Positions 1 to 64,000 of a stretch of 64,000 nucleotides of DNA are shown here, piece by piece. A model generated the notes under the pieces. It saw nothing but the letters and a program-made list of their open reading frames with translations, searched no databases and had not been told where the DNA came from. Origin of the DNA: Haplodiscus bocki (Eukaryota); NCBI GenBank assembly GCA_965655095.1, contig OZ296650.1, positions 133,796,001 through 133,860,000 on the forward strand. The letters are read 5' to 3'. The first letter of the stretch is position 1, and the number at the start of each line of letters is the position of its first letter. Made by a program: the position numbers and the translations under genes.

Positions 1-22
1 CTTTCCCAACCAACATCGTGTT

Positions 23-3000
23 TTGAGTTGTACTTCCGTCGATGAGTACCTCCGCGAATCTAGAATGGCAGAAAATGGTGTTTTTGGAAGCTGTGTAGAA
101 ATATATTCATTTTGCCAAATCTTCAAAGTAGATGTTTTTTTGTACCATGTTCCATTCAAATCCTGGATGATTTATGAATGTTCCTCCAACGTAAATAGAA
201 AAGGAATTTTCATTCAACAAAACCGGAATGCAAATCACTTCGAGGTGATAACAGAGCTGGTTTCAATTGGTCCTGAAAGCTCCAGCTTATCGCAAGTTGC
301 ATCAATTAATCGCCCTCCTTCTCAATCAAGCGAAACTAATCATTGGAGTCAAGCCTTGCAGAACTGCGAAGGAACTGAAACTGAACCAGCTTCGAAAAAA
401 AGCAAAGTCAATTCTGATTACACCTGGGAAGAGCACCCTGACCCGCTCGCATTAAGTCTCTTCGCCAATTCTGTATCTACCAAAATGAAGAAACTTTCGG
501 CCTTGGAAACATTATCAACAAATTCAACGAACCTCCCAAAGAACGATTGTTCACAAATGCTGGAACCCCCATGTTTTGACTTTTCCCCAACAGATAGTGT
601 TTCAGGAAATATGCACACGAACGGCGAGTGCCCAAATTTGGGCGGATGTGACTGTTGCGCAAAATGCATGCGCCAGTCAACAGTTCTTTACCCTTTAAAG
701 TTGAAGTGGAAGAATAAATTTGATCTTAAAAACCGTGTGTTTGGAAACAAGCTAACGGAGCCCATTGTTGTTTTATGTAAGCTCTGTCTTCTCTATTGCA
801 CAACCGAAAGTTATGATTGGTACAATGCTTGGCCGTCTGTGTTTTTCAGCCTATTGAGTGATCAAGACATGCCAGTTAGAACCCAAATGGATATTTTGTC
901 TTTGTTACCTTGGGAATTGAGACAGCAGTGGATGACATCCATGCACTACTTTCCCCTGTGCGTTCAAAGATGTCTAAGTCGGAAACGGATTGCTGGGAAA
1001 TGTTCCGTTGATGGGACGCTTCGTTTGCGTCGTTTCCACGAACTCATGAAAACCTTGAAGCAGACTAACATTGCTCTTGCCCTGGACAATGAACCTTATC
1101 CCAACGTCCGCTGCCCATATGGGTGCTGGTGTTTCATTGAAGAATCAGGTTGGATACCCGCAAATCACTTCATCAATCTTTTTGAAAGAAACTTTACCTC
1201 GTTTCAGTCCTCCAGCTTCCTGCATCTAAGAGGAATTAGGTCCGACTTTTTGACACCATTTGTGTCCCTGCGCCAGTTCTTAGTAGCGACTACAGTGCGA
1301 GTTGATGAAAAAGCGGGACTCGTGGTTCAGGCTTGCTCCAGGCACTCAAGAGGCTCCAGTGTGCAGTACTTTCATCCGCCATCACATCCTTCGCTGGTGC
1401 GAACTACAGTGAATTATGAAGAACGTCTTAGTGCCATCGCACCCACATTGTCGTTCATCTCAAGCATAAAAGCCAACTTCGCCAGTCATACGTACCAATT
1501 GCTAAGAAGTGTTGGCTCTTACAGTGGAATGAGCACAGTCCGATTGAAGCGGAAAACGCGCTGGGATTTCACTAGTGACATTTTGTATCATGCTGAAGGC
1601 GTCGCTTGTCATTTCAGAGAAGACATCAAAACAATGATTCGTGAGTGGGTAAGACAGGGTAAAATCCTTGATGACGTAGCTTCGGGAATGCTGGATTATG
1701 TACCGGACAAAAAGAAAGTCAACAGTTGTTTGTCACAGGCCACTTCAATAGACTTACAAACATGCCTGAACCTCACGAAAATAGTGGAAATGAATGAAAA
1801 AGATTATCTCAACAATGTTGAGTCGTTGAATTGTTACACTCTCGTTCATGGGAATGATGATTACGGCTGCTCTCCACCTCCTCTGGAAAATAGAGTAAGC
1901 ATAGTATCGTGGATTGTGCAGGCTGCAGTTTGTGTTTCCCCAATACTTTGTCGATCCTTAGTGAACTCATCAAAATACAGTGTGACACTTAGGCCTTTGT
2001 TCACTTTACTCAGGAAAGTGTTGCTTGGCACCGCAAGAATGAATACAGCAAAAGTTTTATGGCTTGTTAGAAAATCCGAACAAGCAGTCTCAGCTGTCAT
2101 AGAACAAACTAACACTGATGACAAAACAGAGGGAACAACCGACTGTTGTTGTTTTGTAGGAGCAAGGTTTCTTTCAGAAATTTGTGACACCATTCAACAC
2201 GTTCCCTTAAACAAACGGAAGAATATCGGTTCAGCCACAACAGAGCAAGTTTCGTACAACATGACTCATGCCATTTTTACGAAAGGTTCCCCAAAAAATT
2301 TGCGGAACAAGGTGAAACCACCGTTAACCCTGATTATTTCCGACAATGAATTCGAATTGATTGCAGTTGGAACGAAGGATGGAAGCAGCAAGGGAGAACC
2401 GAGGTGGTTGGTTAGACATGGAGGGAGGTTTCAGGGGTTTTGGCTCATTGAGAAAAGTAAAAAATTTGCCACAAAAACAGAAGGCTCTCCGACTGATGCC
2501 CTGGAAACTTTCATTCGGGGTTATTGGACAATTGCAATTTATCAAAAGTCAAGAAATGTTGAATTGATTGATTTGAAGTGGAAATTTCTGAGCACTTTGA
2601 CAGGTCAGGGTATTTTTATTTGTGCACATCACACAATTCCTTTAACAAGAGGTTTCAGAAACAGTGGTTTCCAATGTAGATGTAATCGTGCATCGTTTTT
2701 GCGCTGCCCGCATTTGCAGTGCTACTCTTGCGTTTGCAAGCGTCTTTTCAATGAAGGTCTACAGCAGCAACACAGACGTATTTTAATTGATTCAGTACCG
2801 TTGGAGAAGTTAAATAAAACTAATTCCCCTTCTCTGGTATCGGAATCATCTTCGTCACGGGATTTTATTGAGCCCAACAGCATGCCTGCAAATGAACCAA
2901 TTCAACCAGATGCGGCAGCAGAAACGCTTGACATTGCATCAAGCAACAGTTCGTCCGTCAGTTATATTGTTCATCCGGAAACAAATGACGAAGAATTCGA

Positions 3001-6000
3001 AGATGACAACTTGAGAATAATGGCTACATTAAAAACCAACTCAGATGAAAAACTGATTTCCGTGGATCTTGAACGAAAAGAAGATGCCTTCAAACCACCG
3101 CTCCATATTCTTTTAAACTCACAATGCAATCTTCTTTATCGACGTAACGGGAATCCAATCAGCCTTTCTCTGAAAGAAAAACGTTTCCTGGAAAATATTT
3201 CAGCTGTTTCGACGTCTGCATTACCGCTCATTCAACCCGAAGCTCTTCTTTTTCCATCGATTTTTTGGTGTCAAGCTAGCAGCGGCAGTTTTCCAGGAGC
3301 AATACCAACGGCTTTATACAATTCATCCAAGTACAACAAACAGCTGGGTTTCGCCGGTTTGGATGACATGCTTCGAACTCGAATCAAGGACGGCTCTCTT
3401 TTGACATCTTGCAATCCTACTTATTTGCAGTATGTGTTTGATTGCCTCTTGAACATGCAGCTTCATAAAAGTGACATTAGGATAATACTAAATCGAGGAT
3501 GGCAAGAAGTTAATTCGGTTCCTCATAATTGCTCTTTTCTTTCGACTCAAACTTTCAAGTTTGATTGTGCCGAAAGTCGAAAAAATGTCTGCGAACTTGC
3601 GGCTTTGATTAGAGACAAAAATCCAACCTACTTTGTGACATACACTTGTAGTCAATCGACCCACCCGGGGATTCGCAAAATCTTTGAAGCACTGCATGAA
3701 ATGTATCCCGCAGAAACCACTCCAAAGGAAGTACTTGCAGCAGCAATTCAAGCTGAGCTCATGCCCATGCTCAGGTCTTGGTACCGCGCCTCTCAATATG
3801 TAATGGAATGGGTGAAAAATTCACCAGAAGAACCACTTGGTCCTGTGTCTCATATTTGGATGAGGTACGAATGGCAAGAAGAGACAGCTGGCTTTCCACA
3901 CTTGCATGCTATATTGTGCACACCAGAAGATAAATTTAGTGATGATGTACGATCTCGAGTTTGCTGTTCAAAACAAACGTTTTTGGGTGGCTTAGAAGTC
4001 AGTTGCCCCGAATTGAACGCAGTCGAACGTTTCCAACTGGGTGAACTTTACCAAAAGTATCAAACCCATAACTGTTCGAAAGGCCGTAAACGTTGCCATA
4101 AGAAGACAGACAGGCTGGACAAACCAATTTGTCGTGTACCTAAATATCCTCCTTCGAATTGTTTTTCTTTCAAGGAAATTCCTGTGAACTTTTCCTGCGA
4201 AACAATGGGACTTCTGCGAGAAATGGAACTGGCAGACATAGATGAAAACTCGCTATTCCCAAAAGTGAAAGATCCTTTAACGGCCGGAAAACATCATTAT
4301 CCCACTGTTTCTAACGAACATTATTCACCAACGAACGCTGCTCTTTTTGCTTTGACACAATCCAGCACCAATGTTCAAATATGTGACGACTACATGGCCC
4401 CCCGCTACGTTGCAAAATATGCAGCCGGCATTGAATCTCGAGCAGTTGCCAAAATTGTTGCTGGTGAAACAGAAAATAGTGTCAAAGTTTTAACAGAACC
4501 AATCGCACATGAAAAAATAGCTGGGGTACAGGCTTCGCAAAAGAAAATGAGAGGCGATGAAAAACAAAAATCTGTAACTGGTCGTGTGGTCAGCATAACA
4601 GAGTGTCTCTGGTGGTCCTTACAGCTTCCTTATGTCTGCACAAATGTCGATTTTGTTCACGTGCCAACTGTTCCCAAAGAAAATCGATCTGGAATTATCA
4701 CTGAAAAACGCTTTAGCAATAAAATTAAGTTGGGCGCCACGTTTATGGAAGGAATCCGAGTTCGGAAACACGTTTTACAACTTCCAAAGCACCGGCAGTT
4801 CACAAGAACACAAAGTTTTCTTCTTGCAGATGTTGAAAACAGCTCTATTTCGCCAGACAAAGTAACAGTTTTTGGACTCCGCCCACCTGAACTTTTGTTT
4901 GTCTCGAAGTTAAAAAATTACTACAGTTGGTTTGTTCGTTGTAAACCGCAAACAAAAAAATCCATCAGCAATCATGAAGTGTTCTTGAAGAGAAGCTTCC
5001 GCAGAAGTTGTTGGGTTGATGCATTGGGGTATTTGGTTAAACTACGCCCTTGTTCAGTGGACGCTTTCGTAAATTTCTGTCGTGCAAATGGTACCGATGG
5101 ACGGGATGGGATTCTGAAACGCGAAATGAGAATACACATTGTTCCGTTGCTTGTGACGAAAAAAGCATCACAATTTGTTGCTCACTGGAAGCAGTTGTCC
5201 GAAGAAGATGCCGTGGTTGTTTTCAGTAACGTTTTACCGAATAACCCAACTAAATTTCTACTACATGTGCTCTTGACTAATGGAGAATTTGACACAGAGA
5301 TGGACATTCTGAACGTGCAGTCTTTCAAAGAAGCTTTCACAACAGCTAAAATTATTCCAAGCTGTAACATAAACGCCAAGACCGTGCAAAATTTAACACG
5401 GAATTATTTGCTGAAACAGCTGCGTTTTGTACCTGGGTCCTCGAAACTAATTGACAAATACCTTTTAATGGCTCACAGTGTTCTTTCAGAGGCTCTGTTA
5501 GTAAACAGCCTTTATTTCGCTGCTGCGCTACCGCCTGTGCTGGACAGAAGTGTCATTGAAGAATACGAAGAATCACTAGCAGTGCAAATCAGTATGGAAA
5601 AATGCAAAATGGTAGCTTTTCTTCACACTTGTCAGAAACAATTACCTACTGAGCAGGCGATGCTAGATGCAACCATCACCGTCCCTTTACCTTGGAAACC
5701 AGTCATTCAGAAAAGCCCGGATCAATGTCGAAACTCTTATACGGAACAGAAGAGTGTATTAAACAAACTGTTGAGTTCCATCGACATTTATAAAGAAGGA
5801 CTTTGCAGTTTCATCAGGCATCAAATTGTCTTTGGACCTCCAGGAAGTGGGAAAACTTTCGTTGTGCTAAAATCGCTTGCATATGCTTTATGCCAAGGTC
5901 TCAACTGTGTAGTGACATCTTTGGCTGCTGAAAGATCTGCCGCTTTGGCTGGAAAACATCTGAATGCCCTCATCCCATTTCCAGTGGAAAAACACGCTTC

Positions 6001-7606
6001 TGCAGAATCGCTCTCGAGAACAGCCCTGTCCAACCTACAACGATCTCCTATTAAGAGCCGCTTTCTGCAAAATCTACACGTTCTTTTCGTGGAGGAATTG
6101 TCAATGATTTCTAGCGAACTTTGGGCTGCCACGGATTATGTGCTTCAGGTTATCACAGCAAATTATGTTCCATTCGGTGGGAAACTTGTTATTGCAACCG
6201 GAGATTTCTTCCAACTTCCTCCACCATCAGGATCTTGTTTGATGAGTTCTTCTTTTCCTCTCACAACGTTCACTTTTCTCAAACTGGAAAATTTCGTTCG
6301 CATGCAAAACAAAAATGGCCAAGAACTGTTGTCTTTGTTGTCAGCGACTCCAAAAACGGACGGCAATGCGAGGCGTATCTGGGAAATTATCGGTAAAGGT
6401 TGCAATTTTGTCCATTCATGGAAAGACGTGCCGAATGATAGAATTCGAATTTTTGCCACTCGACAAGCAGAACGTAAAGCAACTGAAGACAAAATAATCG
6501 ATGTTAAAAACAGCGGTACCCAATTTTATGAAAATGCGGCAATTGATGAAATGTGCGTTTCAAGCACTGACAACTGGACCGAGGCGTCGCCAAGTACATC
6601 AAAATTTCTCAACAAAAAGTGTCTTGAACCCCAGTCGTTGTTTCTGTACCCCGGAGCCATTTTACGACTAACAGTGAACATGCCAAATATATCCGCGTAT
6701 CAGGGTCAACTCTGTGTTCTGCTTTCTTTGGATACAATTGAGAATGGCTCTGTGACAATTGCTCTAGCACCAGCTGGTTGCCGAAGTATTCCACCGCTTG
6801 TTGTGATCAAAAACAAATGGCGTTGTGTTGTTATCGGCAAAGAAACTGGTGTTACCTACCGATTAAACCACAAAACGGTTTGCAGACGAATCCAGTTTCC
6901 ACTAAAATTATTTGTTGCGTCAACCATTCATAAGACAATGGGTGAAAGGCTTCCGATGGTCGCAACCCAAATAGTTGGATCGGAAGACTTCGCTTTGTGG
7001 CTTCCCGAACAACTCTATGTTGTAATGAGTCGAGTAAGAAGTCTGAATCAGGTGACTTTTGTTGGATCGAAGGAATCTAACAAACGAGCAGTCTTGGATT
7101 TAGTCTGCAAAAATTCGCAATGGGCTGAACTCACGAATGAAATTTTGACTAAAAGTTCCGCTGGTGACCCTACAATTGATCATGCAAGAGCATCTCCTTT
7201 TCCCCCTTCAATGAGAGAACTACCCGTTCAAAATGTGGGCTTCTGTTACTTGCTCCAAAGTGAACCACAGCAGCACCTTCTGTACATTGGCTCCACTATG
7301 TCGTTAGTGCGTCGTTTGCGAGAGCACAATGCAGGACTGGGTTCCTCCTTCACCAAGGTACAAAATCGTTTGCCCTGGATGGTTTGTGCTTATGTTACTG
7401 GTTTCAATTCGATTAATGCTTCAGAGAGAATCCGAGCATTCGAGAAGGAGTGGCTGAATGCGGCAACACACTACGTCAACGCAAAGAAGAAAAATGTGTC
7501 ACTTCCCACAGCTATCAATTTGGGGGAAATTTTCGCAAAAAATTGGCTATACAAAGAAGATGATTTGAAACTAGTAGTGTGCTGCAGGTCATCAACTGTG
7601 TCTTGA
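23..7606 (+). CDS. Helitron-like RepHel polyprotein: OTU (C-terminal part) - USP-like - HUH Rep - Pif1-like helicase - GIY-YIG nuclease; frame is open to the window edge, so the true start lies upstream
   Basis: OTU His motif NHFE. Rep motifs TYFVTYTC (3626-3649), YEWQEETAGFPHLH (3866-3907) and YVAKY (4406-4420). Walker A GPPGSGKT (5834-5857), VEELSM, GDFFQLPP, STIHKTMG, QLYVVMSRVR. C-terminal GFCYLL..YIGST..RRLREHN..PW..FEKEW. Bases 2-22 read FPNQHRV, matching unit C. Confidence 0.92.
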   Translation: MSCTSVDEYLRESRMAENGVFGSCVEIYSFCQIFKVDVFLYHVPFKSWMIYECSSNVNRKGIFIQQNRNANHFEVITELVSIGPESSSLSQVASINRPPSQSSETNHWSQALQNCEGTETEPASKKSKVNSDYTWEEHPDPLALSLFANSVSTKMKKLSALETLSTNSTNLPKNDCSQMLEPPCFDFSPTDSVSGNMHTNGECPNLGGCDCCAKCMRQSTVLYPLKLKWKNKFDLKNRVFGNKLTEPIVVLCKLCLLYCTTESYDWYNAWPSVFFSLLSDQDMPVRTQMDILSLLPWELRQQWMTSMHYFPLCVQRCLSRKRIAGKCSVDGTLRLRRFHELMKTLKQTNIALALDNEPYPNVRCPYGCWCFIEESGWIPANHFINLFERNFTSFQSSSFLHLRGIRSDFLTPFVSLRQFLVATTVRVDEKAGLVVQACSRHSRGSSVQYFHPPSHPSLVRTTVNYEERLSAIAPTLSFISSIKANFASHTYQLLRSVGSYSGMSTVRLKRKTRWDFTSDILYHAEGVACHFREDIKTMIREWVRQGKILDDVASGMLDYVPDKKKVNSCLSQATSIDLQTCLNLTKIVEMNEKDYLNNVESLNCYTLVHGNDDYGCSPPPLENRVSIVSWIVQAAVCVSPILCRSLVNSSKYSVTLRPLFTLLRKVLLGTARMNTAKVLWLVRKSEQAVSAVIEQTNTDDKTEGTTDCCCFVGARFLSEICDTIQHVPLNKRKNIGSATTEQVSYNMTHAIFTKGSPKNLRNKVKPPLTLIISDNEFELIAVGTKDGSSKGEPRWLVRHGGRFQGFWLIEKSKKFATKTEGSPTDALETFIRGYWTIAIYQKSRNVELIDLKWKFLSTLTGQGIFICAHHTIPLTRGFRNSGFQCRCNRASFLRCPHLQCYSCVCKRLFNEGLQQQHRRILIDSVPLEKLNKTNSPSLVSESSSSRDFIEPNSMPANEPIQPDAAAETLDIASSNSSSVSYIVHPETNDEEFEDDNLRIMATLKTNSDEKLISVDLERKEDAFKPPLHILLNSQCNLLYRRNGNPISLSLKEKRFLENISAVSTSALPLIQPEALLFPSIFWCQASSGSFPGAIPTALYNSSKYNKQLGFAGLDDMLRTRIKDGSLLTSCNPTYLQYVFDCLLNMQLHKSDIRIILNRGWQEVNSVPHNCSFLSTQTFKFDCAESRKNVCELAALIRDKNPTYFVTYTCSQSTHPGIRKIFEALHEMYPAETTPKEVLAAAIQAELMPMLRSWYRASQYVMEWVKNSPEEPLGPVSHIWMRYEWQEETAGFPHLHAILCTPEDKFSDDVRSRVCCSKQTFLGGLEVSCPELNAVERFQLGELYQKYQTHNCSKGRKRCHKKTDRLDKPICRVPKYPPSNCFSFKEIPVNFSCETMGLLREMELADIDENSLFPKVKDPLTAGKHHYPTVSNEHYSPTNAALFALTQSSTNVQICDDYMAPRYVAKYAAGIESRAVAKIVAGETENSVKVLTEPIAHEKIAGVQASQKKMRGDEKQKSVTGRVVSITECLWWSLQLPYVCTNVDFVHVPTVPKENRSGIITEKRFSNKIKLGATFMEGIRVRKHVLQLPKHRQFTRTQSFLLADVENSSISPDKVTVFGLRPPELLFVSKLKNYYSWFVRCKPQTKKSISNHEVFLKRSFRRSCWVDALGYLVKLRPCSVDAFVNFCRANGTDGRDGILKREMRIHIVPLLVTKKASQFVAHWKQLSEEDAVVVFSNVLPNNPTKFLLHVLLTNGEFDTEMDILNVQSFKEAFTTAKIIPSCNINAKTVQNLTRNYLLKQLRFVPGSSKLIDKYLLMAHSVLSEALLVNSLYFAAALPPVLDRSVIEEYEESLAVQISMEKCKMVAFLHTCQKQLPTEQAMLDATITVPLPWKPVIQKSPDQCRNSYTEQKSVLNKLLSSIDIYKEGLCSFIRHQIVFGPPGSGKTFVVLKSLAYALCQGLNCVVTSLAAERSAALAGKHLNALIPFPVEKHASAESLSRTALSNLQRSPIKSRFLQNLHVLFVEELSMISSELWAATDYVLQVITANYVPFGGKLVIATGDFFQLPPPSGSCLMSSSFPLTTFTFLKLENFVRMQNKNGQELLSLLSATPKTDGNARRIWEIIGKGCNFVHSWKDVPNDRIRIFATRQAERKATEDKIIDVKNSGTQFYENAAIDEMCVSSTDNWTEASPSTSKFLNKKCLEPQSLFLYPGAILRLTVNMPNISAYQGQLCVLLSLDTIENGSVTIALAPAGCRSIPPLVVIKNKWRCVVIGKETGVTYRLNHKTVCRRIQFPLKLFVASTIHKTMGERLPMVATQIVGSEDFALWLPEQLYVVMSRVRSLNQVTFVGSKESNKRAVLDLVCKNSQWAELTNEILTKSSAGDPTIDHARASPFPPSMRELPVQNVGFCYLLQSEPQQHLLYIGSTMSLVRRLREHNAGLGSSFTKVQNRLPWMVCAYVTGFNSINASERIRAFEKEWLNAATHYVNAKKKNVSLPTAINLGEIFAKNWLYKEDDLKLVVCCRSSTVS

Positions 7607-8183
7607 AAAGTCGTACTTTAGGAGAAAGCTGCCCAAAAACTTATGGATTAGTTTGAGATAATTGTTTTACTTGCACACAAACTTCCTTGCCTTGACAGCC
7701 ATACGCATCGACTGCATAGTGATGCAATGGTGAATTTCTCTTTATGTTATGCTGCAACCGCATCGGCTGCAGAGTGATGTACCAAGTAGCACGTGCAGCA
7801 ACATCAACCTTTTTGCTGGAAAATATAATGGCTCGACTGCATAGTGTTGCATTATCTATTTTGCAGTTGAGATGATTTGTTGCTAATCACTTGTCTGTGT
7901 CTGTTTAATTCATTAGTTTGATGGGATTGACTTTCACTGAACCTGATTTGATGGACTTTGATTTTGGAAGCACTAGAAAGAGTCAATTTAAAAAAGCGCC
8001 GTTAATTTTGGACAATAGAAATCAGCTAACTTTCAAGTTTTTTCGGGAAAAAAATATAATCATAGGTTAAATGACGAATTTTGACATTGTTGATTGAAGC
8101 ACTCTTGTTACTGTATCCCCGTATTCGGGGATGATACCTGAAGCTGCAGAAACCGACGTTTTTCACAGTGCTTCCAGATCATT

Positions 8184-8936
8184 ATGGCTCATTTGATCAT
8201 AACCGACTCTCTGGGCGTACAACTGGAAGGTGTGCTTGAAAATTTGGCAGTTAAAAGTTTTCCTGGCGCCAGAGCGGCGGACCGACGTGTAACGAGTTTC
8301 CTGGAAAATTTGCGGCGCCGCTTCCAATCCATTACAATTTTCATTGGAGGGAATGGCCTTTCCAATTGGGGCCGGCGTCCAGCTGAAAGTCCAGAACAGG
8401 TAAAGCTTAAGTGATGGTTCATGGGGTTACTGTTTGCAAAATCAAATTAGACGCTAGTAAAATTTGGAACGTTTTTGTGTATTGTTAAACCCTTTATTGA
8501 AGTACGTTTAGTAAAAATCTAGGAAAACGTTGTTTTCAATAGTAAGTCTTTCTACTGGTACTTTAACTGGTGCTACTTGCAAACTATAATTGAACCGTAA
8601 CTTTGTGTTTTTAATATCTCAACAGTACTTCATTTGCTTTTGTTGTTTTATTATTAGGTGTTCCATGATATCTTGAACCTTGTGAGAATTGCCGAGAGAA
8701 AATGCGACAAAGTATACTGCCTGGGCTTAGTAATGCGAAGCCGACCGTGCTTCCTTGCAGTGAAAGAAATAAACCGAATGCTGCGAACATCCATTGGACA
8801 CTACACTTACGTTTCCGTGTCATCTAAGATGTCATCTGAAAGAAATCTTAAAGACGGAGTGCATCTGTCTCAGCACGGCGTGACGAACATCCTGTGGATT
8901 ATAAAAAGACGGATTTTAGGTAACAAATGTGTGTAG
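8184..8936 (+). CDS. SGNH/GDSL-type hydrolase, 2 exons (8184-8399, 8658-8936), 164 aa
   Basis: Joining at CAG|GTAAAG (8400) and TTATTAG|GTG (8657) is in frame and assembles all four SGNH blocks: ITDS, FPGA, IGGN, DGVHL. Confidence 0.82.
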
Positions 8937-10378
8937 CAGTACATTAAGATGTTGAAAAACAGTATTGATTCCAGTAATTTGCGGTTGATGTCAACTTTCC
9001 AGCAATTGAATGTTTCTAGCTTTAAACTCTTTGGAATTTACCTATAGAAGGTTTACGTTTTTTCCATAAACTTCCATTCTAACACCAATGTCGTTTAGGA
9101 TACTCAATCAGGAGACTCTCCCATCGCAAAAACCGCTACGTCCACTGGAAGTGGTGAAGATCCGGCCCTGTGTTGTTGTAGGCTTCATTTGGACATTTCT
9201 GGAAAATGGAATTACAATCTTGGTCGTTGCACCTATGTTTCGAATACTCTTGGTAGTTTTTTCATGATGACACAATTTTGAAACTTTTTTTGGTGGTACC
9301 ATTAAAAACAAACAAAGGTGCTTTTTTGGTTTCCAATAATCTTGGCCAATTGACGCCGCTAACAGTGTTTTAATTTTGTTTTCGTGTCCTCTTCGATTTG
9401 TAATTTGTCAGTGATAAAATTGTAAAAAAGCTCGACCGCATGGTGGCCTCTACTTCTTTGAAGTTTTGAATTTTTTTTGTTCCACACACCTTGCATTTTG
9501 GCGTACATTACAACATATTTATTATTTTAAACTTTGTCTTCATGCCTCATTCAATTTAAAGTTGGTTTGTGATGACGTTGTAAGGAGTTCAACCGCATGG
9601 TGATCTGTACCTCTTTGAATTTTTGATGCTTCGTTGTCATTGGAACATTTTTTTAATGGTCGCCGTCCGCTATTAGTCGTCACAATTCCTTCATGTTTTC
9701 GCTGAAATAGTGTACTCCATAGTTACATTGTTTGTTAAAAACTTTTGGTAGTTTAAAATTTCGAAAGTGATCAACTAACCTCGGCCATACTGTTACAAGG
9801 ATTGTTCATATTATTTTGAATAAAGTTTTCTTTTGAAATGTTTGTTCTTATATTCGCAAAAAACGTTATAGCAAACATTGTGCAGCTTTGAGCTCGTATT
9901 AAACTTCAGTTGTCGAACATCTGCAATGAAGATATAATTTATAATCCTTAACTTTCGACAAGTTTTGTAGACAGGAAAAAAACCGATGTAATAACGATGT
10001 ATTTGAATGCATTGCTCACCATTTTTTTTCTTTTGCCTTGAGTGTTACTGATCGATAAAGCGTGATGCGTTGAACAGTAAGATAACTGTAAATGTAACAT
10101 AACATTTCGATGAAATAAACTTAATGATAAAGAAGATTTGAGAAATGTGAATAATTGAGAAACTTGTCATGCTTTTTTGAAAAACAGGTTGCTTTACTTG
10201 AAGCAATAGCGCTAATTCACTGGATTAAATGCTTGAAACCAAAATTACTTGCCTGTTGACTTCATTGAACCTTATAGGAAAATGCGTTCACAGAATCTTT
10301 AAAAAAGGAAAAAGCATGGTTTTGAATGTTCCAATTGTTCAATTCTCAGGCAGCTTCAACCACGTTTGATTTCAGACT

Positions 10379-11389
10379 ATGACAACTCAAGTGAACACCT
10401 CCCAAGTAACAGCACCAAATTTTTTGCGACGAAGCGAAAATACATTCGTCAGAGGTATCGTTCTAGTAATTAAGAAATACGACAAACCTTTGCAGTTGTT
10501 TAGACCGCAAAATATCAAAAACAAGAGAGGTGCCCTCGATACCAGCTATGATCGATTAGTCATACTAGGCGAGATCAATTCAAAAGAATGCTTTGCTGTG
10601 ATTGCGGAGTCTGCACAGAAAAGCTATTTTTTGTTCGGGGACACTCTGTTAACAGTAGGGTCAATTGTGGACGTAAAAGAACCTGTGTTCTCGAACTCTT
10701 GTCTCGGCAATGACCGCAGTAATCCAATTTTTCATGTCTTTCTTCCTTTGGAAGTCGTGGTTAACAATATTCCATTGTTGCCAATTCCCATAGATCTCCA
10801 CCCATCAACGACAGCAATGTTTCACTTTTGCTTGCCAAACAGACCCCTCACCTTCTTACAAGCAGGTGCTGTAGCTCCAACTTGCTCAGGCTTCATGTGT
10901 GACAGACGAGAAAAACGAATTGACTCTGTATGCCCCTGTATACAGAAATCTCCTGTTTCAGCTTGGGTAATGTGCGCCCGAATTGTCAGTCGTGACATCG
11001 AAAATGAAGACGAAGATTCCCTCACGGGAGAAATGATACAAAGTCTTAACCTGACAAAACTGTTTTGCAGCGAAGCAATTATTAGAAGTTCATATGCATC
11101 AATCGATTCGCAACAACTGCGGATTGCTGTTAACCAGGTGTCCCAATTTGTAAATGAGAATGGTGGTTGGCAGGTATGTGGATTTTACAAAAGTGGATCC
11201 ACAGACGAAAATCTTGCACAAAACGTACAACGTGTCCGCATTTGCAAAATTACGCCTGCCGTTGAAGTGCCTTTTAACTTGAAATACAACATTGTGCCAT
11301 GCAACGCCAATATTGGCAATGAGCCCCCAGCTTTGCAACATGCGAATACTAACGTCGGTGCTCCTAACAATCCGAACAACGTACGATAG
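10379..11389 (+). CDS. Conserved element protein (~330 aa), putative OB-fold/RPA-like ssDNA-binding protein with Cys cluster
   Basis: Alignable end to end with 13750-14748, 40560-41570, 45789-46781 and 60746-61738 (RGIVL, LQLFRPQ, YDR, LTVGSIV, PTCSGxxCDRR..CxC, NGGW, LQHAN). The OB-fold call is inferred from the strand pattern only. Confidence 0.75.
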   Translation: MTTQVNTSQVTAPNFLRRSENTFVRGIVLVIKKYDKPLQLFRPQNIKNKRGALDTSYDRLVILGEINSKECFAVIAESAQKSYFLFGDTLLTVGSIVDVKEPVFSNSCLGNDRSNPIFHVFLPLEVVVNNIPLLPIPIDLHPSTTAMFHFCLPNRPLTFLQAGAVAPTCSGFMCDRREKRIDSVCPCIQKSPVSAWVMCARIVSRDIENEDEDSLTGEMIQSLNLTKLFCSEAIIRSSYASIDSQQLRIAVNQVSQFVNENGGWQVCGFYKSGSTDENLAQNVQRVRICKITPAVEVPFNLKYNIVPCNANIGNEPPALQHANTNVGAPNNPNNVR

Positions 11390-12418
11390 CTGATCTAGAC
11401 TTACTCCTCAGATGACCGTTCTTTCTCCACCGCATGAACTGCTTGCTGGTTTTCAAAACCAATCTCTCCTTTCGCAATCGACCGCAAGGTGGTTGCTGAA
11501 AAAAACATGCACAAATTAACAAGTTTCGGAAAAAAAGTCAACTGATAAAGTTGTCCTCGTTCTTTCATACCACAATTTGTTCTCCTCCTTTTCAATCTTG
11601 AAACCTATGCTTCAATTTTCTTGTTAATGATAAAGTTTAACTTTCCAGTACTTATCAGTACCCAAAGGTTAATTGTTGGTTTTTTGGAACTGTAAACACT
11701 AATGTCAAATTACAAATTAGTTGTTGTTGAACAATGGAAATTAGTTTGCAACTGCCGACGACTTGTCTCTGTAAACCTACGTTTTTCAGTAGCTTAGAAC
11801 ATTGTGCTAATTCGTGTGGCTTTTGAGTGTGGTTTATTGGTTCGTGTAGAAGTTGTGAACTTTTTATGTTATGCAATTAACTTTTTCTTGTTATGTTAAA
11901 CATTACTATCCGTTCATGACCGAACGTTTTGAACTTTGAAACGCTGGCTTGCTCTTCTATCGGTCGAAGTGCACGCTCTCAGTTCGTTGCTTGACGTTTG
12001 ATACAGTGTTGTAATTTTCGCTAACAGAAGAATGGGATCAAACTTTCATACGAAATTTTAGGGAAATTTTTTTCTGAAGTCCATACAGGTTCATTTGGTT
12101 CATTCGGGTTGTTTTCACAAAGTAACAGCTGGGAACCTACTGCCTACAAATTGACAACATTGATGCGAAACTTTTTGAGAAAGTTAAAACACTTTCGCTG
12201 GTCAAATTTCAAAAGTATTCGTTCGGACAAAAATTTTAGTTTTCCTTCCCAGAAACTCATCAAACTTGAAGTTGTTTGTTAAAGGAACAGTTGCTCTCCG
12301 AGAATTGCGGGCAAAAATTCCTGCCGACGTTTCACCATACGCCTGTTTAAGTGTTATATTCAAATTCTACAGAAAAAATTGATTTTTTTTCTGATTTTTG
12401 TTTTTTTTCCAAAAAATT

Positions 12419-12994
12419 CGTCATAACCGTCATTTTTTTCGGCAAAGTGGCCGAAACTTTTTCATCTTCGGAAAATTGCCTTTGAAGTTATGGAGTCGAT
12501 TTCATACTGGAGCCACTCCAGAGGGCAAACTATGCACTTCAATGTGGGAGCTATGACGAAATGGTCGATTTTCGGCATTTTTTTCCAAATTTGATCCGTC
12601 ATATCTCAACACCTATAACGAGTTGGTAGAAAATTTTTTGCATGTGTGTAGCCCTTAGTTATACTGCTTCACACGAAAAGTTTCGGCCAAATGCATGTGG
12701 TTCCTTGCAGGGCTGTCGGTGAAAAACTGCAAAATGAGGCCAAAAAACAGAATCATCTCGTCATAATTCCCCAACCATTTTTGCTAGAATGATCTAACTT
12801 GCACCATTGTTCTTAGAATTGAAAGTTATGCCCGCATGCAAAGTTTGATCAAAATCGTATGGGTGGGAGCTGAGATCGCTATTTTCCTATACCGTATTTG
12901 CATAGAGTTATTTCTTATATTTTAACGCGAGGCAAAGGGGCCCCTCCCCCGCCTCGCCAGGACCTATGAGGGGCGTAATCCCGTGACCACCCAG
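12419..12994 (+). repeat. Subterminal module R1 (A/C-type) with CGTCAT cluster, hairpin 12927-12957 and terminal CCAG
   Basis: Closely similar to 27890-28466 and 42626-43205. Confidence 0.88.
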
Positions 12995-13001
12995 CGGAGG
13001 C
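12987..13001 (+). other. Unit junction core J1, CCACCCAGCGGAGGC
   Basis: One mismatch to the core found at 26352, 27411, 28459, 44628 and 59585. Confidence 0.8.
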
Positions 13002-13749
13002 TAGGTTACCAACTACCAGTAGAGGCTTTAGCGTATGTAAATTAGAAGAAAGTATTTTAATTTCTTGAAGTCTTCACATAAGTATAATTATTATGATAGC
13101 GACAGCAAAAACCGTCTCGTTGGATTTAAATTTCCCATAGTTTGAAACATTTTTAGGGAATATATGGGAAAATCGTACAAAATGTATCGCCCATTTCGCT
13201 GTGAGTTGTTTATGTTTTCCTTGCATGTAAAAAAAACTGTCTGAAGCTACTGCTACCAGTTTTGATTGTGCTCCAGCGATTACAATTGTTTTTTTTGTTG
13301 CAGTATATGAAATAAACTTTGGTGAAAGAAAATAGTAAACCATATGAGAAAACTTCGTTGTCATCAGAAGCAGTTGATTGTGAGTGGTAAACTAATGTAA
13401 ATTTTTACTCCAAACTCGTAAAACTTCTAATGAAACAGAAAGTTGTTCGAAATGATAATTTTGTCAGATTGAGAAGTGAAAAACTTCAATAATATAATAA
13501 TTCGAAGTACCAATTTTGCATTACTTTATAACCGAAAGAGAATATGGTAATCAATTATTACACTAAATAACCGATTTGTATTGAGAACACAACTACGTAT
13601 TCACAAAGATGCCGCTCAGATTAAAGTAAAGAAAAATATGAGAAGAGTTCTAACAACCAACTAGTTGAAAGCTCTTTTCAACCAATAATGTCCTCCAGTT
13701 ACAACTACAAGAAACTCAACAACAGGATTTTCCAAAATTTCACTGGAAA

Positions 13750-14748
13750 TTAATGTTGTACGTTCAACACATTAGGATTTGCATGCTGTAGAGGTGGTGG
13801 TCCACCGCGTGGTTGTTCCGCTTCGCCAATGCCGTATTTCATGTTGTCAGGCACCTGAACTGCTGAGATCAAACGACAAACTCTGACGCGTTGAACTTCC
13901 TGTGTGATTGATTCGTCGCTCACACTACTTTTAACAAAACCAGAGACTCGCCATCCGCCGTTAGCATTGACGTGTTGAGAAACACGATCAATAGCCTCGC
14001 GCAATTCGCCTACATCGACAGAACTTGATGGGAGACGCAATACATCGTTGGTACAGAAGAAGGACGCGACATGATGACTTTGAGTCATATCACCACTCAG
14101 CGGGTCATCGTCTTCATCATCAACATCTCGTGAGATTATTCGTGTCGACAGGGTCCACGACGAAACAGAACTTTTTTGAATGCAAGCACAAACGCTTTCA
14201 TTCTTCGTCGATCTTCTGTCACAAAGAGTTCCCGAACAGGTTGGTGCCACCACAATTGAGTGCAAGAATGTCAGTGGCCTGTTTGTCAACGTATAATGGA
14301 ACATTGCTGGAGTTGTTGGCGACGTGGAAATGGGTATGGGAGGGAAATCATTGTCATTTAAGTTATTCACAACTGTCAGTGGATGGTGAGTCTCCACGAT
14401 GGGGTTATGCATGTCATTTCCCAGACAAGTGTTAGTGTACAGCGGCTCGACGACATCGACGATGGACCCCACCGTCAGGTAACGATCAGAGAAAAGATTC
14501 GCTGACTTTTGAGCCGACTGTGAAATTACTACAAAACAATCCTTACAGTTCCACTGACCTATTATTGCCATTCGGTCGTAATTTCCTTCAGGGGAAGGCC
14601 TTTTAAGTTTAAGGGTTTGGGGCCGATAGAGCTGCAGTGGACGATCACTTCTTTTGAGCAGAAGTACAATTCCTCGCAAGGTTGTATTCCCACTGATACG
14701 TAAAAAACCTTTCGAGGTCACCTGTGCCAGAGACACTTGACGATTCAT
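13750..14748 (-). CDS. Conserved element protein (332 aa), putative OB-fold ssDNA-binding protein
   Basis: Homologue of 10379-11389; same motifs including PTCSGTLCDRR..CAC and PPPLQHANPN. Confidence 0.75.
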   Translation of the reverse strand: MNRQVSLAQVTSKGFLRISGNTTLRGIVLLLKRSDRPLQLYRPQTLKLKRPSPEGNYDRMAIIGQWNCKDCFVVISQSAQKSANLFSDRYLTVGSIVDVVEPLYTNTCLGNDMHNPIVETHHPLTVVNNLNDNDFPPIPISTSPTTPAMFHYTLTNRPLTFLHSIVVAPTCSGTLCDRRSTKNESVCACIQKSSVSSWTLSTRIISRDVDDEDDDPLSGDMTQSHHVASFFCTNDVLRLPSSSVDVGELREAIDRVSQHVNANGGWRVSGFVKSSVSDESITQEVQRVRVCRLISAVQVPDNMKYGIGEAEQPRGGPPPLQHANPNVLNVQH

Positions 14749-15503
14749 ATCTTAAAAACGCGACGTACTCAAATAATTATTCATAAATTAACTTGTGATG
14801 TTTAATATTTTACTTTTCAAGTTTCAGCGACAGTCTGACCGTTAACTACTTTCAACTAGACAAAAAGTTTCGTTAACCAGACTAACTTTACAACGTAAAC
14901 ACACCTAGGATTGTGCTTTTTATGCATTCAATTCAAAGGCTTTTTTCAAAACACTCGAACTACCTGCGAGACAACAACGAAATCTAATGACTTCAAAGTG
15001 TTTTTCTTACTCCTGCTATCCAATTCAACAGACAACTATACGCTCAACTGCTCATCGATTATTGTCATCCAAGATTAAAAAGTGCTCGGATAATTATAAT
15101 TAAATTTAATTTCCATTTTAAAAATGTAACAGTAATTAGTGGAGAAAAGTAAAAATTCCAAACGCACTCATTCATAAATTCTACAATTTCAGATGAAAAC
15201 ATTCAACATTCTTAGAACAATTCAAGATATCGAAAACACAAAAGTTTGTTTCCGAAAACAAAAGGTGCGGTGTTGAAACACCGACACCTCAACAACAATA
15301 CATTAAGCAATAAAAAAGTCGATGAAAGTCTCCAATGAATGAAAGAAACACGTTCTTTTCAAGTAACACAAGCGGTGAAGAACACCGACGAATCAAAGTT
15401 TCAGTTGGGAACGACATAATTTTATGCGTTGATGGAGGTCAGCACACCACAGTAGAAATAAATTGAAATTTGAGGCTCCACAAGAGCTGTTGTTCAGTAA
15501 CGG

Positions 15504-16389
15504 CTAATGAGATAACCTAGCTTCCTGATAAAAAAAGAAACAAATGAATAAAATCAAAAGGTAGAAAGCTTGTTTCCACGCTCCGCGCGGAAACAAGCAA
15601 CCAATATCTGCACCCAACAAAAAGAACCTATGCTTCTACAGTTAAAAGTATTTTTCTTTGATGCGGAACTGGAAACGTTTTTAACAGCTCTTAATATACG
15701 TCTTAAAGAGACACGTTGAAATGATTTCTCCATTCTCTTGTTAGGTCATTCCGAGCAATTGAATATCTTGCGACCAATGTCAAGAAAATCAATTGTTGAA
15801 GACAAAAAAAATGATAACTATCAAAACCACTAACCCTATTTTCCAAATTTCTTTTCCTGTTAACTGCTCGTTTTTGGGACAGAACAAAAAGACTCTCACA
15901 GAAGATTACTCGTGACACCATGTGAGCTTCTAAAATTGGATTTAAATGCAAATCATTGCCAGGTTGCAGCAGTTTCTTGTACCGTTGTGTGAGAATTGCT
16001 TTGATTTTGATAAACGTGATACCAGCTGGGCAAAATGAAAGATCATCAGAAAGGTCGTGCGCACCACGACGAGGTAAATAGGTGAAGCCAATGACATTGT
16101 ATTGAGTAAGAAGTCGTAACTTTTGAAAAAATTGATACGGGGTCAACGCTGGATTCTTCTTTGAAGAAAGACTGTTATTTACAGCATCATGCCACAAAAT
16201 TATTTTGTTTGATGTCGTTGGAATTTTATGTGTCCTCAAAAGCACTTCAATGTTTTTCTCTTTTTTTGCATGATTTAAAGCCAAACCGGGAACGCTAAAA
16301 ACTTTACTTTGTAAACCTTCGAACAGATGCGGTTTGTCATCCATTGCCCAGTACACAGACGAGGCTGCAACTATCAAATACTCATTCAT
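15504..16389 (-). CDS. Divergent SGNH-like hydrolase, 2 exons (16389-15835, 15524-15504); an in-frame ATG also exists at 16410
   Basis: AASS / PG / HDAVNN / NDLHL blocks. Homology with unit D ends exactly at a shared GTTAGT donor (15834); acceptor TTTTTTTATCAG ends at 15525. The ATG at 16389 aligns with the D start. Confidence 0.62.
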
Positions 16390-17071
16390 TGTCCTGGAAA
16401 GCTCCTCCATGTGTTAGTACTGAACCAAAAAAGTTCAACTTCTAATCAAAGAAAAGAAGTAAATGAAATAGAAGATGCGTTTAGTAAACTTCAGGGCCCA
16501 GAAAACTGTGAAATGACAGAAGTTTTTATTACAAACACTTTGCAACTTTCACAACTGTTCTCCATTTAAGTATGAACAACTCAAATTTGTTGAAAAAACA
16601 TTCCTTGGAAAAATAATTTTTTTATCATTTAACGTGCAACCACTAGTGCATTCAATCCCAACCAAAAACGATTGGACGCCTCTTCAATCCTCTATCGCCT
16701 TCATAAGGAACTAGCAGTTTAAACAACAATCAATTGAAGTTTTTAATCGAGAATGATCAAAAGGCTATGGATAAAAAGTGTTTCTGATGTAATATACATA
16801 CTGGCAATTCAAATAAAAAACAGTAAATGATTAATGCACAGAATGGTTTTCAAAGCTGAGAGAAGATAATAGGTTGCCGTGCAACCAAAGAAAACAATAG
16901 GTTTGCGGAAGTTTTTTGGAACTGCAAACATTTTGAAGAAATCAGCACGAAGTACACAATAAATACGAAGCGGATGGAAACTTTTCAAGAAAGGTTGCTG
17001 TGCAACCAAAAATTGACACCTATCAACAGAGTTAACATTCAGTGAAGAAGAAACGTTGACATTGATTGAGT

Positions 17072-20000
17072 TCAGTTTGTTCCGCCATATACAGACGTTT
17101 TCACAAGGCATTCGCACCGCAACGACCCCTCTACGTTAGTACAACGATACAAATCAATTAACACTTCGCATTCGCTCAGATAGTCAGCAAGTTTCAGTTG
17201 CACAACGTTTCTTTTTCTGCGAGACATCGCTTTCTGCCAGTCCACTTCGAATGAAGACAAAGAATTTCCGGTTACATCAGCGAAGCCATGCACATAAGCA
17301 ATTACTGTCCAGGGACGACGAGGTATGGGCTTTGTAAACTCACTTCCGTGCCCGGAATTGTGTTCATGAACACGCCGACGAAGGTTTTTGCAGCGACCGA
17401 CGTAAAACAAATGAGGCAACTTCAAACTCCTCAGCAAATAGCAGAAACCAAACGAAGTGTTAGGTATTTCGCTAAACCGCAAAGGAAACGGGCTTAATGT
17501 TTCTACAGAGCTCAGATTGCTTCCCATATCAGTGTAACTGTCCAGTAGGCTATTGATGAAAGGCAACAGATGGTTTTCCTTGACTAAAGTGTTGTCAATG
17601 CTTTTCATCGTGGCTAATCTGTCGCCCACGAAAGTAATATGACTGAGATCTCTGACACGACTAAGGAGGACGCACAGTTGTTCTTTGGCCCAAAACTTGA
17701 ACTTTCGGAAATCAGTTATTTGAGTTGCAATCATCGGGACAGTATCACCCATTACTTTGTGAACAGTAGATGCCACGTACATTTTTAAAGGAAACTGCCA
17801 TCGCCGGCAAACTGTGGAGGCGTTCAGCTTGAACAGGACACCCATTTGTCTCCTCAGTTTAACTTCTCGCCAATTCAATGAACTAACATTTGTAACTAGA
17901 GTAGATCTGAAACCTGGAGGAGCCACTTTAACTGTAATAGTGCCGCAGTATGTGTCAAAACTTTTTACAAAGCAAAGTTGTCCTTGCTGCAAATTTTCAG
18001 CTGGTAAATTACGGGTTAAGCGAAGCACGGCACCTTCGTGGACAAATAGTTGCTGGGGCTCCGTGCAAACACGGTTCAAGAAAAGAGAAGCTGTCACGTT
18101 AGCTGGAACCCAATTTTGAGTTCCAGAGGGAGTCATTTCGTCAACGGCAATGAAAGTTGTGTTCGAAACATTGCCACTACTTCGCACAGCCTCTATTCGT
18201 TCGTCAACTGCCTCCCGTTCAGCTAACCGAGTGCTAAAAACTCGTAAACAATGCATGGGAACTTCAGACCATGACCTCACAAAATTACAGTTCTGCTCGA
18301 TTATTGTTAACACTTCATTTCGGATAGTTTCAGTGGACGGATACGGGGCAATTAGGTCGAGGAGTCTTTGCCCGGCTATGTTGATCATTCGCACATACGA
18401 TTTTAGGTGATAAAAAGTGAAACACGTCAACACGGTGTTACTGCGGAGTAAGAAAGTACCGGAAGGAGGTGGTAACTGACGGAAATCTCCACTACAAACC
18501 AAAAATTTCCCACCAAAAGGAAGACTGTTCCCACAAACACATTGCAATACAGAATCCATGGAAGACCACAATTCGGCTGAAACCATTGACACCTCTTCTA
18601 TGAAAATAACATGAACTCTTTGTAAATACTTGCATTTAACTGGATCCCTGCACAATTTTTCTAGGGCATATGAAGTCATCTGGGAAACCGATGCGTTATC
18701 ATTTACGGGAAACGGAATGAGAGCATTTATGTGCAAACCACCAAAAATTGAAGCCCTCTCAGCCGCCAGACTGGTAACCACACAATTGAAACCTTTTGCT
18801 AGGGCTGCAGCTATACAGTGAATCAGAACATGACTTTTACCGGTTCCAGGTGGCCCAACAATCACTTGGTGCTTCACAAAAAATGAGGTACTCTTCTGAA
18901 ATGTATTCATTGTCTCCAGAATCAACTGCAGTATTCGACGTTGATCGGACACAGATTCAATTGTCTGAAGTGTTTCTTGGTATATTTGAGGCTGCCAATT
19001 CAAAGGACTGCTCAGAGAAGCCGACATGAATTCATTGAAGGAAGGGAAAGTTGTCGGGCTTTTCTCCATTAAGGCTGCTACTAAGTTACTTTTCAGTCTA
19101 TTGCTTTCTTCTAAAACTTGTTCCTCTGCTTTCTGGAAAATTGAGGACTCCAGAACAAGGGGTAAATCTTTGCAAAAGGTTAGAAGATTGTTTTGTGTAG
19201 CTTCCTTTAAACAGTGATACGCCGTTCCAACATGCCTGTCCAAGAGGGTTGACGAACCGGGGTAAAACCGCAGTTGCTCCATCACAAAACGCTTAGTCAA
19301 TGAAACAACTTCCTCATCGGTGGCTCTTTCAGTTGACGAAATCAGACCACTGTAGACGAATGCAGACTTCAAGGACAAATGGGAAAACAAATCAATTTCA
19401 GTGCTATACTCACCAAAGGAGAGAAGATAATGAATGAGAAAGTTTGATGTACTTTTAGGCACAATTGTTGATAAAACAACTTGCACTAGTGGAAAACTCA
19501 AACTCTCGTTTATGAAGTGGGACTTGTTTGGTTTTCGTAAACATTCAAGTGCTTCCCTTGCTTGCCGGACATAATGACTGTTGTTGCTTTGGAAATTCTC
19601 ACAGTAACTGATTAACGCTGTTAAATAATGCATGTTGACTGTAACTTTGAAACCAAAACCGTCAATCCAAAACGAACAGGAAATATCTGGTTTTATCATC
19701 GATTCAATGGACGCAGTTGGTGACACCTTGGTGCGGACGAACCAAGTGAAATATTTCTCTATAGTACGCAGGAACAAAAGTTCTGGAGGTCGTGCAGAAA
19801 AAGCTGTTATTTTGTCATAAGACACAGAACTTTTCTCAGCATCAACAATGGTCCATTCTTGTGTCTGTGTGAAAAGTCTATGAGAAGGGAGCTCAAGGTT
19901 TTTTCGCAGAAGAACTTGCTGACCATACAAAGGACCCTGCTTAGCAGGACGTATCATCCGCTCTTTCACAATACCAGCTCTTTTCTCTTTGGGAGTTGTC

Positions 20001-23000
20001 ACTACGTGAATGAAGTGAATGTTTGAACAAACATAAGGAAACTTCAGAAGCCACCACGCCGACTCTGTCAAGCTGATAGCCCTTCCAGTCAAAGTTTTAC
20101 GCTTTCGGCAAGAGCTTTGGTTCTTTGACCAGCGAACTCCGCTTATTTTTTCGTTTGACTGATCCTCAACGTTGTAGCCAAAAGTTGCATCAGTGGAACT
20201 ACTGTAAAGGTTTACGGTACTTCGTTCTTCTATTCCCGCAGCGTACTTGGCCAAATACCTTGCACTCATATAGACGTCACAAATCTGTAAATTTGTACTT
20301 GACCGAACCAAAGCGAAAATTAGGGCGTTCGTTGGCGAAAAATGGGTACCTTTCTCTGACGGATAATGATGTTTACCACCACGTAGCTCATCAATGAGAA
20401 ACAACTGACCGGTCACGGAATCTTCAAACGCAACATTCAGTTTTCGTAGAATATCCCATGTCTCTTTGGATAAATTTTTCTCGACTTCCTTGTAGGAAAA
20501 AGCGACACTGCTTGGATAAGCTGGAACTCTGCAAATTGACTTTTGTAATCTGTTCGATTTCTTGTGGCAACGCATTTTTGCTTTCCTGCAATTATGACTT
20601 TGGTATTTTTGAAACAAGATCTGCAAATCTTCTTTCTCCTCCGGTGAAAATTTTTCCGATCCCACTTCCGCGTTCAGATTACCTAAGAACGTTGATGAGC
20701 TACAACAAACTCTCGATCGAACTTTTTCGCTGAAAGCATTTTCTGAAGTCCAGATAAGAGCATGGATATGTGGGAAGGCACTTGTTTTATCTTGAAATTC
20801 ATAACGATACCACAACTTCCGTACTCTGCCTAACGGACGTTCCGTAGAAGTTTCGATGTACTTCATCACGAGTCGGGAACTGCGTTCCCACGCTCGTAGC
20901 ATTGTTATCATTTCAGCTTGAACCGCAGAATTTCGAACCTCCGAGCTGGTTATTGTTTCAGGGTATTTCTCTTCCAAAGCTTGAAAAATCTTCCGTACCC
21001 CAGGATGAGTAGACTGACTGCAAGTGTAAGTAAAAAAATAGGTTGCAGGTTCATCCTTCAATGCAGCACTAAGTTCATTGACATTTTTTCTTGAATCACT
21101 CTGATCGAAGTGCATAGCTCCTTCTTTGACGCATTGGCCACTTACGTTTTTGTCAGAATCTTGTCCCCAGCCTCTGTTCAACACCAATCTAGTGTCTTTT
21201 CCACGCAAATCTAAATTAAAAACCGAATCAAAAGCGTACTGGATGTATCTGGGATCGGATGCCGTTAACAGAGATCCATCTTTGACTCTTGTACGCAGCA
21301 TATCATCTAAGCTTGCAAAACCAACTTTGGCATTGCTATTCTTGTTGTTAAACAACGAAGCAGGTATAGCACCTGCGTAACTGCCGTCCTCATTCTGTTT
21401 CCAAAAAATAGTTGGGAACATCATCGCCTCTGGTTGAATTAGTGGTACCGAATTACACGGGCTGGTAGCTGTAACATTCTTCAACAGTCTTTTGTGTCTT
21501 GCAGTCACGTAAATGGGAGACCCTTTACTACGTTTCAGAAGGCCACACTGACCATTCAAAAGAATATGCAGAGGTAAATTGAAATTGGTGTCCGTCATTA
21601 CAGGTTCCCTGACATAGCTTGGTTCCAGTGCAGCATCCGTTGCTTCCGGTAATGTCAATTCCGAAGAGTCTGTGTGTTCATTCAACAATCCTGCATCCAT
21701 TAGGAAATCACTTTGAGACGTTGACGATGAAGAGACAGAGTTGCTCCACACACCTCCATCTGAAAGATTTTCCTCGCTGACACTCCTGCCGTAGCTACTG
21801 TCACCACTGATGCTCCTTGCAGCTTTGTCTCCATCGTTCTCAGACTTCGGCTCAGATTGGTTGTAACAGACAGAAGCGATGTCTTCTGAAGACGATGTGA
21901 ACGGCAACTTATCTGTTCGCCTCAAATTCGGAACATCCGCAAGATTGTCTTGCTGCATTACGTCTTTCCGACAAAGACAAGAGGTGCACTCGTTAACTGG
22001 ACATCGGAGAAACGAAACACGACCACATTCACAGTAATAACCGCTTCCAGGAAAATCTCTGGTTAAAGGCAGCAAATGTTCCTCACAAAGAAACTTCCCT
22101 TGTCCAGTGAGTGTTTGGAAATAATCAAGTTTCAATTGTTTGGTGGTTTGCGTTTGCACAAGGTAATAAATTGCGACATCCCAATGACCTTTAGTGTGAT
22201 GGTCGACGGCCTCCAACGGTGGAAGGTTAACACGACTAGCAAACGGTCTCTTGTTCTCGTAAAGCCAAAATTTATCAAAAGAACCTCCATGCCTCACAAG
22301 CGATATCCTGCTAATGTTATCTGTCAACTTCGAAATGCACCTCAACTCGTAGTCTCTATCGTCAACAGTTATGGCTATGGGTGGGCAACTTTTATTGCGC
22401 AAATTTTTTCCTGCTGGGCTTGTAACAATAACAGTTTGGGTCGAGCTTTGAAGTGAACTCTCAAAAGCAACAACCATTTTCGACTTGTCCTTCAAGGGAC
22501 AATGTGAAACTTCATCTAAAGCTGATGTCAAACTTTCCGCAAACATTACCGCGGGAAACTCACTGTGTGAATTGACTTCAAAAATTTTGGAAATTTCGGC
22601 CGTTAAATTGACGCTACCAGTCCAATCCTTCCGACCAGAAAAAACAACAGGTTCCAAAAATTTCAAAATGGGAACAAGATTGGGAGTGGACATACAAGCT
22701 GACGACAATTGATCGCAAAGAGGTGGAGAGATGCAAAACGCTGTCTGTAAAAGAAACATCAGTTCAGAAGTTCTACAACTGATCTTAGGAGGAAGGGCGC
22801 CAAAGAAATTGTTACCATGGGCGAAAGCCAAAGATTTGAATTTAGCGCAAAGAGAGTTCTCCAGAGACACACCCAATGATGACATCAGAGATGAAGAAGA
22901 CTTCAAAGAGACACTTGTTGTGGAGAGCAAAGATTGCACAGCTAATCTCTCGTTGGGACGAGACAAAGTCTGCTGTCGAATTTCTTGAGATATTTCCTTG

Positions 23001-25252
23001 GAATCAACCAAGTTTTGTAGTAACACTTGTATATCTGGTCTGAAAAAAGAACACTGCGCCTCCGCTTTAACCAACAACTCCGACGTGAGCATCCAATTTC
23101 GCTTGGACGTTAATGATATACTGCTTATTCCAGAATAGTTACCAACAGCCTTGAGCAATTGGTATGTATGGCTCGAATAATTAGCCTTGACGTTTTTTAT
23201 GAGGCGCAAAGTTGGCATAATTAAAGCTAACCTGTCTTCACAAGGCACGCTCAATCTTCCCAGTTGGGGATGTGTAGGTGGATGTAAAAACTGCAAATTT
23301 GAACCATTGTGGTGATCAAGACAAGTGCCAATAACAAGACCCTTGGAACAGTGTACGAAAGCGAAAGCAGAAACTTTGAATTTTTCCAGAACATTGAAGG
23401 GGGTGCTCCAATCTGATCTTATTCCACGAAAATGACAGTTGAAAGACGACTTGAAGGACACAAAACTGGGCATCAGTCCATTGATGAGATGATGAAACGG
23501 AATGAAGCCAGTTTCCTCAACGAAAGTGAAACAACCGAAGGGACATCGACAATTGGGATAGGCTTCTTGATCCAGTGCTTTTTCCAACCGTTCAGAAGAT
23601 CCCGAATCAATATGAGCATCGAAAATTGACCTTCTCTGTGTGGTGTCGGACACCAACGAAGGAACATTTTGTTTACGTATGGATGGATGTAGATGATTGA
23701 AACGATGCTTTCAACTTTGCCTTATCTCCGAAGGAATCATTGCATACAGAATTTTCACCTCATCATCCGAAAGTGAAGTGTCATGAATGAGGCTACTTAA
23801 AACGGTGGGCCAAGCGTCCTTCCAAGCGGCTGTGCTGCACTGCAAATATCGCAGACAAAATTGGCAAACTTTTTGACCAACACGACAATTGCGCCCAAAT
23901 TTTTTCTTCCGCCCGCCAACATTTTCCAAAACAAAGAAAAACAATTCGTAATACTTCGTCGATCTTCGCAAACAATTGGCACATTCTAGGTCCCCAACAA
24001 CAATCTGTGAATCACTATGAGAAGTGGTGTGGGAAAAAGCAACCGCTTCACAAGAGTCTACTGTGACTTCTGCTGATTCATTGAGTTGTGGTGAATTCTG
24101 CCGAAAAGTGGTCGTTGCAACAAATGAGGGAATGAAGTTAGATAACGCTGGCAGCGGTAAAGTTTCGAAATGTGCAGACGAGCTCCTGTTGTGTTTTTCC
24201 ACTTCATGATTACTCAAATTTTGCCTTTTTGCAAAACTTGAAATTACGTCGAAATGATTTCCTGAAATACTGTGACGAACAAAAATCGACGGAATATCCA
24301 AAGCATTTCGGTCACCTTGATACTCATAAACAAACCACGAAGAGGTCATAGTGTGATAAACCACAACATCAACTCGAGCCAGCTGTGCAAATGTGAAAAG
24401 TTCAACGCACGTTCCAAATACACCATCCGTACCCATGCGAGACACTTCCAAATAACTGTTGACATTCCGACAAGAAATTGCTCTGACACCTGGCCCTCCA
24501 GGAACATAAGCTTCCAAAAATTGGCTTTGTAAGCCAACACTGGGTAAATGGTAGCAAATAGCAGCCCGTATGAAAGCATGGTTTGTTGCATGCGAACCGA
24601 TAGCTACAGAAAGTGCAGAAAAAAGGCAATTTCCGTCTCCTGGAACATCAACACAACTTCCAGGAACCAAATCTGACAACGGATGTTCATCAATCAAAGT
24701 CGTTGGGAGAAACAAACCTTGAAAACTGACTCCCAGCTTATTGCAAACATGCTGTAGACTATGCTGACTTCCAATGATTTTTCTACCCTTCGAAATTACC
24801 GAATACAAATTTGCTTCCAACAATGGATCAGCATCTGATGACAGCGGAGTTAATGTAACATTCGAAATATTCGCCAATTTTGGACTTTTCAAACACTTGC
24901 ATTCCCCTTTCCCTTTGAAACAACCGCACCACACACACTGCTCAGTCACATTGGCACGTCGCCTCTTCGTACCTGGGCCAGGGTTCAATTCCAATCCTCC
25001 ACGAAAAAGAGCTAACACAATAAGACGTCTAGTTAAGCTTGAATCGTTGCCACCACAAAATTGAAGTTGTCCTTGAACGCAACACGCCGATTGACCACTG
25101 CGGTAATTTCGTTTCTCAATGCAGAAACCACCGAATAACGACACCGTGTAATTATGTGTCTGAGACAACGTTTGCAAACTTTTGTCACTTGAGAAAATTG
25201 ATGTTGAACACCAAAAAAACAAAAGCATTGTTAAACAACCGTAAAAATCCAT
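17072..25252 (-). pseudogene. RepHel polyprotein of unit B (leader + 2A-like - OTU - Rep - Pif1-like - GIY-YIG), interrupted by one in-frame TGA at 23711-23713
   Basis: ORFs 23711-25252 and 17072-23656 share a frame; the TGA replaces a Trp conserved in A, C and D. Motifs: GDGNCLF/NHFD, YEFQDKTSAFPHIH, YLAKY, GPPGTGKS, IEEVSM, FCYLL..YVG..RRRVHEHN. Confidence 0.85.
24974..25000 (-). other. 2A-like (StopGo) motif GGLELNPGP
   Basis: Preceded by hydrophobic LIVLALFR and followed by basic TKRRR. Positionally conserved with SGIETNPGP in unit D. The canonical Asp is replaced by Gly. Confidence 0.6.
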
Positions 25253-25740
25253 TGAAATCTACAAAATAATCCAACTAAAAAAGGGAATAGATTAACATAT
25301 CCAATGATCATTCGCAAATCGGAATAAGCAATAGCGCTTCTGGGCTGCAAAATCAATACAAAACTTTACACATTTAAATGAACAATGTTAGTAATGTTTT
25401 TGAGAAAACAAAGTTTACTAGCATGTTCATCATATGTCACGTCACAGCATTCAGCATCCGTGACTTAAATATACATCAGAAAGCCGAGAACATTGCAATA
25501 GCATTCGCATGCTACCTTCAAAACCTACTTTTGATCACACTTTGTAGAAAAATTAAAATTTTGTCAACACGCACAACATGTTTGCATAAGTTTTTAATCC
25601 ACTAATTTTATAAATGTGTCTGATCCAAAAAACCTTCAAAAAAGTCGAGAAAAACTTTTTAACAGTCCGTAGACCGTTGTTTAGTATCTTTTAACTAAAA
25701 ATACAAAAAAAATCAGCTAAAATTTTTTTTTTCGAAATGT

Positions 25741-26359
25741 CGTCATGACCGTCATTTTTTCGTTTTAATCGTCATTTTTTCGTCATAACCGTCATTTTTA
25801 TCGTCATTCTGAGCGAAAAAAAATTGTCGTCGAGAAAAAATCTTTCAATCGGTGTGAATTGTTCCGCTGTCCGGCAGCCCTAGATGTCAATGTTGATACT
25901 TCGACAAGGGAGAAATGACGGAATGACCATTTCTTTCAAATTTTCTATCAGTTTCATCCGTCATATCTCCACTTTTATGACGAGTTGGCGGAAAATTTTT
26001 TGCATGCGGATAACTCACAGTCAACATGCTTCACACACACAAAGCTAGCCCAATGCGTATGGTTAGTTGTGGAGATTGGGCCAAAAAACTTCGGTAAGGG
26101 GCCAAAAATGACGATCATTCCGTCATAACTCCTCCCGCAATGAATCAATCATGACGGGACCTACAACAAAATTCTTAGAATTAAAAGTTATGGCCACATG
26201 CAAAGTTTGAACAAAATCTAATGGTTGGAACGCGAGATCGCCTTATTTAGCCCCCCCTACGGACGGTTACTATTTGCTACGCACTATATTTTAAGCTCGG
26301 CGAACGGGTCCCTTCCCGGCCTCGCAGATTGTTAGTGGGGTATCACCCTGACCACCCAG
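25741..26359 (+). repeat. Subterminal module R2 (B-type), about 12 CGTCAT/ATGACG copies, two hairpins, terminal CCAG
   Basis: Nearly identical to 26801-27418 and more distantly alignable to R1, R4, R5 and R7. Confidence 0.88.
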
Positions 26360-27418
26360 TGGAGGCTAGGGTACCAATTACCAGAGGAGGCCTAACTGTA
26401 GGTACATTTTTCCCTGAATACAATTTGTTCAAGTTTAATATTTTTTGATCCATGAGTATTGATGTTTACATTTTTGCTATTGAGTCTTCTACTGTTTTGT
26501 GTTCCCCTCAGCAAAGAATATTACATGACTCCAAATGTTTTTATTGTGGTCTGAGCCCGTTGTTCATCCGATTAGCTACGCGCTAATCTCCCGAACAACG
26601 GGAAATATCAAATTTGAAAAGAAAATCCGTCTTTGAGAAAAGCTGTGGTTCACAAAAAAAGACAACTCCAATGAGTTATGAAAGTCGTTAGAAAATCAAA
26701 AAACGTTTGTGTACATCACTGCATCACATGTAACTATTTTCATTGTTTTCCACACGTTGAAACATAAAGTTTTATGAAGTTTCTTTTTTTTTGAAAAATT
26801 CGTCATACCCGTCATTTTTTCTTTGTAACGGTCATGTTTTCGTCATATCCGTCATTCTTTTCGTCATTCGGAGCAAAAATTTTTGTCGTCGGGAAAATTT
26901 GTTTCAATTGGTGTAAGTTATTCCGCTGTCCGGCAGCCCTAGATGTCAATGTTGATACTTCGAAAAAGGAGAAATGACGGAATGACCATTTCTTTCAAAC
27001 TTTCTATCAGTTTCATCCGTCATATCTCCACTTTTATGACGAGTTGGCAGAAAATTTTTTGCATGCGGATAACCCACACTCGAAATACTTCACACACAAA
27101 AAGCTAGCCAAATGCGTATGGTTACTTGTGGAGATTGGGCCAAAAAATCTCGGAACTGGGCCAAAAATGACGATCATTCCGTCATAACTCCTCGCCCAAT
27201 GAATCAATCATGACGGGACCTACATCAAAATTCTTAGATTTAAAAGTTATGGCCACATACAAAGTTTGACCAAAATCTAATGGTTGGAACGCGAGATCGC
27301 CATATTTAGCCCCCCCTACGGACGGATACAATTTGCTACGCACTATATTTTAAGCTCGGCGAACGGGTCCCTTCCCGGCCTCGCAGATTGTTAGTGGGGT
27401 ACCACCCTGACCACCCAG
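26360..27418 (+). mobile_element. Short non-coding unit S1 (1,059 bp), non-autonomous, B-type ends
   Basis: Left end TGGAGGCTAGGGTACCAATTACCAG resembles B's left end; right module 26801-27418 resembles R2. Flanked by cores at 26352 and 27411. Confidence 0.8.
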
Positions 27419-28466
27419 TGGAGGCACCGGTGAAAATCACCAGGTGGCGGTCACTGGATATACACCTCTGAAAAAGGAAAAAAACTACTAGTCTTTTCCT
27501 CGAACACAGTATTGATTTTTGCAAACGCATGTTTTATACATTGAAATTGAGCCGTTGAAATCTTCGTTGATATCAAAAAGACATCGATGATGAAACTTGC
27601 GAACGCTTTGGCCCCGTTGTTTCTCCGTGCCGCTTCGCTAATCTACGAAACAACGGGGCGGGGCAATTAACAATTTGACTTTTGAGATTTTCCCCCTCAA
27701 TTTTAGACCAAATTAAATATTACTTTTTTCCCAGAAAAACTTCAAAACTTCAGCCCACAAAAGATGCTAAACTTCAAAAGGCTGCACATTAAGACAATTC
27801 TGAAGAAAAACTGGCTGAAAAAATGCCAGATTTGAATTCTTTAATGAAAACTGTGTTTTTGAAAATTTTCATTTTTTTTCTGAATTTTTCGTCATAACCG
27901 TCATTTTTTTCGGCATACTGGCCGAAAATTTTTTATCGTCAAAAAATTATCTTTCAAGATATGGAGTCAATTTCATACTGGAGCCACTCCAGAGCGCAAA
28001 CTAGGTAATTCAATGTGGGAGCTATGACGAAATGATCAAATTTTGGCCTTTTTCTCCAAATTTGATGCGTCATATCTCTACACTTCGGACGAATTGGTAG
28101 AAACGTTTTTGCATGTGTGTAGCTCTTAGTTATTCTGCTTCACACAAAACGTTTCGGCCAAATGCATGTGGTTACTTGCAGGGCTGTCGCTTAAAAACTG
28201 CAAAAAAGGGCCAAAAAACAGAATCATCCCGTCATAATTCCCCAACCAGTTTTGCTAGAATGATCTAACTTGCACCATTGTTCATAGAATTGTAAACTAT
28301 GCCTGCATGCAAATTCTCATCAAAATCGTATGGGTGGGAGCTGAGATCGCAAATTCCCTATACCGTACGTGCGTATTTGTTATTTCTTATATTTTAACGC
28401 GAGGCAAAGGGGCCCCTCCCCCGCCTCGCCAGGACGTATGACGGGCGCAATCCCTTGACCACCCAG
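27419..28466 (+). mobile_element. Short non-coding unit S2 (1,048 bp), non-autonomous, A/C-type ends
   Basis: Left end TGGAGGCACCGGTGAAAATCACCAG resembles C's left end; right module 27890-28466 resembles R1 and R5. Flanked by cores at 27411 and 28459. Confidence 0.8.
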
Positions 28467-31400
28467 TGGAGGCGACGGTGAAAATTACCAGAAGGCGGGA
28501 TTTTCTGCATCCAATTTTTTTGCTGCATCATTTCTGGTGATTGGTTCTTTTTTCTAAAGGGTTGTTTTTATAAAAGGAAACTGTTGTTTTTTTATTTACG
28601 ATACCTTACTCCAGGCTGAAGAATAGCTCACACGACGCGGTACAACTGATACATGGATACATGGACAGTTTGTCTCACACCGTAAGATTGCGTTTTTTCC
28701 GCAAAAGGTATAGTTTTGTAGACTTTTTAAAAGTTGACAACAGCAGCAATGAAGGATGGCAAACATACTTTCTGGTCGATTTTTACACAAACTCAGGTCA
28801 AAACGGCGCTAATGTAACAAATTTTTAAAGTTGTCAGCTGCAGAAATAATATTTAACTTCACCCATTTACCCGTGACCGACTTACATAACAATGAACGTT
28901 TTCATTGAATAACCTTCCCATTTGTTTAATCCGGAATTTTTCAAAGAAATCATTGGCTTGCAGAATGGGTGATGTACCTGAAGCATTTCTTGGTGGTCCT
29001 CCATACCGTTTTTTGTTCTTCAGAGAAACAATATTGGTGTTGCGGGCTCGTCCACGTCATTTGGCCTTTTTCATACATGAAAAAGTACAGTTAGGTGTTC
29101 TGTACCAGAGAAATTCATGAACAAAAAGTTCCGCGCCAAAACATTTCATCCATTATGTAACTATTTTATTCATGCACCGTTCAAAACGCATTAAATACGT
29201 TTAATGCGTCCAGAAGCAGAACAAAAGGATTAATGGTAACTAGCCATTTTCATCATTGACTTGAGACACTTGTCTCCATTGTCTCCATCAAGTCATCGTC
29301 AGCCATAGATTATGACAAGTTAAAGGCCACTTTGATGACGTATCAGTGCTGATAGTAGACTAAATGTGTGTCTTTCTTTTGTCAAGTGGTGAAATTCGTG
29401 CTTTGATTTTCCTGATTTTCAGCTTTTACCAACAATAAACGTGGTTAGTGAAAGGAATCGAAACAGTTTCTGAAGGTATCATGCTCAGTTAAAACGATGC
29501 TTCTTTACTATTGATGACTTTCAAGAGTGGTTTCGATTTTAAGAATTTTTTTCTTCTACAGACCGAACCAGAACTGTCGCGTTTCACAAACGTTTTTGCG
29601 TGAGGTTCTTGGAAGAGGCTATTCGGTCGGTTCCGACGCATACATAACGGAGTTTTACACTTATTCCAAAATAACTTTTGAATTTTGTGTGAAAAATTAC
29701 TTGTTGTCAGATAAAATGATCAGCGAACGAGCATGTTATGGATACGTTTTATTCTTGTGAAGTTTTGTCGAGGTTTCTTTTTGGATATTGCGTTTTTATA
29801 TCAAATCGTAAATTGTTTCACGTGAACTCGGCATCGCCAATTTCCAATCCCGCATTTGAACCCTTTCATGTAGATACTTTTTCGTATGTGATAGAAACGT
29901 ATGAACTGTTCATCCTGTAATTCCTGACTCACTGAAGTCTCAACTGATTTTGGTGAACAATTTTTGGCTTGTGTCGATAAATTCGGCGCATTAACTTTGG
30001 TAAATTACTTTGCTAACGTTTTCCTGGGAGAAGAGTGCTGTGTAACGCTTGTCAGAATCGCTGGCTGACTACTAATACTTTTCAATAATTTCTAAAACTA
30101 AAAGGGGGACTACGCTGTTATCATCGTACATGAAATGTTGAAATAGTTAATGGCGCATTGGAGACGTGGGAAATTGAAAAGTAAACAAAATAATCGTTAC
30201 TTTTAATGTATCCCCTTGGTTGCCAACGTTGACTGGCATTAGAGGAACAATTTCTACAGGTTCAACAAAGTTGAGCATATTATTGGTTTTGCTTAGGAGG
30301 AGAACTTGCTTTCATTTACTTTTTAACCGCCTGCGGCCTAAACACCGGTCACGTAACATTTAGTGTTCGCCATTCGTTAGCTGGTGAGTTTGGTGTCAGT
30401 CATGCGGTAAACTGAAAACAAGGGATAATTTCTTAGACAAACAGACCGTTTCCGCTGTCAGTGCGGGAATGAAAGATTACGTAACGTTCTTGTTTCACGC
30501 TTTTCAAATAAGGGTTTTATCTCTTTTCAACTGAGCAGTAAAACGCTGTAACATGATATCCTACTTTGTTCAACAGTTCAATGTCAGTTTAATTTAAGCT
30601 AATTTTTCATGTTCATTGCTTTAGATATATTTGCTGTTCTTATCGCCAACTACAGGACGGTTAAGTTTCCAGCAGTAAAAAGCAAGCTTCAGATTGATTG
30701 CCATTGTAGTCAGCTTGAAGTAAAGGCAGATAATTGTGTAGTCTGTGTCATTATAGGAAAATTCTTCATGATTTTCGGGTGCTCATTAAAAATAACGTTC
30801 GAATATATGAAAGGCAGAATAAACTTGAGTATTTTTTTGTTTTTGGTTGTGCTGTGCTGGCAGGGAAGAAAATGATGCAATTTTGCGTGTATCTGCAAAA
30901 GTTTATTTTCGTTTTTGTTTGTGTTTGCCAATTGTCACCATATTGAGTAAATTAATGACAAAAAGTGTGTTTCTCGTGCAGTTGTGTGAATGGTCTCTGT
31001 TTCATTCCACGTCAAAAGGGGGAAGTAATCGGCTGGTACCAATTATCGCAAGTGAAAGTTTTTGGGGAATTTTGACATACGCCTCCTTCCTGTAGGAGTT
31101 TGCTGGTTTTTGTTGCAGACCAAAACTTGCGACCTGAAGCCAAAGATTTTATATCGGCTTCTCTTTCTTGAAGGGTTAATTTGGAAAGTAGTTTATTGCT
31201 TCTTGTAAATGTTTAGAGACTTTCATTGTGTTTTCTATGTGCTTTGCCTGTAGGACTTTTGCTATTTGATGTCGGCACGAGTGAAGCACTATATGTAAAA
31301 GGCATCTTCCCAAAGCCTTGGTTTCGCTCAGAGGCCTTCGCAAAACCAAGGCGCTTCTGTTTTTCATTATTCAATTCGCAATGGAAACTGTAACCGTTAT

Positions 31401-31637
31401 GGAAACAGTCCTTTCCTAAAAACTTCAAAAAGGTTTGAAATGCGGAAAGGAATAAATATCACAGTCTGTATGTCGAATTTATAGCAGCCTCTGGAGCTCT
31501 ATTTGTCGCAAATGGGTCCTTGGCGGCTTCAATTATCTGGGGTCTGTAATTTTTTTTGTGTTTCAAATAGGTATGGTAAATTTTGACATGCTGCTTCCCT
31601 TTTTTGTGCAATCAAACCTGCAACCAAAAAGCAAAAC

Positions 31638-34600
31638 ATGAAGCGTCGCCGTTGTACTTCTTGTGGACAATTTGCTGTTGCAAGCCATGTTTGCCTGAAG
31701 GACATTGATCGAGAACTGCAATCTGACAAGCCGCTGGGCATCTTATACAAAATTCCCGACATTTCAATCTCCGTTTCACCAGTTGCACGAAGTGAAACTC
31801 TGAACTGTCTCTCAACTTTAGGTCTAACTGATTTTTTAGTCTCTCTAGACGTTTCGATCGCAAATGACAGTATCATTTATAATTTGCGTCCGGCGCGTGT
31901 AACTGCGATTCTTGGCGATGGTAATTGCCTTTTCTCATCCTTAGCAGTTGCTCTCGGTTTGTCACAGGATTGTAGTTCAATTCTACGGAATATAATTGTT
32001 AGCAACATGATGTTCATCAACTTCCCTCCAAACAGCTTACAAACCACAATTTACTCCGCTGATTTTCCAAACCAATACCGTGTTTTGCTTTGTACTTCGA
32101 TTCAAGAGTACCTCAGTTTGTCGAAAATGGAAGAAAATGGAGTCTTCGGAACATGCGTTGAAATATACGCGTTTTGTCAGATTTTCCAAATGGACGTATA
32201 TTTATATCATGTTCCTCTGAAATCCTGGTTGGTTTATGAATGCTCTCTGAGCACGAATCGTCGTGGAATTTTCATTCAGCAAACCTGGAATGCAAATCAC
32301 TTTGAAGTAATCAGTGAGTTGGTTTCAGTCGCAAATGAAGAAAACGCTGCAGGTTCACAAAGAATTTCCTGTCTTGGTTCCAACGCAATGCATTTCTCTT
32401 CGTCAGTTTTGGGAGAGGCTATTGAATCTTTCAGGTACCCAGAAAACACAACAGGGGTCCCACCAGCGAAAAAAGCAAAACACACTGCGGATCCATCCAC
32501 CTCGAAGACATGCCTTGAAACTCACGTCACACACATTCCAAGTCAGAACTCCTGTAACGCAAAGTCAGATCAAAATTTTCCGATGCTACCGTTGTCAGAA
32601 AACGCTACCAACTCTGTTCTGAGCAGAGAAATACCCAAAATCGAGGATCTGTACACTAACACTGCTACGGTTTCACACAGTGATGCAACAATTGAACAAA
32701 CGACAGATGGTAATTCTAAGTCTGCTGACGGAGAGTTTTGCGGCAAATGCTTGCGACAATCCACGCTGCAATATCCGTTAAAGCTTACTAAGACAGAAAA
32801 GTCAGATTTTATAAACAGAATGTTTGGTAACCGAATCAAGGACGCTTTTCCCATATTATGCAGTCAATGTCTACTTTACTGTACTTCCGAACGCATCGAG
32901 TGGAGTCACGCATGGCCATCTGTTTTTTTTCACGCTTTTGAGTGATGAAAAAATGCCCAAGGAGCAGCAGTTGAATGTTTTAACGTTGTTATCTTGGGAA
33001 CTGAGACAGCAATGGATGGGATGCTTGGAAAAATTTACTCCATGTGTCCAACAGTTTCTCAATGCAAAAGAAATCAATGGGAAATGTGTCGTTGACGGAA
33101 CCGCTCGTTTGCATTATTTCCAGAAACTGATCAAAACTCTTCAACAAGAACAAATAGCAGTAGCTTTGGATAAAGAACCTTACCCGAACGTTCGGTGCCC
33201 ATTTGGTTGCTGGTGTTTCATTGAAGAATCCGGTTTAATCAATGCTAAACACTTTTTGAATCTATTCGACCCAGCGTTTACGTCTTTTGGAGCTTCTAGT
33301 CATTTGCATCTTAGAGGAATTAGGTCAGATTTCTTGGTTCCAACGTCATCGTTGCGGAAGTTTTTAATTGCAACAACTGTGCGTGTAGACAAAGTAGAAG
33401 GATTGGTTGTTCACGCTTGCCTTATGCACTCAAAGGGGTCGTCTGTGCAATACCTTCATCCTCCATCACATCCTGTCCTGTCAAGAACTGCGTTAATTCA
33501 CGATGAGCGTTTGAGTATGGTGGCACCAACAATTTCGTGGATAACAAATATTAAAGCAAATTTCGCCAGTCATACCTACCAGTTATTGAAAAGTGTTGGT
33601 TCTTATAGTGGAATGAGTACAGTTCAGTTGCGGCGGAGAACGCGTTGGGACATCACCAGCGATATCTTGTACCACGCTGAAGGCCTCGCGTGCCGTTTTC
33701 GGGAAGATGTTAAAACGAAGATTTGTGAATGGGTGAAAGAAGGTAAAATCGTTGAAGATGTAGCTTTGGGGATTCTTGACTATCCTGCACAGATTGAAAA
33801 CATATCAGAGTGTTTGTTGCCTGCCCTTTCTACAGATTTGGAGACTTGTGTAGAAATAGCTAAAGTTCTAGATAAAAATGATAAAGACTATTTAAACAAC
33901 GTGGAAGCTTTGAGTTGTTATTCCTTCGCCCACGGAACCGGCGAGTATGGTTGTTCGCCCCCTCCTCTGAATTGTAAAGGCAGCAATGTTTTTTGGCTGG
34001 TACAAGCTGCACTGTGTCTGTCACCGTTGATGTGTTGTTCTTTAGTAACATCAGGTAAGTATTCTGTGACCTTGAGGCCTTTGATATCTTCGCTGAGGAA
34101 TGTTTTTATTACCTCAAAGGCAATGAAGAAAGCCAGCAATACGCTACTTCTACGGCGCTCGGAAAAAGCAATAAACACCTTGCTAGAGAAAAACCGAACT
34201 GAAGAGCAGTTAAAAGGTGTGAAGTACTGTTGTTGCCATCTCGCCGCACAGTTTTTGGCAACCGTGTCAGAGAATTTTTGCCACATCCCCTTAACGAATC
34301 GAAAAAATATAACTTGTTATACAAATCTGCAACTTCCCGTTGAAACAACTCACGCTATATTCACCACCAACTCCCCCAATAATTTGCGGAGCAAAAGCGA
34401 ACCTCCGCTAAAGTTGGTTATCAGCGATATCGGCTATGAACTGATTGCAGTCGGAGCAAAGGATGGAGGCCCGGCCGCCGAGCCAAGGTTGATGGTTCGA
34501 CATGGAGGTGACTTCCAGAAGTTCTGGCTTTTGGAGAAAAACTGCAGATACGCTAAGAAGATGACAGAGTCTAGAACTGAGGCTTTGAGTTCAGGTCTTC

Positions 34601-37600
34601 GTGGATATTGGACAATAGCAATTTATGAGAAATCAAGAAATCTTGAATTAGCTGATTTGAAATGGAACTTGCTGAGCACTTTGACTGGTCAGGGCGTCTT
34701 CATCTGTGAGTCTCATGACGTTCCTTTGACAAGAGACTTCAGAAAGAGCAGTTTTCGTTGTAGATGCACCCGTGCTTCTTTTTTGCGTTGCCCTTATTCC
34801 CAATGTAACAGTTGCGTATGCAAGCGTCACTTCAACGAAGGTCTACAGAATCCGAATAGACGTGTTCTTGTTGATCCAATGCCGAGGTCGGAAAAGAGGG
34901 CAAATACGCATTTCTCTCCTGTTAATTCAGAGTCGTCTAGCTTGCGAGTTGTATCCGAAACATCATCTATTGTAGAGTCTATCGAATCAAGCGAGCCTGA
35001 TGCAGCAGCAATTGCCTTTGGTATGGTGTCCAACAACAATTTGTCTGTTGTTGGGGATTTTTCTTTGGAAGTTGACAACCATGAACCTCTTGAAGAAAGC
35101 ATAAATGTATTGGCTAGTCTCCAAACTTGCCCTGATAAAAAAGCTCTTTTCATTGATCCACATCGAAATGAAGACCTTTTCAAACTGCCACTTCACATTC
35201 TGCTCAATTCTCAATGCAACCTTTTGTACCGGCATAAAGGGAGTCCAATCAGTTTGTCGCTGAAAGAAAAACGTTTTTTAGAAAACATTGCAGCAACTTC
35301 CACGACAGCGCTGCCTCTAATTCAACCAGAAGCTCTTTTGTTTCCATCAATTTTCTGGTGTCAAGCTAACAACGGTAGTTTTCATGGAGCAATACCAGCC
35401 GCGCTTTACAACAACTCCAAGTACAACAGACAACTGGGTTTTGCTGGTTTGGAAGACATGCTTCGTACGAGAATCAAAGATGGTTCGCTGTTGACATCAT
35501 GCAATCCAACTTATTTGCAGTATGTGTTTGACAGCCTTTTGAACATGCAGCTTCACAAAACTGATGTTAGATTGGTTTTAAATCGGGGATGGCAGGAAGT
35601 GAGTTCCGGCCCTACAAATTGTTCATTTGTTTCAACGCAAACATTCAAGTTTGACTGTGCGGAAAGTCGTAAAAATGTCTGTGAACTCGCAGCTTTAATT
35701 CGAGATAAAAATCCAACGTACTTTTTGACATATACTTGCAGCCAGTCGACCCATCCTGGCGTTAGAAAAATTTTTCAGGCACTCTATGAAATGTACCCAC
35801 CAGAAACTACAAAAAAAGAACTGCTCTCTGCGGCCATTCAAGCAGAATTGATGCCGATGCTCAGGTGTTGGTATAGAGCTTCACAATACGTAATGGAGTG
35901 GGTGAAAAAGTCTCCAGAAAGACCACTGGGACCGGTATCCCACATTTGGATGCGGTATGAATGGCAGGAGGAGACAGCTGGGTTCCCTCATTTGCATGTG
36001 ATACTTTGTACTCCAGAAGACAAGTTTTCTAATGAGGTGAGATCTCGAGTTTGCTGTTCAAAAGAAACATTTTTGGGTGCATTAGAAAGCAGTTGCCCTC
36101 AATTAACGAAAGACGAAAGGTTGCATCTCGGTGAGTTATTTCAAAAGTATCAAATTCATAACTGTACCAAAGGGCGTCAGCGATGCCATAAAAAAACAGA
36201 TCGTCTCAATCAGCCAATTTGTCGTGTGCCAAGATATCCACCATCGAATGCATTTTCGTTCAAAAAAGTTCCCATTAACTTCTCTTCTGAAACAATGGAC
36301 TTGTTACAAGCCATGGACTTAGCAGACATTGACGTTAACACGTTGTTGCCGAAGGTCAAAGACCCTCTAATTGCCGGGAAGCATCACTATCCGACTGTGT
36401 CTAACGAGCATTTCTCGCCAACCAATGCAGCTTTGTTTGCACTGACTCAATCAAGCACTAACGTTCAAATTTGCGACGATTACACGGCACCCCGTTACGT
36501 TGCGAAGTATGCAGCGGGCATTGAATCTCGAGCAGCAGCCACAATTGTTGCAGGTCAGACAGAGAACAGTGTAAAGGTTCTGACAGAACCGATAGAACAT
36601 GAGAAGATAGCAGGTGTTCGAGCTTGTTTGAAAAATTTGCGTCAGGAAGAGAAACGACAATCAGTAAAAGGTCGCATTGTCAGTATTACTGAATGTCTTT
36701 GGTGGTGCTTACAACTTCCTTACGTCTGCACAAATGTTGACTTTGTACATGTGCCTACAGTTCCCAAAGAATATCGTTCAGGAATTGTAATTGAGAAACG
36801 TTTTCACAAGTCTCCGAATTTCAGCGCCACTTTCACTGATGGAATCCGTGTGCGAAAAGAATTATTGGAACTCCCAAAACTTCGACAATTTACAAAAAGT
36901 CAAACCCTCCTCCTTGCAGATGTTGAAAACAGTTTCATTTCTCCTGACAAGGTAACTGTTTTTGGACTGAGGCCGCCGGAACTTTTGTTCGTATCGCAGT
37001 TAAAAGACTATTACAGCTGGTTTGTGCGCTGGAAACCCAGAAGAACAAACTGCCTTAGCAATCACGAGAAGTTCTTGAAAAAAGGTTTACGTAAAAGCTG
37101 CTGGGTTGATGCACTTGGATATTTGGTTAAACTGCGCCCATCTGCTGTTAACTCTTTCGTAAGTCTCTGTCAAGAAAAGTTTGGTGAAGAACGGAATCAG
37201 ATCTTGAAACGCGAAATGAGGAAACACATTGTTCCCATTCTTGAAAACAAGAACAGTTCTCAGTTCGTTGCTCATTGGAAAAACTTGTCAGAAGAAGAGG
37301 CCGTTGTTGTTTTCAGCAACAGTCTACCGAATAACCCAACAAAGTTTTTACTTCATCTGTTACTGACCGTCGGGAAACTTGACACTGAGTTGGACATCTT
37401 GAACGTCCAAACTTTCAAAGAAGCTTTCATAAAAGCGGGTATTTTGCTAAACTCAACCGTCACTGATGGCGAAGTGAAAGAAATAGCTAAGAAGTATTTG
37501 CTGGAACAGCTTCGCTTCACTCCAGGGTCATCTAAATTGATTGACACTTACTTGGTAATGGCCCATAGTGTCATATCGGAGGCACTGTTGATAAACAATC

Positions 37601-39708
37601 TCTTTTTTGCTGCTGCTTTACCACCTGTTCTCGACGAAAGCGTCCTGGAGGAATGCGAAGAAACAGTCACAATTCAACTGGCTATGGAAAAGTGTAAAAT
37701 GATAGCTTTCCTTCAGACATGTCAGACTGAATTACCTGCAGAGCAAACGATGATCGACGCCACTTTCAATACTCCAGTGCCTTGGAAGCCACTTTTACAG
37801 AAGAGCCCGGATCAAAGTAAAAACTCATATTTAGAGCAACGTCAAGTTTTGGACGAACTCATTAATTCAATAGACATGTATAAACGAGGACATTGCACTT
37901 TCATAAGACATCAGATTGTTTTCGGTCCACCAGGAAGCGGCAAAACTTTTGTGATGCTGAAATCTCTTGCTTACGCCTTATGTCAAGGATAGCATTGTGT
38001 GGTGACATCCATAGCAGCTGAAAGATCTGCTGCTTTAGCTGGAAAACATCTGAATGCTTTGATACCATTTCCAGTTGAAAAATGTTGCTCTGCAGAATCA
38101 CTTTCGAAGAAGGCTCTGTCCAATTTACAACGATCTCCTATCAAAAGCCGAGTTTTACAGCACTTAGACGTAATTTTCGTTGAAGAACTTTCGATGATAT
38201 CTAGCGAGCTTTGGGCAGCGACAGATCATGTTTTGCAAGTTGTCACAGCAAATTATGTTCCTTTCGGCGGAAAACTCGTTGTCGCAACTGGTGACTTCTT
38301 TCAACTTCCTCCGCCCTCTGGATCTTACTTGATGAGTTCCTCTTTTCCTTTAACAACCTTTGCTTTCCACAATTTGAAAAATTTTGTCCGAATGCGGAAC
38401 AAGAACGGCCAGGAACTGTTATCATTGTTATCAGCAACGCCTAAAACAGATGCCAATGCAGAAAAAATTTGGAAAATTATGGAGAAAGATTGCACTTTTG
38501 TACAATCGTGGAACGACGTGCCGAACGATAGAATTCGAATTTTTGCTACTAGACAAGCGGAACGGAAAGCAACCGAGAATAAAATCACTGAAGTTAAATG
38601 CAGCAGAGCACAATACTTTGAAAGTGCGTCCATCGACGAAATGTGCGTTTCGAGCACCGACAACTGGAGTGAGGCGTCTGCAACAGCGTCGAAGTTCCTG
38701 AACAAAAAGTGCCTTGAGCCCCAATCACTTTTTCTATACCCCGGTGCTATTATGCGATTAACTGTCAACAAACCATCCTTATCAGCATATCAAGGTCAAC
38801 TTTGCGTCCTCCTGACTTTGGATACCATTGAAAATGGTACCCTAACAGTTGCTCTTGCTCCAGCTGGTTGCAGAAATATCCCGCCACTCTCTGTGATCAG
38901 AAACAGTTGGAGGTGTGTTGTTATTGGCAAGGAAACTGGTGTAGCCTTCCGATTAAACCATAAAACAGTGTGCAGGAGGATACAGTATCCGTTAAAGCTT
39001 TTTGTTGCGTCCACCATTCACAAGACCATGGGCGAAACTCTGCCGATGGTGGCGACGCAAATAGTGGGGTCACGAGATTTTGCTTTGTGGCTTCCTGAGC
39101 AGTTGTATGTGGTTATGAGCAGGGTACGGAGTTTGAACCATGTCACTTTTGTGGGCACGAAGGAGGAGAATAGAAGAGCAGTTTTAGACTTAGTCCGCAA
39201 AAAATCACAGTGGGTTGAGCTGACTAATGAAATTCTGACAAAAAGTTCTGCGCGCGATCCCACAGTTTATCATGCCAAAGCATCGCCTTTTCCGCCATCA
39301 ACTCGTGACTTACCTACCCAAAACTTGGGTTTCTGTTACTTGCTGCAGAGTGTCCCACAAAGTCAGCTGTTGTACATTGGCTCCACTATGTCCTTGGTGC
39401 GTCGTCTGAGGGAACACAATTCTGGGTTAGGTTCTAAGTTCACAAAAATTACAAATCGGTTGCCCTGGAAAGTTTGTGCCTATGTAACTGGGTTCAATTT
39501 AACCAATGCGTCTCATAGAATCCGCGTATTTGAGAAAGAATGGCTGGATGCAGCATCGAACTACGTTAATCTCAAAAAGAAAAATGTATCACTCTTCACA
39601 GCCATCAATTTAGGTGAAGACATCGCAAAAACTTGGCCGCACAAAGAAGACGGTTTGAAACTTATTGTATGTAGTGGTGAACCCACTGCCTGTTTAAAGC
39701 CATGGTGA
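31638..39708 (+). pseudogene. RepHel polyprotein of unit C, disrupted by a +1 frameshift (T8 run 32923-32930) and an in-frame TAG (37990-37992)
   Basis: ORFs 31638-32945, 32824-37992 and 37999-39708 concatenate into a colinear homologue of the unit A protein. OTU GDGNCLF...NHFE is complete, and all Rep, helicase and GIY-YIG motifs are present. Confidence 0.86.
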
Positions 39709-40559
39709 TCGCAATATCCATTCTGACAAAACTGTTGAAACCATTTTCTGTTATGCACAATGTTTCTGCGTACGCGTTGGATCCCAACTGCTTCGACTGC
39801 ATAGTGAAGCGTTGACAGAGTTCTCTTCCAATCTTTTGTATATATTTGCATCGACTGCACAGTGTTGCGAATTTCAGCATAGGACTACTGACGAAAAATT
39901 TTCGGCTCGACTGACTGCTACGGCTGTAGATTGTCGCATTTTGAAATGTCAGCTGGTATTGCCCCTTCTGTGCCCTCGATAATATGCACCAGATGAACAG
40001 TTTAGAATTTTTGTTCCTGTAGTTAGTTCAGCATTTTTGATTAGTTGAATTTTCTTGCTTTGTGTAGCTTTGAGTACGTATTAAACTTCAGTTGTGGAAC
40101 ATCTGCAATGAAAATATATTTTATTAACCTTAACTTTCTACAAGTTCTGTGGACGGAAAAAAACCGATTTAATAACGGTGTATTCGAATGCATTGCTCAC
40201 CTTTTTTTCTATGGCCTTAAATGTTACTGATCGACAAAGCGTGATGCGTTGAACCGTAAGATGACTGTAATTGTAACATGACATTTTTATAATTGAACTT
40301 AATGATGAAGAAGTCTTGAGAACTCTGAATAATTGATGAATTGTCATGCTTTTTTTTTGAAAAACAGGTTGCTTTACTTGAAGCAGTAGCGCTATTTCAT
40401 TGTATTAATTGCTTGAAACCGAAAATACTTGCCTGTTGACTGTAAGGAACCTTAACGGAAATTGCGTTCACAGAATCTTTAAAAAAAGTAAAAAGCATGG
40501 TTTTGAATACTCCAATTGTTCAGTTCTCAGGCAGCTTCAACCACTTTTGATTTCAGACT

Positions 40560-41570
40560 ATGACAACTCAAGTCAACACCTCCCAAGTAACAGCTACATT
40601 TTTTTTGCGTCGAAGCGAAAATACGTTCGTCAGAGGTATCGTTCTAGTTATTAAGAAAAATGACAAACCTTTGCAGTTGTTTAGACCGCAGAATATCAAA
40701 AACAAGAGAGGTGCCCTCGATACCAGCTATGATCGATTAGTCATACTAGGCGAGATCAGTTCGGAAGAATGCTTTGCTGTGATTGCGGAGTCTACACAGA
40801 AAAGCTATTTTTTGTTCGGGGACACTCTGTTAACAGTAGGGTCAATTGTGGACGTCAAAGAACCTTTGTTCTCCAACTCTTGTCGCGGCGATGATCCCAG
40901 TAATCCCATTTTCCATGTCTTTCTTCCTTTGGAAGTCGTGATTAACAATATTCCATTGTTGCCAATTCCCATAGATCTCCATTCATCAACGACAGCAATG
41001 TTTCACTTTTGCTTGCCAAACAGACCCCTCACCTTCTTACAAGCAAGTGCTGTGGCTCCAACTTGCTCAGGCTTCATGTGTGACAGACGAGAAAATCGAA
41101 TTGACTCTGTATGCCCCTGTATACAGAAATCTCCTGTTTCCACTTGGGTAATGTGCGCCCGAATTATCAGTCGTGACATCGAAAATGAAGACGAAGACTC
41201 CCTCACGGGAGAAATTTTACAAAGTCTTAACCTGACAAAAATGTTTTGCAGCGAAGCTATTATTAGAACTTCATATGCATCAATCAATTCACAACAACTG
41301 CGGAATGCTGTTAACCAGGTGTCCCAATTTGTAAATGAGAATGGAGGGTAGCAGGTACGTGGATTTTACAAAACTGGATCCACAGACGAAAATCTTGCAC
41401 AAAACGTACAACGTGCCCGCATTTGCGAAATTACGCCTGCCGTTGAAGTGCCTTTTAACTTGAAGTACAACATTGTGCCATGCAACGCCAATTTTGGCAA
41501 TGAACCCTCAGCTTTGCAGCATGCGAATGCTAACGTCGGTGCTCCTAACAATCCGAACAACGTACGATAG
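40560..41570 (+). pseudogene. ~330 aa element protein gene with premature TAG (41349-41351)
   Basis: Same length as, and highly similar to, 10379-11389. TGG>TAG at conserved NGGW; also CLG>CRG. Confidence 0.82.
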
Positions 41571-42625
41571 GTGATCTAGACCTACTCTTCAGAGGACCGT
41601 TCTTTCTCCACCGCGTGAACTGCTTGCAGGTTTTCAAAACCAACATCTCCTTTCGCAATCGACCGCAAGGTGGTTGCTGAAAAAAACATGCACAAAGTAA
41701 CAGGTTTCGGAAAAGAAAATTAATGTTGTCCTCGTTCTTTCATACCAAAGTTTGTTCTCCTGCTTTTTTCAATCTTGAAACCTATGCTTCTATTCTCTTG
41801 TTTATGATAAAGTTTAACTTTCCAGTACTTATCAGTACCTAAAGGTTAATTGTTGGTTTTTGTAGAACTGTGAACACTAATGTCAAATTAGTTGTTGTTG
41901 AACAATGGAAATTAGTTTGCAACTGCCGACGACTTCTCTCTGTAAACTTATGTCTTTCAGTAGCTTAGAACATTGTGCTAATTCGTGTTGCTTTTGAATG
42001 TGGATTGTTGATTCGTGTAGAAGTTGTGAACTTTTCATTTTATGCAATGAACTTCTTTCTTGTTATGTTAAACATTACTATCCGTTCATCACCGAACGTT
42101 TTGAACTTTGAAACGATGTCTTGCTCTTTTATCGGGCTCAGTGCACTCTCTCAGTTTGTTGCTTGACGTTTGATACAGTGAACGCTTTGTAAAACAGGGA
42201 AAAGGAAAAGAAGCAGAAAGTGTTGTAATTTTCTCCAACAGAAGAATGGGAACAAACTTTTATACGAAATTTTAGAGAAGTTTTATTCTGAAGTCTATAC
42301 AGGTTCATTTGCTTCATTTAGGTTGTTTTCACAAAGTAACAGCTGGGAACCTACTGCCTACAAATTGACAACAAGGGTGCGAAACTTTTTGAGAAAGTTA
42401 AAACACTTTCGCGGGTGAAATTTTGATTCGTTCGGAAAAAAATTCTGTTTTCCTTCCCAGAAACTCATCAAACTTGAATTTGTTTGTTAAAGGAACAGCT
42501 GCTTTCAAAACATAGCAAGCTAAATTTTCCTGCCGACGTTCGCTATGCGCCTGTTTAAGTGTCATAATCAAATTCTACGGCAAATTTTGATTTTTTGTGA
42601 TTTTTATTTTTTTTTTCGAAAAATT

Positions 42626-43205
42626 CGTCATAACCGTCATTTGTTTCGGCACTTTGGCCAAAAATTTTTTATCGTCAAAAAATTATCTTTCAAGTTATGG
42701 AGTCAATTTCACAATGGAGCCGCTCCAGAGCGCAAACTATGTACTTCAATGTGGGAGCTATGACGAAATGATCGATTTTCGGCATTTTTTTCCAACTTTG
42801 ATCCGTCATACCTCCACACCTATGACGAGTTGGCAGAAAATTTTTCGCATGCGTATAGGTCACAGTTTATGTGCTTCACACAAAAAGTTTCGGCCAAATG
42901 CATGTGGTTACTTGCAAGGCTGTCGATTAAAAACTGCAAAAAAGGGCCAAAAAACAGAATCATCCCGTCATAATTCCTCAACCATTTTTGCTAGAATGAT
43001 CTAACCCGCACCATTGTTCTTAGAATTGTAAAGTATGCCTGCATACAAAGTTTGAACCAAATCCTATGGGTGGGAGCTGAGATCGCTATTTCTACACCCC
43101 CGTTTCCACAGATGTAAAACACTAACTACTAAAACGGCTCGGCAAAGGGGCCCCTCCCCCGCCTCGCAAAGGCCTGATATGGGGCAAAAACCCCTGAACA
43201 CCTAG
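42626..43205 (+). repeat. Subterminal module R5 (A/C-type), terminal CTAG
   Basis: Aligns with R1 and R4; hairpins at about 43141-43163 and 43181-43194. Confidence 0.85.
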
Positions 43206-44635
43206 GGAAAGACAGTGTGGCATGCGGTTGTTGGCGATATTTTCGACGAAAGGCGGGCGGCCCCGCCCGCCTACGGTCGGCGAGCGTGGTCCAAAGTCGT
43301 TTCGTACTTTGTGTTTTTCCTTCGTTTTCCGACGTTGATCAGAGTGTACCCGTTGCCTGAATAAGACAACTGCTCCAACAGACAACCAGTTATTCTTTTC
43401 ACTAGTGTAGGACAGCTGTGCAACAACTTAGTTGGAGTTAAGCTGGTCCAAATCGTCGATTTTGCGCGTTGTTCGAAAAAAGTTTTTGGACAGATTGTTT
43501 CAGATGGCCCGAAGGGCCAGCTGAAACAATCCAAAAAGCACTTAGTACAAAAAAAAGGTTAAGAAGCACTCAGTTTTGTACAGAAGAGGCCTCGCTGGGT
43601 TAATTAGCAAAGAGAGTTGGTTAAAATGCGAAAGAATATTGAGGTAAATTTTTGGAAAAATCTGAAACTGTCTCGCGAAGGACTGAAAAAACGTCATAAG
43701 TCAATGTTACGTTAAGATACACACACGTTCTAGAGCGCATATTTTCTCTCTATTTGAGCTCTTTTCATGTAAATTCACTTGCCCGGACAGTTGTGTAGAC
43801 GAAACTCTGCTTTTGCTGACCAAAGTTGATGAAGTCAAAATTTGATAGTTTTTCGTCGATAATCTAAGTAAAATTACTTTTGAACCGGGAATTTCAGGAA
43901 ACTGAAAACGCGGCAAACGTGCCAAATGGATTCGTTGGGACATAAAACGGCCAGGGGTTGCCCCCTGTGAAGGTCATTTTGAAATTTATGGCCGAAAATG
44001 GCAGAGACAATTGACAGGTTTTAGAGTTCGTCCTGAAAAAAACATCATTTTTTCTCAAAAACTGGTAGTAAAAACCTGTAAAACACCTCTGTGCACGTCA
44101 AAAGACACGGGCAACAATTTCGTGCTCCTGAATAGGAGCGCTAAACCTATTCCTTCTTCGTGAAATTGAGCCTAACATGGCAAAAAAAGCGCAAAATTTG
44201 AAAATGGGGTCTTGCGGAAACGCCAAGTGCTCAGTTTCAGTTGGAGCTAGGCCAATCAAAATGCACCTATCCAACGTACCAAAGGCAGGTCTACAAAAGT
44301 GCGCTCCGGACCCTTGCAGCTAGTACCACTCGTTCAGAAGATATTGCCGATTTTCCTCAAAAATCACGATTTTTGGGCGTTTTCAGAAGGCGTTTTTCGC
44401 GTCTATCTCCACACCCAGGCCAGTCCGGGAAAAGTTACCTCCTATCAATCCTAATCATTTATTGATATATACACGCATGGCGAGTTTCAGGAAAATCGTA
44501 TGGAAATTTTGGGAGATCAGTTCTAAAATCGCTTATAATCGGTATAGTATGGGCGGCAGACTGTTGAGGGCTCGGAGAGGGCCCCTACCCCCTCCTCGAT
44601 TGCCAAAAATCTCTCAAAAAGAGACGGCCACCCAG
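43206..44635 (+). mobile_element. Short non-coding unit S3 (1,430 bp) with a divergent version of the terminal module
   Basis: Right end keeps CATG..AGTTT...AAAATCGTATGG...GAGATC, both hairpins and CCACCCAG. The left end lacks the usual TGGAGGC. Confidence 0.6.
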
Positions 44636-45788
44636 TGGAGGCAAAGGTACCGTTCGCTAGAGAGGCCCAGTGAATGTTGGATAGGTATCTGTGGACACCA
44701 ACTGAAATGGAGTTTTGTCATAAAAGTAAAAAAAATTAACTCTCAATCTCAACAGAACAGAAGCTAAAACCGTTCAAGAAATGAACAACAATAGCCAAAA
44801 CGGAAAAATAGATCCGACTTTATCAAAGAAAAACCCCTGAGTAAAAGAACTTTTTCCAACTCCTATTGAAAAAACCAGGTCCAAAAATAACAATTAAATT
44901 TTGAGAAGAAACATAAAACTCAAAACAGCTGTTTATGAAAAATTTCAAAGCTCCTACACGTTTTCCCATTTATAAATGTTCCTAAAAGATCGATATGTCT
45001 ACATAGCAAAACGAGGCTCACACACTGCAAAATTCGCTCAACCTTCTTTACTGTCTTATTTTAAACGAGAATTTCATCTCCGTTTAATCACTGCGACATT
45101 TTGAACAAAGACAACATAGACTTCTGTGAGCGTACCACTGACTTGGGACATCGAAATGACTTCACGGCTCATGCAAACTATAAATCGTTGCTATTCACAG
45201 TGAATCTCTTTTAGAACTTTGAACACTTTCAAAGTATTTTCATTTGTTCCTCCAACTTTATGAGTAAACTATTTGAACACGAGGCAAATCGCGAACCAAA
45301 AGTTCCTATCTAATTTGAGTACGTTAAATTTATCAATATCTTGACAAATTGGAGCAAATATATCTTCTAATACTAATGATAGCATCATTATTGAGAGGCC
45401 ACTGACTTAAGAAAATTACTTCCAAAGTGCTTTACTAACATTGAAAAGCGTAGTGAAAATTTCATAAAACCTTCAACGTGGATTATTGAAGTAAATCGAA
45501 CTACTTTACAGAGAATAATGCAGGGTACTGCCATAACGAAACAAGATTTATTTAGGTGAGAGAAAAACAGTTGTTTGTTTCATTGTAAAGTTTGTGGAAA
45601 GAAGGTTTAAATGTAAAAGAGACCATGTAAAGTTGAGTTGCTAAGGCAACTGCGTTGAATTCATCGACGGCACTACAGAATAACAATAGATGTGAAACTT
45701 TCAAAAAGGAACATCCTTCTATATGTTCATTCTCATTCGACTTCAAAAAGCACATATCCGTAGGGGATTTTGAAAAATCCATAACAAA

Positions 45789-46781
45789 TCAATCGTGCTG
45801 AACATTCGGGTTGGCATGCTGTAGTGGAGGTGGCCGATTGGGCGGTTGCCGAGCATTACCAATAGTGTACTTCAAGTTGTTCGGGATTACCGAAGCTGGC
45901 ATAAGACGACAAATTCGCACATGATGAACAGCTTGAGTAATTGACTCATCACTGACACTGGATTTGCTGTAGCCAGATATTCTCCAACCACCATTATCGT
46001 TGACATATGCTGTCACCCTAGTCATTGATTCACGCAACAGATTCAATTCAACCGAGCTAGCTGGCAATCGAAGAACGTCATTGCTGCAAAAGAACGATGC
46101 CAACTGATGACTTTGGGTCATGTCTCCGCTCAGGGGATCGTCCGCTTCTTCTTCCACGTCCCTAGAAATGATGCGTGCGGCGACAGTCCACGACGAAACT
46201 GAATTCTTGTGTAAGCAAGCGCACACCGTTTCATTTCTGAGAATACGACGGTCGCACATACTTCCAGAACACGTAGGTGATATAATGTTTCCATGCAAAA
46301 ACAACAAATTTCTACTGTTGAGAGTGTAATGGAACATTGCGGGCGTGCTCGGTAGGGAAATAATTGGAATTGGCGGAAAATCCTCATTGCTTACGTTATT
46401 GATAACAACGATCGCCTGATGAGTTTCAATAATCGGATTATTTTTGTCATTCCCTAAACACGTGTTCGAATATATAGGCTCTGTAACCTCTACAACAGAA
46501 CCAACAGTCAGATGACGATCCGAAAACAGTTTAGCAGACTTCTGCGCGGAAACTGAGATGACGACAAAACAATCTTTACTATTCCATTGACCAATAATAG
46601 CCATTCTGTCATATGTCCCTTCAGGAAGTGGTCGTTTCAATTTTGTAGCTTGAGGTCTAAACAACTGAAGTGGCCGATCACTTTTTTTCAGAACCAAAAC
46701 TATCCCCCTTATTACAGTGTTCTGGCTGTTGCGCAGGAAACCTTCGCCTGTAACTTCAGCAACAGTTACTTGTCTATTCAT
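45789..46781 (-). CDS. Conserved element protein (330 aa), putative OB-fold ssDNA-binding protein
   Basis: Homologue of 13750-14748; intact. Confidence 0.75.
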   Translation of the reverse strand: MNRQVTVAEVTGEGFLRNSQNTVIRGIVLVLKKSDRPLQLFRPQATKLKRPLPEGTYDRMAIIGQWNSKDCFVVISVSAQKSAKLFSDRHLTVGSVVEVTEPIYSNTCLGNDKNNPIIETHQAIVVINNVSNEDFPPIPIISLPSTPAMFHYTLNSRNLLFLHGNIISPTCSGSMCDRRILRNETVCACLHKNSVSSWTVAARIISRDVEEEADDPLSGDMTQSHQLASFFCSNDVLRLPASSVELNLLRESMTRVTAYVNDNGGWRISGYSKSSVSDESITQAVHHVRICRLMPASVIPNNLKYTIGNARQPPNRPPPLQHANPNVQHD

Positions 46782-47408
46782 TTCTTAAAAAATGCAAAAG
46801 GATGTGTTTCAAACGAGGAAGTACACGATAAAAAACACAAGTCAAGATTTGCAGTCTGATTTCTCTCAAACGGAAAAACGCCCAATGAACAAAGAAAAAT
46901 TTTTGATGAAAGAAAACTTTAGAAAATCCGTTTTTTTATTAAAGCCTAGCAACTCTTCAGTCCCGTCTATGGTACACTTTGTCTGGAATCAACTGAATCT
47001 GCAGTCATTTATCGGGTGTGTCCTCAAAACAGTTTTCCACTCCAAGTCAAAAATTGGTCGCATACCGAAAACATATAAATTGAAACACAGATAGTACATT
47101 AAACTGAATTTCCTCTGAACTATTTCTATTTCCAAAAACAAAACAATTTACAACAGATTCCAGTAAAAAAAAGCGTTCAGCTTCAAATAACATCATCAAA
47201 TGTAAAATCATAGTTCAACTAAATGAATGCAATATTGCCAATTCATTTTTTACATTTAAAAACCATATGGCAGCACAAATAGTGCAATTAAACAATAACA
47301 CCAAATCATGACAGAAATGACCGCATTACAAATATTCACGCGGTGTTAAAACACCGACGGACTTCCTAATCATCAAGTTATCTTCATGGAGCTCGCGGTA
47401 ATTGATGC

Positions 47409-48341
47409 CTATGCCGGTTCGTGAAACTCACATCTGTTTCTTTTGACCTGCAAGAAACAGATAATCTTGAAATAGTTCGCAGAGGACTTGCTTGTTTTCA
47501 CGATGAATCGTGAAAACAAGCAAGTGCTGTTATTGAAGCATAAAAAACTCTCCAGTTAACTCTTCCAACTCCGGATTTGGTTACCAAAAACTTTAAACTA
47601 TTGACACTGAGTAAAGTGAATATGTTATGCACGAAATTTGTATCTACTCACTTGGTTCGGATGTTAAATGCATCAACCGTGTAATCACTAACGTTCCGGT
47701 TTTCTTTCAAAAATTGTGGCAAAAATATGTTGCTGCTTATCTTCGAAATTGTCAATAAAACAGAAACCAAAAACTAAAACACTAACTTTGTTTCGGAGAT
47801 TATTGCGTCTATTGCGGCACCGACGCAAAGTCAAATCCTGCAAACCATTGTTCAACAGTGTTCTGGATAGCATATGATTCTCTAACAAGCTATTCAGGTG
47901 CAGATCGTTACTTTCATCAAGTAAAAGTTTGTACCGTTTTGATAGAATCGATTTCATTTTCAAAAAAATAATTCCTGTTGGACAATTTTCCAAGAGCTCG
48001 TTTAAATTATGCGCTCCTGATCGTGGTAAGTAGGAAAAAGCCACGACATTGAATTTTCTCAAGTACGCCAGTTTACTGAAAAAAGCCTCAGGACTCATTG
48101 CCGGATTCTTCTTGCTTGACAAAGAGTTATTGACAGCATCATGCCAAATGATAACCTTTCTTCCATTAGTGTTGCAGGAATTCGATTGAAGAAGATAACA
48201 AATGTTTTTTTCTGGTTGGTAGTTATTTAGCGAAGCACCAGAAATTGCACAAAATTGTGACTTGAAAGGATCAAAGAGGTAAGGTTTCTCCTGAGCTGCC
48301 CAATAAAGGGAAGAGGCCGCCAAAACAAAATATTCAGACAT
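47409..48341 (-). CDS. Divergent SGNH-like hydrolase, 2 exons (48341-47787, 47447-47409)
   Basis: Shares AASS, WHDAVNNSLSSKKNPA, YLPR.GAH and NDLHLN with unit B. Donor AAA|GTTAGT at 47786; acceptor TTTCTTGCAG ends at 47448. Confidence 0.62.
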
Positions 48342-49682
48342 AACAACCGGAAACCGAAAGACAATGTATTATGAAAACAAACAAACGAACGAAACATACT
48401 TTATATTGTTTACTTTGCAATTAGAAAAACCTACTCAAACTCCAGAATCTCCTTTCATTCATGTCATTTGCTTATTAGAACAAAAACGAAGTCAAACAAA
48501 AATTCACAACGGTCACACAGCTACAGAGTCGTCAATACGGTCAAAAATCAGAAATGTTCTTTGAGGAAAGGAAATTTTATAAAAAATACAATAGCCACAT
48601 ACCCGAAGAATGAAAATCTCACTCAAACAACTCGATATGCACGAAATAAGAGCCCCTCTTTAATCGCTGCAAAGAAGTACATAGTGGTGAAACACTTCAA
48701 TTCACAAAAGTAACGATAATAAAAAAGCTTCTCATAAAACAAATGATAGAGCGTTTAATGACTTGAAAGAAAAAGTGTTCACAGCTTCCGTAACAAGGAA
48801 TATGGAATGGATTTGAAAGGTGCCGCGCTACAAATGAACTCCGCTGCTATCTCTTTATGTTTCCAGGCCAGTTTGTAGAACATGGGTTGCTGGACAACCA
48901 ACTCATATACGTTCATCTAACAAACAACATTCTAATTGAGAACTTGCGTCGGCGGTTGCTGAGCAACCAGCAAAACAAAACATGAAAGCTAAATTGCCTC
49001 CGTCAGCTATAAAAAAAATAAATCATTATATGAGTCAGAATTAACATCTAAAACAGCTCACAGTCAGTGATACAATCACAAAACATAAACAGCAATGTCA
49101 CATTGTAGAAACCCCGTCACATTCTCTTGCAGTTGACAATTTTTTCAATAAATTTCTGCACTGATTACCGAACAAAAAGTTAAACCCCTATAGCGTCTGA
49201 AATATTGGAAACAATCTCCCAAAAACATCAAAACAGCTCCTTCAGTGTAATTACAGACACATGTCAAAACAAATTATGGCGGAAAAGGATTGTATGATTC
49301 TTTCAATTACCGTGTGATATAATTGTGTACGTTATTCCATAAAGTATCATAGCATAAAAGTTCGATCACGAATCTAAACAAAGTTACTCAGTGAGTCCAA
49401 TGAAAAGGTGATAAAAATGAAAACGACATCCCGTTACAAAATTAATCTTCCAACTATTACAACACATCCTCTTTTTCAAAGGTTGGCTCAAAACCAACAG
49501 CAAACAATGGCAAAGAATCAAATCAATCAACATGATTGGCTACAAAAATTATTTGCTGAAAAGTTGGTTTCGGACAAACCAATGTTCAGGAATACTTTTG
49601 AAATACAATCGGTTTTCTCGATGGCAGTTTTACAAAAGTCTAAATCGTTGTAGACAATTACATATGAACAATCAAATAAACA

Positions 49683-52600
49683 CTAAAAATTCTGCATGCA
49701 ATCACATTCCAGGGCTGTTTCGATACCTGTAACTTTATACAAATCCATAAGAACATGGCATTCTGACAAGTAATCTGCAAGCGTTAGCATCACATTCGAA
49801 TATTTGTGATTAACCATTGCTCTTTGCCAATCCTGTTCGGAAGAATAACGGCTTCGCGAAACAGCGTTAGAAAACCCCGTCACGTAAGCAACTAAAGCCC
49901 AGGGTCTTCTTTCAACAGGCTTTGTGAATGCGCTCCCATTTCCCGAATTATGCTCCTGCAACCGTCGCCGCAACCTCCTACAGCTTCCAATGTAAAAAAG
50001 TTCCCTGCGTTTAACGCTCACCAACAAATAACAGTAACCAATTGCCGAAAGGGGTACATCAAAAACACGTAAGGGAAAGGGATAAAATGTCTGGATCGCT
50101 GAAACACCGGAATTACAACTGCCACGAGACGACAAAAAGTTATCTATCAAAGGTACCAAATGGCTATCTTTGCGGCAAAGAAGATTAATTGCATCAAGTG
50201 TACGCTGCTTGTCACCGACAAACGTTATATGGGAAAGATCAGTGACCCGACTAACAACTACATAAAGCTGCTCTTTCAGCCAGTAGGAAAATTTTTTACC
50301 ACCAACAATCTGTGTTGCCAAGCTTGGAACAGTGTCACCCATTATTTTGTGAACCGTTGACGCCACATACATTTTCAAAGGAAACTGAACACGTCTGCAA
50401 ACGGTAGAATTGCTATACTTATGGAGAACGCCAATTCTTTTACGAACAACTACAAGTCTCCAGGAATTAACGTCCGGGTTGTTAGATGACACAGACCTTA
50501 CTCCGGCTGGTGCAACTCTCACAACAATATGAGGATCATTTTCATCGAACGATTCAACTAAACACAATTGTCCCTGGAACAGTTTCAGCGATGGCAAATT
50601 GCAAGTTAAGCGCAATACACACCCAACATGTATAAACAAAGACTCTGGCTCAAGGCAACTTCGGTTGAGGAACTTGCTGACGGGTGCTGTTGCGGTAACC
50701 CAATTCTGGGTTCCTGTATTTGACATTTCATCCTTGCAATGGAAAGACACACTCTGTATGTTTTGATGTGTTGTCACAAACGATATTCTCTCTTCCACGA
50801 CCTCTTTTTCCGCAACTCGCGTACTGAACACTCTCAAAATATCCAGAGGGACTTCCGTCCACGTGCTTACAAAAATACAGAACTTGTCAATGATCTCACA
50901 ACACTCCTTAATACATGCTTCTGTCACAGGATATTCAGACAGCAAATCCAGAAGTCTCTTTCCTTGCTGGTTCTGCATCCTCACATAGTGCTTCAAATAC
51001 CGAACCTCGAAATTAGCTAACACCGAGTTGCTCAGCAAAAGGAACGTTCCCGTAGGAGGCGGAAGTTGACGAAAATCACCTGTGCAAATAACAATCTTTC
51101 CTCCAAAAGGAAGATTGTTTTCAGACACGGCTTGCAACACATTGTCCATTGCGGACCAAAGTTCAGCTGAAATCATTGAGACTTCCTCGACAAATAAAAC
51201 ATCCAACCTCTCCAAAAAAGTAAATTTTAGAGGATCTCGGGCAAGAGTGTTCAATGCATGCGAAACTAGATGAGTCACCGTTCCATTTTGAACGACAGGG
51301 AAAGGGATTAAAGCGTTTATGTGTCTTCCGCCGAAAAGTGAAGCTCTCTCCGCAGCGACACTAGTTATGACGCATCTCAATCCCCTAGCTAGAGCCGCGA
51401 TCACACAATGGATCAACACATGGCTCTTTCCTGTACCTGGTGGACCAACTATGAACTGATGTTTAATAAAGGCAGTCGTACAAGAACAATAATTATCGTA
51501 CAAAGAACAAACGTAATCCAAAATATTCTGTTGATCATGCAATGATTCGTCAGTCTGGTTGCGCGCTTTATGTATCTTCTGGCTCCAAGTAAAAGGACGT
51601 GCTAAGGTGGCGTTCATCAATTCTGCATACGTTGGTAAACCAACATAACCCCCATTGGCAATGGCACACAGAAGACTCTCTTTCTGCGCATTTAATTCGT
51701 GTGAAATATTGCTGTCACTCTGCTGCACAATACTCTGTTCTAAGACGCGCGGTGTTGAGCACGGAAAAACGACCGAATTATTTTGTGCTGCTTGCTGGAT
51801 GCACAAATAGGCACTCGTAACAAATCGATCTAGTAAAGTAGATGATCCTGGATAATAGCGTAATTGTTCAAGCACAAAGCGCCGAACAACATCAATAACT
51901 TCGGAATCTTCGCATCCCAAATGAGACCTCGCTAAAGAAGCCTCAAAGAACGCAGATTTCATATTAGATTGAGAAAAAATGTTAAGTTCGGTTACGTATT
52001 CTCCAAGAGACAACAGAATGTGGGTCAAAAAATTGGTTGTGTTCCTCGGAACAACGTTCGATAAAACTACTTGAGTTTGACAAACCTTTTTGTCATAAAT
52101 GAACTTGTGACTTGAACTGCTCGTTGTACATGCAATGGCTTCATGACATTGCCTGGAGAAACGACGGACCCCACTAGAAAAGTTGCGACAGTAGTTGAAA
52201 AAAGCTTCTTTGTACAAAGCATTAAGGTATATGCAATAGCCGAGGCCATCCACCCAATATGATTTGGTTACATTTCTCTTTAGTAAACTTTCTGGTGTCA
52301 ACTTTGAGGGCTTTCGGAAGCGGCAGAACCAAGTAAAATAGTTTTCCACTTTGAGCACAAAAGTTAGTTCAGGGGGTCGTACACCAAAAACTGTTATCTT
52401 GTCTGGAGAAAGAGAACTTTTTTCTGCATCAATTATCAGCAGCTTCTGATTAACCGTGAAGCAACGGTGAGGAGGAAAGTCCTTGCTGTGTCTAATGGAA
52501 CTCTGGCGCCCAAAAAGAGGACCCTGATTGCTACTAGAAAGCCTGCATTTCGGTTCAATGACTATTCCAGCCCGTTTCTCTCGCGGGGCAGTGACAACAT

Positions 52601-55600
52601 GAATGAATTGTATATTGGTCACCACGTAAGGAAATCGCAATGACCACCACACGGATTCCGTTAAACTCAAAATGCGAGAGTTCAAACACTTTTTCTTTGG
52701 CTTTTCCTCCTTGCTCATATTGGTCAAGTATACCCCAGCGATTTTGTTGTTCACTTGTTGATCAACATGGAAGTCATACAAATCTGTTGCACTTGACGTA
52801 GAAATAGAAACTTCGGCGCGTTCCTCCACGCCTGCAACATATTTTGACAGATAACGGCTACTCATGTAAATGTCGCAAATTTGTAGATTGGTGCTAGATC
52901 GGACGAGGGCAAAAATTTTGGCGTTTGTTGGAGAAGTGTGCGTGTTACTTTCTGTTGGATAATGATGCTTGCCACCACAAAGGCGCTGATCAATGGTGAC
53001 AGAACAATCAAAGTCACTCGACTCAGCTAATCCGATGTTCTTCAAAACTGCTATCGTTTCCTCAGACAGTTCTTTGTGAATACATTTGTAGGTAAAATTA
53101 GCAGAAGGAGGGTATTTGGGCACGCGGCACGTTTTTCTTTTCAATTTGTCAGTTTTTTTCTGACAACGAAATTTAGCTTTAAAACAGCTGTGTGATTGGT
53201 AACGGTTGAACAGATCTCGTAACTCGTTCAACTCATCCAAACTATAATTGTGCGAACCAACTTCAGTCAATAAATTCCCCAGAAACGTTGTTGCCGAGCA
53301 ACAAATTCTAGACCTTACTGCTTCACTAAAGCAATCTTCTGCCGTCCAAATCAAAGCATGTACATGAGGGAACCCACAAGCTTCATCTTGAAACTCATAC
53401 CGATACCAAATCTTTTTAACCTTTCCCAATGGCTGCTCGGGTGACGTTTCAATGTACTTCATGACAAGACGAGAAGCTCGTTCCCACGCTCTCAACATGG
53501 TGACCATTTCAGATTGAATCGCTGATTTTCGGACCTCCTCTTTACAGACGTCTTTCGGAAACTTTGCGTCCAACGCACTAAAAATCTTCCTCAAGCCAGG
53601 ATGCGTTGACTGCCCACAAGTGTAAGTGGAAAAATATGTAGCTGGTCGTTCTTTCAAAGCTGCTCCCAATTCATTGACATTCTTCCGAGAATCGCATTGA
53701 TCAAAAAAAATTGCCCCTTCTCGCATGGCATGTACATTTTTTCGTTGCCGAGCGGCTTCACTCCAACCTCTGTTCAATACTATTCTGGTGTCATTGACAC
53801 GCAGCTGTAGGTTAAATATTGTGTCAAATACGTATTGGACGTAACGAGGATCCGTTGACGTCAACAGAGACGAATCTTTCAAGCGCGTTTGTAAATGTTG
53901 TTCTAAGCTAGCGAAGCCGAGCAATTCGTTTTGTTTGTGATCATTATACAAAGGAGACGGTATTGCACCCGAATAACTGCCGTCTGTATTTTGGTGCCAA
54001 AAGATGGACGGAAACAACATGGCTTCCGGCTGAAGCAAAGGGACAGAATTAGGGGGCGACGTTGCAGTGATATTCTCCAGAAATCTCTTATGTCTAGCTG
54101 CAACATACAACGGAGACCCTTTACTCCTTTTCAGTAAACCGCATTGACCATTCAATAAAACATGTAGTGGGAGCTGAAAATCAGTGCTGTCTATTCGGAA
54201 ATCACGTTCCAAAACAACAGTTGAATCTCCAGCAGCAGTTGTAACAGGCAGCGAAACATGCGATCCCTCAGAATCTTCCTCTAAAAGGCCAGGGTTGGTA
54301 ACAAATTCCGAGGACGCGACAGTGTTGGTAGGCGATGTGGACCGATTCTCTGAATCGACAGAAACACGGCTATAGCTACAATCATCTAACTGACTTGAGC
54401 CGCACGCTGAGTTTTTTGTGGACTCACCAAAGATCCTTTTTTTACCATCAAAAACAAAGTGCTTTTCCTGACTTTCATCTTCAGAATGCATCCTGCAAAC
54501 ACTTGCCAAACAACCAGACACTGGACAACGTAAAAAAGAACTTCTACCACATGAGCATTTGAAACCACTTGAAGGAAAATCACGGGTGAGTAACAGAGAA
54601 TGCTTTTTACAAAAGAATTTTCCTTGACCTGCCAGTGTTTCAAAATATTTCGACCGCAACTCACTAATATCGGCAAAGGTCTGTCGATAGTAAACACAGA
54701 TATTCCAATAGTCATTAATAAAATGATCAACCGCTCTATCACAAGGCAGCCTCACCTGTTCAGGAAAAATACTTTTGCTTTTATACACCCAAAAACTTTG
54801 AAAGACACCACCATGCCTCAAAAGAATGTTATTACGAGTCGCTAAACCTTCAGTAGCAATAAATTTCAACTCGAAAACGGACTGAGCAGTTTGGAAGTTC
54901 AGAGGAGCTTTGAATTTAGAACGCAAAGTATTTACTCCCGCGTATGAAAAAAGTATGACATTTACACCTTCAAATTCTTGAGCTTCCAAAAAATGCCAAA
55001 TATCTTGACGGCTTGCCACGTTTTCATGGATGACATCATCACAAAATTGTGACACACCGAAACTGAGACAACGAGATGGACTTTCCGGAAATCTTGTAAA
55101 CAACTTCGACAATCCATCACTCATAGACGCATCCACAGTTTTTCTTGTGCAGCGACGGAACCTTGGAAAAATTACAGGGTCCAAAAATTGCAGCAAAGGA
55201 AAAATCGCATTATCACCACCAGCTGAATCAGATATGGATCGACACAGTTGAGGAGAGATGCAAAATAAAGTTTGCAACAACGACAAAAAGTGAGTCTTGC
55301 AGCTCAAAATTTTTGGAGGAGAGGAACCAAACGAATTCGGAGGCTGAGCGAACGTCACAGACTTGAATTTTGCGCATAAGCGTTGTCCATCAGTCAATCC
55401 AGGAGAACTGAATAAACGATACGTATCCGTTATAGACACACTTGTTGATGCGGAAAGAGAAGCAGCCGACTGTTCAATGTTCGGTTTACTTTGAATGCCT
55501 TGTCGGATTTCATCAGTTGTTTCGCCAGAGGACACTAAATTATTCAAAAAATATTGAATATCGCTTCGGTAAAAACTACATTGAGATTCCGCCTTCACTA

Positions 55601-57968
55601 ACAGATCCGAAGTAATATCCCAACGGCGTTGAGAGCTCAAGCGAATGCTACTAATGCCTGAATAATTACCGACAGCTTTCAGCAACTGGAAAGTGTGACT
55701 AGCGTAATTCGCTTTGGCATTCTTCAAAATACGCAAATTTGGAGCAACAAATGCTAATCTGTCGTTGGTAGGAACACTGAGACGTCCCAGAGACGGGTGT
55801 GCAGGCGGGTGAAGATACTGCAGGTGAGACCCATTGTTATGCTGCACACAAGTTCCGATAACAAGGCCATATGCCCCATTAACACTGACAAAGCCGGAAA
55901 CATCAAACGCATCCAAAACTTTCATTGGTTTCAACCAATCGTCTCTTGCACCTCGCAAATGGTACATAATCAGAGCTGAACGATGTGAATGAAGGCAAAA
56001 TCCCATTTACAAGGTGGTTGAAACCGATTCGATCTGTTTCTTCAACAAATGTGAAACAACCGAAGGGACATCTACAATTTGGATAACATTCATTATCTAA
56101 GGCTTCCTCCAAATCAGTGAAATTACCCGAATTTATTTTGTCCAGAAAAACTTCCTTCCGTTTTGTTATATCAACTAGAACAGATGGATCACCCATAGAA
56201 ACAGCAGGATGCAGATGTTGACACATAGCCCAACTGTCGCGTATTTCGGGAGGTAAAAAAGAAACAAATTTTTTCATAGTACAATCTCGAATGCTGAGAT
56301 CCTTCAGTAACGAATGAATCACGGAAGGCCAAGCGTACCGCCTACAATTTCCGCCATTATTGTAATTGAAACAACTTTGGCAGACCAGACAGGTAGCAGT
56401 AGGTCGCAAACCAAATCTCCTTCGTTTGATTGCTGTTTTTTCAAGAGTTTGCCATTGCAAAGGATAAGCAGGAGTTGAAATTCGACAACATTTACCGCAC
56501 ATTTCTCTGTTTTGTGCTTTGTCGGCTGAAAAAGTGGACGTCAAAACACAATTGTCACTCGAGGCATCCTCATTACGACAGGCGTTATCTTTCTTCATAA
56601 TCATTGTGGCTGTGCCATTGTGTGCGGATTGCGTGGATTGAATCTCCTGAGGCAGGGCATTGAAGCAAACACCTGGGCTCAACGGGTCACACTTAGAACC
56701 ATTTTCTTCACATTCAATTGTCGCTAGGCTTAAACAACTGTTGCTGGGCAACAAAAGGTCGTTGTGCATACCGCCCAATCCAACAGAGGGTGATGTGAGG
56801 CCTTCATCGCACAAATGAGGCAAAACTTTAAATTCAGAACACGCACTACCTTTTGGATCAGAAGTGTTCGCATGAAATGACATTGCATTGTGATGCCGTA
56901 TCTGGGAATGAACTCTGGACGCAACCATGAGGCAAACTTTGCTGTGAATTTGGATTTTCTGCCGACAACACTGCTACCGTTTCAAAATGGTTACCTGTAT
57001 GAGTATGTACCAGGAAGACAGATGGAACGTCCATTGAAGCACGATCTCCGGCATAGCTATAAACTATCCACAATTTTGTCATGCAATGGTAAACGTAAAC
57101 ATCAGCCACCGCAATTTGGGCGAAAGCATAGATCTCTACACAAGTGCCATACACACCATTCGATCTCATTCCGGAACGATTCAAATATTCGTTCACGTTT
57201 GAAGCTGTCTCTACCACAACATTTCCATCAATGGTTGTGTAAATTTCCAGAAAATGCGGAGCAATATCTACGGAGGGTAAAGCCAAACAAATACGCTGGC
57301 GTAGTTGTGAATGATACCAATATTGTGACCCAATTGACACCGCTAAAGCAGAGAACAAACAATTACCGTCACCTGGAACAGGATGAGTTTGTGATGGATG
57401 CAAACTGTTCAAAGATTTGGCACCCAACAAGTGTGTGTTCAATGGTTTTGCCACAAACGGTATTCCAAACACAATGCAAATTCTCGTCAAATTAGCGATT
57501 GTGCATGAAAAAGCTGTTGAATTCGGCACGTTCGAGAAAAGACTCATGGTATTGAATGGCGCAGAAAACAGCGACCGATCAAAATAGTCTTCACCAACTG
57601 AGGCTTTTACCATGGATGATTGGAAACAGGAGCAGTCTTTGCTGCCATAAAAACACCCACATGTTACGCATTTCCTGGGCTCTCTGCACAATTTCTTTTT
57701 TTTTTGGCGGGCCAGGGTTGGTTTCTATACCACTTCTCAACAGAAACAAAAGTAACATTCTGCGAGTCATCGAAACCTCATCAGAATTGCCGATCCTCAT
57801 AAACTGCAAGTGATCCTGAAGACACAAAGAGACACAAAATTCCCCAACGGTGACGTCTGAGCTGAAGACTTCTCCGACATTGTTCACATAAACAATTCCA
57901 TCTTTTTCCAAAACTGTCCATAAAGAAGACCAAATCATCAACAAAGTTAAACAAAGTGAGTAAACCAT
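49683..57968 (-). pseudogene. RepHel polyprotein of unit D, broken by three frame changes (A10 run 57696-57705, ~56900, ~55965)
   Basis: ORFs 57591-58013, 56858-57691, 55903-56928 and 49683-56006 are successive pieces colinear with B. Motifs: SGIETNPGP, GDGNCLF/NHFE, YEFQDEACGFPHVH, YLSKY, GPPGTGKS, VEEVSM, YCYLL..YIGS..RRRLQEHN. Confidence 0.85.
57708..57734 (-). other. 2A-like (StopGo) motif SGIETNPGP
   Basis: Context TRRMLLLFLLRSGIETNPGPPKKK; homologous to the unit B motif. Confidence 0.62.
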
Positions 57969-58999
57969 TTTCTGAAAATGAGATTCGTCAAAACTCTGTA
58001 CACCCATCAACACTCAGTGGCGGCGCCTACATCTATAAAACTCAGTCAATGAAGGCTTTGAAACAGCCACATGCGTTACAGAAAAATCTTCTATCGAAAG
58101 GAACTTCAAAAACAGTTGGATCATTTGAATTCAAAAGATTCACTGCATTGAATATTTGAAGTTCACCAGTTGAATTTTTAACTGTCTCTTCAGTGACTTT
58201 TCGTTTTTAATGCCGAAAATACCATGCTTGTGTGATTTCAGCAAGACTTGCAGTACTTGAAAAAATGATTAGTTAAATACGATTCAAATTCAAAACAATG
58301 AGGACTGTTAACGTTGTACACCAAACAAAACAAACTGCTGAGTAAGTATACTCTCAAAATATTCCTTGTCGAATGCCAAAGTGGTGCTTGTTGAACGCCA
58401 ACCATAAACTGACCAAAAAAATTAACAATTACATAACACACTCCAACTTACAAGGCATGAAAGAGGTTCAACTCTCGTAATGCAAACGTGGAAAGTTCCA
58501 ACACTGCTGATTTCTACAAAAAAACATAACAAGGAAAACGAAAGAACCTCATAGATGCTCAGAACAATAATATAACAAACTTAAAATTTCTGGCAAACAA
58601 TTGAAATGGAATGCAAAACTTATTGCCAAAACTTTTATTTTTATTTTTCAAAATGAATGACACGTAATGGAAGCATCTATTGCATTCTACAACCAACAAA
58701 GAGCCCTGATCCAAGATATAATTTATGTATGCCATTATACTTGATGAGAAAAAATGTAGGATTATAAAATATAACTTACATAAGTAACGCCTAACTAGAT
58801 TAAATTTGAGTTTAGCTGAAAAAACTGTGTCATTTGAGACAAAATACTGTCAAAGTGTCAACGACCACTTGTGTAGAAGCTGCGAAACATTGTTAGCCGC
58901 ATTTTACGCGCAAAACGATCAATTCCAGCGTTTTTAGGCGCTTTTTACGCGCAAAGCGATCCTTTCCCGGGAAATTTTTTTTTTTCTCACAAAAATATC

Positions 59000-59592
59000 C
59001 GTCATTTCCGTCATTTTTTTCCCGTCATATCCGTCATTTTTTTTCGGCATTTCGATCGAAAATTTCTGGTTAACCGAAATCAATTGCCGGTTCAGTTTTG
59101 GCATCCTTAGCGAAGGCTAGCATACGAGAAAAAGTTGGTTTTGGCGATCAAAAATGACGGAATGACGCATTTTTTGCAAAAATTTACAAATTCATCAGCG
59201 CCTATCTCCCGAACAAAAAAAGCTGGGCCAAAAATTTTTGGCATGCAAATTGTTCAAATCATTTGTGCCTCACACACAAAATTTGGGCCAATTGTATCGG
59301 GTAGATGTGGAACTAAAGCGATGAGAAGTCAAAATCGGGACAAAAAACACGATCATTCCGTCATAACTCATCACGTTGTGAATGGAAAAAGTTTTTTCCC
59401 TCCTCCCCTTTCTCACCTCGCCATTTGAGGACCGCATGCAAATTATGAATAAATTCTATCGGGTAGGACCCGAGATCGGCTTCCCAGACCCCTAGTGCAC
59501 CTAGATGAAAATTTATCGACTAATATTTAACCTCGGCAACGGGACCCTACCCGGCCTCGGATTCTAAAAAGGTTACATCCCTGACCACCCAG
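59000..59592 (+). repeat. Subterminal module R7 (D-type)
   Basis: CCGTCAT cluster; motifs AAAATTTTTGGCATG, CACACACAAAATTT and CATGCAAA..GAGATCG; hairpin GGC-AA-CGGG-ACCCTA-CCCG-GCC; TGACCACCCAG. Confidence 0.8.
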
Positions 59593-60745
59593 TGGAGGCA
59601 AAGGTACCGTTCGCTAGAGAGGCCCAGTGAATGTTGGATAGGTATCTGTGGACACCAACTGAAATGGAGTTTTGTCATAAAAGTAAAAAAAATTAACTCT
59701 CAATCTCAACAGAACAGAAGCTAAAACCGTTCAAGAAATGAACAACAATAGCCAAAACGGAAAAATAGATCCGACTTTATCAAAGAAAAACCCCTGAGTA
59801 AAAGAACTTTTTCCAACTCCTATTGAAAAAACCAGGTCCAAAAATAACAATTAAATTTTGAGAAGAAACATAAAACTCAAAACAGCTGTTTATGAAAAAT
59901 TTCAAAGCTCCTACACGTTTTCCCATTTATAAATGTTCCTAAAAGATCGATATGTCTACATAGCAAAACGAGGCTCACACACTGCAAAATTCGCTCAACC
60001 TTCTTTACTGTCTTATTTTAAACGAGAATTTCATCTCCGTTTAATCACTGCGACATTTTGAACAAAGACAACATAGACTTCTGTGAGCGTACCACTGACT
60101 TGGGACATCGAAATGACTTCACGGCTCATGCAAACTATAAATCGTTGCTATTCACAGTGAATCTCTTTTAGAACTTTGAACACTTTCAAAGTATTTTCAT
60201 TTGTTCCTCCAACTTTATGAGTAAACTATTTGAACACGAGGCAAATCGCGAACCAAAAGTTCCTATCTAATTTGAGTACGTTAAATTTATCAATATCTTG
60301 ACAAATTGGAGCAAATATATCTTCTAATACTAATGATAGCATCATTATTGAGAGGCCACTGACTTAAGAAAATTACTTCCAAAGTGCTTTACTAACATTG
60401 AAAAGCGTAGTGAAAATTTCATAAAACCTTCAACGAGGATTATTGAAGTAAATCGAACTACTTTACAGAGAATAATGCAGGGTACTGCCATAACGAAACA
60501 AGATTTATTTAGGTGAGAGAAAAACAGTTGTTTGTTTCATTGTAAAGTTTGTGGAAAGAAGGTTTAAATGTAAAAGAGACCATGTAAAGTTGAGTTGCTA
60601 AGGCAACTGCGTTGAATTCATCGACGGCACTACAGAATAACAATAGATGTGAAACTTTCAAAAAGGAACATCCTTCTATATGTTCATTCTCATTCGACTT
60701 CAAAAAGCACATATCCGTAGGGGATTTTGAAAAATCCATAACAAA

Positions 60746-61738
60746 TCAATCGTGCTGAACATTCGGGTTGGCATGCTGTAGTGGAGGTGGCCGATTGGGC
60801 GGTTGCCGAGCATTACCAATAGTGTACTTCAAGTTGTTCGGGATTACCGAAGCTGGCATAAGACGACAAATTCGCACATGATGAACAGCTTGAGTAATTG
60901 ACTCATCACTGACACTGGATTTGCTGTAGCCAGATATTCTCCAACCACCATTATCGTTGACATATGCTGTCACCCTAGTCATTGATTCACGCAACAGATT
61001 CAATTCAACCGAGCTAGCTGGCAATCGAAGAACGTCATTGCTGCAAAAGAACGAGGCCAACTGATGACTTTGGGTCATGTCTCCGCTCAGGGGATCGTCC
61101 GCTTCTTCTTCCACGTCCCTAGAAATGATGCGTGCGGCGACAGTCCACGACGAAACTGAATTCTTGTGTAAGCAAGCGCACACCGTTTCATTTCTGAGAA
61201 TACGACGGTCGCACATACTTCCAGAACACGTAGGTGATATAATGTTTCCATGCAAAAACAACAAATTTCTACTGTTCAGAGTGTAATGGAACATTGCGGG
61301 CGTGCTCGGTAGGGAAATAATTGGAATTGGCGGAAAATCCTCATTGCTTACGTTATTGATAACAACGATCGCCTGATGAGTTTCAATAATCGGATTATTT
61401 TTGTCATTCCCTAAACACGTGTTCGAATATATAGGCTCTGTAACCTCTACAACAGAACCAACAGTCAGATGACGATCCGAAAACAGTTTAGCAGACTTCT
61501 GCGCGGAAACTGAGATGACGACAAAACAATCTTTACTATTCCATTGACCAATAATAGCCATTCTGTCATATGTCCCTTCAGGAAGTGGTCGTTTCAATTT
61601 TGTAGCTTGAGGTCTAAACAACTGAAGTGGCCGATCACTTTTTTTCAGAACCAAAACTATCCCCCTTATTACAGTGTTCTGGCTGTTGCGCAGGAAACCT
61701 TCGCCTGTAACTTCAGCAACAGTTACTTGTCTATTCAT
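60746..61738 (-). CDS. Conserved element protein (330 aa), identical to 45789-46781
   Basis: Identical translation in the ORF track. Confidence 0.75.
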   Translation of the reverse strand: MNRQVTVAEVTGEGFLRNSQNTVIRGIVLVLKKSDRPLQLFRPQATKLKRPLPEGTYDRMAIIGQWNSKDCFVVISVSAQKSAKLFSDRHLTVGSVVEVTEPIYSNTCLGNDKNNPIIETHQAIVVINNVSNEDFPPIPIISLPSTPAMFHYTLNSRNLLFLHGNIISPTCSGSMCDRRILRNETVCACLHKNSVSSWTVAARIISRDVEEEADDPLSGDMTQSHQLASFFCSNDVLRLPASSVELNLLRESMTRVTAYVNDNGGWRISGYSKSSVSDESITQAVHHVRICRLMPASVIPNNLKYTIGNARQPPNRPPPLQHANPNVQHD

Positions 61739-62402
61739 TTCTTAAAAAATGCAAAAGGATGTGTTTCAAACGAGGAAGTACACGATAAAAAACACAAGTC
61801 AAGATTTGCAGTCTGATTTCTCTCAAACGGAAAAACGCCCAATGAACAAAGAAAAATTTTTGATGAAAGAAAACTTTAGAAAATCCGTTTTTTTATTAAA
61901 GCCTAGCAACTCTTCAGTCCCGTCTATGGTACACTTTGTCTGGAATCAACTGAATCTGCAGTCATTTATCGGGTGTGTCCTCAAAACAGTTTTCCACTCC
62001 AAGTCAAAAATTGGTCGCATACCGAAAACATATAAATTGAAACACAGATAGTACATTAAACTGAATTTCCTCTGAACTATTTCTATTTCCAAAAACAAAA
62101 CAATTTACAACAGATTCCAGTAAAAAAACCTGCATGCCAAAAGGATATAAACAAAATGCCAAAAAAGCGTTCAGCTTCAAATAACATCATCAAATGTAAA
62201 ATCATAGTTCAACTAAATGAATGCAATATTGCCAATTCATTTTTTACATTTAAAAACCATATGGCAGCACAAATAGTGCAATTAAACAATAACACCAAAA
62301 CATGACAGAAATGACCGCATTACAAATATTCACGCGGTGTTAAAACACCGACGGACTTCCTAATCATCAAGTTATCTTCATGGAGCTTGCGGTAATTGAT
62401 GC

Positions 62403-63335
62403 CTATGCCGATTCGTGAAACTCACATCTGTTTCTTTTGACCTGCAAGAAACAGATAATCTTGAAATAGTTCGCAGAGGACTTGCTTGTTTTCACGATGA
62501 ATCGTGAAAACAAGCAAGTGCTGTTATTGAAGCATAAAAAACTCTCCAGTTAACTCTTCCAACTCCGGATTTGGTTACCAAAAACTTTAAACTATTGACA
62601 CTGAGTAAAATGAATATGTTATGCACGAAATTTGTATCTACTCACTTGGTTCGGATGTTAAATGCATCAACCGTGTAATCACTAACGTTCCGGTTTTCTT
62701 TCAAAAATTGTGGCAAAAATATGTTGCTGCTTATCTTCGAAATTGTCAATAAAACAGAAACCAAAAACTAAAACACTAACTTTGTTTCGGAGATTATTGC
62801 GTCTATTGCGGCACCGACGCAAAGTCAAATCCTGCAAACCATTGTTCAACAGTGTTCTGGATAGCATATGATTCTCTAACAAGCTATTCAGGTGCAGATC
62901 GTTACTTTCATCAAGTAAAAGTTTGTACCGTTTTGATAGAATCGATTTCATTTTCAAAAAAATAATTCCTGTTGGACAATTTTCCAAGAGCTCGTTTAAA
63001 TTATGCGCTCCTGATCGTGGTAAGTAGGAAAAAGCCACGACATTGAATTTTCTCAAGTACGCCAGTTTACTGAAAAAAGCCTCAGGACTCATTGCCGGAT
63101 TCTTCTTGCTTGACAAAGAGTTATTGACAGCATCATGCCAAATGATAACCTTTCTTCCATTAGTGTTGCAGGAATTCGATTGAAGAAGATAACAAATGTT
63201 TTTTTCTGGTTGGTAGTTATTTAGCGAAGCACCAGAAATTGCACAAAATTGTGACTTGAAAGGATCAAAGAGGTAAGGTTTCTCCTGAGCTGCCCAATAA
63301 AGGGAAGAGGCCGCCAAAACAAAATATTCAGACAT
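62403..63335 (-). CDS. Divergent SGNH-like hydrolase, copy of the unit D gene (exons 63335-62781, 62441-62403)
   Basis: Exon 1 translation identical to unit D; same donor and acceptor. Confidence 0.62.
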
Positions 63336-64000
63336 AACAACCGGAAACCGAAAGACAATGTATTATGAAAACAAACAAACGAACGAAACATACTTTATAT
63401 TGTTTACTTTGCAATTAGAAAAACCTACTCAAACTCCAGAATCTCCTTTCATTCATGTCATTTGCTTATTAGAACAAAAACGAAGTCAAACAAAAATTCA
63501 CAACGGCCACACAGCTACAGAGTCGTCAATACGGTCAAAAATCAGAAATGTTCTTTGAGGAAAGGAAATTTTATAAAAAATACAATAGCCACATACCCGA
63601 AGAATGAAAATCTCACTCAAACAACTCGATATGCACGAAATAAGAGCCCCTCTTTAATCGCTGCAAAGAAGTACATAGTGGTGAAACACTTCAATTCACA
63701 AAAGTAACGATAATAAAAAAGCTTCTCATAAAACAAATGATAGAGCGTTTAATGACTTGAAAGAAAAAGTGTTCACAGCTTCCGTAACAAGGAATATGGA
63801 ATGGATTTGAAAGGTGCCGCGCTACAAATGAACTCCGCTGCTATCTCTTTATGTTTCCAGGCCAGTTTGTAGAACATGGGTTGCTGGACAACCAACTCAT
63901 ATACGTTCATCTAACAAACAACATTCTAATTGAGAACTTGCGTCGGCGGTTGCTGAGCAACCAGCAAAACAAAACATGAAAGCTAAATTGCCTCCGTCAG

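Follow-up and report, generated by a model that had tools for sequence, protein, structure and literature searches.

The whole stretch of DNA analysed here (64,000 nucleotides, hereafter the window) is occupied by a single head-to-tail chain of Helitron-like rolling-circle transposons, which belong to several diverged families and all run in one direction. Self-BLAST together with a right-end profile divided the window into the eight units that a first-pass annotation had described, with right ends whose last bases lie at 12991, 26356, 27415, 28463, 43202, 44632, and 59589 and with no spacer at any joint (Table 1). The co-orientation that the same annotation had claimed for these units holds for their termini and not for their genes: RepHel, the protein in which a replication initiator (Rep) is fused to a helicase, is encoded on the + strand in A and C and on the − strand in B and D.

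Table 1 Units, genes, and joints in the window. A slash within a sequence marks the joint.
Feature	Position	Strand	Description
Unit A	1-12991	+	Autonomous; left part cut by window start
A, RepHel polyprotein ORF	23-7606	+	Pfam Helitron_like_N, PIF1, GIY-YIG; HUH and YxxKY motifs
A, OB-like ORF	10379-11389	+	336 aa
A, right-end module	ends 12991		~630 nt; matches right-end profile
Joint A–B	12987-13001	+	CCACC/CAGCGGAGGC; also in contig ctg67541
Unit B	12992-26356	+	Autonomous, 13,365 bp; every gene on − strand; both ends of same family as S1
B, OB-like	13750-14748	−	
B, 235-aa ORF	15703-16410	−	
B, RepHel	17072-23656	−	
B, OTU-bearing ORF	23711-25252	−	
Joint B–S1	26352-26366	+	CCACCCAGYGGAGGC
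Unit S1	26357-27415	+	Non-autonomous, 1,059 bp; B-type ends
Joint S1–S2	27411-27425	+	CCACCCAGYGGAGGC
Unit S2	27416-28463	+	Non-autonomous, 1,048 bp; A/C-type ends
Joint S2–C	28459-28473	+	CCACCCAGYGGAGGC
Unit C	28464-43202	+	A-type relative, 14,739 bp, decayed; polyprotein in pieces
C, polyprotein pieces	31638-32945; 32824-37992; 37999-39708		OTU; Rep; PIF1 and GIY-YIG
C, OB-like ORF	40560-41351		
Joint C–X2	43198-43205	+	ACACC/TAG
Unit X2	43203-44632	+	Non-autonomous, 1,430 bp; left end TAGGGAAAG..., right end ...GAGACGGCCACC
Joint X2–D	44628-44642	+	CCACCCAGYGGAGGC
Unit D	44633-59589	+	Autonomous type, 14,957 bp; genes on − strand
D, OB-like	45789-46781	−	
D, SGNH-like	47688-48341	−	
D, polyprotein, broken	49683-56006; 55903-56928; 56858-57691	−	
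Joint D–E	59585-59599	+	CCACCCAGYGGAGGC
Unit E	59590-64000	+	Second D-type copy; right part cut by window end

The large open reading frames encode OTU, Rep, PIF1 helicase, and SLX1-like GIY-YIG nuclease domains, and Pfam scans of all frames of at least 200 amino acids returned only OTU, Rep, PIF1/AAA, and GIY-YIG, with no tyrosine-recombinase integrase. The catalytic Rep motifs PH(L/I/V)HA (HUH) and RY(V/L)AKYAAG (YxxKY) are intact and conserved in A, B, C, and D, with Helitron_like_N scores of 27–33 bits (Pfam cut-off, 28.9). The PIF1 helicase is fused on the COOH-terminal side of Rep (Pfam E values of 1e-9 to 1e-14), and its matches in the PDB were PIF1 helicases and the Helraiser helicase; the closest solved structure to the GIY-YIG domain was SLX1. 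Between lineages, RepHel proteins are 34–51% identical, and 45 relatives were found. The fusion of RepHel to an SLX1-type nuclease is, as far as our searches reach, a domain architecture without description in the literature searched.

Each of the autonomous lineages A/C, B, D, and F has its own non-autonomous derivative of ~1.0–1.4 kb. S1 has a B-type left end and a right end with 91% identity to that of B, and self-BLAST gave 83–87% identity between the right end of S2 and those of A and C. The earlier observation that end types covary within a unit, B with S1 and A/C with S2, was thus reproduced. At other loci, S1-type units occur four in succession (L002), an A-type copy is followed by an S2 unit (L014, L015, L018, and L020), units related to X2 are present (L001 and L015), and D-type copies carry a single 2778-amino acid frame in place of the broken polyprotein. 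The F element, with ends like those of X satellites, is located inside an X array. Autonomous and satellite units share both ends and arrays, in agreement with the proposal of a common locus.

The 15-mer core CCACCCAGYGGAGGC matched the window exactly six times, always on the + strand (0.05 matches expected by chance), at the joints A–B, B–S1, S1–S2, S2–C, X2–D, and D–E, for which identity had been reported. A search allowing up to two mismatches returned the same six, a number reached in 0 of 100 shuffles. The seventh joint does differ, as noted in the first-pass annotation, but its designation there as a variant of the core was not sustained; neither is it a decayed core, given that a normal right end is followed by a different left-end family (TAGGGAAAG...), which is also present at other loci. 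Common to all families is just CCACC/YAG, with the full 15-mer kept in families A to D, and the Y after CCACC follows the family of the right-hand unit (CAGTGG..., TAGCGCTGG..., or TAGGGAAAG...). The point of exchange is located within CCACC/YAG and is not resolvable inside the five conserved bases CCACC. The claim that host spacer and target duplication are both absent thus stands, apart from a duplication consisting solely of these five bases, which may exist.

Family-specific hairpins with stems of 3–6 bp end 6–9 nucleotides upstream of each joint, and folding energies for whole ends were no better than those of shuffled sequences (z = −2.1 to +1.4), so that structural information came from the local hairpins alone. 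No significant inverted repeat connects the left and right termini; the longest exact, ungapped inverted match between the first 40 nucleotides and the subterminal right end was 5–7 nucleotides, like that in shuffles. The half-site 8-mer TGACCACC is internal to every D copy and never serves as a joint. A scan of the window against Rfam detected no family, so the core and right-end module do not correspond to a known host RNA gene.

We compared the window with 22 further loci taken from a second assembly, which derives from the same individual (100% identity over 27 kb), for a total of ~490 kb. Polarity was uniform within each array at 73 of 73 joints (65 in the window and 21 loci, 8 in L022), with no spacer at any of them, and left and right ends belonged to matching families in all 42 complete units. 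Heterologous joints accounted for 18 of the 62 that were tabulated; the other 44 connected units of the same superfamily, indicating an additional contribution from concatemer formation or local duplication.

Neighbours varied around nearly identical copies. The D-type copies are 98.7–99.98% identical to one another, and 12 of them are preceded by about six kinds of neighbour (X, X2, S1, S2, S3, A, and D), whereas A-type copies, ~99% identical at 10 other loci, are followed by at least five (B, D, A/C-type, S2, and S2'). Every end examined of 12 D-type and 11 A-type copies, on other contigs and in the window, adjoins another element at the same point. These copies are not solitary elements with unrelated flanks, and the suggestion that placement is specific to the joints of related elements is supported, insertion driven by the enzyme being how we interpret it. 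Within the window, the identity between D and E begins at the core, with different upstream flanks, as had been pointed out, and amounts to 98.98%; given that E is closer to copies on other contigs (~99.8%) than to its neighbour, D and E do not represent one concatemer.

Neither host DNA, spacer, solitary copy, array edge, nor a first insertion into the host was found in the ~490 kb, and one step along a 1.55-Mb contig just added another element. No de novo insertion, pair of empty and filled alleles at an orthologous site, or circle junction was observed. Short Logan contigs provided no usable presence/absence joints, with small skips having sides of <30 nucleotides and contigs breaking in repeats. 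The same joint is present in contigs of a JGI metagenome and of 2017 coral metagenomes; in a metagenome scan with an 18-mer, two of nine matches were real joints, whereas the other seven lay by chance in DNA that was GC-rich and bacterial-like. L023, a relative with 35% identity found in another run, showed no such joint.

Because ~99% identical copies occupy this joint with different units next to them, the most likely destination of a new copy is a joint between older units. Judged from sequence, Rep probably nicks at a joint and joins the copy into another joint. Each unit begins with a left end (YAG...) and finishes with a right-end module of ~600 nucleotides, in which a short hairpin specific to the family precedes the closing ...CCACC, and the window is part of a very large polarised array. 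The sequence CCACC/YAG occurs solely at the meeting of a right end with a left end, whether within an array or in a circle, and it is there that RepHel most likely nicks one strand. The enzyme would then peel off or copy one unit, and the reverse reaction would join this unit into the identical sequence of a different joint. The COOH-terminal SLX1-like nuclease might process the second strand or a branched intermediate, with the conserved OB-fold protein possibly coating the single strand. Given that one joint is common to all lineages (A/C, B, D, F, and the short derivatives), any unit could land between any two others, and mixed head-to-tail arrays without spacers would result. We infer in this scheme the position and strand of the nick, the circular or single-stranded intermediate, and that placement reflects insertion and not some other exchange mediated by Rep.

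Recognition might instead be one-sided. An enzyme that sees only the resident right end (hairpin and ...GACCACC) would add a copy 3' of it, as IS91 or IS608 inserts beside a short sequence resembling its own end, or replication would pass the terminator and continue on another element as template. On either view, the left half of the core would be no more than the conserved start of the newcomer. Right ends are indeed far more conserved than left ends (~150–600 nucleotides common to families), word depth peaks over these highly repeated ends, and the left ends of X and X2 lack the full core yet are in use. On the other hand, all 60 left-end cores on the array strand are preceded by a right end. 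One-sided recognition also predicts that, where an array stops downstream, non-element DNA follows its last right end, an arrangement absent from the ~490 kb, a sample that contains no edges. We consider this explanation unlikely.

Runs of like units are frequent (at least six units in X arrays, four S1 units, and D–D pairs), and Helitron concatemers are documented (Xiong 2016, as cited in PMC11934779; PMC4067079). The arrays might alternatively be ancient tandem repeats that began as rolling-circle concatemers or satellites and were later rearranged by unequal crossing-over or gene conversion acting on their conserved right-end modules, with no joint-specific insertion. However, the family switch always falls at the same few bases even though right-end modules are only 65–68% and RepHel proteins 34–51% identical between families, none of the 42 units has mixed ends, and ~99% identical copies lie between unrelated neighbours, all of which make such an origin very improbable. 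Misassembly of repeats at a shared k-mer, for which the highly repeated conserved ends and a break of contig ctg67541 within S2 could be cited, is scarcely credible given that a second assembler yielded a 100% identical A–B–S1–S2 segment at single-copy coverage (51.9x, against 51.6x for the 1.55-Mb contig), that similar joints occur on ~20 contigs, in the JGI metagenome, and in the 2017 coral runs, and that end families match in 42 of 42 units.

The elements are Helitron-like by enzyme and lack the end and target features of canonical Helitrons. Canonical Helitrons (HLE1) have the termini 5'-TC...CTRR-3' and insert at host A/T, whereas the ends here are YAG...CCACC and all those examined adjoin elements. 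Features of Helitron-like elements in the broad sense are present: an HUH/YxxKY Rep with fused PIF1, a 3' hairpin, and neither terminal inverted repeats nor target duplication, except possibly that of CCACC only. With HLE2 (Helitron2/Helentron) they share a giant RepHel with an HUH, two-tyrosine Rep and PIF1 helicase, together with an OTU protease located upstream of Rep, an additional nuclease fused at the COOH terminus, an accessory gene for an OB/RPA-like single-strand-binding protein, a subterminal hairpin at the 3' end, non-autonomous partners that are short and more numerous than autonomous copies, and, in some families, either orientation of RepHel (PMC3627910, PMC11417382). The HLE2 nuclease is, however, an AP endonuclease, whereas Exo_endo_phos had no Pfam match here and an SLX1-like GIY-YIG domain is found instead; a GIY-YIG domain has been reported once in an HLE2 family, in Sphagnum (PMC11417382). 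The present elements differ further in that DUF6570 gave no match even at E ≤ 1 (first 1200 residues of A and first 1100 of B), in the lack, by exact matches, of the short (8–15 bp) asymmetric or subterminal inverted repeats of HLE2, and in joints of CCACC/YAG without T and T flanks, HLE2 inserting between host T and T.

Perfect end-to-start Helitron junctions without a host base do occur, as in a maize case of two unrelated Helitrons ascribed to consecutive insertion (PMC2267711), and tandem arrays have been ascribed to terminator bypass (PMC4067079, PMC5876387). Such head-to-tail Helitrons and concatemers (maize, bats, silkworm, and plant centromeres) are occasional and concern elements that otherwise insert at AT; here the arrangement is the only one seen, extends over hundreds of kilobases, and involves at least four lineages, with enzymes 34–51% identical, and a long conserved joint. 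Helitrons of a divergent clade in Paramecium target the telomere repeat, for which sequence-specific integration has been inferred, and likewise show absolute orientation bias, ORF directions that vary with the element, and plentiful satellites and derivatives without ORFs (PMC13085455). Their target is a host telomeric repeat and not the elements' own joint, and the domain sets of the enzymes differ. In the Helitron literature we found no description of joint targeting, the precedents being single adjacent Helitrons, concatemers, and telomere targeting.

The IS200/IS605 and IS91/ISCR elements resemble those described here in mechanism, with single-strand cleavage and joining by an HUH enzyme, subterminal hairpins, no target duplication, and orientation-specific insertion beside a short sequence related to their own end (PMC10288648). 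They differ in being bacterial, in lacking a fused helicase or GIY-YIG nuclease, and in having targets of 4–5 nucleotides. Mixed multi-family arrays are not known from them. Integron cassette arrays are similar in outcome only, with unrelated cassettes in one direction and a conserved recombination site that is intact in the excised circle; integrons rely on a tyrosine recombinase and attI/attC sites, whereas no such enzyme is encoded here and the cassettes are themselves transposons.

On balance, we lean towards the view that an HUH-helicase–GIY-YIG enzyme integrates at a specific site that it generates itself, at least 8 to ~17 nucleotides long with a hairpin nearby and common to lineages with 34–51% identical enzymes, and that this represents a cassette system of the integron type in an animal genome, as well as a path leading directly from transposon to satellite-like DNA. 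The target ascribed to Helitron-like elements is generally no more than a dinucleotide. If correct, our interpretation would provide a rare example of a eukaryotic HUH enzyme whose integration is sequence-specific, directed to a long sequence that the joined ends of its own elements create, and would explain both the stacking of unrelated elements into arrays hundreds of kilobases long and the origin of 'satellites' of 1–1.4 kb from transposons. An oligonucleotide with the joint sequence and the Rep domain would constitute a defined substrate for studies of site choice in Helitron-type cleavage and joining. The elements would be confined to a safe haven, and host genes would be spared.

A motif search of the window returned six exact copies of the core CCACCCAGYGGAGGC, the motif shared across the joint at which the right end of one unit meets the left end of the next (CCACC/YAG, with the slash at the meeting point). 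All six were on the plus strand at the positions reported in the first-pass annotation, compared with 0.05 expected by chance; none of 100 shuffled sequences reached six, and a tolerance of up to two mismatches yielded the identical sites. Alignment of the seven proposed junctions revealed that approximately 150 nt upstream of the core are conserved in all seven, and that downstream only approximately 40 nt are family-specific but related. Self-BLAST and a profile built from right ends agreed in dividing the window into eight units, in keeping with the tiling originally described: the large Helitron-like units A to E, with E a second D-type copy, and the short nonautonomous units S1, S2, and X2. 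Identity was 72–88% between A and C, approximately 65% between B and D, and 99% between D and E, with that of the last pair beginning exactly at the core and the flanks upstream of the core being unlike, as had been claimed. S1 has B-type ends, its right end being 91% identical to that of B, and S2 has A/C-type ends (83–87% identity). The seventh junction, previously described as a variant, is indeed a junction, but its right end is normal (…GAACACC) and it is the left end that belongs to a different family, starting with TAGGGAAAG, which was seen again at other loci.

Features of the window, with positions in nucleotides
Feature	Position	Strand	Remark
Core CCACCCAGYGGAGGC	12987, 26352, 27411, 28459, 44628, 59585	+	exact match
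Unit A	ends 12991		cut by window start
Unit B	12992-26356
Unit S1	26357-27415
Unit S2	27416-28463
Unit C	28464-43202
Unit X2	43203-44632
Unit D	44633-59589
Unit E	starts 59590		cut by window end
Gene cassette, A	23-11389	+
Gene cassette, B	13750-25252	-
Gene cassette, D	45789-57691	-
~330-aa ORF, A	10379-11389	+
~330-aa ORF, B	13750-14748	-
~330-aa ORF, C	40560-41351	+
~330-aa ORF, D	45789-46781	-
217-235-aa ORF, B	15703-16410	-	54% identity B vs D
217-235-aa ORF, D	47688-48341	-	54% identity B vs D
Right-end module, A	12360-12991
Right-end module, B	25724-26356
Right-end module, S1	26784-27415
Right-end module, S2	27832-28463
Right-end module, C	42557-43202
Right-end module, D	58936-59589

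Twenty-two further loci were obtained by exact-protein look-up from ENA assembly ERZ26859043. Contig ctg67541 of this assembly matches window positions 379–27521 at 100% identity, which identifies its source as the individual that yielded the window; units A, B, and S1 and the first part of S2 recur in it at a coverage of 51.9x, and a 1.55-Mb contig has 51.6x. Although these data are not independent of the window, the matching coverage argues against a collapsed or misjoined repeat. In JGI metagenome Ga0126343, a right end, the core, and an A/C-type left end follow one another on two contigs, one of which, downstream of the joint, has only 77% identity to the window, and contigs from two 2017 "coral metagenome" runs span a right end and the core. 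Contigs of two 2017 coral runs were also approximately 96.5% identical (20 differences in 577 nt) to window positions 24501–25080, the 5′ part of B, indicating that a close relative of family B exists in other samples.

With every locus turned to the orientation of the window, the right-end profile detected 65 joints, none of them on the opposite strand; locus L022 contributed eight further joints of a single polarity. Left and right ends were of matched family in all 42 complete units, extending the pairings first noted for B with S1 and C with S2. Of 62 joints, a tally that leaves out two loci duplicating the window, 18 were heterologous, uniting different families, and families that switch at the fixed point show 65–68% DNA identity nearby. 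The base after …CCACC was C where the next unit starts with CAGTGGAGGC or CAGCGGAGGC and T where it starts with TAGCGCTGGAGGC (X family) or TAG… (X2 family), independently of the preceding unit. Given that this base tracks the following unit, the exchange point falls at CCACC or inside these five invariant bases, directly before Y. A right end preceded each of the 60 left-end cores found on the array strand, and the 8-mer TGACCACC, internal to every D copy, formed a joint in no case; half-sites are not used as joints. At one locus (L005:12109–12215 in locus orientation, 8779–8885 of the reverse complement), one copy of D type directly follows a D-type right end but begins internally, at a CCCAGTG that lies 35 nt in from the usual left end; a look-alike nick site may have been used there, or a microhomology deletion may have occurred. 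On contig ctg88097, L012 (forward) and L013 (reversed), approximately 112 kb apart, have arrays of opposite polarity, implying an array edge or an inversion between them.

Twelve D-type copies were 98.7–99.98% identical over 6 kb, and the unit before them was of the X, X2, S1, S2, S3, A, or D type. A-type copies, approximately 99–99.8% identical in nine of ten loci, had as their next unit B, D, one of several A/C-type variants, S2, or S2′. In the window, D and E differ by 1.0%, whereas copies on other contigs match E at 99.8%, so a single concatemer event did not produce the D/E pair. Homotypic runs indicate that concatemer formation or local reinsertion also occurs. In approximately 490 kb, we saw neither a host-like stretch nor a solitary copy of the kind, with unrelated flanks, that had been named as evidence to the contrary. 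The integrity of units, their single polarity, the fixed point at which families switch, and the varied combinations of neighbours around young copies together argue for insertion at the joints of related elements, as initially suggested. The data fit a proposed mechanism in which Rep would cleave at CCACC/YAG and the cleaved copy would be rejoined into the same sequence elsewhere, placing new copies between resident units. A less likely, one-sided alternative would need only one half of the joint.

The right-end modules of units A to D and of S1 and S2 measure approximately 620 nt and are homologous to one another. Every right-end type contains a small hairpin ending 6–9 nt before the joint, with family-specific stems (for example, GGGGT/ACCCT, TCTCT/AGAGA, CCTC/GAGG, and GGGGG/CTCCC; 3-bp cases are weak), and farther upstream lies a conserved GGGNCCCTNCCC-GCCTC block. 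CGTCAT(N3–4)CGTCAT doublets occur at conserved distances of approximately 575/565 nt before the joint, with single GTCAT motifs at about −395 and −233, and 30 of the 38 CGTCAT copies in the window fall within right-end module regions (6 kb). The doublets are iteron-like and are possibly Rep-binding sites. Across the joint, CCAC can pair with GTGG in the core, to which we attach little weight, and a search of the unit ends for exact inverted matches found no terminal inverted repeats beyond chance.

The long ORFs encode an OTU protease, the COOH-terminal half of Helitron_like_N, a PIF1 helicase, and a COOH-terminal GIY-YIG nuclease. Rep retains intact catalytic motifs in each of the four window lineages, with PH(L/I/V)HA as the HUH motif and RY(V/L)AKYAAG as the two-tyrosine motif. 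The GIY-YIG portion best matched solved SLX1 structures (E = 7e-9), and the helicase portion matched PIF1 helicases and, weakly, Helraiser. Identity of the Rep-helicase polyprotein (RepHel) was 40% for A versus B and A versus D and 51% for B versus D. An ORF of approximately 330 amino acids, present in A, B, C, and D, is better conserved than RepHel (50–69% among the full-length A, B, and D copies); it had no match in a Pfam search, and its language-model neighbours were OB-fold single-stranded DNA binders such as POT1, RPA, MEIOB, and CTC1. Its prediction as an OB-fold single-strand binder is a lead only. Neighbours of the 217–235-aa ORF in an Atlas search were SGNH/GDSL-hydrolase-like, a weak lead to its predicted function. 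Gene order (OTU-RepHel-GIY-YIG, the SGNH-like ORF in B and D, and the OB-like ORF) is common to the gene-bearing units, and the cassette lies on the plus strand in A/C and the minus strand in B/D/F, with terminus polarity the same throughout; orientation flips are reported for some Helitron2 (PMC3627910, PMC11417382) and Paramecium Helitrons (PMC13085455). The polyprotein is fragmented in unit C and the window copy of D, which are decayed, and forms a single 2778-aa ORF in D copies elsewhere. A protein search returned 45 related clusters of 2,000–2,850 amino acids, nearly all from ENA assemblies and many annotated with the same PIF1 and GIY-YIG set.

Locus L022 (contig ctg88854, 1.55 Mb) carries a fourth autonomous lineage, F, of 12,882 bp, with 34% RepHel identity to A. 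F and the 1,436-bp X units have the same ends, and F is located inside an X array, so that X looks like a nonautonomous derivative of F amplified to satellite-like runs. Every lineage is thus paired with a short derivative of its own (A/C with S2, B with S1, D with S3, and F with X), and the sharing of arrays by autonomous and satellite units with lineage-matched ends was borne out.

By their enzyme, the elements are Helitron-like. Like HLE2, they have an OTU domain, a fused additional nuclease, a predicted OB-fold gene, a hairpin near the 3′ end, short partner elements, and ORFs in variable orientation (PMC11417382, PMC3627910, PMC4067079), but asymmetric terminal inverted repeats, searched as exact matches, were not found in these units, the DUF6570 marker had no match even at E ≤ 1 in the first 1200 residues of A or the first 1100 of B, and the nuclease is GIY-YIG rather than the AP endonuclease of HLE2. 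The TC…CTRR ends of canonical Helitrons and AT or TT targets were absent at the joints examined. Aspects of this arrangement have been described before: isolated pairs of different Helitrons joined perfectly head to tail in maize and bats (PMC2267711, PMC4067079), Helitron concatemers (PMC5876387; Xiong 2016, as cited in PMC11934779), and, in Paramecium, Helitrons that target telomere repeats (PMC13085455). The HELIANO study (PMC11417382) mentions a single GIY-YIG "capture", in an HLE2 family of a moss. Our literature search found no account of several lineages systematically targeting their own joint, nor a RepHel-SLX1-type fusion described as a lineage. The joint, the variety of neighbours, and the type of nuclease were each derived independently here. 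The head-to-tail array originally observed was confirmed and its interpretation supported, and the nearest functional analogues, as analogies rather than memberships, are target choice of the IS608/IS91 type and integron cassette arrays.

What the first reader, a model, noticed from the sequence alone, without database searches (positions are those of the whole stretch)
12995..26359. Gene cassette occurs in both orientations relative to the same terminal module
Seen: in A and C the RepHel>(SGNH)>330aa cassette is transcribed toward the hairpin/CYAG end. In B, D and E the same gene order is transcribed away from it, while the termini keep + polarity. B and D are also closer to each other in protein sequence, so the flip marks a lineage. 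Established: canonical Helitrons have the hairpin+CTRR end downstream of RepHel. Inference: an ancient inversion of the whole cassette was tolerated, so the replication/transfer polarity is uncoupled from transcription.
Basis: partly seen in the sequence, partly recalled or inferred. Interest (0 to 1): 0.72.

Follow-up and report, generated by a model that had tools for sequence, protein, structure and literature searches.

The report
Helitron-like transposons with flipped gene block
Two sister lineages of giant rolling-circle (Helitron-like) jumping genes sit head-to-tail in one chain and carry their genes in opposite directions between the same kind of ends; this is real, but such flips are already reported in related elements, and here A/C is the flipped lineage, not B/D.

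Summary
The window is a one-way chain of Helitron-like units: A, B, S1, S2, C, S3, D, E. Every unit runs from a 5' end CCAGYGGAGGC to a ~600-bp subterminal module ending in GACCAC, always on the + strand. The OTU-Rep-PIF1-GIY-YIG gene and the 330-aa gene read towards the module in A and C and away from it in B, D and E. The same relation holds in all 11 genomic neighbourhoods sampled and in a second assembly. No reversed ends lie inside B or D. A full D unit sits exactly in a joint of a short-unit array, next to identical empty joints, so the refuting scenario fails.

RepHel proteins form clades (A,C) and (B,D). All five outgroup lineages tested have the B/D arrangement, so A/C is the flipped lineage, with one change on the tree. 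Both lineages keep the HUH motif and evolve under purifying selection. Terminal modules do not follow the protein tree (AU p about 5e-5), so ends are exchanged among co-resident families.

ORF reversal relative to the termini is already published (FoHeli4/5, Helentron-Da-40, 'HLE2-reverse'). This is a new, well-resolved example.

The parts
1..12990 (+). Unit A (its 5' end lies about 4.04 kb before the window). The OTU-Rep-PIF1-GIY-YIG frame is 23-7606 (+) and the 336-aa gene is 10379-11389 (+). The terminal module is 12394-12990. Genes read towards the module (sense).
12985..13030 (+). Joint A|B: GACCAC|CCAGCGGAGGC. The B 5' end carries two copies of a CYAG-nGGAGGC 11-mer, 25 nt apart.
12991..26355 (+). 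Unit B (13,365 bp), polarity + by its ends. All its genes are on the - strand.
   Evidence: Full-length copies at 96-98% identity on C11 (three) and C5 (partial). Two have non-element DNA left of the 5' end.
13750..14748 (-). B 332-aa gene, 53% identical to the A 336-aa protein and 69% to that of D. No Pfam family.
15703..16410 (-). A homologue is present in D and E and absent from A and C. No Pfam support.
17072..25252 (-). B OTU-Rep-PIF1-GIY-YIG gene. This copy is split by one in-frame stop at 23711-23713. The C11 copy has an open frame of 2722 aa. The HUH motif is FPHIHALI.
25724..26355 (+). B terminal module with CGTCAT/ATGACG clusters, two short GC-rich palindromes and the end GACCAC. It lies about 470 bp upstream of the B gene start, on the opposite strand.
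26356..27414 (+). Short gene-less unit S1. Its module is 91-92% identical to that of B.
27415..28462 (+). Short gene-less unit S2. Its module is 87-88% identical to that of A.
28463..43202 (+). Unit C with genes on + (31638-32945, 32824-37992, 37999-39708, 40560-41351). The RepHel frame is interrupted. The module is 42600-43202.
43203..44631 (+). Short unit S3 of another family. Its 5' end begins with CTAG and its module is 44046-44631.
44632..59588 (+). Unit D (14,957 bp) with genes on - (45789-46781, 47688-48341, 49683-57691 in three overlapping frames). The module is 58972-59588.
   Evidence: Full-length 99% copies on C1, C6 and C23 with an open frame of 2780 aa.
59589..64000 (+). Unit E, 99% identical to D and cut by the window end. 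Genes on - (60746-61738, 62682-63335).

Best explanation
These are Helitron-like rolling-circle transposons of a GIY-YIG-bearing branch. Each unit is defined only by its ends: a 5' end CCAGYGGAGGC, and a 3' ~600-bp module ending in GACCAC. Units land seamlessly, in one direction, in the joint GACCAC|CHAG between units that are already there. This builds one-way chains of mixed families. Recognition, nicking and transfer depend on the ends (inferred), so the direction in which the internal genes are read is free to differ. The ancestral layout of this branch has the genes antisense to the ends, with the gene start next to the module, as in B, D and E. One inversion of the whole cassette gave the sense layout on the stem of, or within, the A/C clade. 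Both layouts stayed autonomous and active. The ends themselves are exchanged among families living in the same genome. The likely route (inferred) is read-through of a 3' end into the next unit of a chain. That exchange is why sense and antisense families share 'the same' module.
For: Polarity of the ends versus the genes. Same relation at 11 loci. Exact boundaries and mobility of an antisense unit: on C23 the repeated short-unit joint ...GACCAC|CTAGACGTGC... is empty nine or more times and once holds a full 15-kb D unit. On C6 the D unit sits between a short-unit 3' end and the 5' end of another family, and that same joint is empty at C23:24436. The B 5' end abuts non-element DNA on C11 at two sites. 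A BD-clade element in another assembly (L041) shows no other module or end motif within the 10 kb read on either side. No reversed module or 5' end lies inside B, D, A or C. The RepHel tree gives AC and BD as sister clades (SH-aLRT 96-100) with outgroups outside them. Sense orientation: A, C, P0008. Antisense: B, D, P0001, P0004, P0014, P0037, P0018, P0017, P0028. That is one change on the tree. Function is kept in both states: the HUH motif is conserved, PIF1 and GIY-YIG domains are present, and dN/dS is 0.19-0.26 for D subfamilies, 0.07-0.13 for A versus C and 0.45-0.56 for B copies. Module exchange: co-resident pairs are more alike (A/C-B 62-65%, P0008-P0004 72%) than pairs matched by protein clade (B-P0001 51%, D-P0004 50%, A-P0008 55%). 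AU tests reject protein-congruent module clades at p 5e-5 and 4e-5.
Against: No experiment shows which strand is nicked, or that each family moves itself. Four AC-clade relatives (P0010-P0013) could not be scored. One partial - strand module at the edge of L039 hints that the flip may lie inside the AC clade rather than on its stem. Chains have uniform polarity, so a module near a gene may belong to a neighbouring unit; unit limits in L037 and L038 are less sure. The P0008 copy in L033 has a degenerate upstream end. Module alignments at 50-55% identity are near saturation. The clades tested were defined by the protein tree, but I had already seen a first module tree. How the inversion happened left no detectable trace.
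Confidence: 0.75

Rival explanations
1. B/D cassettes are complete elements with their own ends, inserted backwards into short units. The + strand ends around them would then belong to the host unit.
For: Chains are full of short units, and B is always followed by an S1-type unit. The published model for ORF reversal starts this way (PMC5148889, Fig. 8).
Against: No - strand module or 5'-end motif lies inside B or D. The B left part shares only about 40 nt of 5' end with S1 and nothing else. D is delimited exactly by + ends in joints that are empty elsewhere. The antisense layout is shared by seven lineages outside this genome.
Confidence: 0.03
2. B/D is the flipped lineage and A/C keeps the ancestral, canonical layout.
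For: Canonical Helitrons have the hairpin end downstream of RepHel. Within the window alone the four families give an unrooted quartet that cannot tell direction.
Against: All five outgroup lineages scored are antisense, so this reading needs several independent flips instead of one.
Confidence: 0.1
3. Only one orientation class is truly autonomous. The other is carried along and moved in trans by the first class's transposase, using the shared module.
For: Modules are shared and exchanged between classes. Short gene-less units with the same modules are clearly moved in trans.
Against: Both classes keep 2.7-kaa open frames in many young copies, keep the HUH, PIF1 and GIY-YIG motifs, and have dN/dS well under 1. 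The 5' ends are family-specific beyond the first 11 nt.
Confidence: 0.1
4. The apparent flip is an assembly error in a repetitive region.
For: The region is a long repeat chain. D and E are 99% identical.
Against: The same layouts recur at 96-99% identity on C1, C5, C6, C11 and C23 with different neighbours. They also recur in an independent assembly, ERZ25074608. There are no N runs in the window.
Confidence: 0.01

Closest known systems
FoHeli3 versus FoHeli4/FoHeli5 of Fusarium oxysporum (Helitron2-like; Chellapan et al. 2016, PMC5148889)
   Same: Related families with similar termini carry the transposase ORF in opposite orientations. The authors propose a nested reverse insertion followed by loss of the inner ends. 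Tandem copies and multiple ends are also reported.
   Different: Those are fungal 5-11-kb elements with 12-16-nt asymmetric terminal inverted repeats and no GIY-YIG. They form no long mixed chains, and the direction of the flip was not polarised with outgroups. Here no significant terminal inverted repeat is found.
Helentron-Da-40 of Drosophila ananassae and 'HLE2-reverse'/proto-Helentron (PMC4067079, PMC11417382)
   Same: The Rep/Hel gene is on the minus strand relative to the termini, with the stem-loop end upstream of the gene. The papers report this as an exception within Helitron2/Helentron-type elements.
   Different: Helentrons carry an AP endonuclease and insert at T|T. Here the nuclease is an SLX1-like GIY-YIG domain and insertion is at CCAC|CHAG. 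In this branch the 'reverse' layout is the rule and the 'forward' one is the exception.
Helitron tandem arrays and 3'-end bypass chimeras (bat, maize, silkworm; cited in PMC4067079 and PMC5148889)
   Same: Head-to-tail clusters occur, distantly related elements lie directly next to one another, and new 3' ends are acquired by read-through.
   Different: Here the chains are made of several families joined at one invariant nucleotide position. Full units are found in joints that are empty in neighbouring repeats.
Bacterial HUH single-strand transposons IS91 and IS200/IS605 (from my own knowledge, not tested here)
   Same: The ends, not the genes, define the transferred strand. A short target tetranucleotide abuts one end. 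Gene orientation varies among IS200/IS605 members.
   Different: They are prokaryotic and small, lack a fused helicase, and no homology was tested.

Membership tests
Helitron-like elements (HLE) in the broad sense | One protein with a Rep (HUH) nuclease domain followed by a PIF1-type helicase | tested here: met
   Helitron_like_N and PIF1 are found in A, B and D. For C only the C-terminal fragment was scanned, and it has PIF1 and GIY-YIG. The HUH motif FPH[LIV]H is conserved in A, B, C and D. Helraiser matches only weakly, and only in the helicase region (E 4e-5).
Helitron-like elements (HLE) in the broad sense | No target-site duplication; insertion at a fixed short site; head-to-tail joints | tested here: met
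   Occupied and empty joints differ by exactly the unit and show no duplication.
Canonical Helitron (HLE1) | 5' TC, 3' CTRR, insertion between A and T | tested here: not met
   The 5' end is CCAG or CTAG, the 3' end is GACCAC, and insertion is between CCAC and CHAG.
Canonical Helitron (HLE1) | Short hairpin about 10-12 nt before the 3' end | tested here: inconclusive
   A GGGG-N5-6-CCCC palindrome ends about 8 nt before the 3' end in most families, and a second GC-rich palindrome lies about 30 nt upstream. Fold energies are not better than shuffles (z -0.1 to -1.6). RNAalifold keeps only 4 pairs, one of them covarying.
HLE2 (Helitron2/Helentron) | 12-16-nt asymmetric terminal inverted repeats | tested here: not met
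   Only a 5-6-nt GCCTC core is shared between the reverse complement of the 5' end and the 3' region (p 0.1-0.97 against shuffles).
HLE2 (Helitron2/Helentron) | Insertion between T and T | tested here: not met
   Insertion is at CCAC|CHAG.
HLE2 (Helitron2/Helentron) | DUF6570 marker domain (HELIANO paper); AP endonuclease for Helentron proper | tested here: not met
   Neither appears in Pfam scans at E up to 1. A GIY-YIG domain is present instead. An OTU domain lies upstream, as in some HLE1 and HLE2.
HLE2 (Helitron2/Helentron) | RepHel groups with the HLE2 reference proteins in a tree | not tested
ORF-reversed Helitron-like elements (FoHeli4/5, Helentron-Da-40, HLE2-reverse) | Related families share homologous ends of the same polarity but have the transposase gene on opposite strands | tested here: met

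The most novel reading that the evidence does not exclude
The GIY-YIG RepHel elements are a separate, essentially undescribed branch of Helitron-like elements. Three of its features are shown here. Its default layout is antisense, with the gene start beside the 3' module. It targets the joints of existing chains (CCAC|CHAG). Its terminal modules are exchanged among co-resident families whatever their gene direction. If the nicked strand is the same in both layouts, this branch offers a natural paired experiment: sister families in one genome whose transferred strand is the coding strand in one and the template strand in the other.
Probability: 0.3. Interest if true: 0.6.

Novelty: new member of a known kind. 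Interest (0 to 1): 0.36.

Why it matters
It gives a clean, polarised case that rolling-circle transposition in Helitron-like elements does not depend on the direction of transcription. Two sister lineages, both young and under purifying selection, use homologous ends in one genome. Outgroups show which layout came first. The incongruence between the end-module tree and the protein tree shows that ends and genes evolve as separable parts. This matters for annotation tools that pair RepHel genes with termini by assuming a fixed orientation. The general phenomenon is already in the literature, so the gain is detail and a good test system, not a new principle.

Tried and rejected
1. Solo ends and empty joints showed the joint is GACCAC|CHAG.

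2. I searched for remnants of inner reversed ends: local alignments of the left and right non-coding parts of B, D, S1, S2 and C in both orientations, motif searches, a 13-module profile on both strands of the window and nine other loci, CGTCAT cluster mapping, and a comparison of the A and C leaders. Nothing was found. The few - strand profile hits lie inside modules, whose centre is partly palindromic.

3. I first read D copies on C6 and C23 as solo insertions. The profile search showed they sit in long short-unit arrays, which then gave the empty-joint evidence.

4. Terminal inverted repeats of the HLE2 kind are not significant.

5. The hairpin was not supported by energy or by a consensus fold.

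6. P0010, P0011, P0012 and P0013 could not be scored. No module lies within 10 kb except one partial hit at a locus edge, and a GACCACC site near L031:8980 is not convincing.

7. Pfam gives nothing for the 'SGNH' and 330-aa proteins.

8. Three malformed calls gave no result (26, 74, 75).

9. No structure prediction, complex prediction or large representative search was run, because the question did not need them.
Full report
ANATOMY. The window is G000:C3:133796001-133860000 of a 1.5-Gb eukaryotic assembly. Large open frames lie on + at 23-7606, 10379-11389 and 31638-41351. They lie on - at 13750-25252, 45789-57691 and 60746-63335. The giant frames carry Helitron_like_N, PIF1 and GIY-YIG, with an OTU-like N-terminal part. 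The GIY-YIG part matches SLX1 structures, and Helraiser matches only weakly in the helicase. Self-comparison and a multiple alignment show a ~600-630-bp module repeated only in direct orientation.

ENDS AND BOUNDARIES. I compared copies elsewhere in the genome. This shows that homology between copies of one family starts at CCAGYGGAGGC and stops at GACCAC.
- B-type units on C11 have ordinary DNA directly left of CCAGCGGAGGC at two sites.
- A-type and D-type units end at GACCAC followed by CAAG, CTAG or CCAG.
- The best evidence is on C23. A short-unit array repeats the joint GACCAC|CTAGACGTGC many times, and one such joint holds a complete 15-kb D unit with nothing duplicated or lost.
- On C6 the D unit lies between a short-unit 3' end and the 5' end of another short family. 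That same joint is found empty at C23:24436.

The units of the window are therefore A (to 12990), B (12991-26355), S1 (26356-27414), S2 (27415-28462), C (28463-43202), S3 (43203-44631), D (44632-59588) and E (from 59589).

THE OBSERVATION. A profile built from 13 modules finds them only on the + strand of the window. The few - strand hits fall inside modules. Exact 5'-end motifs are all on +. Genes read towards the module in A and C and away from it in B, D and E. The relation is not local. At C3, C4 (two loci), C9 (two loci), C11 (two loci), C5, C23, C1 and C6, A-type genes share the strand of the modules and B/D-type genes are opposite. Full-length B and D units recur at 91-99% identity with the same layout. 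It is not an assembly artefact.

THE REFUTING SCENARIO. No reversed module, reversed 5' end or CGTCAT cluster lies inside B or D, nor in the leaders and trailers of A and C. B shares with S1 only the first ~40 nt and the module. D moves as one unit bounded by + polarity ends. In another assembly a BD-clade element (L041) shows no other module or end motif within the 10 kb read on either side, and its gene is antisense.

WHICH LINEAGE FLIPPED. RepHel identities are 68-82% for A-C, 51% for B-D and 37-48% across the pairs. The 330-aa proteins follow the same pattern. A word search found 57 relatives, nearly all with GIY-YIG. The tree of 53 proteins gives an AC clade (A, C, P0006-P0008, P0010-P0013) sister to a BD clade (B, D, P0001-P0005). 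P0014 branches next, followed by the P0037, P0018, P0017 and P0028 groups.

I fetched 12 loci and scored the strand of the modules against the gene.
- Sense: P0008.
- Antisense: P0001, P0004, P0014, P0037, P0018, P0017 and P0028.
- Not scorable: P0010-P0013.

Together with the window units this needs one change on the tree, on or within the AC branch. So the layout that looks canonical is the derived one.

BOTH LAYOUTS WORK. Open frames of 2691 aa (A), 2722 aa (B) and 2780 aa (D) exist in young copies. The HUH motif is kept in all four families. dN/dS is 0.19-0.26 between D subfamilies, 0.07-0.13 between A and C, and 0.45-0.56 among B copies. The window copies of B, C and D are themselves interrupted.

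ENDS AND GENES ARE SEPARABLE. Module identity is higher between co-resident families of different protein clades than between families matched by protein clade. A/C-B is 62-65% and P0008-P0004 is 72%, against 51% for B-P0001, 50% for D-P0004 and 55% for A-P0008. AU tests reject module trees in which the sense modules, or the BD-clade modules, form one clade (p 5e-5 and 4e-5). The P0008 module is nearly identical to short units that lie beside an antisense element. I infer that 3' modules are passed between families, most simply by read-through into the next unit of a chain. So 'the same module in both orientations' reflects exchange as well as descent.

COMPARISON WITH WHAT IS KNOWN. ORF reversal relative to the termini is published for FoHeli4/5 versus FoHeli3. 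That paper mentions a zebrafish Helentron, a D. ananassae Helentron and a Chlamydomonas Helitron2, and proposes nested reverse insertion followed by loss of the inner ends (PMC5148889). It is also published for Helentron-Da-40 (PMC4067079) and as 'HLE2-reverse' (PMC11417382). A GIY-YIG domain in a Helitron-like element is mentioned once, for a Sphagnum family.

By its ends, the present branch fits neither HLE1 nor HLE2:
- no TC or CTRR ends and no A|T site;
- no significant terminal inverted repeat;
- no T|T site;
- no DUF6570 domain.

Its place in a tree with reference proteins was not tested.

MECHANISM, WITH STATUS.
- Shown: the polarity of the ends, the gene directions, seamless joint insertion of an antisense unit, one flip on the tree, purifying selection, and module incongruence.
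- Inferred: the transposase acts on the ends alone, the same strand relative to the ends is nicked in both layouts, the chains grow by joint targeting, and modules spread by read-through.
- Unknown: how the inversion arose. The published nested-insertion model fits, but no trace is left.

VERDICT. The phenomenon is a new example of a known kind.

Earlier notes of this scan on other pieces of the genome describe the chains and joint insertion (s1-369312, s1-382610) and the same opposite-orientation pattern (s1-369450, not followed up). I tested these points independently here.

Noticed in passing
C23 piece (L016/L026/L027) and C6 piece (L007/L021/L008); in the window, the joints at 12990/12991, 26355/26356, 27414/27415, 28462/28463, 43202/43203, 44631/44632 and 59588/59589: Units of at least seven families are joined at one invariant position, GACCAC|CHAG. 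A 15-kb unit sits in a joint that is empty in the neighbouring repeats. This implies insertion targeted to existing joints, in one direction.
   Followed up: partly
modules at window 12394-12990, 25724-26355 and 58972-59588, and modules in L030, L033 and L041: The terminal-module tree conflicts with the RepHel tree. Modules are most alike among families of the same genome (AU p about 5e-5).
   Followed up: yes
window 12991-13030, 26356-26395, 44632-44670: Each 5' end holds two copies of an 11-mer (CYAG-n-GGAGGC) about 25 nt apart. These may be paired transposase binding or nick sites.
   Followed up: no
window 12394-12990, 25724-26355, 26784-27414, 27865-28462, 42600-43202, 58972-59588: CGTCAT/ATGACG hexamers cluster in the modules and nowhere else in 80 kb (43+31 sites against about 12 expected per strand). 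The module centre matches its own reverse complement weakly.
   Followed up: partly
window 43203-44631: Short unit S3 belongs to a different family. Its 5' end starts CTAGGGAAAGACAG, and it contains a GC-rich palindrome (GGCGGGCGGCCCCGCCCGCC). The same family follows units on C5 and C6.
   Followed up: no
window 15703-16410 and 47688-48341 (-): The 217-235-aa gene called SGNH is absent from A and C. It is present in basal AC-clade relatives (L031, L034), so it was lost in A/C. It has no Pfam match. Conserved AASS, WHDAxNNS and DLH blocks are only suggestive of an SGNH hydrolase.
   Followed up: partly
A leader (L009/L022, about 4.04 kb before the window, to window 22) and C leader 28463-31637: In the sense families, 3.1-3.5 kb of non-coding leader lies between the 5' end and the gene start. 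Beyond the first 38 nt it is not conserved between A and C. In the antisense families the gene start is only 0.5-1.3 kb from the module.
   Followed up: partly
G000:C3, about 133.74-134.30 Mb: The window is part of a chain region of at least about 550 kb. It holds many A-type (+) and D-type (-) copies and runs of 1.05-kb short units, all with + polarity ends.
   Followed up: no
L031 18.5-20.1 kb, L039 18.1-18.6 kb, L040 18.4-19.1 kb: A minisatellite (period roughly 50 nt, judged from the staggered BLAST hits) lies just downstream of RepHel in the P0010/P0011/P0013 lineage.
   Followed up: no
window 23711-23713 (-), 37993-37998 (+), 55903-57691 (-): The window copies of B (one in-frame stop), C (interrupted frame) and D (three overlapping frames) are damaged. 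Copies elsewhere have intact frames of 2722 and 2780 aa.
   Followed up: partly

What the first reader, a model, noticed from the sequence alone, without database searches (positions are those of the whole stretch)
24950..25252. Signal-like leader + 2A-like motif + basic NLS at the N-terminus of a DNA transposase (units B and D)
Seen: B reads MDFYGCLTMLLFFWCS...LQF...SLTRRLIVLALFRGGLELNPGP-GTKRRR. D (57968 onward) reads MVYSLCLTLLMIWSS...LQF...SMTRRMLLLFLLRSGIETNPGP-PKKK. NPGP is kept although most of the ~90 aa leader has diverged; unit C shows no such motif upstream of its KRRR. Established: D(V/I)ExNPG|P causes ribosomal StopGo in viruses and some non-LTR retrotransposons. Inference: skipping would release a small secreted or membrane peptide and a nuclear transposase beginning Pro-NLS. 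The Asp>Gly change may reduce or tune activity.
Basis: partly seen in the sequence, partly recalled or inferred. Interest (0 to 1): 0.72.

Follow-up and report, generated by a model that had tools for sequence, protein, structure and literature searches.

The report
StopGo leader on Helitron-like transposon polyprotein
Two families of rolling-circle (Helitron-like) DNA transposons in this genome start their giant protein with a short hydrophobic leader that ends in a conserved ribosome "StopGo/2A" motif, so the working enzyme probably starts at a proline next to its nuclear-import signal; this trick was known for RNA viruses and retrotransposons, but I found no report of it for this transposon class.

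Summary
Units B and D each encode an 86-92 aa leader that ends in GLELNPGP (B) or GIETNPGP (D), followed by a basic cluster and a CxxCGxF finger. These are the only two NPGP in the six-frame window; 0.0004 eight-residue core matches are expected by chance.

The host protein is not a cut-and-paste transposase. It is a Helitron-like polyprotein of 2720-2780 aa (OTU, Rep, PIF1 helicase, GIY-YIG), intact in sister copies with the leader in frame.

Every copy that still has a long open frame keeps NPGP; two decayed copies lost it. Relatives about 33% identical, from two other assemblies, keep the block TRRxxxLxLLR(S/G)(G/C)(I/L/V)ExNPGP plus a basic cluster. The leaderless clade (A, C, P0002) starts with Met exactly at that basic cluster.

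Gly or Cys at the "Asp" position is an established functional StopGo class, not a defect. In a published reporter screen, four of the seven closest natural peptides skip.

My best reading (0.6) is a working StopGo site that detaches the leader, tunes the dose of the enzyme, or both. The signal-peptide role of the leader is unproven. No RNA data or assay exists.

This is a new host context for a known mechanism. I found no paper that links Helitrons and 2A.

The parts
24977..25252 (-). Unit B leader, aa 1-92, from Met1 to the Gly of NPG (the predicted released peptide).
   Evidence: ORF listing. NPGP position. The leader is in frame with a 2720-aa ORF in the intact sister copy L031:754-8916. 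The AlphaFold model gives pLDDT below 50 for residues 1-117, with no confident packing onto the OTU domain.
25190..25246 (-). Unit B N-terminal hydrophobic segment (aa 3-21, FYGCLTMLLFFWCSTSIFS), signal-like.
   Evidence: Kyte-Doolittle 19-residue maximum of 1.45-1.69. Predicted helix at residues 2-16. Conserved in B, D and P0001 (T8 and L10 invariant).
24974..25033 (-). Unit B StopGo module, aa 74-93, TRRLIVLALFRGGLELNPG|P. Predicted break between Gly92 (24977-24979) and Pro93 (24974-24976).
   Evidence: T74, R75, R76, L80, L82, R84, E88 and N90-P93 are invariant among B, D and P0001. Predicted helix at 75-89.
24956..24973 (-). Unit B basic cluster GTKRRR (NLS-like), directly after the StopGo proline.
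   Evidence: The basic cluster is kept in every relative and forms the N-terminus of the leaderless families.
24893..24937 (-). Unit B Cys finger CxxCGxFxGxxxCxC (aa 106-120).
   Evidence: C106, C109, G110, F112, C118 and C120 are invariant.
24266..24643 (-). Unit B OTU-like cysteine protease domain (aa 204-329).
   Evidence: Pfam PF02338, weak here (E 0.008) and clearer in the distant relative L036 (E 1.4e-7). The GDGNCLF catalytic motif is invariant. The AlphaFold core at residues 150-345 has pLDDT 60-88.
17072..23656 (-). Unit B remainder of the polyprotein: Rep (Helitron_like_N), PIF1 helicase and GIY-YIG nuclease.
   Evidence: Pfam: PF14214 at 9.6e-8, PF05970 at 7.9e-14, PF01541 at 2.1e-7. 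It is separated from the first 513 aa by a stop. The intact copy L031 is continuous.
57711..57968 (-). Unit D leader, aa 1-86, from the conserved Met (MVYS) to the Gly of NPG.
   Evidence: The leader is in frame with a 2780-aa ORF in the intact copy L032:742-9084.
57708..57767 (-). Unit D StopGo module, aa 68-87, TRRMLLLFLLRSGIETNPG|P. It fits the expanded core (D/G/C/N)(V/I)ExNPGP exactly.
   Evidence: Identical in all 20 D-type copies examined across 5 subfamilies. Core definition from PMC12846837.
57696..57705 (-). A10 run after NPGP-P in window copy D. It has one A too many, which shifts the frame between the leader and the PKKKK-finger.
   Evidence: A9 in 22 copies, A10 in 2 copies and A8 in 1 copy. 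1-nt indel relative to the intact L032.
49683..57691 (-). Unit D remainder of the polyprotein (finger, OTU, Rep, helicase, GIY-YIG), in three frame pieces.
   Evidence: ORFs. 99.76% identical to the intact L032, with 1-, 11- and 2-nt indels.
31638..31700 (+). Unit C leaderless start, M-KRRRCTSCGQF. This is the comparison point: the Met sits where the B and D products would begin after StopGo.
   Evidence: Stops in all frames upstream. Same arrangement in the sister copy L044.

Best explanation
The leader ends in a genuine StopGo (2A-like) recoding site of the 'Gly at p12, Leu-rich upstream helix' class, placed at the N-terminus of a Helitron-like rolling-circle transposon polyprotein. Translation must start at the leader's Met, because there is no other ATG before the OTU domain. 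The proposed mechanism is as follows. When the ribosome has Gly in the P site and Pro in the A site, the nascent ...LLR(S/G)G(I/L)ExNPG chain, held in the exit tunnel, is released without a stop codon. Translation then resumes at Pro. One ORF therefore yields an 86-92 aa hydrophobic leader peptide and the 2,630-2,690 aa enzyme, which begins Pro + basic NLS + Cys finger + OTU + Rep + PIF1 helicase + GIY-YIG. This is the same N-terminus that leaderless sister families make directly with Met. The likely purpose is to free the nuclear enzyme from a hydrophobic N-terminus and/or to set how much enzyme is made per mRNA, since failed or 'fall-off' events lower the downstream yield. Shown here: the motif, its frame, its conservation and its position relative to the leaderless starts. 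Inferred: the separation itself, and any role for the leader peptide.
For: (1) Motif. D-type GIETNPGP fits the expanded core (D/G/C/N)(V/I)ExNPGP. The upstream L-rich tract ends in SG or GG at p12, which matches 'motif 5' of PMC12846837. 0.0004 core matches are expected per window and 2 are seen.
(2) Frame. The leader is continuous with ORFs of 2720 and 2780 aa in intact copies. There is no Met between NPGP and the OTU domain.
(3) Conservation. All 8 B-type and 20 D-type copies with a recognisable open leader keep NPGP. The decayed copies L008 and L010 read NLGP and NPGF with stops. Relatives about 33% identical keep E, N, P, G, P, the L-rich tract and the basic cluster, while the rest of the leader diverges. 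These are P0001 (GCIEANPGP), P0009 (GIESNPGP), P0007 (GLESNPGP), and P0010 and P0011 (GVEINPGP, GVEWNPGP), from two other assemblies. P0001's best match in this genome is only 38% identical. On a RepHel tree, B pairs with P0001 and D pairs with P0009 (supports 99/100 and 96/94). The motif has therefore survived several deep splits.
(4) The p12 residues seen here (G and C) are exactly the variants reported as functional.
(5) Positional logic. The leaderless clade (A, C, P0002; support 100/100) starts with Met right at the basic cluster.
(6) Assays on near-identical natural peptides in preprint 10.64898/2026.06.17.732966. SRAIIEILLLRSGIEKNPGP, LRRIVLMLLLLSGIEQNPGP, AVLFIGLLLLRGGIEPNPGP and DKCIVHILLLRSGVESNPGP were classed as skipping.
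(7) AlphaFold gives no confident packing of residues 1-117 onto the OTU core and predicts a helix at 75-89.
(8) The same genome carries a canonical LLVSGDIETNPGP + PHD-type fragment, so 2A-like sites are also present elsewhere in this genome.
Against: There is no direct assay and no RNA runs for this organism, so even expression is unshown. In the same screen three close analogues did not skip: CYLCHRALLLRSGIEPNPGP and CDVIRSLLLLAGGIETNPGP were non-skipping, and FACVIAMLLIISGIETNPGP was fall-off only. Activity is therefore context-dependent. B-type and P0007 have Leu at p13, outside the V/I rule. Only a p12=D peptide with p13=L was seen to skip. Within-family dN/dS of the leader (0.4-0.8) does not differ from that of the next 500 codons (0.5-0.7), and the counts are too small to be significant. 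An N-terminal signal sequence upstream of 2A can inhibit separation in some constructs; I know this only from the title of de Felipe et al. 2010, cited.
Confidence: 0.6

Rival explanations
1. The site works mainly as a translational brake (stall or 'fall-off') that limits how much transposase is made. The leader peptide has no function of its own, and separation is incidental.
For: Most retrotransposon-associated 2A-like peptides lowered protein abundance in the screen (59-70%). The one Helitron-like protein in that data set (Acropora millepora XP_044182051.1, N-terminal NDVEENPGP, fold labels PIF1 helicase and tegument-like DUB) was classed 'fall-off'. The distant relatives P0010 and P0011 have only a 24-25 aa leader, which is the 2A helix and nothing else. 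Most of the leader's N-part is poorly conserved.
Against: B, D and P0001 share a conserved hydrophobic N-terminus and a C-x-Q...F patch in the leader, which hints at a function for the peptide. Four close analogues gave true skipping. This rival overlaps with the best explanation rather than excluding it.
Confidence: 0.17
2. No recoding occurs. The leader stays attached as an N-terminal membrane anchor or regulatory extension of the polyprotein, and NPGP is conserved for a structural reason such as a turn before the NLS.
For: Three of seven close natural analogues failed to skip in a heterologous reporter. B-type has a non-canonical Leu at p13. The hydrophobic N-terminus could tether the protein.
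Against: The conserved positions are exactly the StopGo-critical ones (E at p14, N-P-G-P, an L-rich helix, G or C at p12) across lineages about 33% identical, while the neighbouring residues vary. A nuclear DNA enzyme tethered by a hydrophobic N-terminus directly next to its NLS makes little sense. Leaderless sister families work without any such extension. AlphaFold shows no packing of the leader on the enzyme.
Confidence: 0.18
3. Chance resemblance or an annotation artefact: the leader is 5' UTR or an unrelated upstream ORF and is never translated with the enzyme.
For: Both window copies are broken, and in copy D the leader is out of frame with the rest.
Against: Intact copies have one continuous ORF of 2720-2780 aa. 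There is no alternative ATG before the OTU domain. 0.0004 chance matches are expected. The motif recurs in at least six lineages from three assemblies. The frame break in copy D is a 1-nt change in an A9 run that is seen in only 3 of 25 copies.
Confidence: 0.04

Closest known systems
2A-like/StopGo sites in the N-terminal region of ORF2p of APE-type non-LTR retrotransposons (L1Tc, Ingi, CR1, Crack, L2; Odon et al. 2013, PMC3708506)
   Same: A transposable element's single long ORF begins with a short N-terminal stretch that ends in an L-rich tract + xExNPGP, followed by a zinc-finger-type module and then the enzymes. Related elements without the 2A have a different 5' arrangement. A non-LTR-like hit, P0013 (hydrophobic N-terminus, LLRSGDIETNPGP, basic stretch, PHD finger), even aligns with the Helitron leader profile at E 9.5e-4.
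   Different: The host element here is a class II rolling-circle DNA transposon (Rep + PIF1 helicase), not a retrotransposon. p12 is Gly or Cys in all six Helitron lineages seen, where the usual non-LTR form is GD. The alignment shows this as a one-residue gap.
Viral StopGo with p12 = G and a Leu-rich upstream motif ending (A/G/S)G ('motif 5'), and the GxExNPGP site of duck hepatitis A virus 2A1 (PMC12846837, PMC6249498)
   Same: The core and upstream signature are the same. D-type GIETNPGP and P0001 CIEANPGP fit the expanded core (D/G/C/N)(V/I)ExNPGP.
   Different: Those sites lie inside RNA-virus polyproteins, between functional proteins. This one is in a cellular-genome DNA transposon, 86-92 aa from the start. 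B-type has Leu at p13.
N-terminal 2A-like signal sequences of sea-urchin NOD-like receptor proteins (Roulston et al. 2016, PMC4981915)
   Same: A hydrophobic N-terminal sequence combined with StopGo. The proposed outcome is two fates: a separated cytosolic or nuclear product, or an unseparated product sent to the secretory pathway. The relatives P0010 and P0011 have a comparable arrangement, with the 2A inside the first 25 residues.
   Different: In B and D the hydrophobic N-terminus (aa 2-20) and the 2A helix (aa 68-93) are separate segments about 50 residues apart. Signal function is untested here, and the n-region lacks basic residues.
Helitron-like elements of group HLE2 (Helitron2/Helentron) with an OTU domain upstream of RepHel, and a reported GIY-YIG capture in one plant family (HELIANO paper, PMC11417382)
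   Same: OTU lies upstream of Rep + PIF1 helicase, and a nuclease domain is fused.
   Different: These units have no AP-endonuclease domain; GIY-YIG sits at the C-terminus instead. That paper describes no N-terminal leader or 2A-type motif for any HLE. I did not examine termini or target sites.
Acropora millepora XP_044182051.1 in Table S7 of preprint 10.64898/2026.06.17.732966
   Same: An N-terminal 2A-like peptide (aa 42-62, NDVEENPGP) precedes a deubiquitinase-type domain and a PIF1 helicase, so this is very probably a Helitron-like polyprotein. It was tested and classed 'fall-off'.
   Different: It has a canonical p12 = D and a tegument-like DUB rather than OTU. The paper's text never mentions Helitrons. 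I did not test it for sequence homology to the leader studied here.

Membership tests
StopGo / 2A-like recoding peptides | C-terminal core (D/G/C/N)(V/I)ExNPG|P | tested here: met
   D-type GIETNPGP, P0009 GIESNPGP, P0001 CIEANPGP, and P0010 and P0011 GVE(I/W)NPGP fit exactly. B-type GLELNPGP and P0007 GLESNPGP differ only by Leu at p13. Core definition from PMC12846837.
StopGo / 2A-like recoding peptides | Suitable upstream tract of about 10 or more residues, here Leu-rich and helix-prone, ending (A/G/S)G at p12 | tested here: met
   The tracts are RRMLLLFLLRSG and RRLIVLALFRGG. L80, L82 and R84 are invariant. AlphaFold predicts a helix at residues 75-89. The description of motif 5 is.
StopGo / 2A-like recoding peptides | The site lies inside one continuous ORF, with coding sequence continuing in frame from the Pro | tested here: met
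   ORFs of 2720 aa (L031) and 2780 aa (L032), plus several further copies of 2761-2780 aa.
StopGo / 2A-like recoding peptides | Core residues held by selection while the flanks diverge | tested here: met
   E, N, P, G and P are invariant in 8 sequences with a mean column identity of 33%. The motif is lost only in decayed copies. Within-family dN/dS is uninformative.
StopGo / 2A-like recoding peptides | Co-translational separation into two products, abolished by changing NPGP | not testable with these tools
   No assay was possible. Surrogate from preprint 10.64898/2026.06.17.732966: 4 of the 7 closest natural p12=G Leu-rich peptides skip, 2 do not and 1 is fall-off only.
Helitron-like elements (rolling-circle transposons, HLE2 type) | Rep (HUH-type, Helitron_like_N) fused to a PIF1-family helicase in one protein | tested here: met
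   PF14214 and PF05970 hit in units A and B, in P0009 and in the L036 gene; both families are also on record for P0001.
Helitron-like elements (rolling-circle transposons, HLE2 type) | Characteristic termini and target site (short terminal inverted repeats, TT insertion, subterminal hairpin) | not tested
   Outside the scope of this finding. Element ends were not mapped.
Helentron (HLE2 with AP endonuclease) | Apurinic/apyrimidinic endonuclease (Exo_endo_phos) domain | tested here: not met
   Pfam gives no such hit in units A and B, in P0009 or in the L036 gene. GIY-YIG sits at the C-terminus instead in all but the L036 gene.
Cleavable N-terminal signal peptide | Basic n-region, hydrophobic h-region of 7-15 residues, polar c-region with small residues at -3 and -1 | tested here: inconclusive
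   An h-region is present (11-residue Kyte-Doolittle maximum 2.0-2.4 within residues 2-16). The n-region has no Lys or Arg (MD, MV, MN). Several weak -3/-1 candidates exist. No trained predictor was available. P0009 has a weaker N-terminus, and P0010 and P0011 have none.
2A-like signal sequences with dual targeting (sea-urchin NLR type) | The 2A-like sequence itself lies at the extreme N-terminus and acts as the signal sequence | tested here: not met
   In B and D the 2A module is at aa 68-93, behind a separate hydrophobic segment. Only the distant relatives P0010 and P0011 have the 2A within the first 25 residues. Targeting itself cannot be tested here.

The most novel reading that the evidence does not exclude
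Helitron-like transposons use an N-terminal StopGo site as a dual-fate switch. When separation succeeds, a small hydrophobic leader peptide goes to the ER or a membrane, and a Pro-NLS RepHel enzyme goes to the nucleus. When separation fails, the whole enzyme is dragged to the secretory or degradative pathway. The efficiency of ribosomal skipping would then set the transposition rate. The leader-plus-2A cassette would be a mobile module shared between non-LTR retrotransposons and rolling-circle DNA transposons.
Probability: 0.2. Interest if true: 0.78.

Novelty: new member of a known kind. Interest (0 to 1): 0.58.

Why it matters
StopGo/2A recoding is regarded as a device of RNA viruses that is rare in cellular genomes. 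Among mobile elements it has been described for non-LTR retrotransposons, with one LTR case. Finding it conserved over deep divergence at the start of Helitron-like DNA transposon polyproteins extends the mechanism to class II elements. Leaderless sister families start exactly at the predicted break, which makes a natural with-and-without comparison for asking what an N-terminal 2A does for a transposon: dose control, removal of a targeting leader, or creation of a Pro N-terminus. It also supplies new natural p12 = G/C, Leu-rich StopGo sequences from a non-viral source for the groups now mapping sequence rules. Finally, it warns annotators that these 2,700-aa ORFs probably yield two products.

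Tried and rejected
- A word-indexed protein search restricted to leader residues 1-140 of the 2720-aa protein found nothing. Only the exhaustive profile search found relatives, 11 in all.
- A protein-atlas feature search of the D leader gave only scores of 0.82 or less to unrelated plant clusters, which is uninformative.
- Within-family dN/dS (Nei-Gojobori, 8 pairs) could not separate the leader or the 2A module from the downstream coding sequence. There were too few substitutions.
- RNA evidence: the run search returned four runs, none on record as RNA, all from one study. I therefore did not use read laying, and expression and transcript starts remain unknown.
- I looked for relics of a leader upstream of three leaderless families (L039, L040, L043, L044). 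There are none, only stops in all frames.
- Pfam found nothing in the accessory ORFs between the polyprotein genes or in P0012.
- I considered and rejected that the Gly is a recent inactivating Asp>Gly change. Gly or Cys is present in all six Helitron lineages, and the alignment to a canonical site shows a one-residue gap, not a substitution.
- I considered that the frame break in window copy D might be programmed. I rejected this because 22 of 25 copies have the in-frame A9 run.
- Literature searches for Helitron with 2A-like, NPGP, 2A peptide or ribosomal skipping, and for DNA transposon with 2A-like, returned nothing relevant.
Full report
**What is there**

The window is G000:C3:133796001-133860000 of a 1.5-Gb eukaryotic assembly. 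It holds four large units: A and C on the plus strand, B and D on the minus strand.

Pfam shows that each unit encodes one giant protein. It carries a weak OTU cysteine-protease match, Helitron_like_N (Rep), PIF1 helicase and a C-terminal GIY-YIG nuclease (the same set in relatives). These are Helitron-like rolling-circle transposons, not cut-and-paste transposases.

- In B, the ORF 23711..25252 (-) starts MDFYGCLTMLLFFWCS and reaches ...LTRRLIVLALFRGGLELNPGP-GTKRRR.
- In D, the stretch from 57968 (-) starts MVYSLCLTLLMIWSS and reaches ...MTRRMLLLFLLRSGIETNPGP-PKKK.
- These are the only two NPGP in the six-frame translation. From the window's own six-frame composition, 0.34 NPGP and 0.0004 matches to [DGCN][VIL]ExNPGP are expected.

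**The leader belongs to the polyprotein**

Both window copies are slightly damaged.
- B is 98.8% identical to an intact copy and differs by in-frame indels only, so a nonsense substitution is inferred.
- D is 99.76% identical to an intact copy and carries 1-, 11- and 2-nt indels.

A search of the whole genome with the leader found 46 matches. Several have uninterrupted frames of 2722, 2761, 2771 and 2780 aa that begin with the leader. I fetched two of them: L031:754-8916 (2720 aa, B-type) and L032:742-9084 (2780 aa, D-type).

Downstream of NPGP there is no Met until well inside the OTU domain. The finger and OTU parts can therefore only be made by starting at the leader's Met.

**Conservation**

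- All 8 B-type and all 20 D-type copies with a recognisable open leader keep NPGP.
- Two decayed B-type copies read NLGP, and NPGF with stops.
- Across five D subfamilies the first ~65 leader residues carry many substitutions, but the 28 residues VSMTRRMLLLFLLRSGIETNPGPPKKKK are identical.
- Pairwise dN/dS is 0.4-0.8 for the leader and 0.5-0.7 for the next 500 codons. The leader evolves like coding sequence, but the counts are too small to say more.

The deeper comparison is the informative one. A search with residues 96-560 found P0001 (2729 aa, ENA assembly ERZ25074608, 34% identical). Its N-terminus reads MNLHISITALMIFWCATPIV...LTRRFIILSLLRGCIEANPGP-GKKRK...CTFCGRF. Its best match in this genome is only 38% identical, so it is not a copy from this genome.

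An exhaustive profile search of 1.84 billion representative proteins added the following:
- P0009: 2811 aa, with the same Pfam domains, ...FLLRSGIESNPGP-PKKRR.
- P0007: ...LLLRSGLESNPGP-RKQKR, followed by the OTU motif.
- P0010 and P0011: the whole leader is 24-25 aa (MHPTQLKKSMLLKLFVGGVEINPGP-AQKSRKRK...CVVCGRF). In assembly ERZ25071359, P0010 sits just upstream of an OTU-Rep-PIF1 gene, apparently across short GT-AG introns.

In the 8-sequence alignment the mean column identity is 33%. The invariant columns are one Leu of the L-rich tract, E, N, P, G, P, one Gly of the Cys finger and one of its Cys. Among B, D and P0001, the residues T-R-R, L80, L82 and R84 are also fixed.

**Phylogeny and the leaderless families**

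On a RepHel tree, B groups with P0001 (99/100) and D groups with P0009 (96/94). A, C and P0002 form a separate clade (100/100) that has no leader.

The leaderless proteins begin as follows, with stops in all frames upstream and no relic of a leader:
- M-KRRRCTSCGQF
- MSKQNNKGNLKRRRC
- MPSGKSDFKRRRC
- for P0002, a different short N-terminus before RKRKHSKKC

The Met of the leaderless families thus sits where the Pro of the predicted post-StopGo product sits in the leader-bearing families. This is the strongest sequence-level argument that the mature enzyme is meant to start at the basic cluster.

**Comparison with what is known about StopGo**

The recent literature says otherwise.
- In 131,941 representative viral ORFs, p12 = G is as frequent as p12 = D (1,207 against 908 octapeptides).
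- p12 = C occurs 85 times, and a natural example was over 95% active.
- The core was therefore widened to (D/G/C/N)(V/I)ExNPGP.
- One upstream class ('motif 5') is Leu-rich and ends (A/G/S)G with the G at p12 (PMC12846837).
- Duck hepatitis A virus 2A1 works through GxExNPGP (PMC6249498).

The Helitron leaders fit this class, and their two p12 residues (G and C) are exactly the validated ones. Aligned to a canonical non-LTR-type site (P0013, LLRSGDIETNPGP + PHD finger), they differ by a one-residue gap, not a substitution.

A high-throughput reporter screen of eukaryotic 2A-like peptides (preprint 10.64898/2026.06.17.732966) contains very close natural analogues:

| Peptide | Class in the screen |
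|---|---|
| SRAIIEILLLRSGIEKNPGP | skipping |
| LRRIVLMLLLLSGIEQNPGP | skipping |
| AVLFIGLLLLRGGIEPNPGP | skipping |
| DKCIVHILLLRSGVESNPGP | skipping |
| CYLCHRALLLRSGIEPNPGP | non-skipping |
| CDVIRSLLLLAGGIETNPGP | non-skipping |
| FACVIAMLLIISGIETNPGP | fall-off only |

Activity in this class is therefore common but context-dependent. Leu at p13, as in B-type, was seen to skip only with p12 = D.

**The leader itself**

- Residues 2-20 are hydrophobic (Kyte-Doolittle 1.45-1.75 over 19 residues).
- There is no basic n-region and no clear cleavage site.
- This segment is conserved in B, D and P0001, weaker in P0009, and absent in P0010 and P0011.
- An AlphaFold model of residues 1-420, built on a 9-sequence alignment, gives a confident OTU core (residues ~150-345, pLDDT 60-88).
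- The same model gives pLDDT below 50 for residues 1-117, with two isolated helices (2-16 and 75-89) that do not pack on the enzyme.

This is compatible with a detachable leader, but it does not show what the leader does. 'Signal-like' is a fair description. 'Secreted or membrane peptide' remains a guess.

**Most likely mechanism**

1. Translation starts at the leader's Met.
2. With Gly in the P site and Pro in the A site, the nascent Leu-rich helix plus G(I/L)ExNPG in the exit tunnel triggers release of the 86-92 aa leader without a stop codon.
3. Elongation resumes at Pro. The product begins Pro-NLS-finger-OTU-Rep-helicase-GIY-YIG.

I put 0.6 on a functional StopGo site. A related reading is that the site mainly acts as a brake on enzyme yield. 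Three observations favour it: many retrotransposon 2A-likes lower protein abundance, the one Helitron-like entry in the screen was 'fall-off', and some relatives have only a 24-aa leader. That reading gets 0.17 and overlaps with the first. No recoding, with the leader staying fused, gets 0.18. An artefact gets 0.04.

**Novelty**

Full-text searches combining Helitron with 2A-like, NPGP, 2A peptide or ribosomal skipping, and DNA transposon with 2A-like, gave no relevant paper.
- The HELIANO survey of Helitron-like elements lists OTU, RPA, endonuclease and a GIY-YIG capture, but no N-terminal recoding motif.
- The screen's text discusses non-LTR and one LTR element, NLRs, RapGEF and others, but never Helitrons.
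- Its Table S7 does hold one unremarked row: Acropora millepora XP_044182051.1, with a 2A-like peptide at aa 42-62 ahead of a tegument-like DUB and PIF1 helicase.

I therefore class this as a new member of a known kind: a known mechanism and a known motif class, in an undescribed host element type.

**Limits**

- No RNA runs exist for this organism in the index, so expression is untested.
- No signal-peptide predictor was available.
- The element termini were not mapped.
- The earlier scan note on a GIY-YIG nuclease at the RepHel C-terminus (s1-359405) agrees with my Pfam result for units A and B.

Noticed in passing
window 57696-57705 (-); L041, L042 and 22 other D-type copies: The codons after NPGP-P run into a homopolymer. 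It is A9 in 22 copies (in frame), A10 in window copy D and L042, and A8 in L041. In L041 and L042 this single change separates a 140-aa leader ORF from an otherwise open 2684-2701 aa frame. It could be real slippage or a homopolymer assembly error.
   Followed up: partly
G000:C3 133.76-134.30 Mb (includes the window), also C4 ~47.95-48.06 Mb and C9: D-type units recur at about 15-kb spacing on the same strand (for example leader matches at 133760089, 133774976, 133789981, 133853690, 133868686, 133883613 and 133898607). These are tandem arrays of whole Helitron-like units, including their accessory ORFs.
   Followed up: no
window 10379-11389 (+), 13750-14748 (-), 15703-16410 (-), 40560-41351 (+), 45789-46781 (-), 47688-48341 (-), 60746-61738 (-), 62682-63335 (-): Recurrent accessory ORFs of about 330 aa and about 217-263 aa lie between the polyprotein genes. 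A 229-aa gene follows P0001 in the other assembly (L034). None has a Pfam match.
   Followed up: partly
L038 (G000:C1:16185396-16185545, -): The same genome holds an 81-aa open fragment with a canonical LLVSGDIETNPGP followed by a basic stretch and a PHD-like Cys/His pattern. This is the arrangement described for non-LTR retrotransposon ORFs, so canonical 2A-like sites are also present in this genome.
   Followed up: partly
L036 10001-10700 (ENA ERZ25071359): A very distant OTU-Rep-PIF1 element has its 24-aa 2A leader, NLS and finger on a first exon that appears to be separated from the rest by short GT-AG introns. The elements in this window are intronless.
   Followed up: partly
P0012 residues 150-240 (898 aa, source not looked up): This protein carries two 2A-like sites about 60 residues apart (LLVGVELNPGP and TRRMILLQLLRSGVEPNPGP). 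It has no Pfam domain. The second site shares the TRRM..LL.LLRSG signature of the Helitron leaders.
   Followed up: no
L007 (G000:C11:34651314-34651733, -): This B-type copy has a 2576-aa open frame in which the leader's Met1 is changed to Thr, while NPGP is intact.
   Followed up: no
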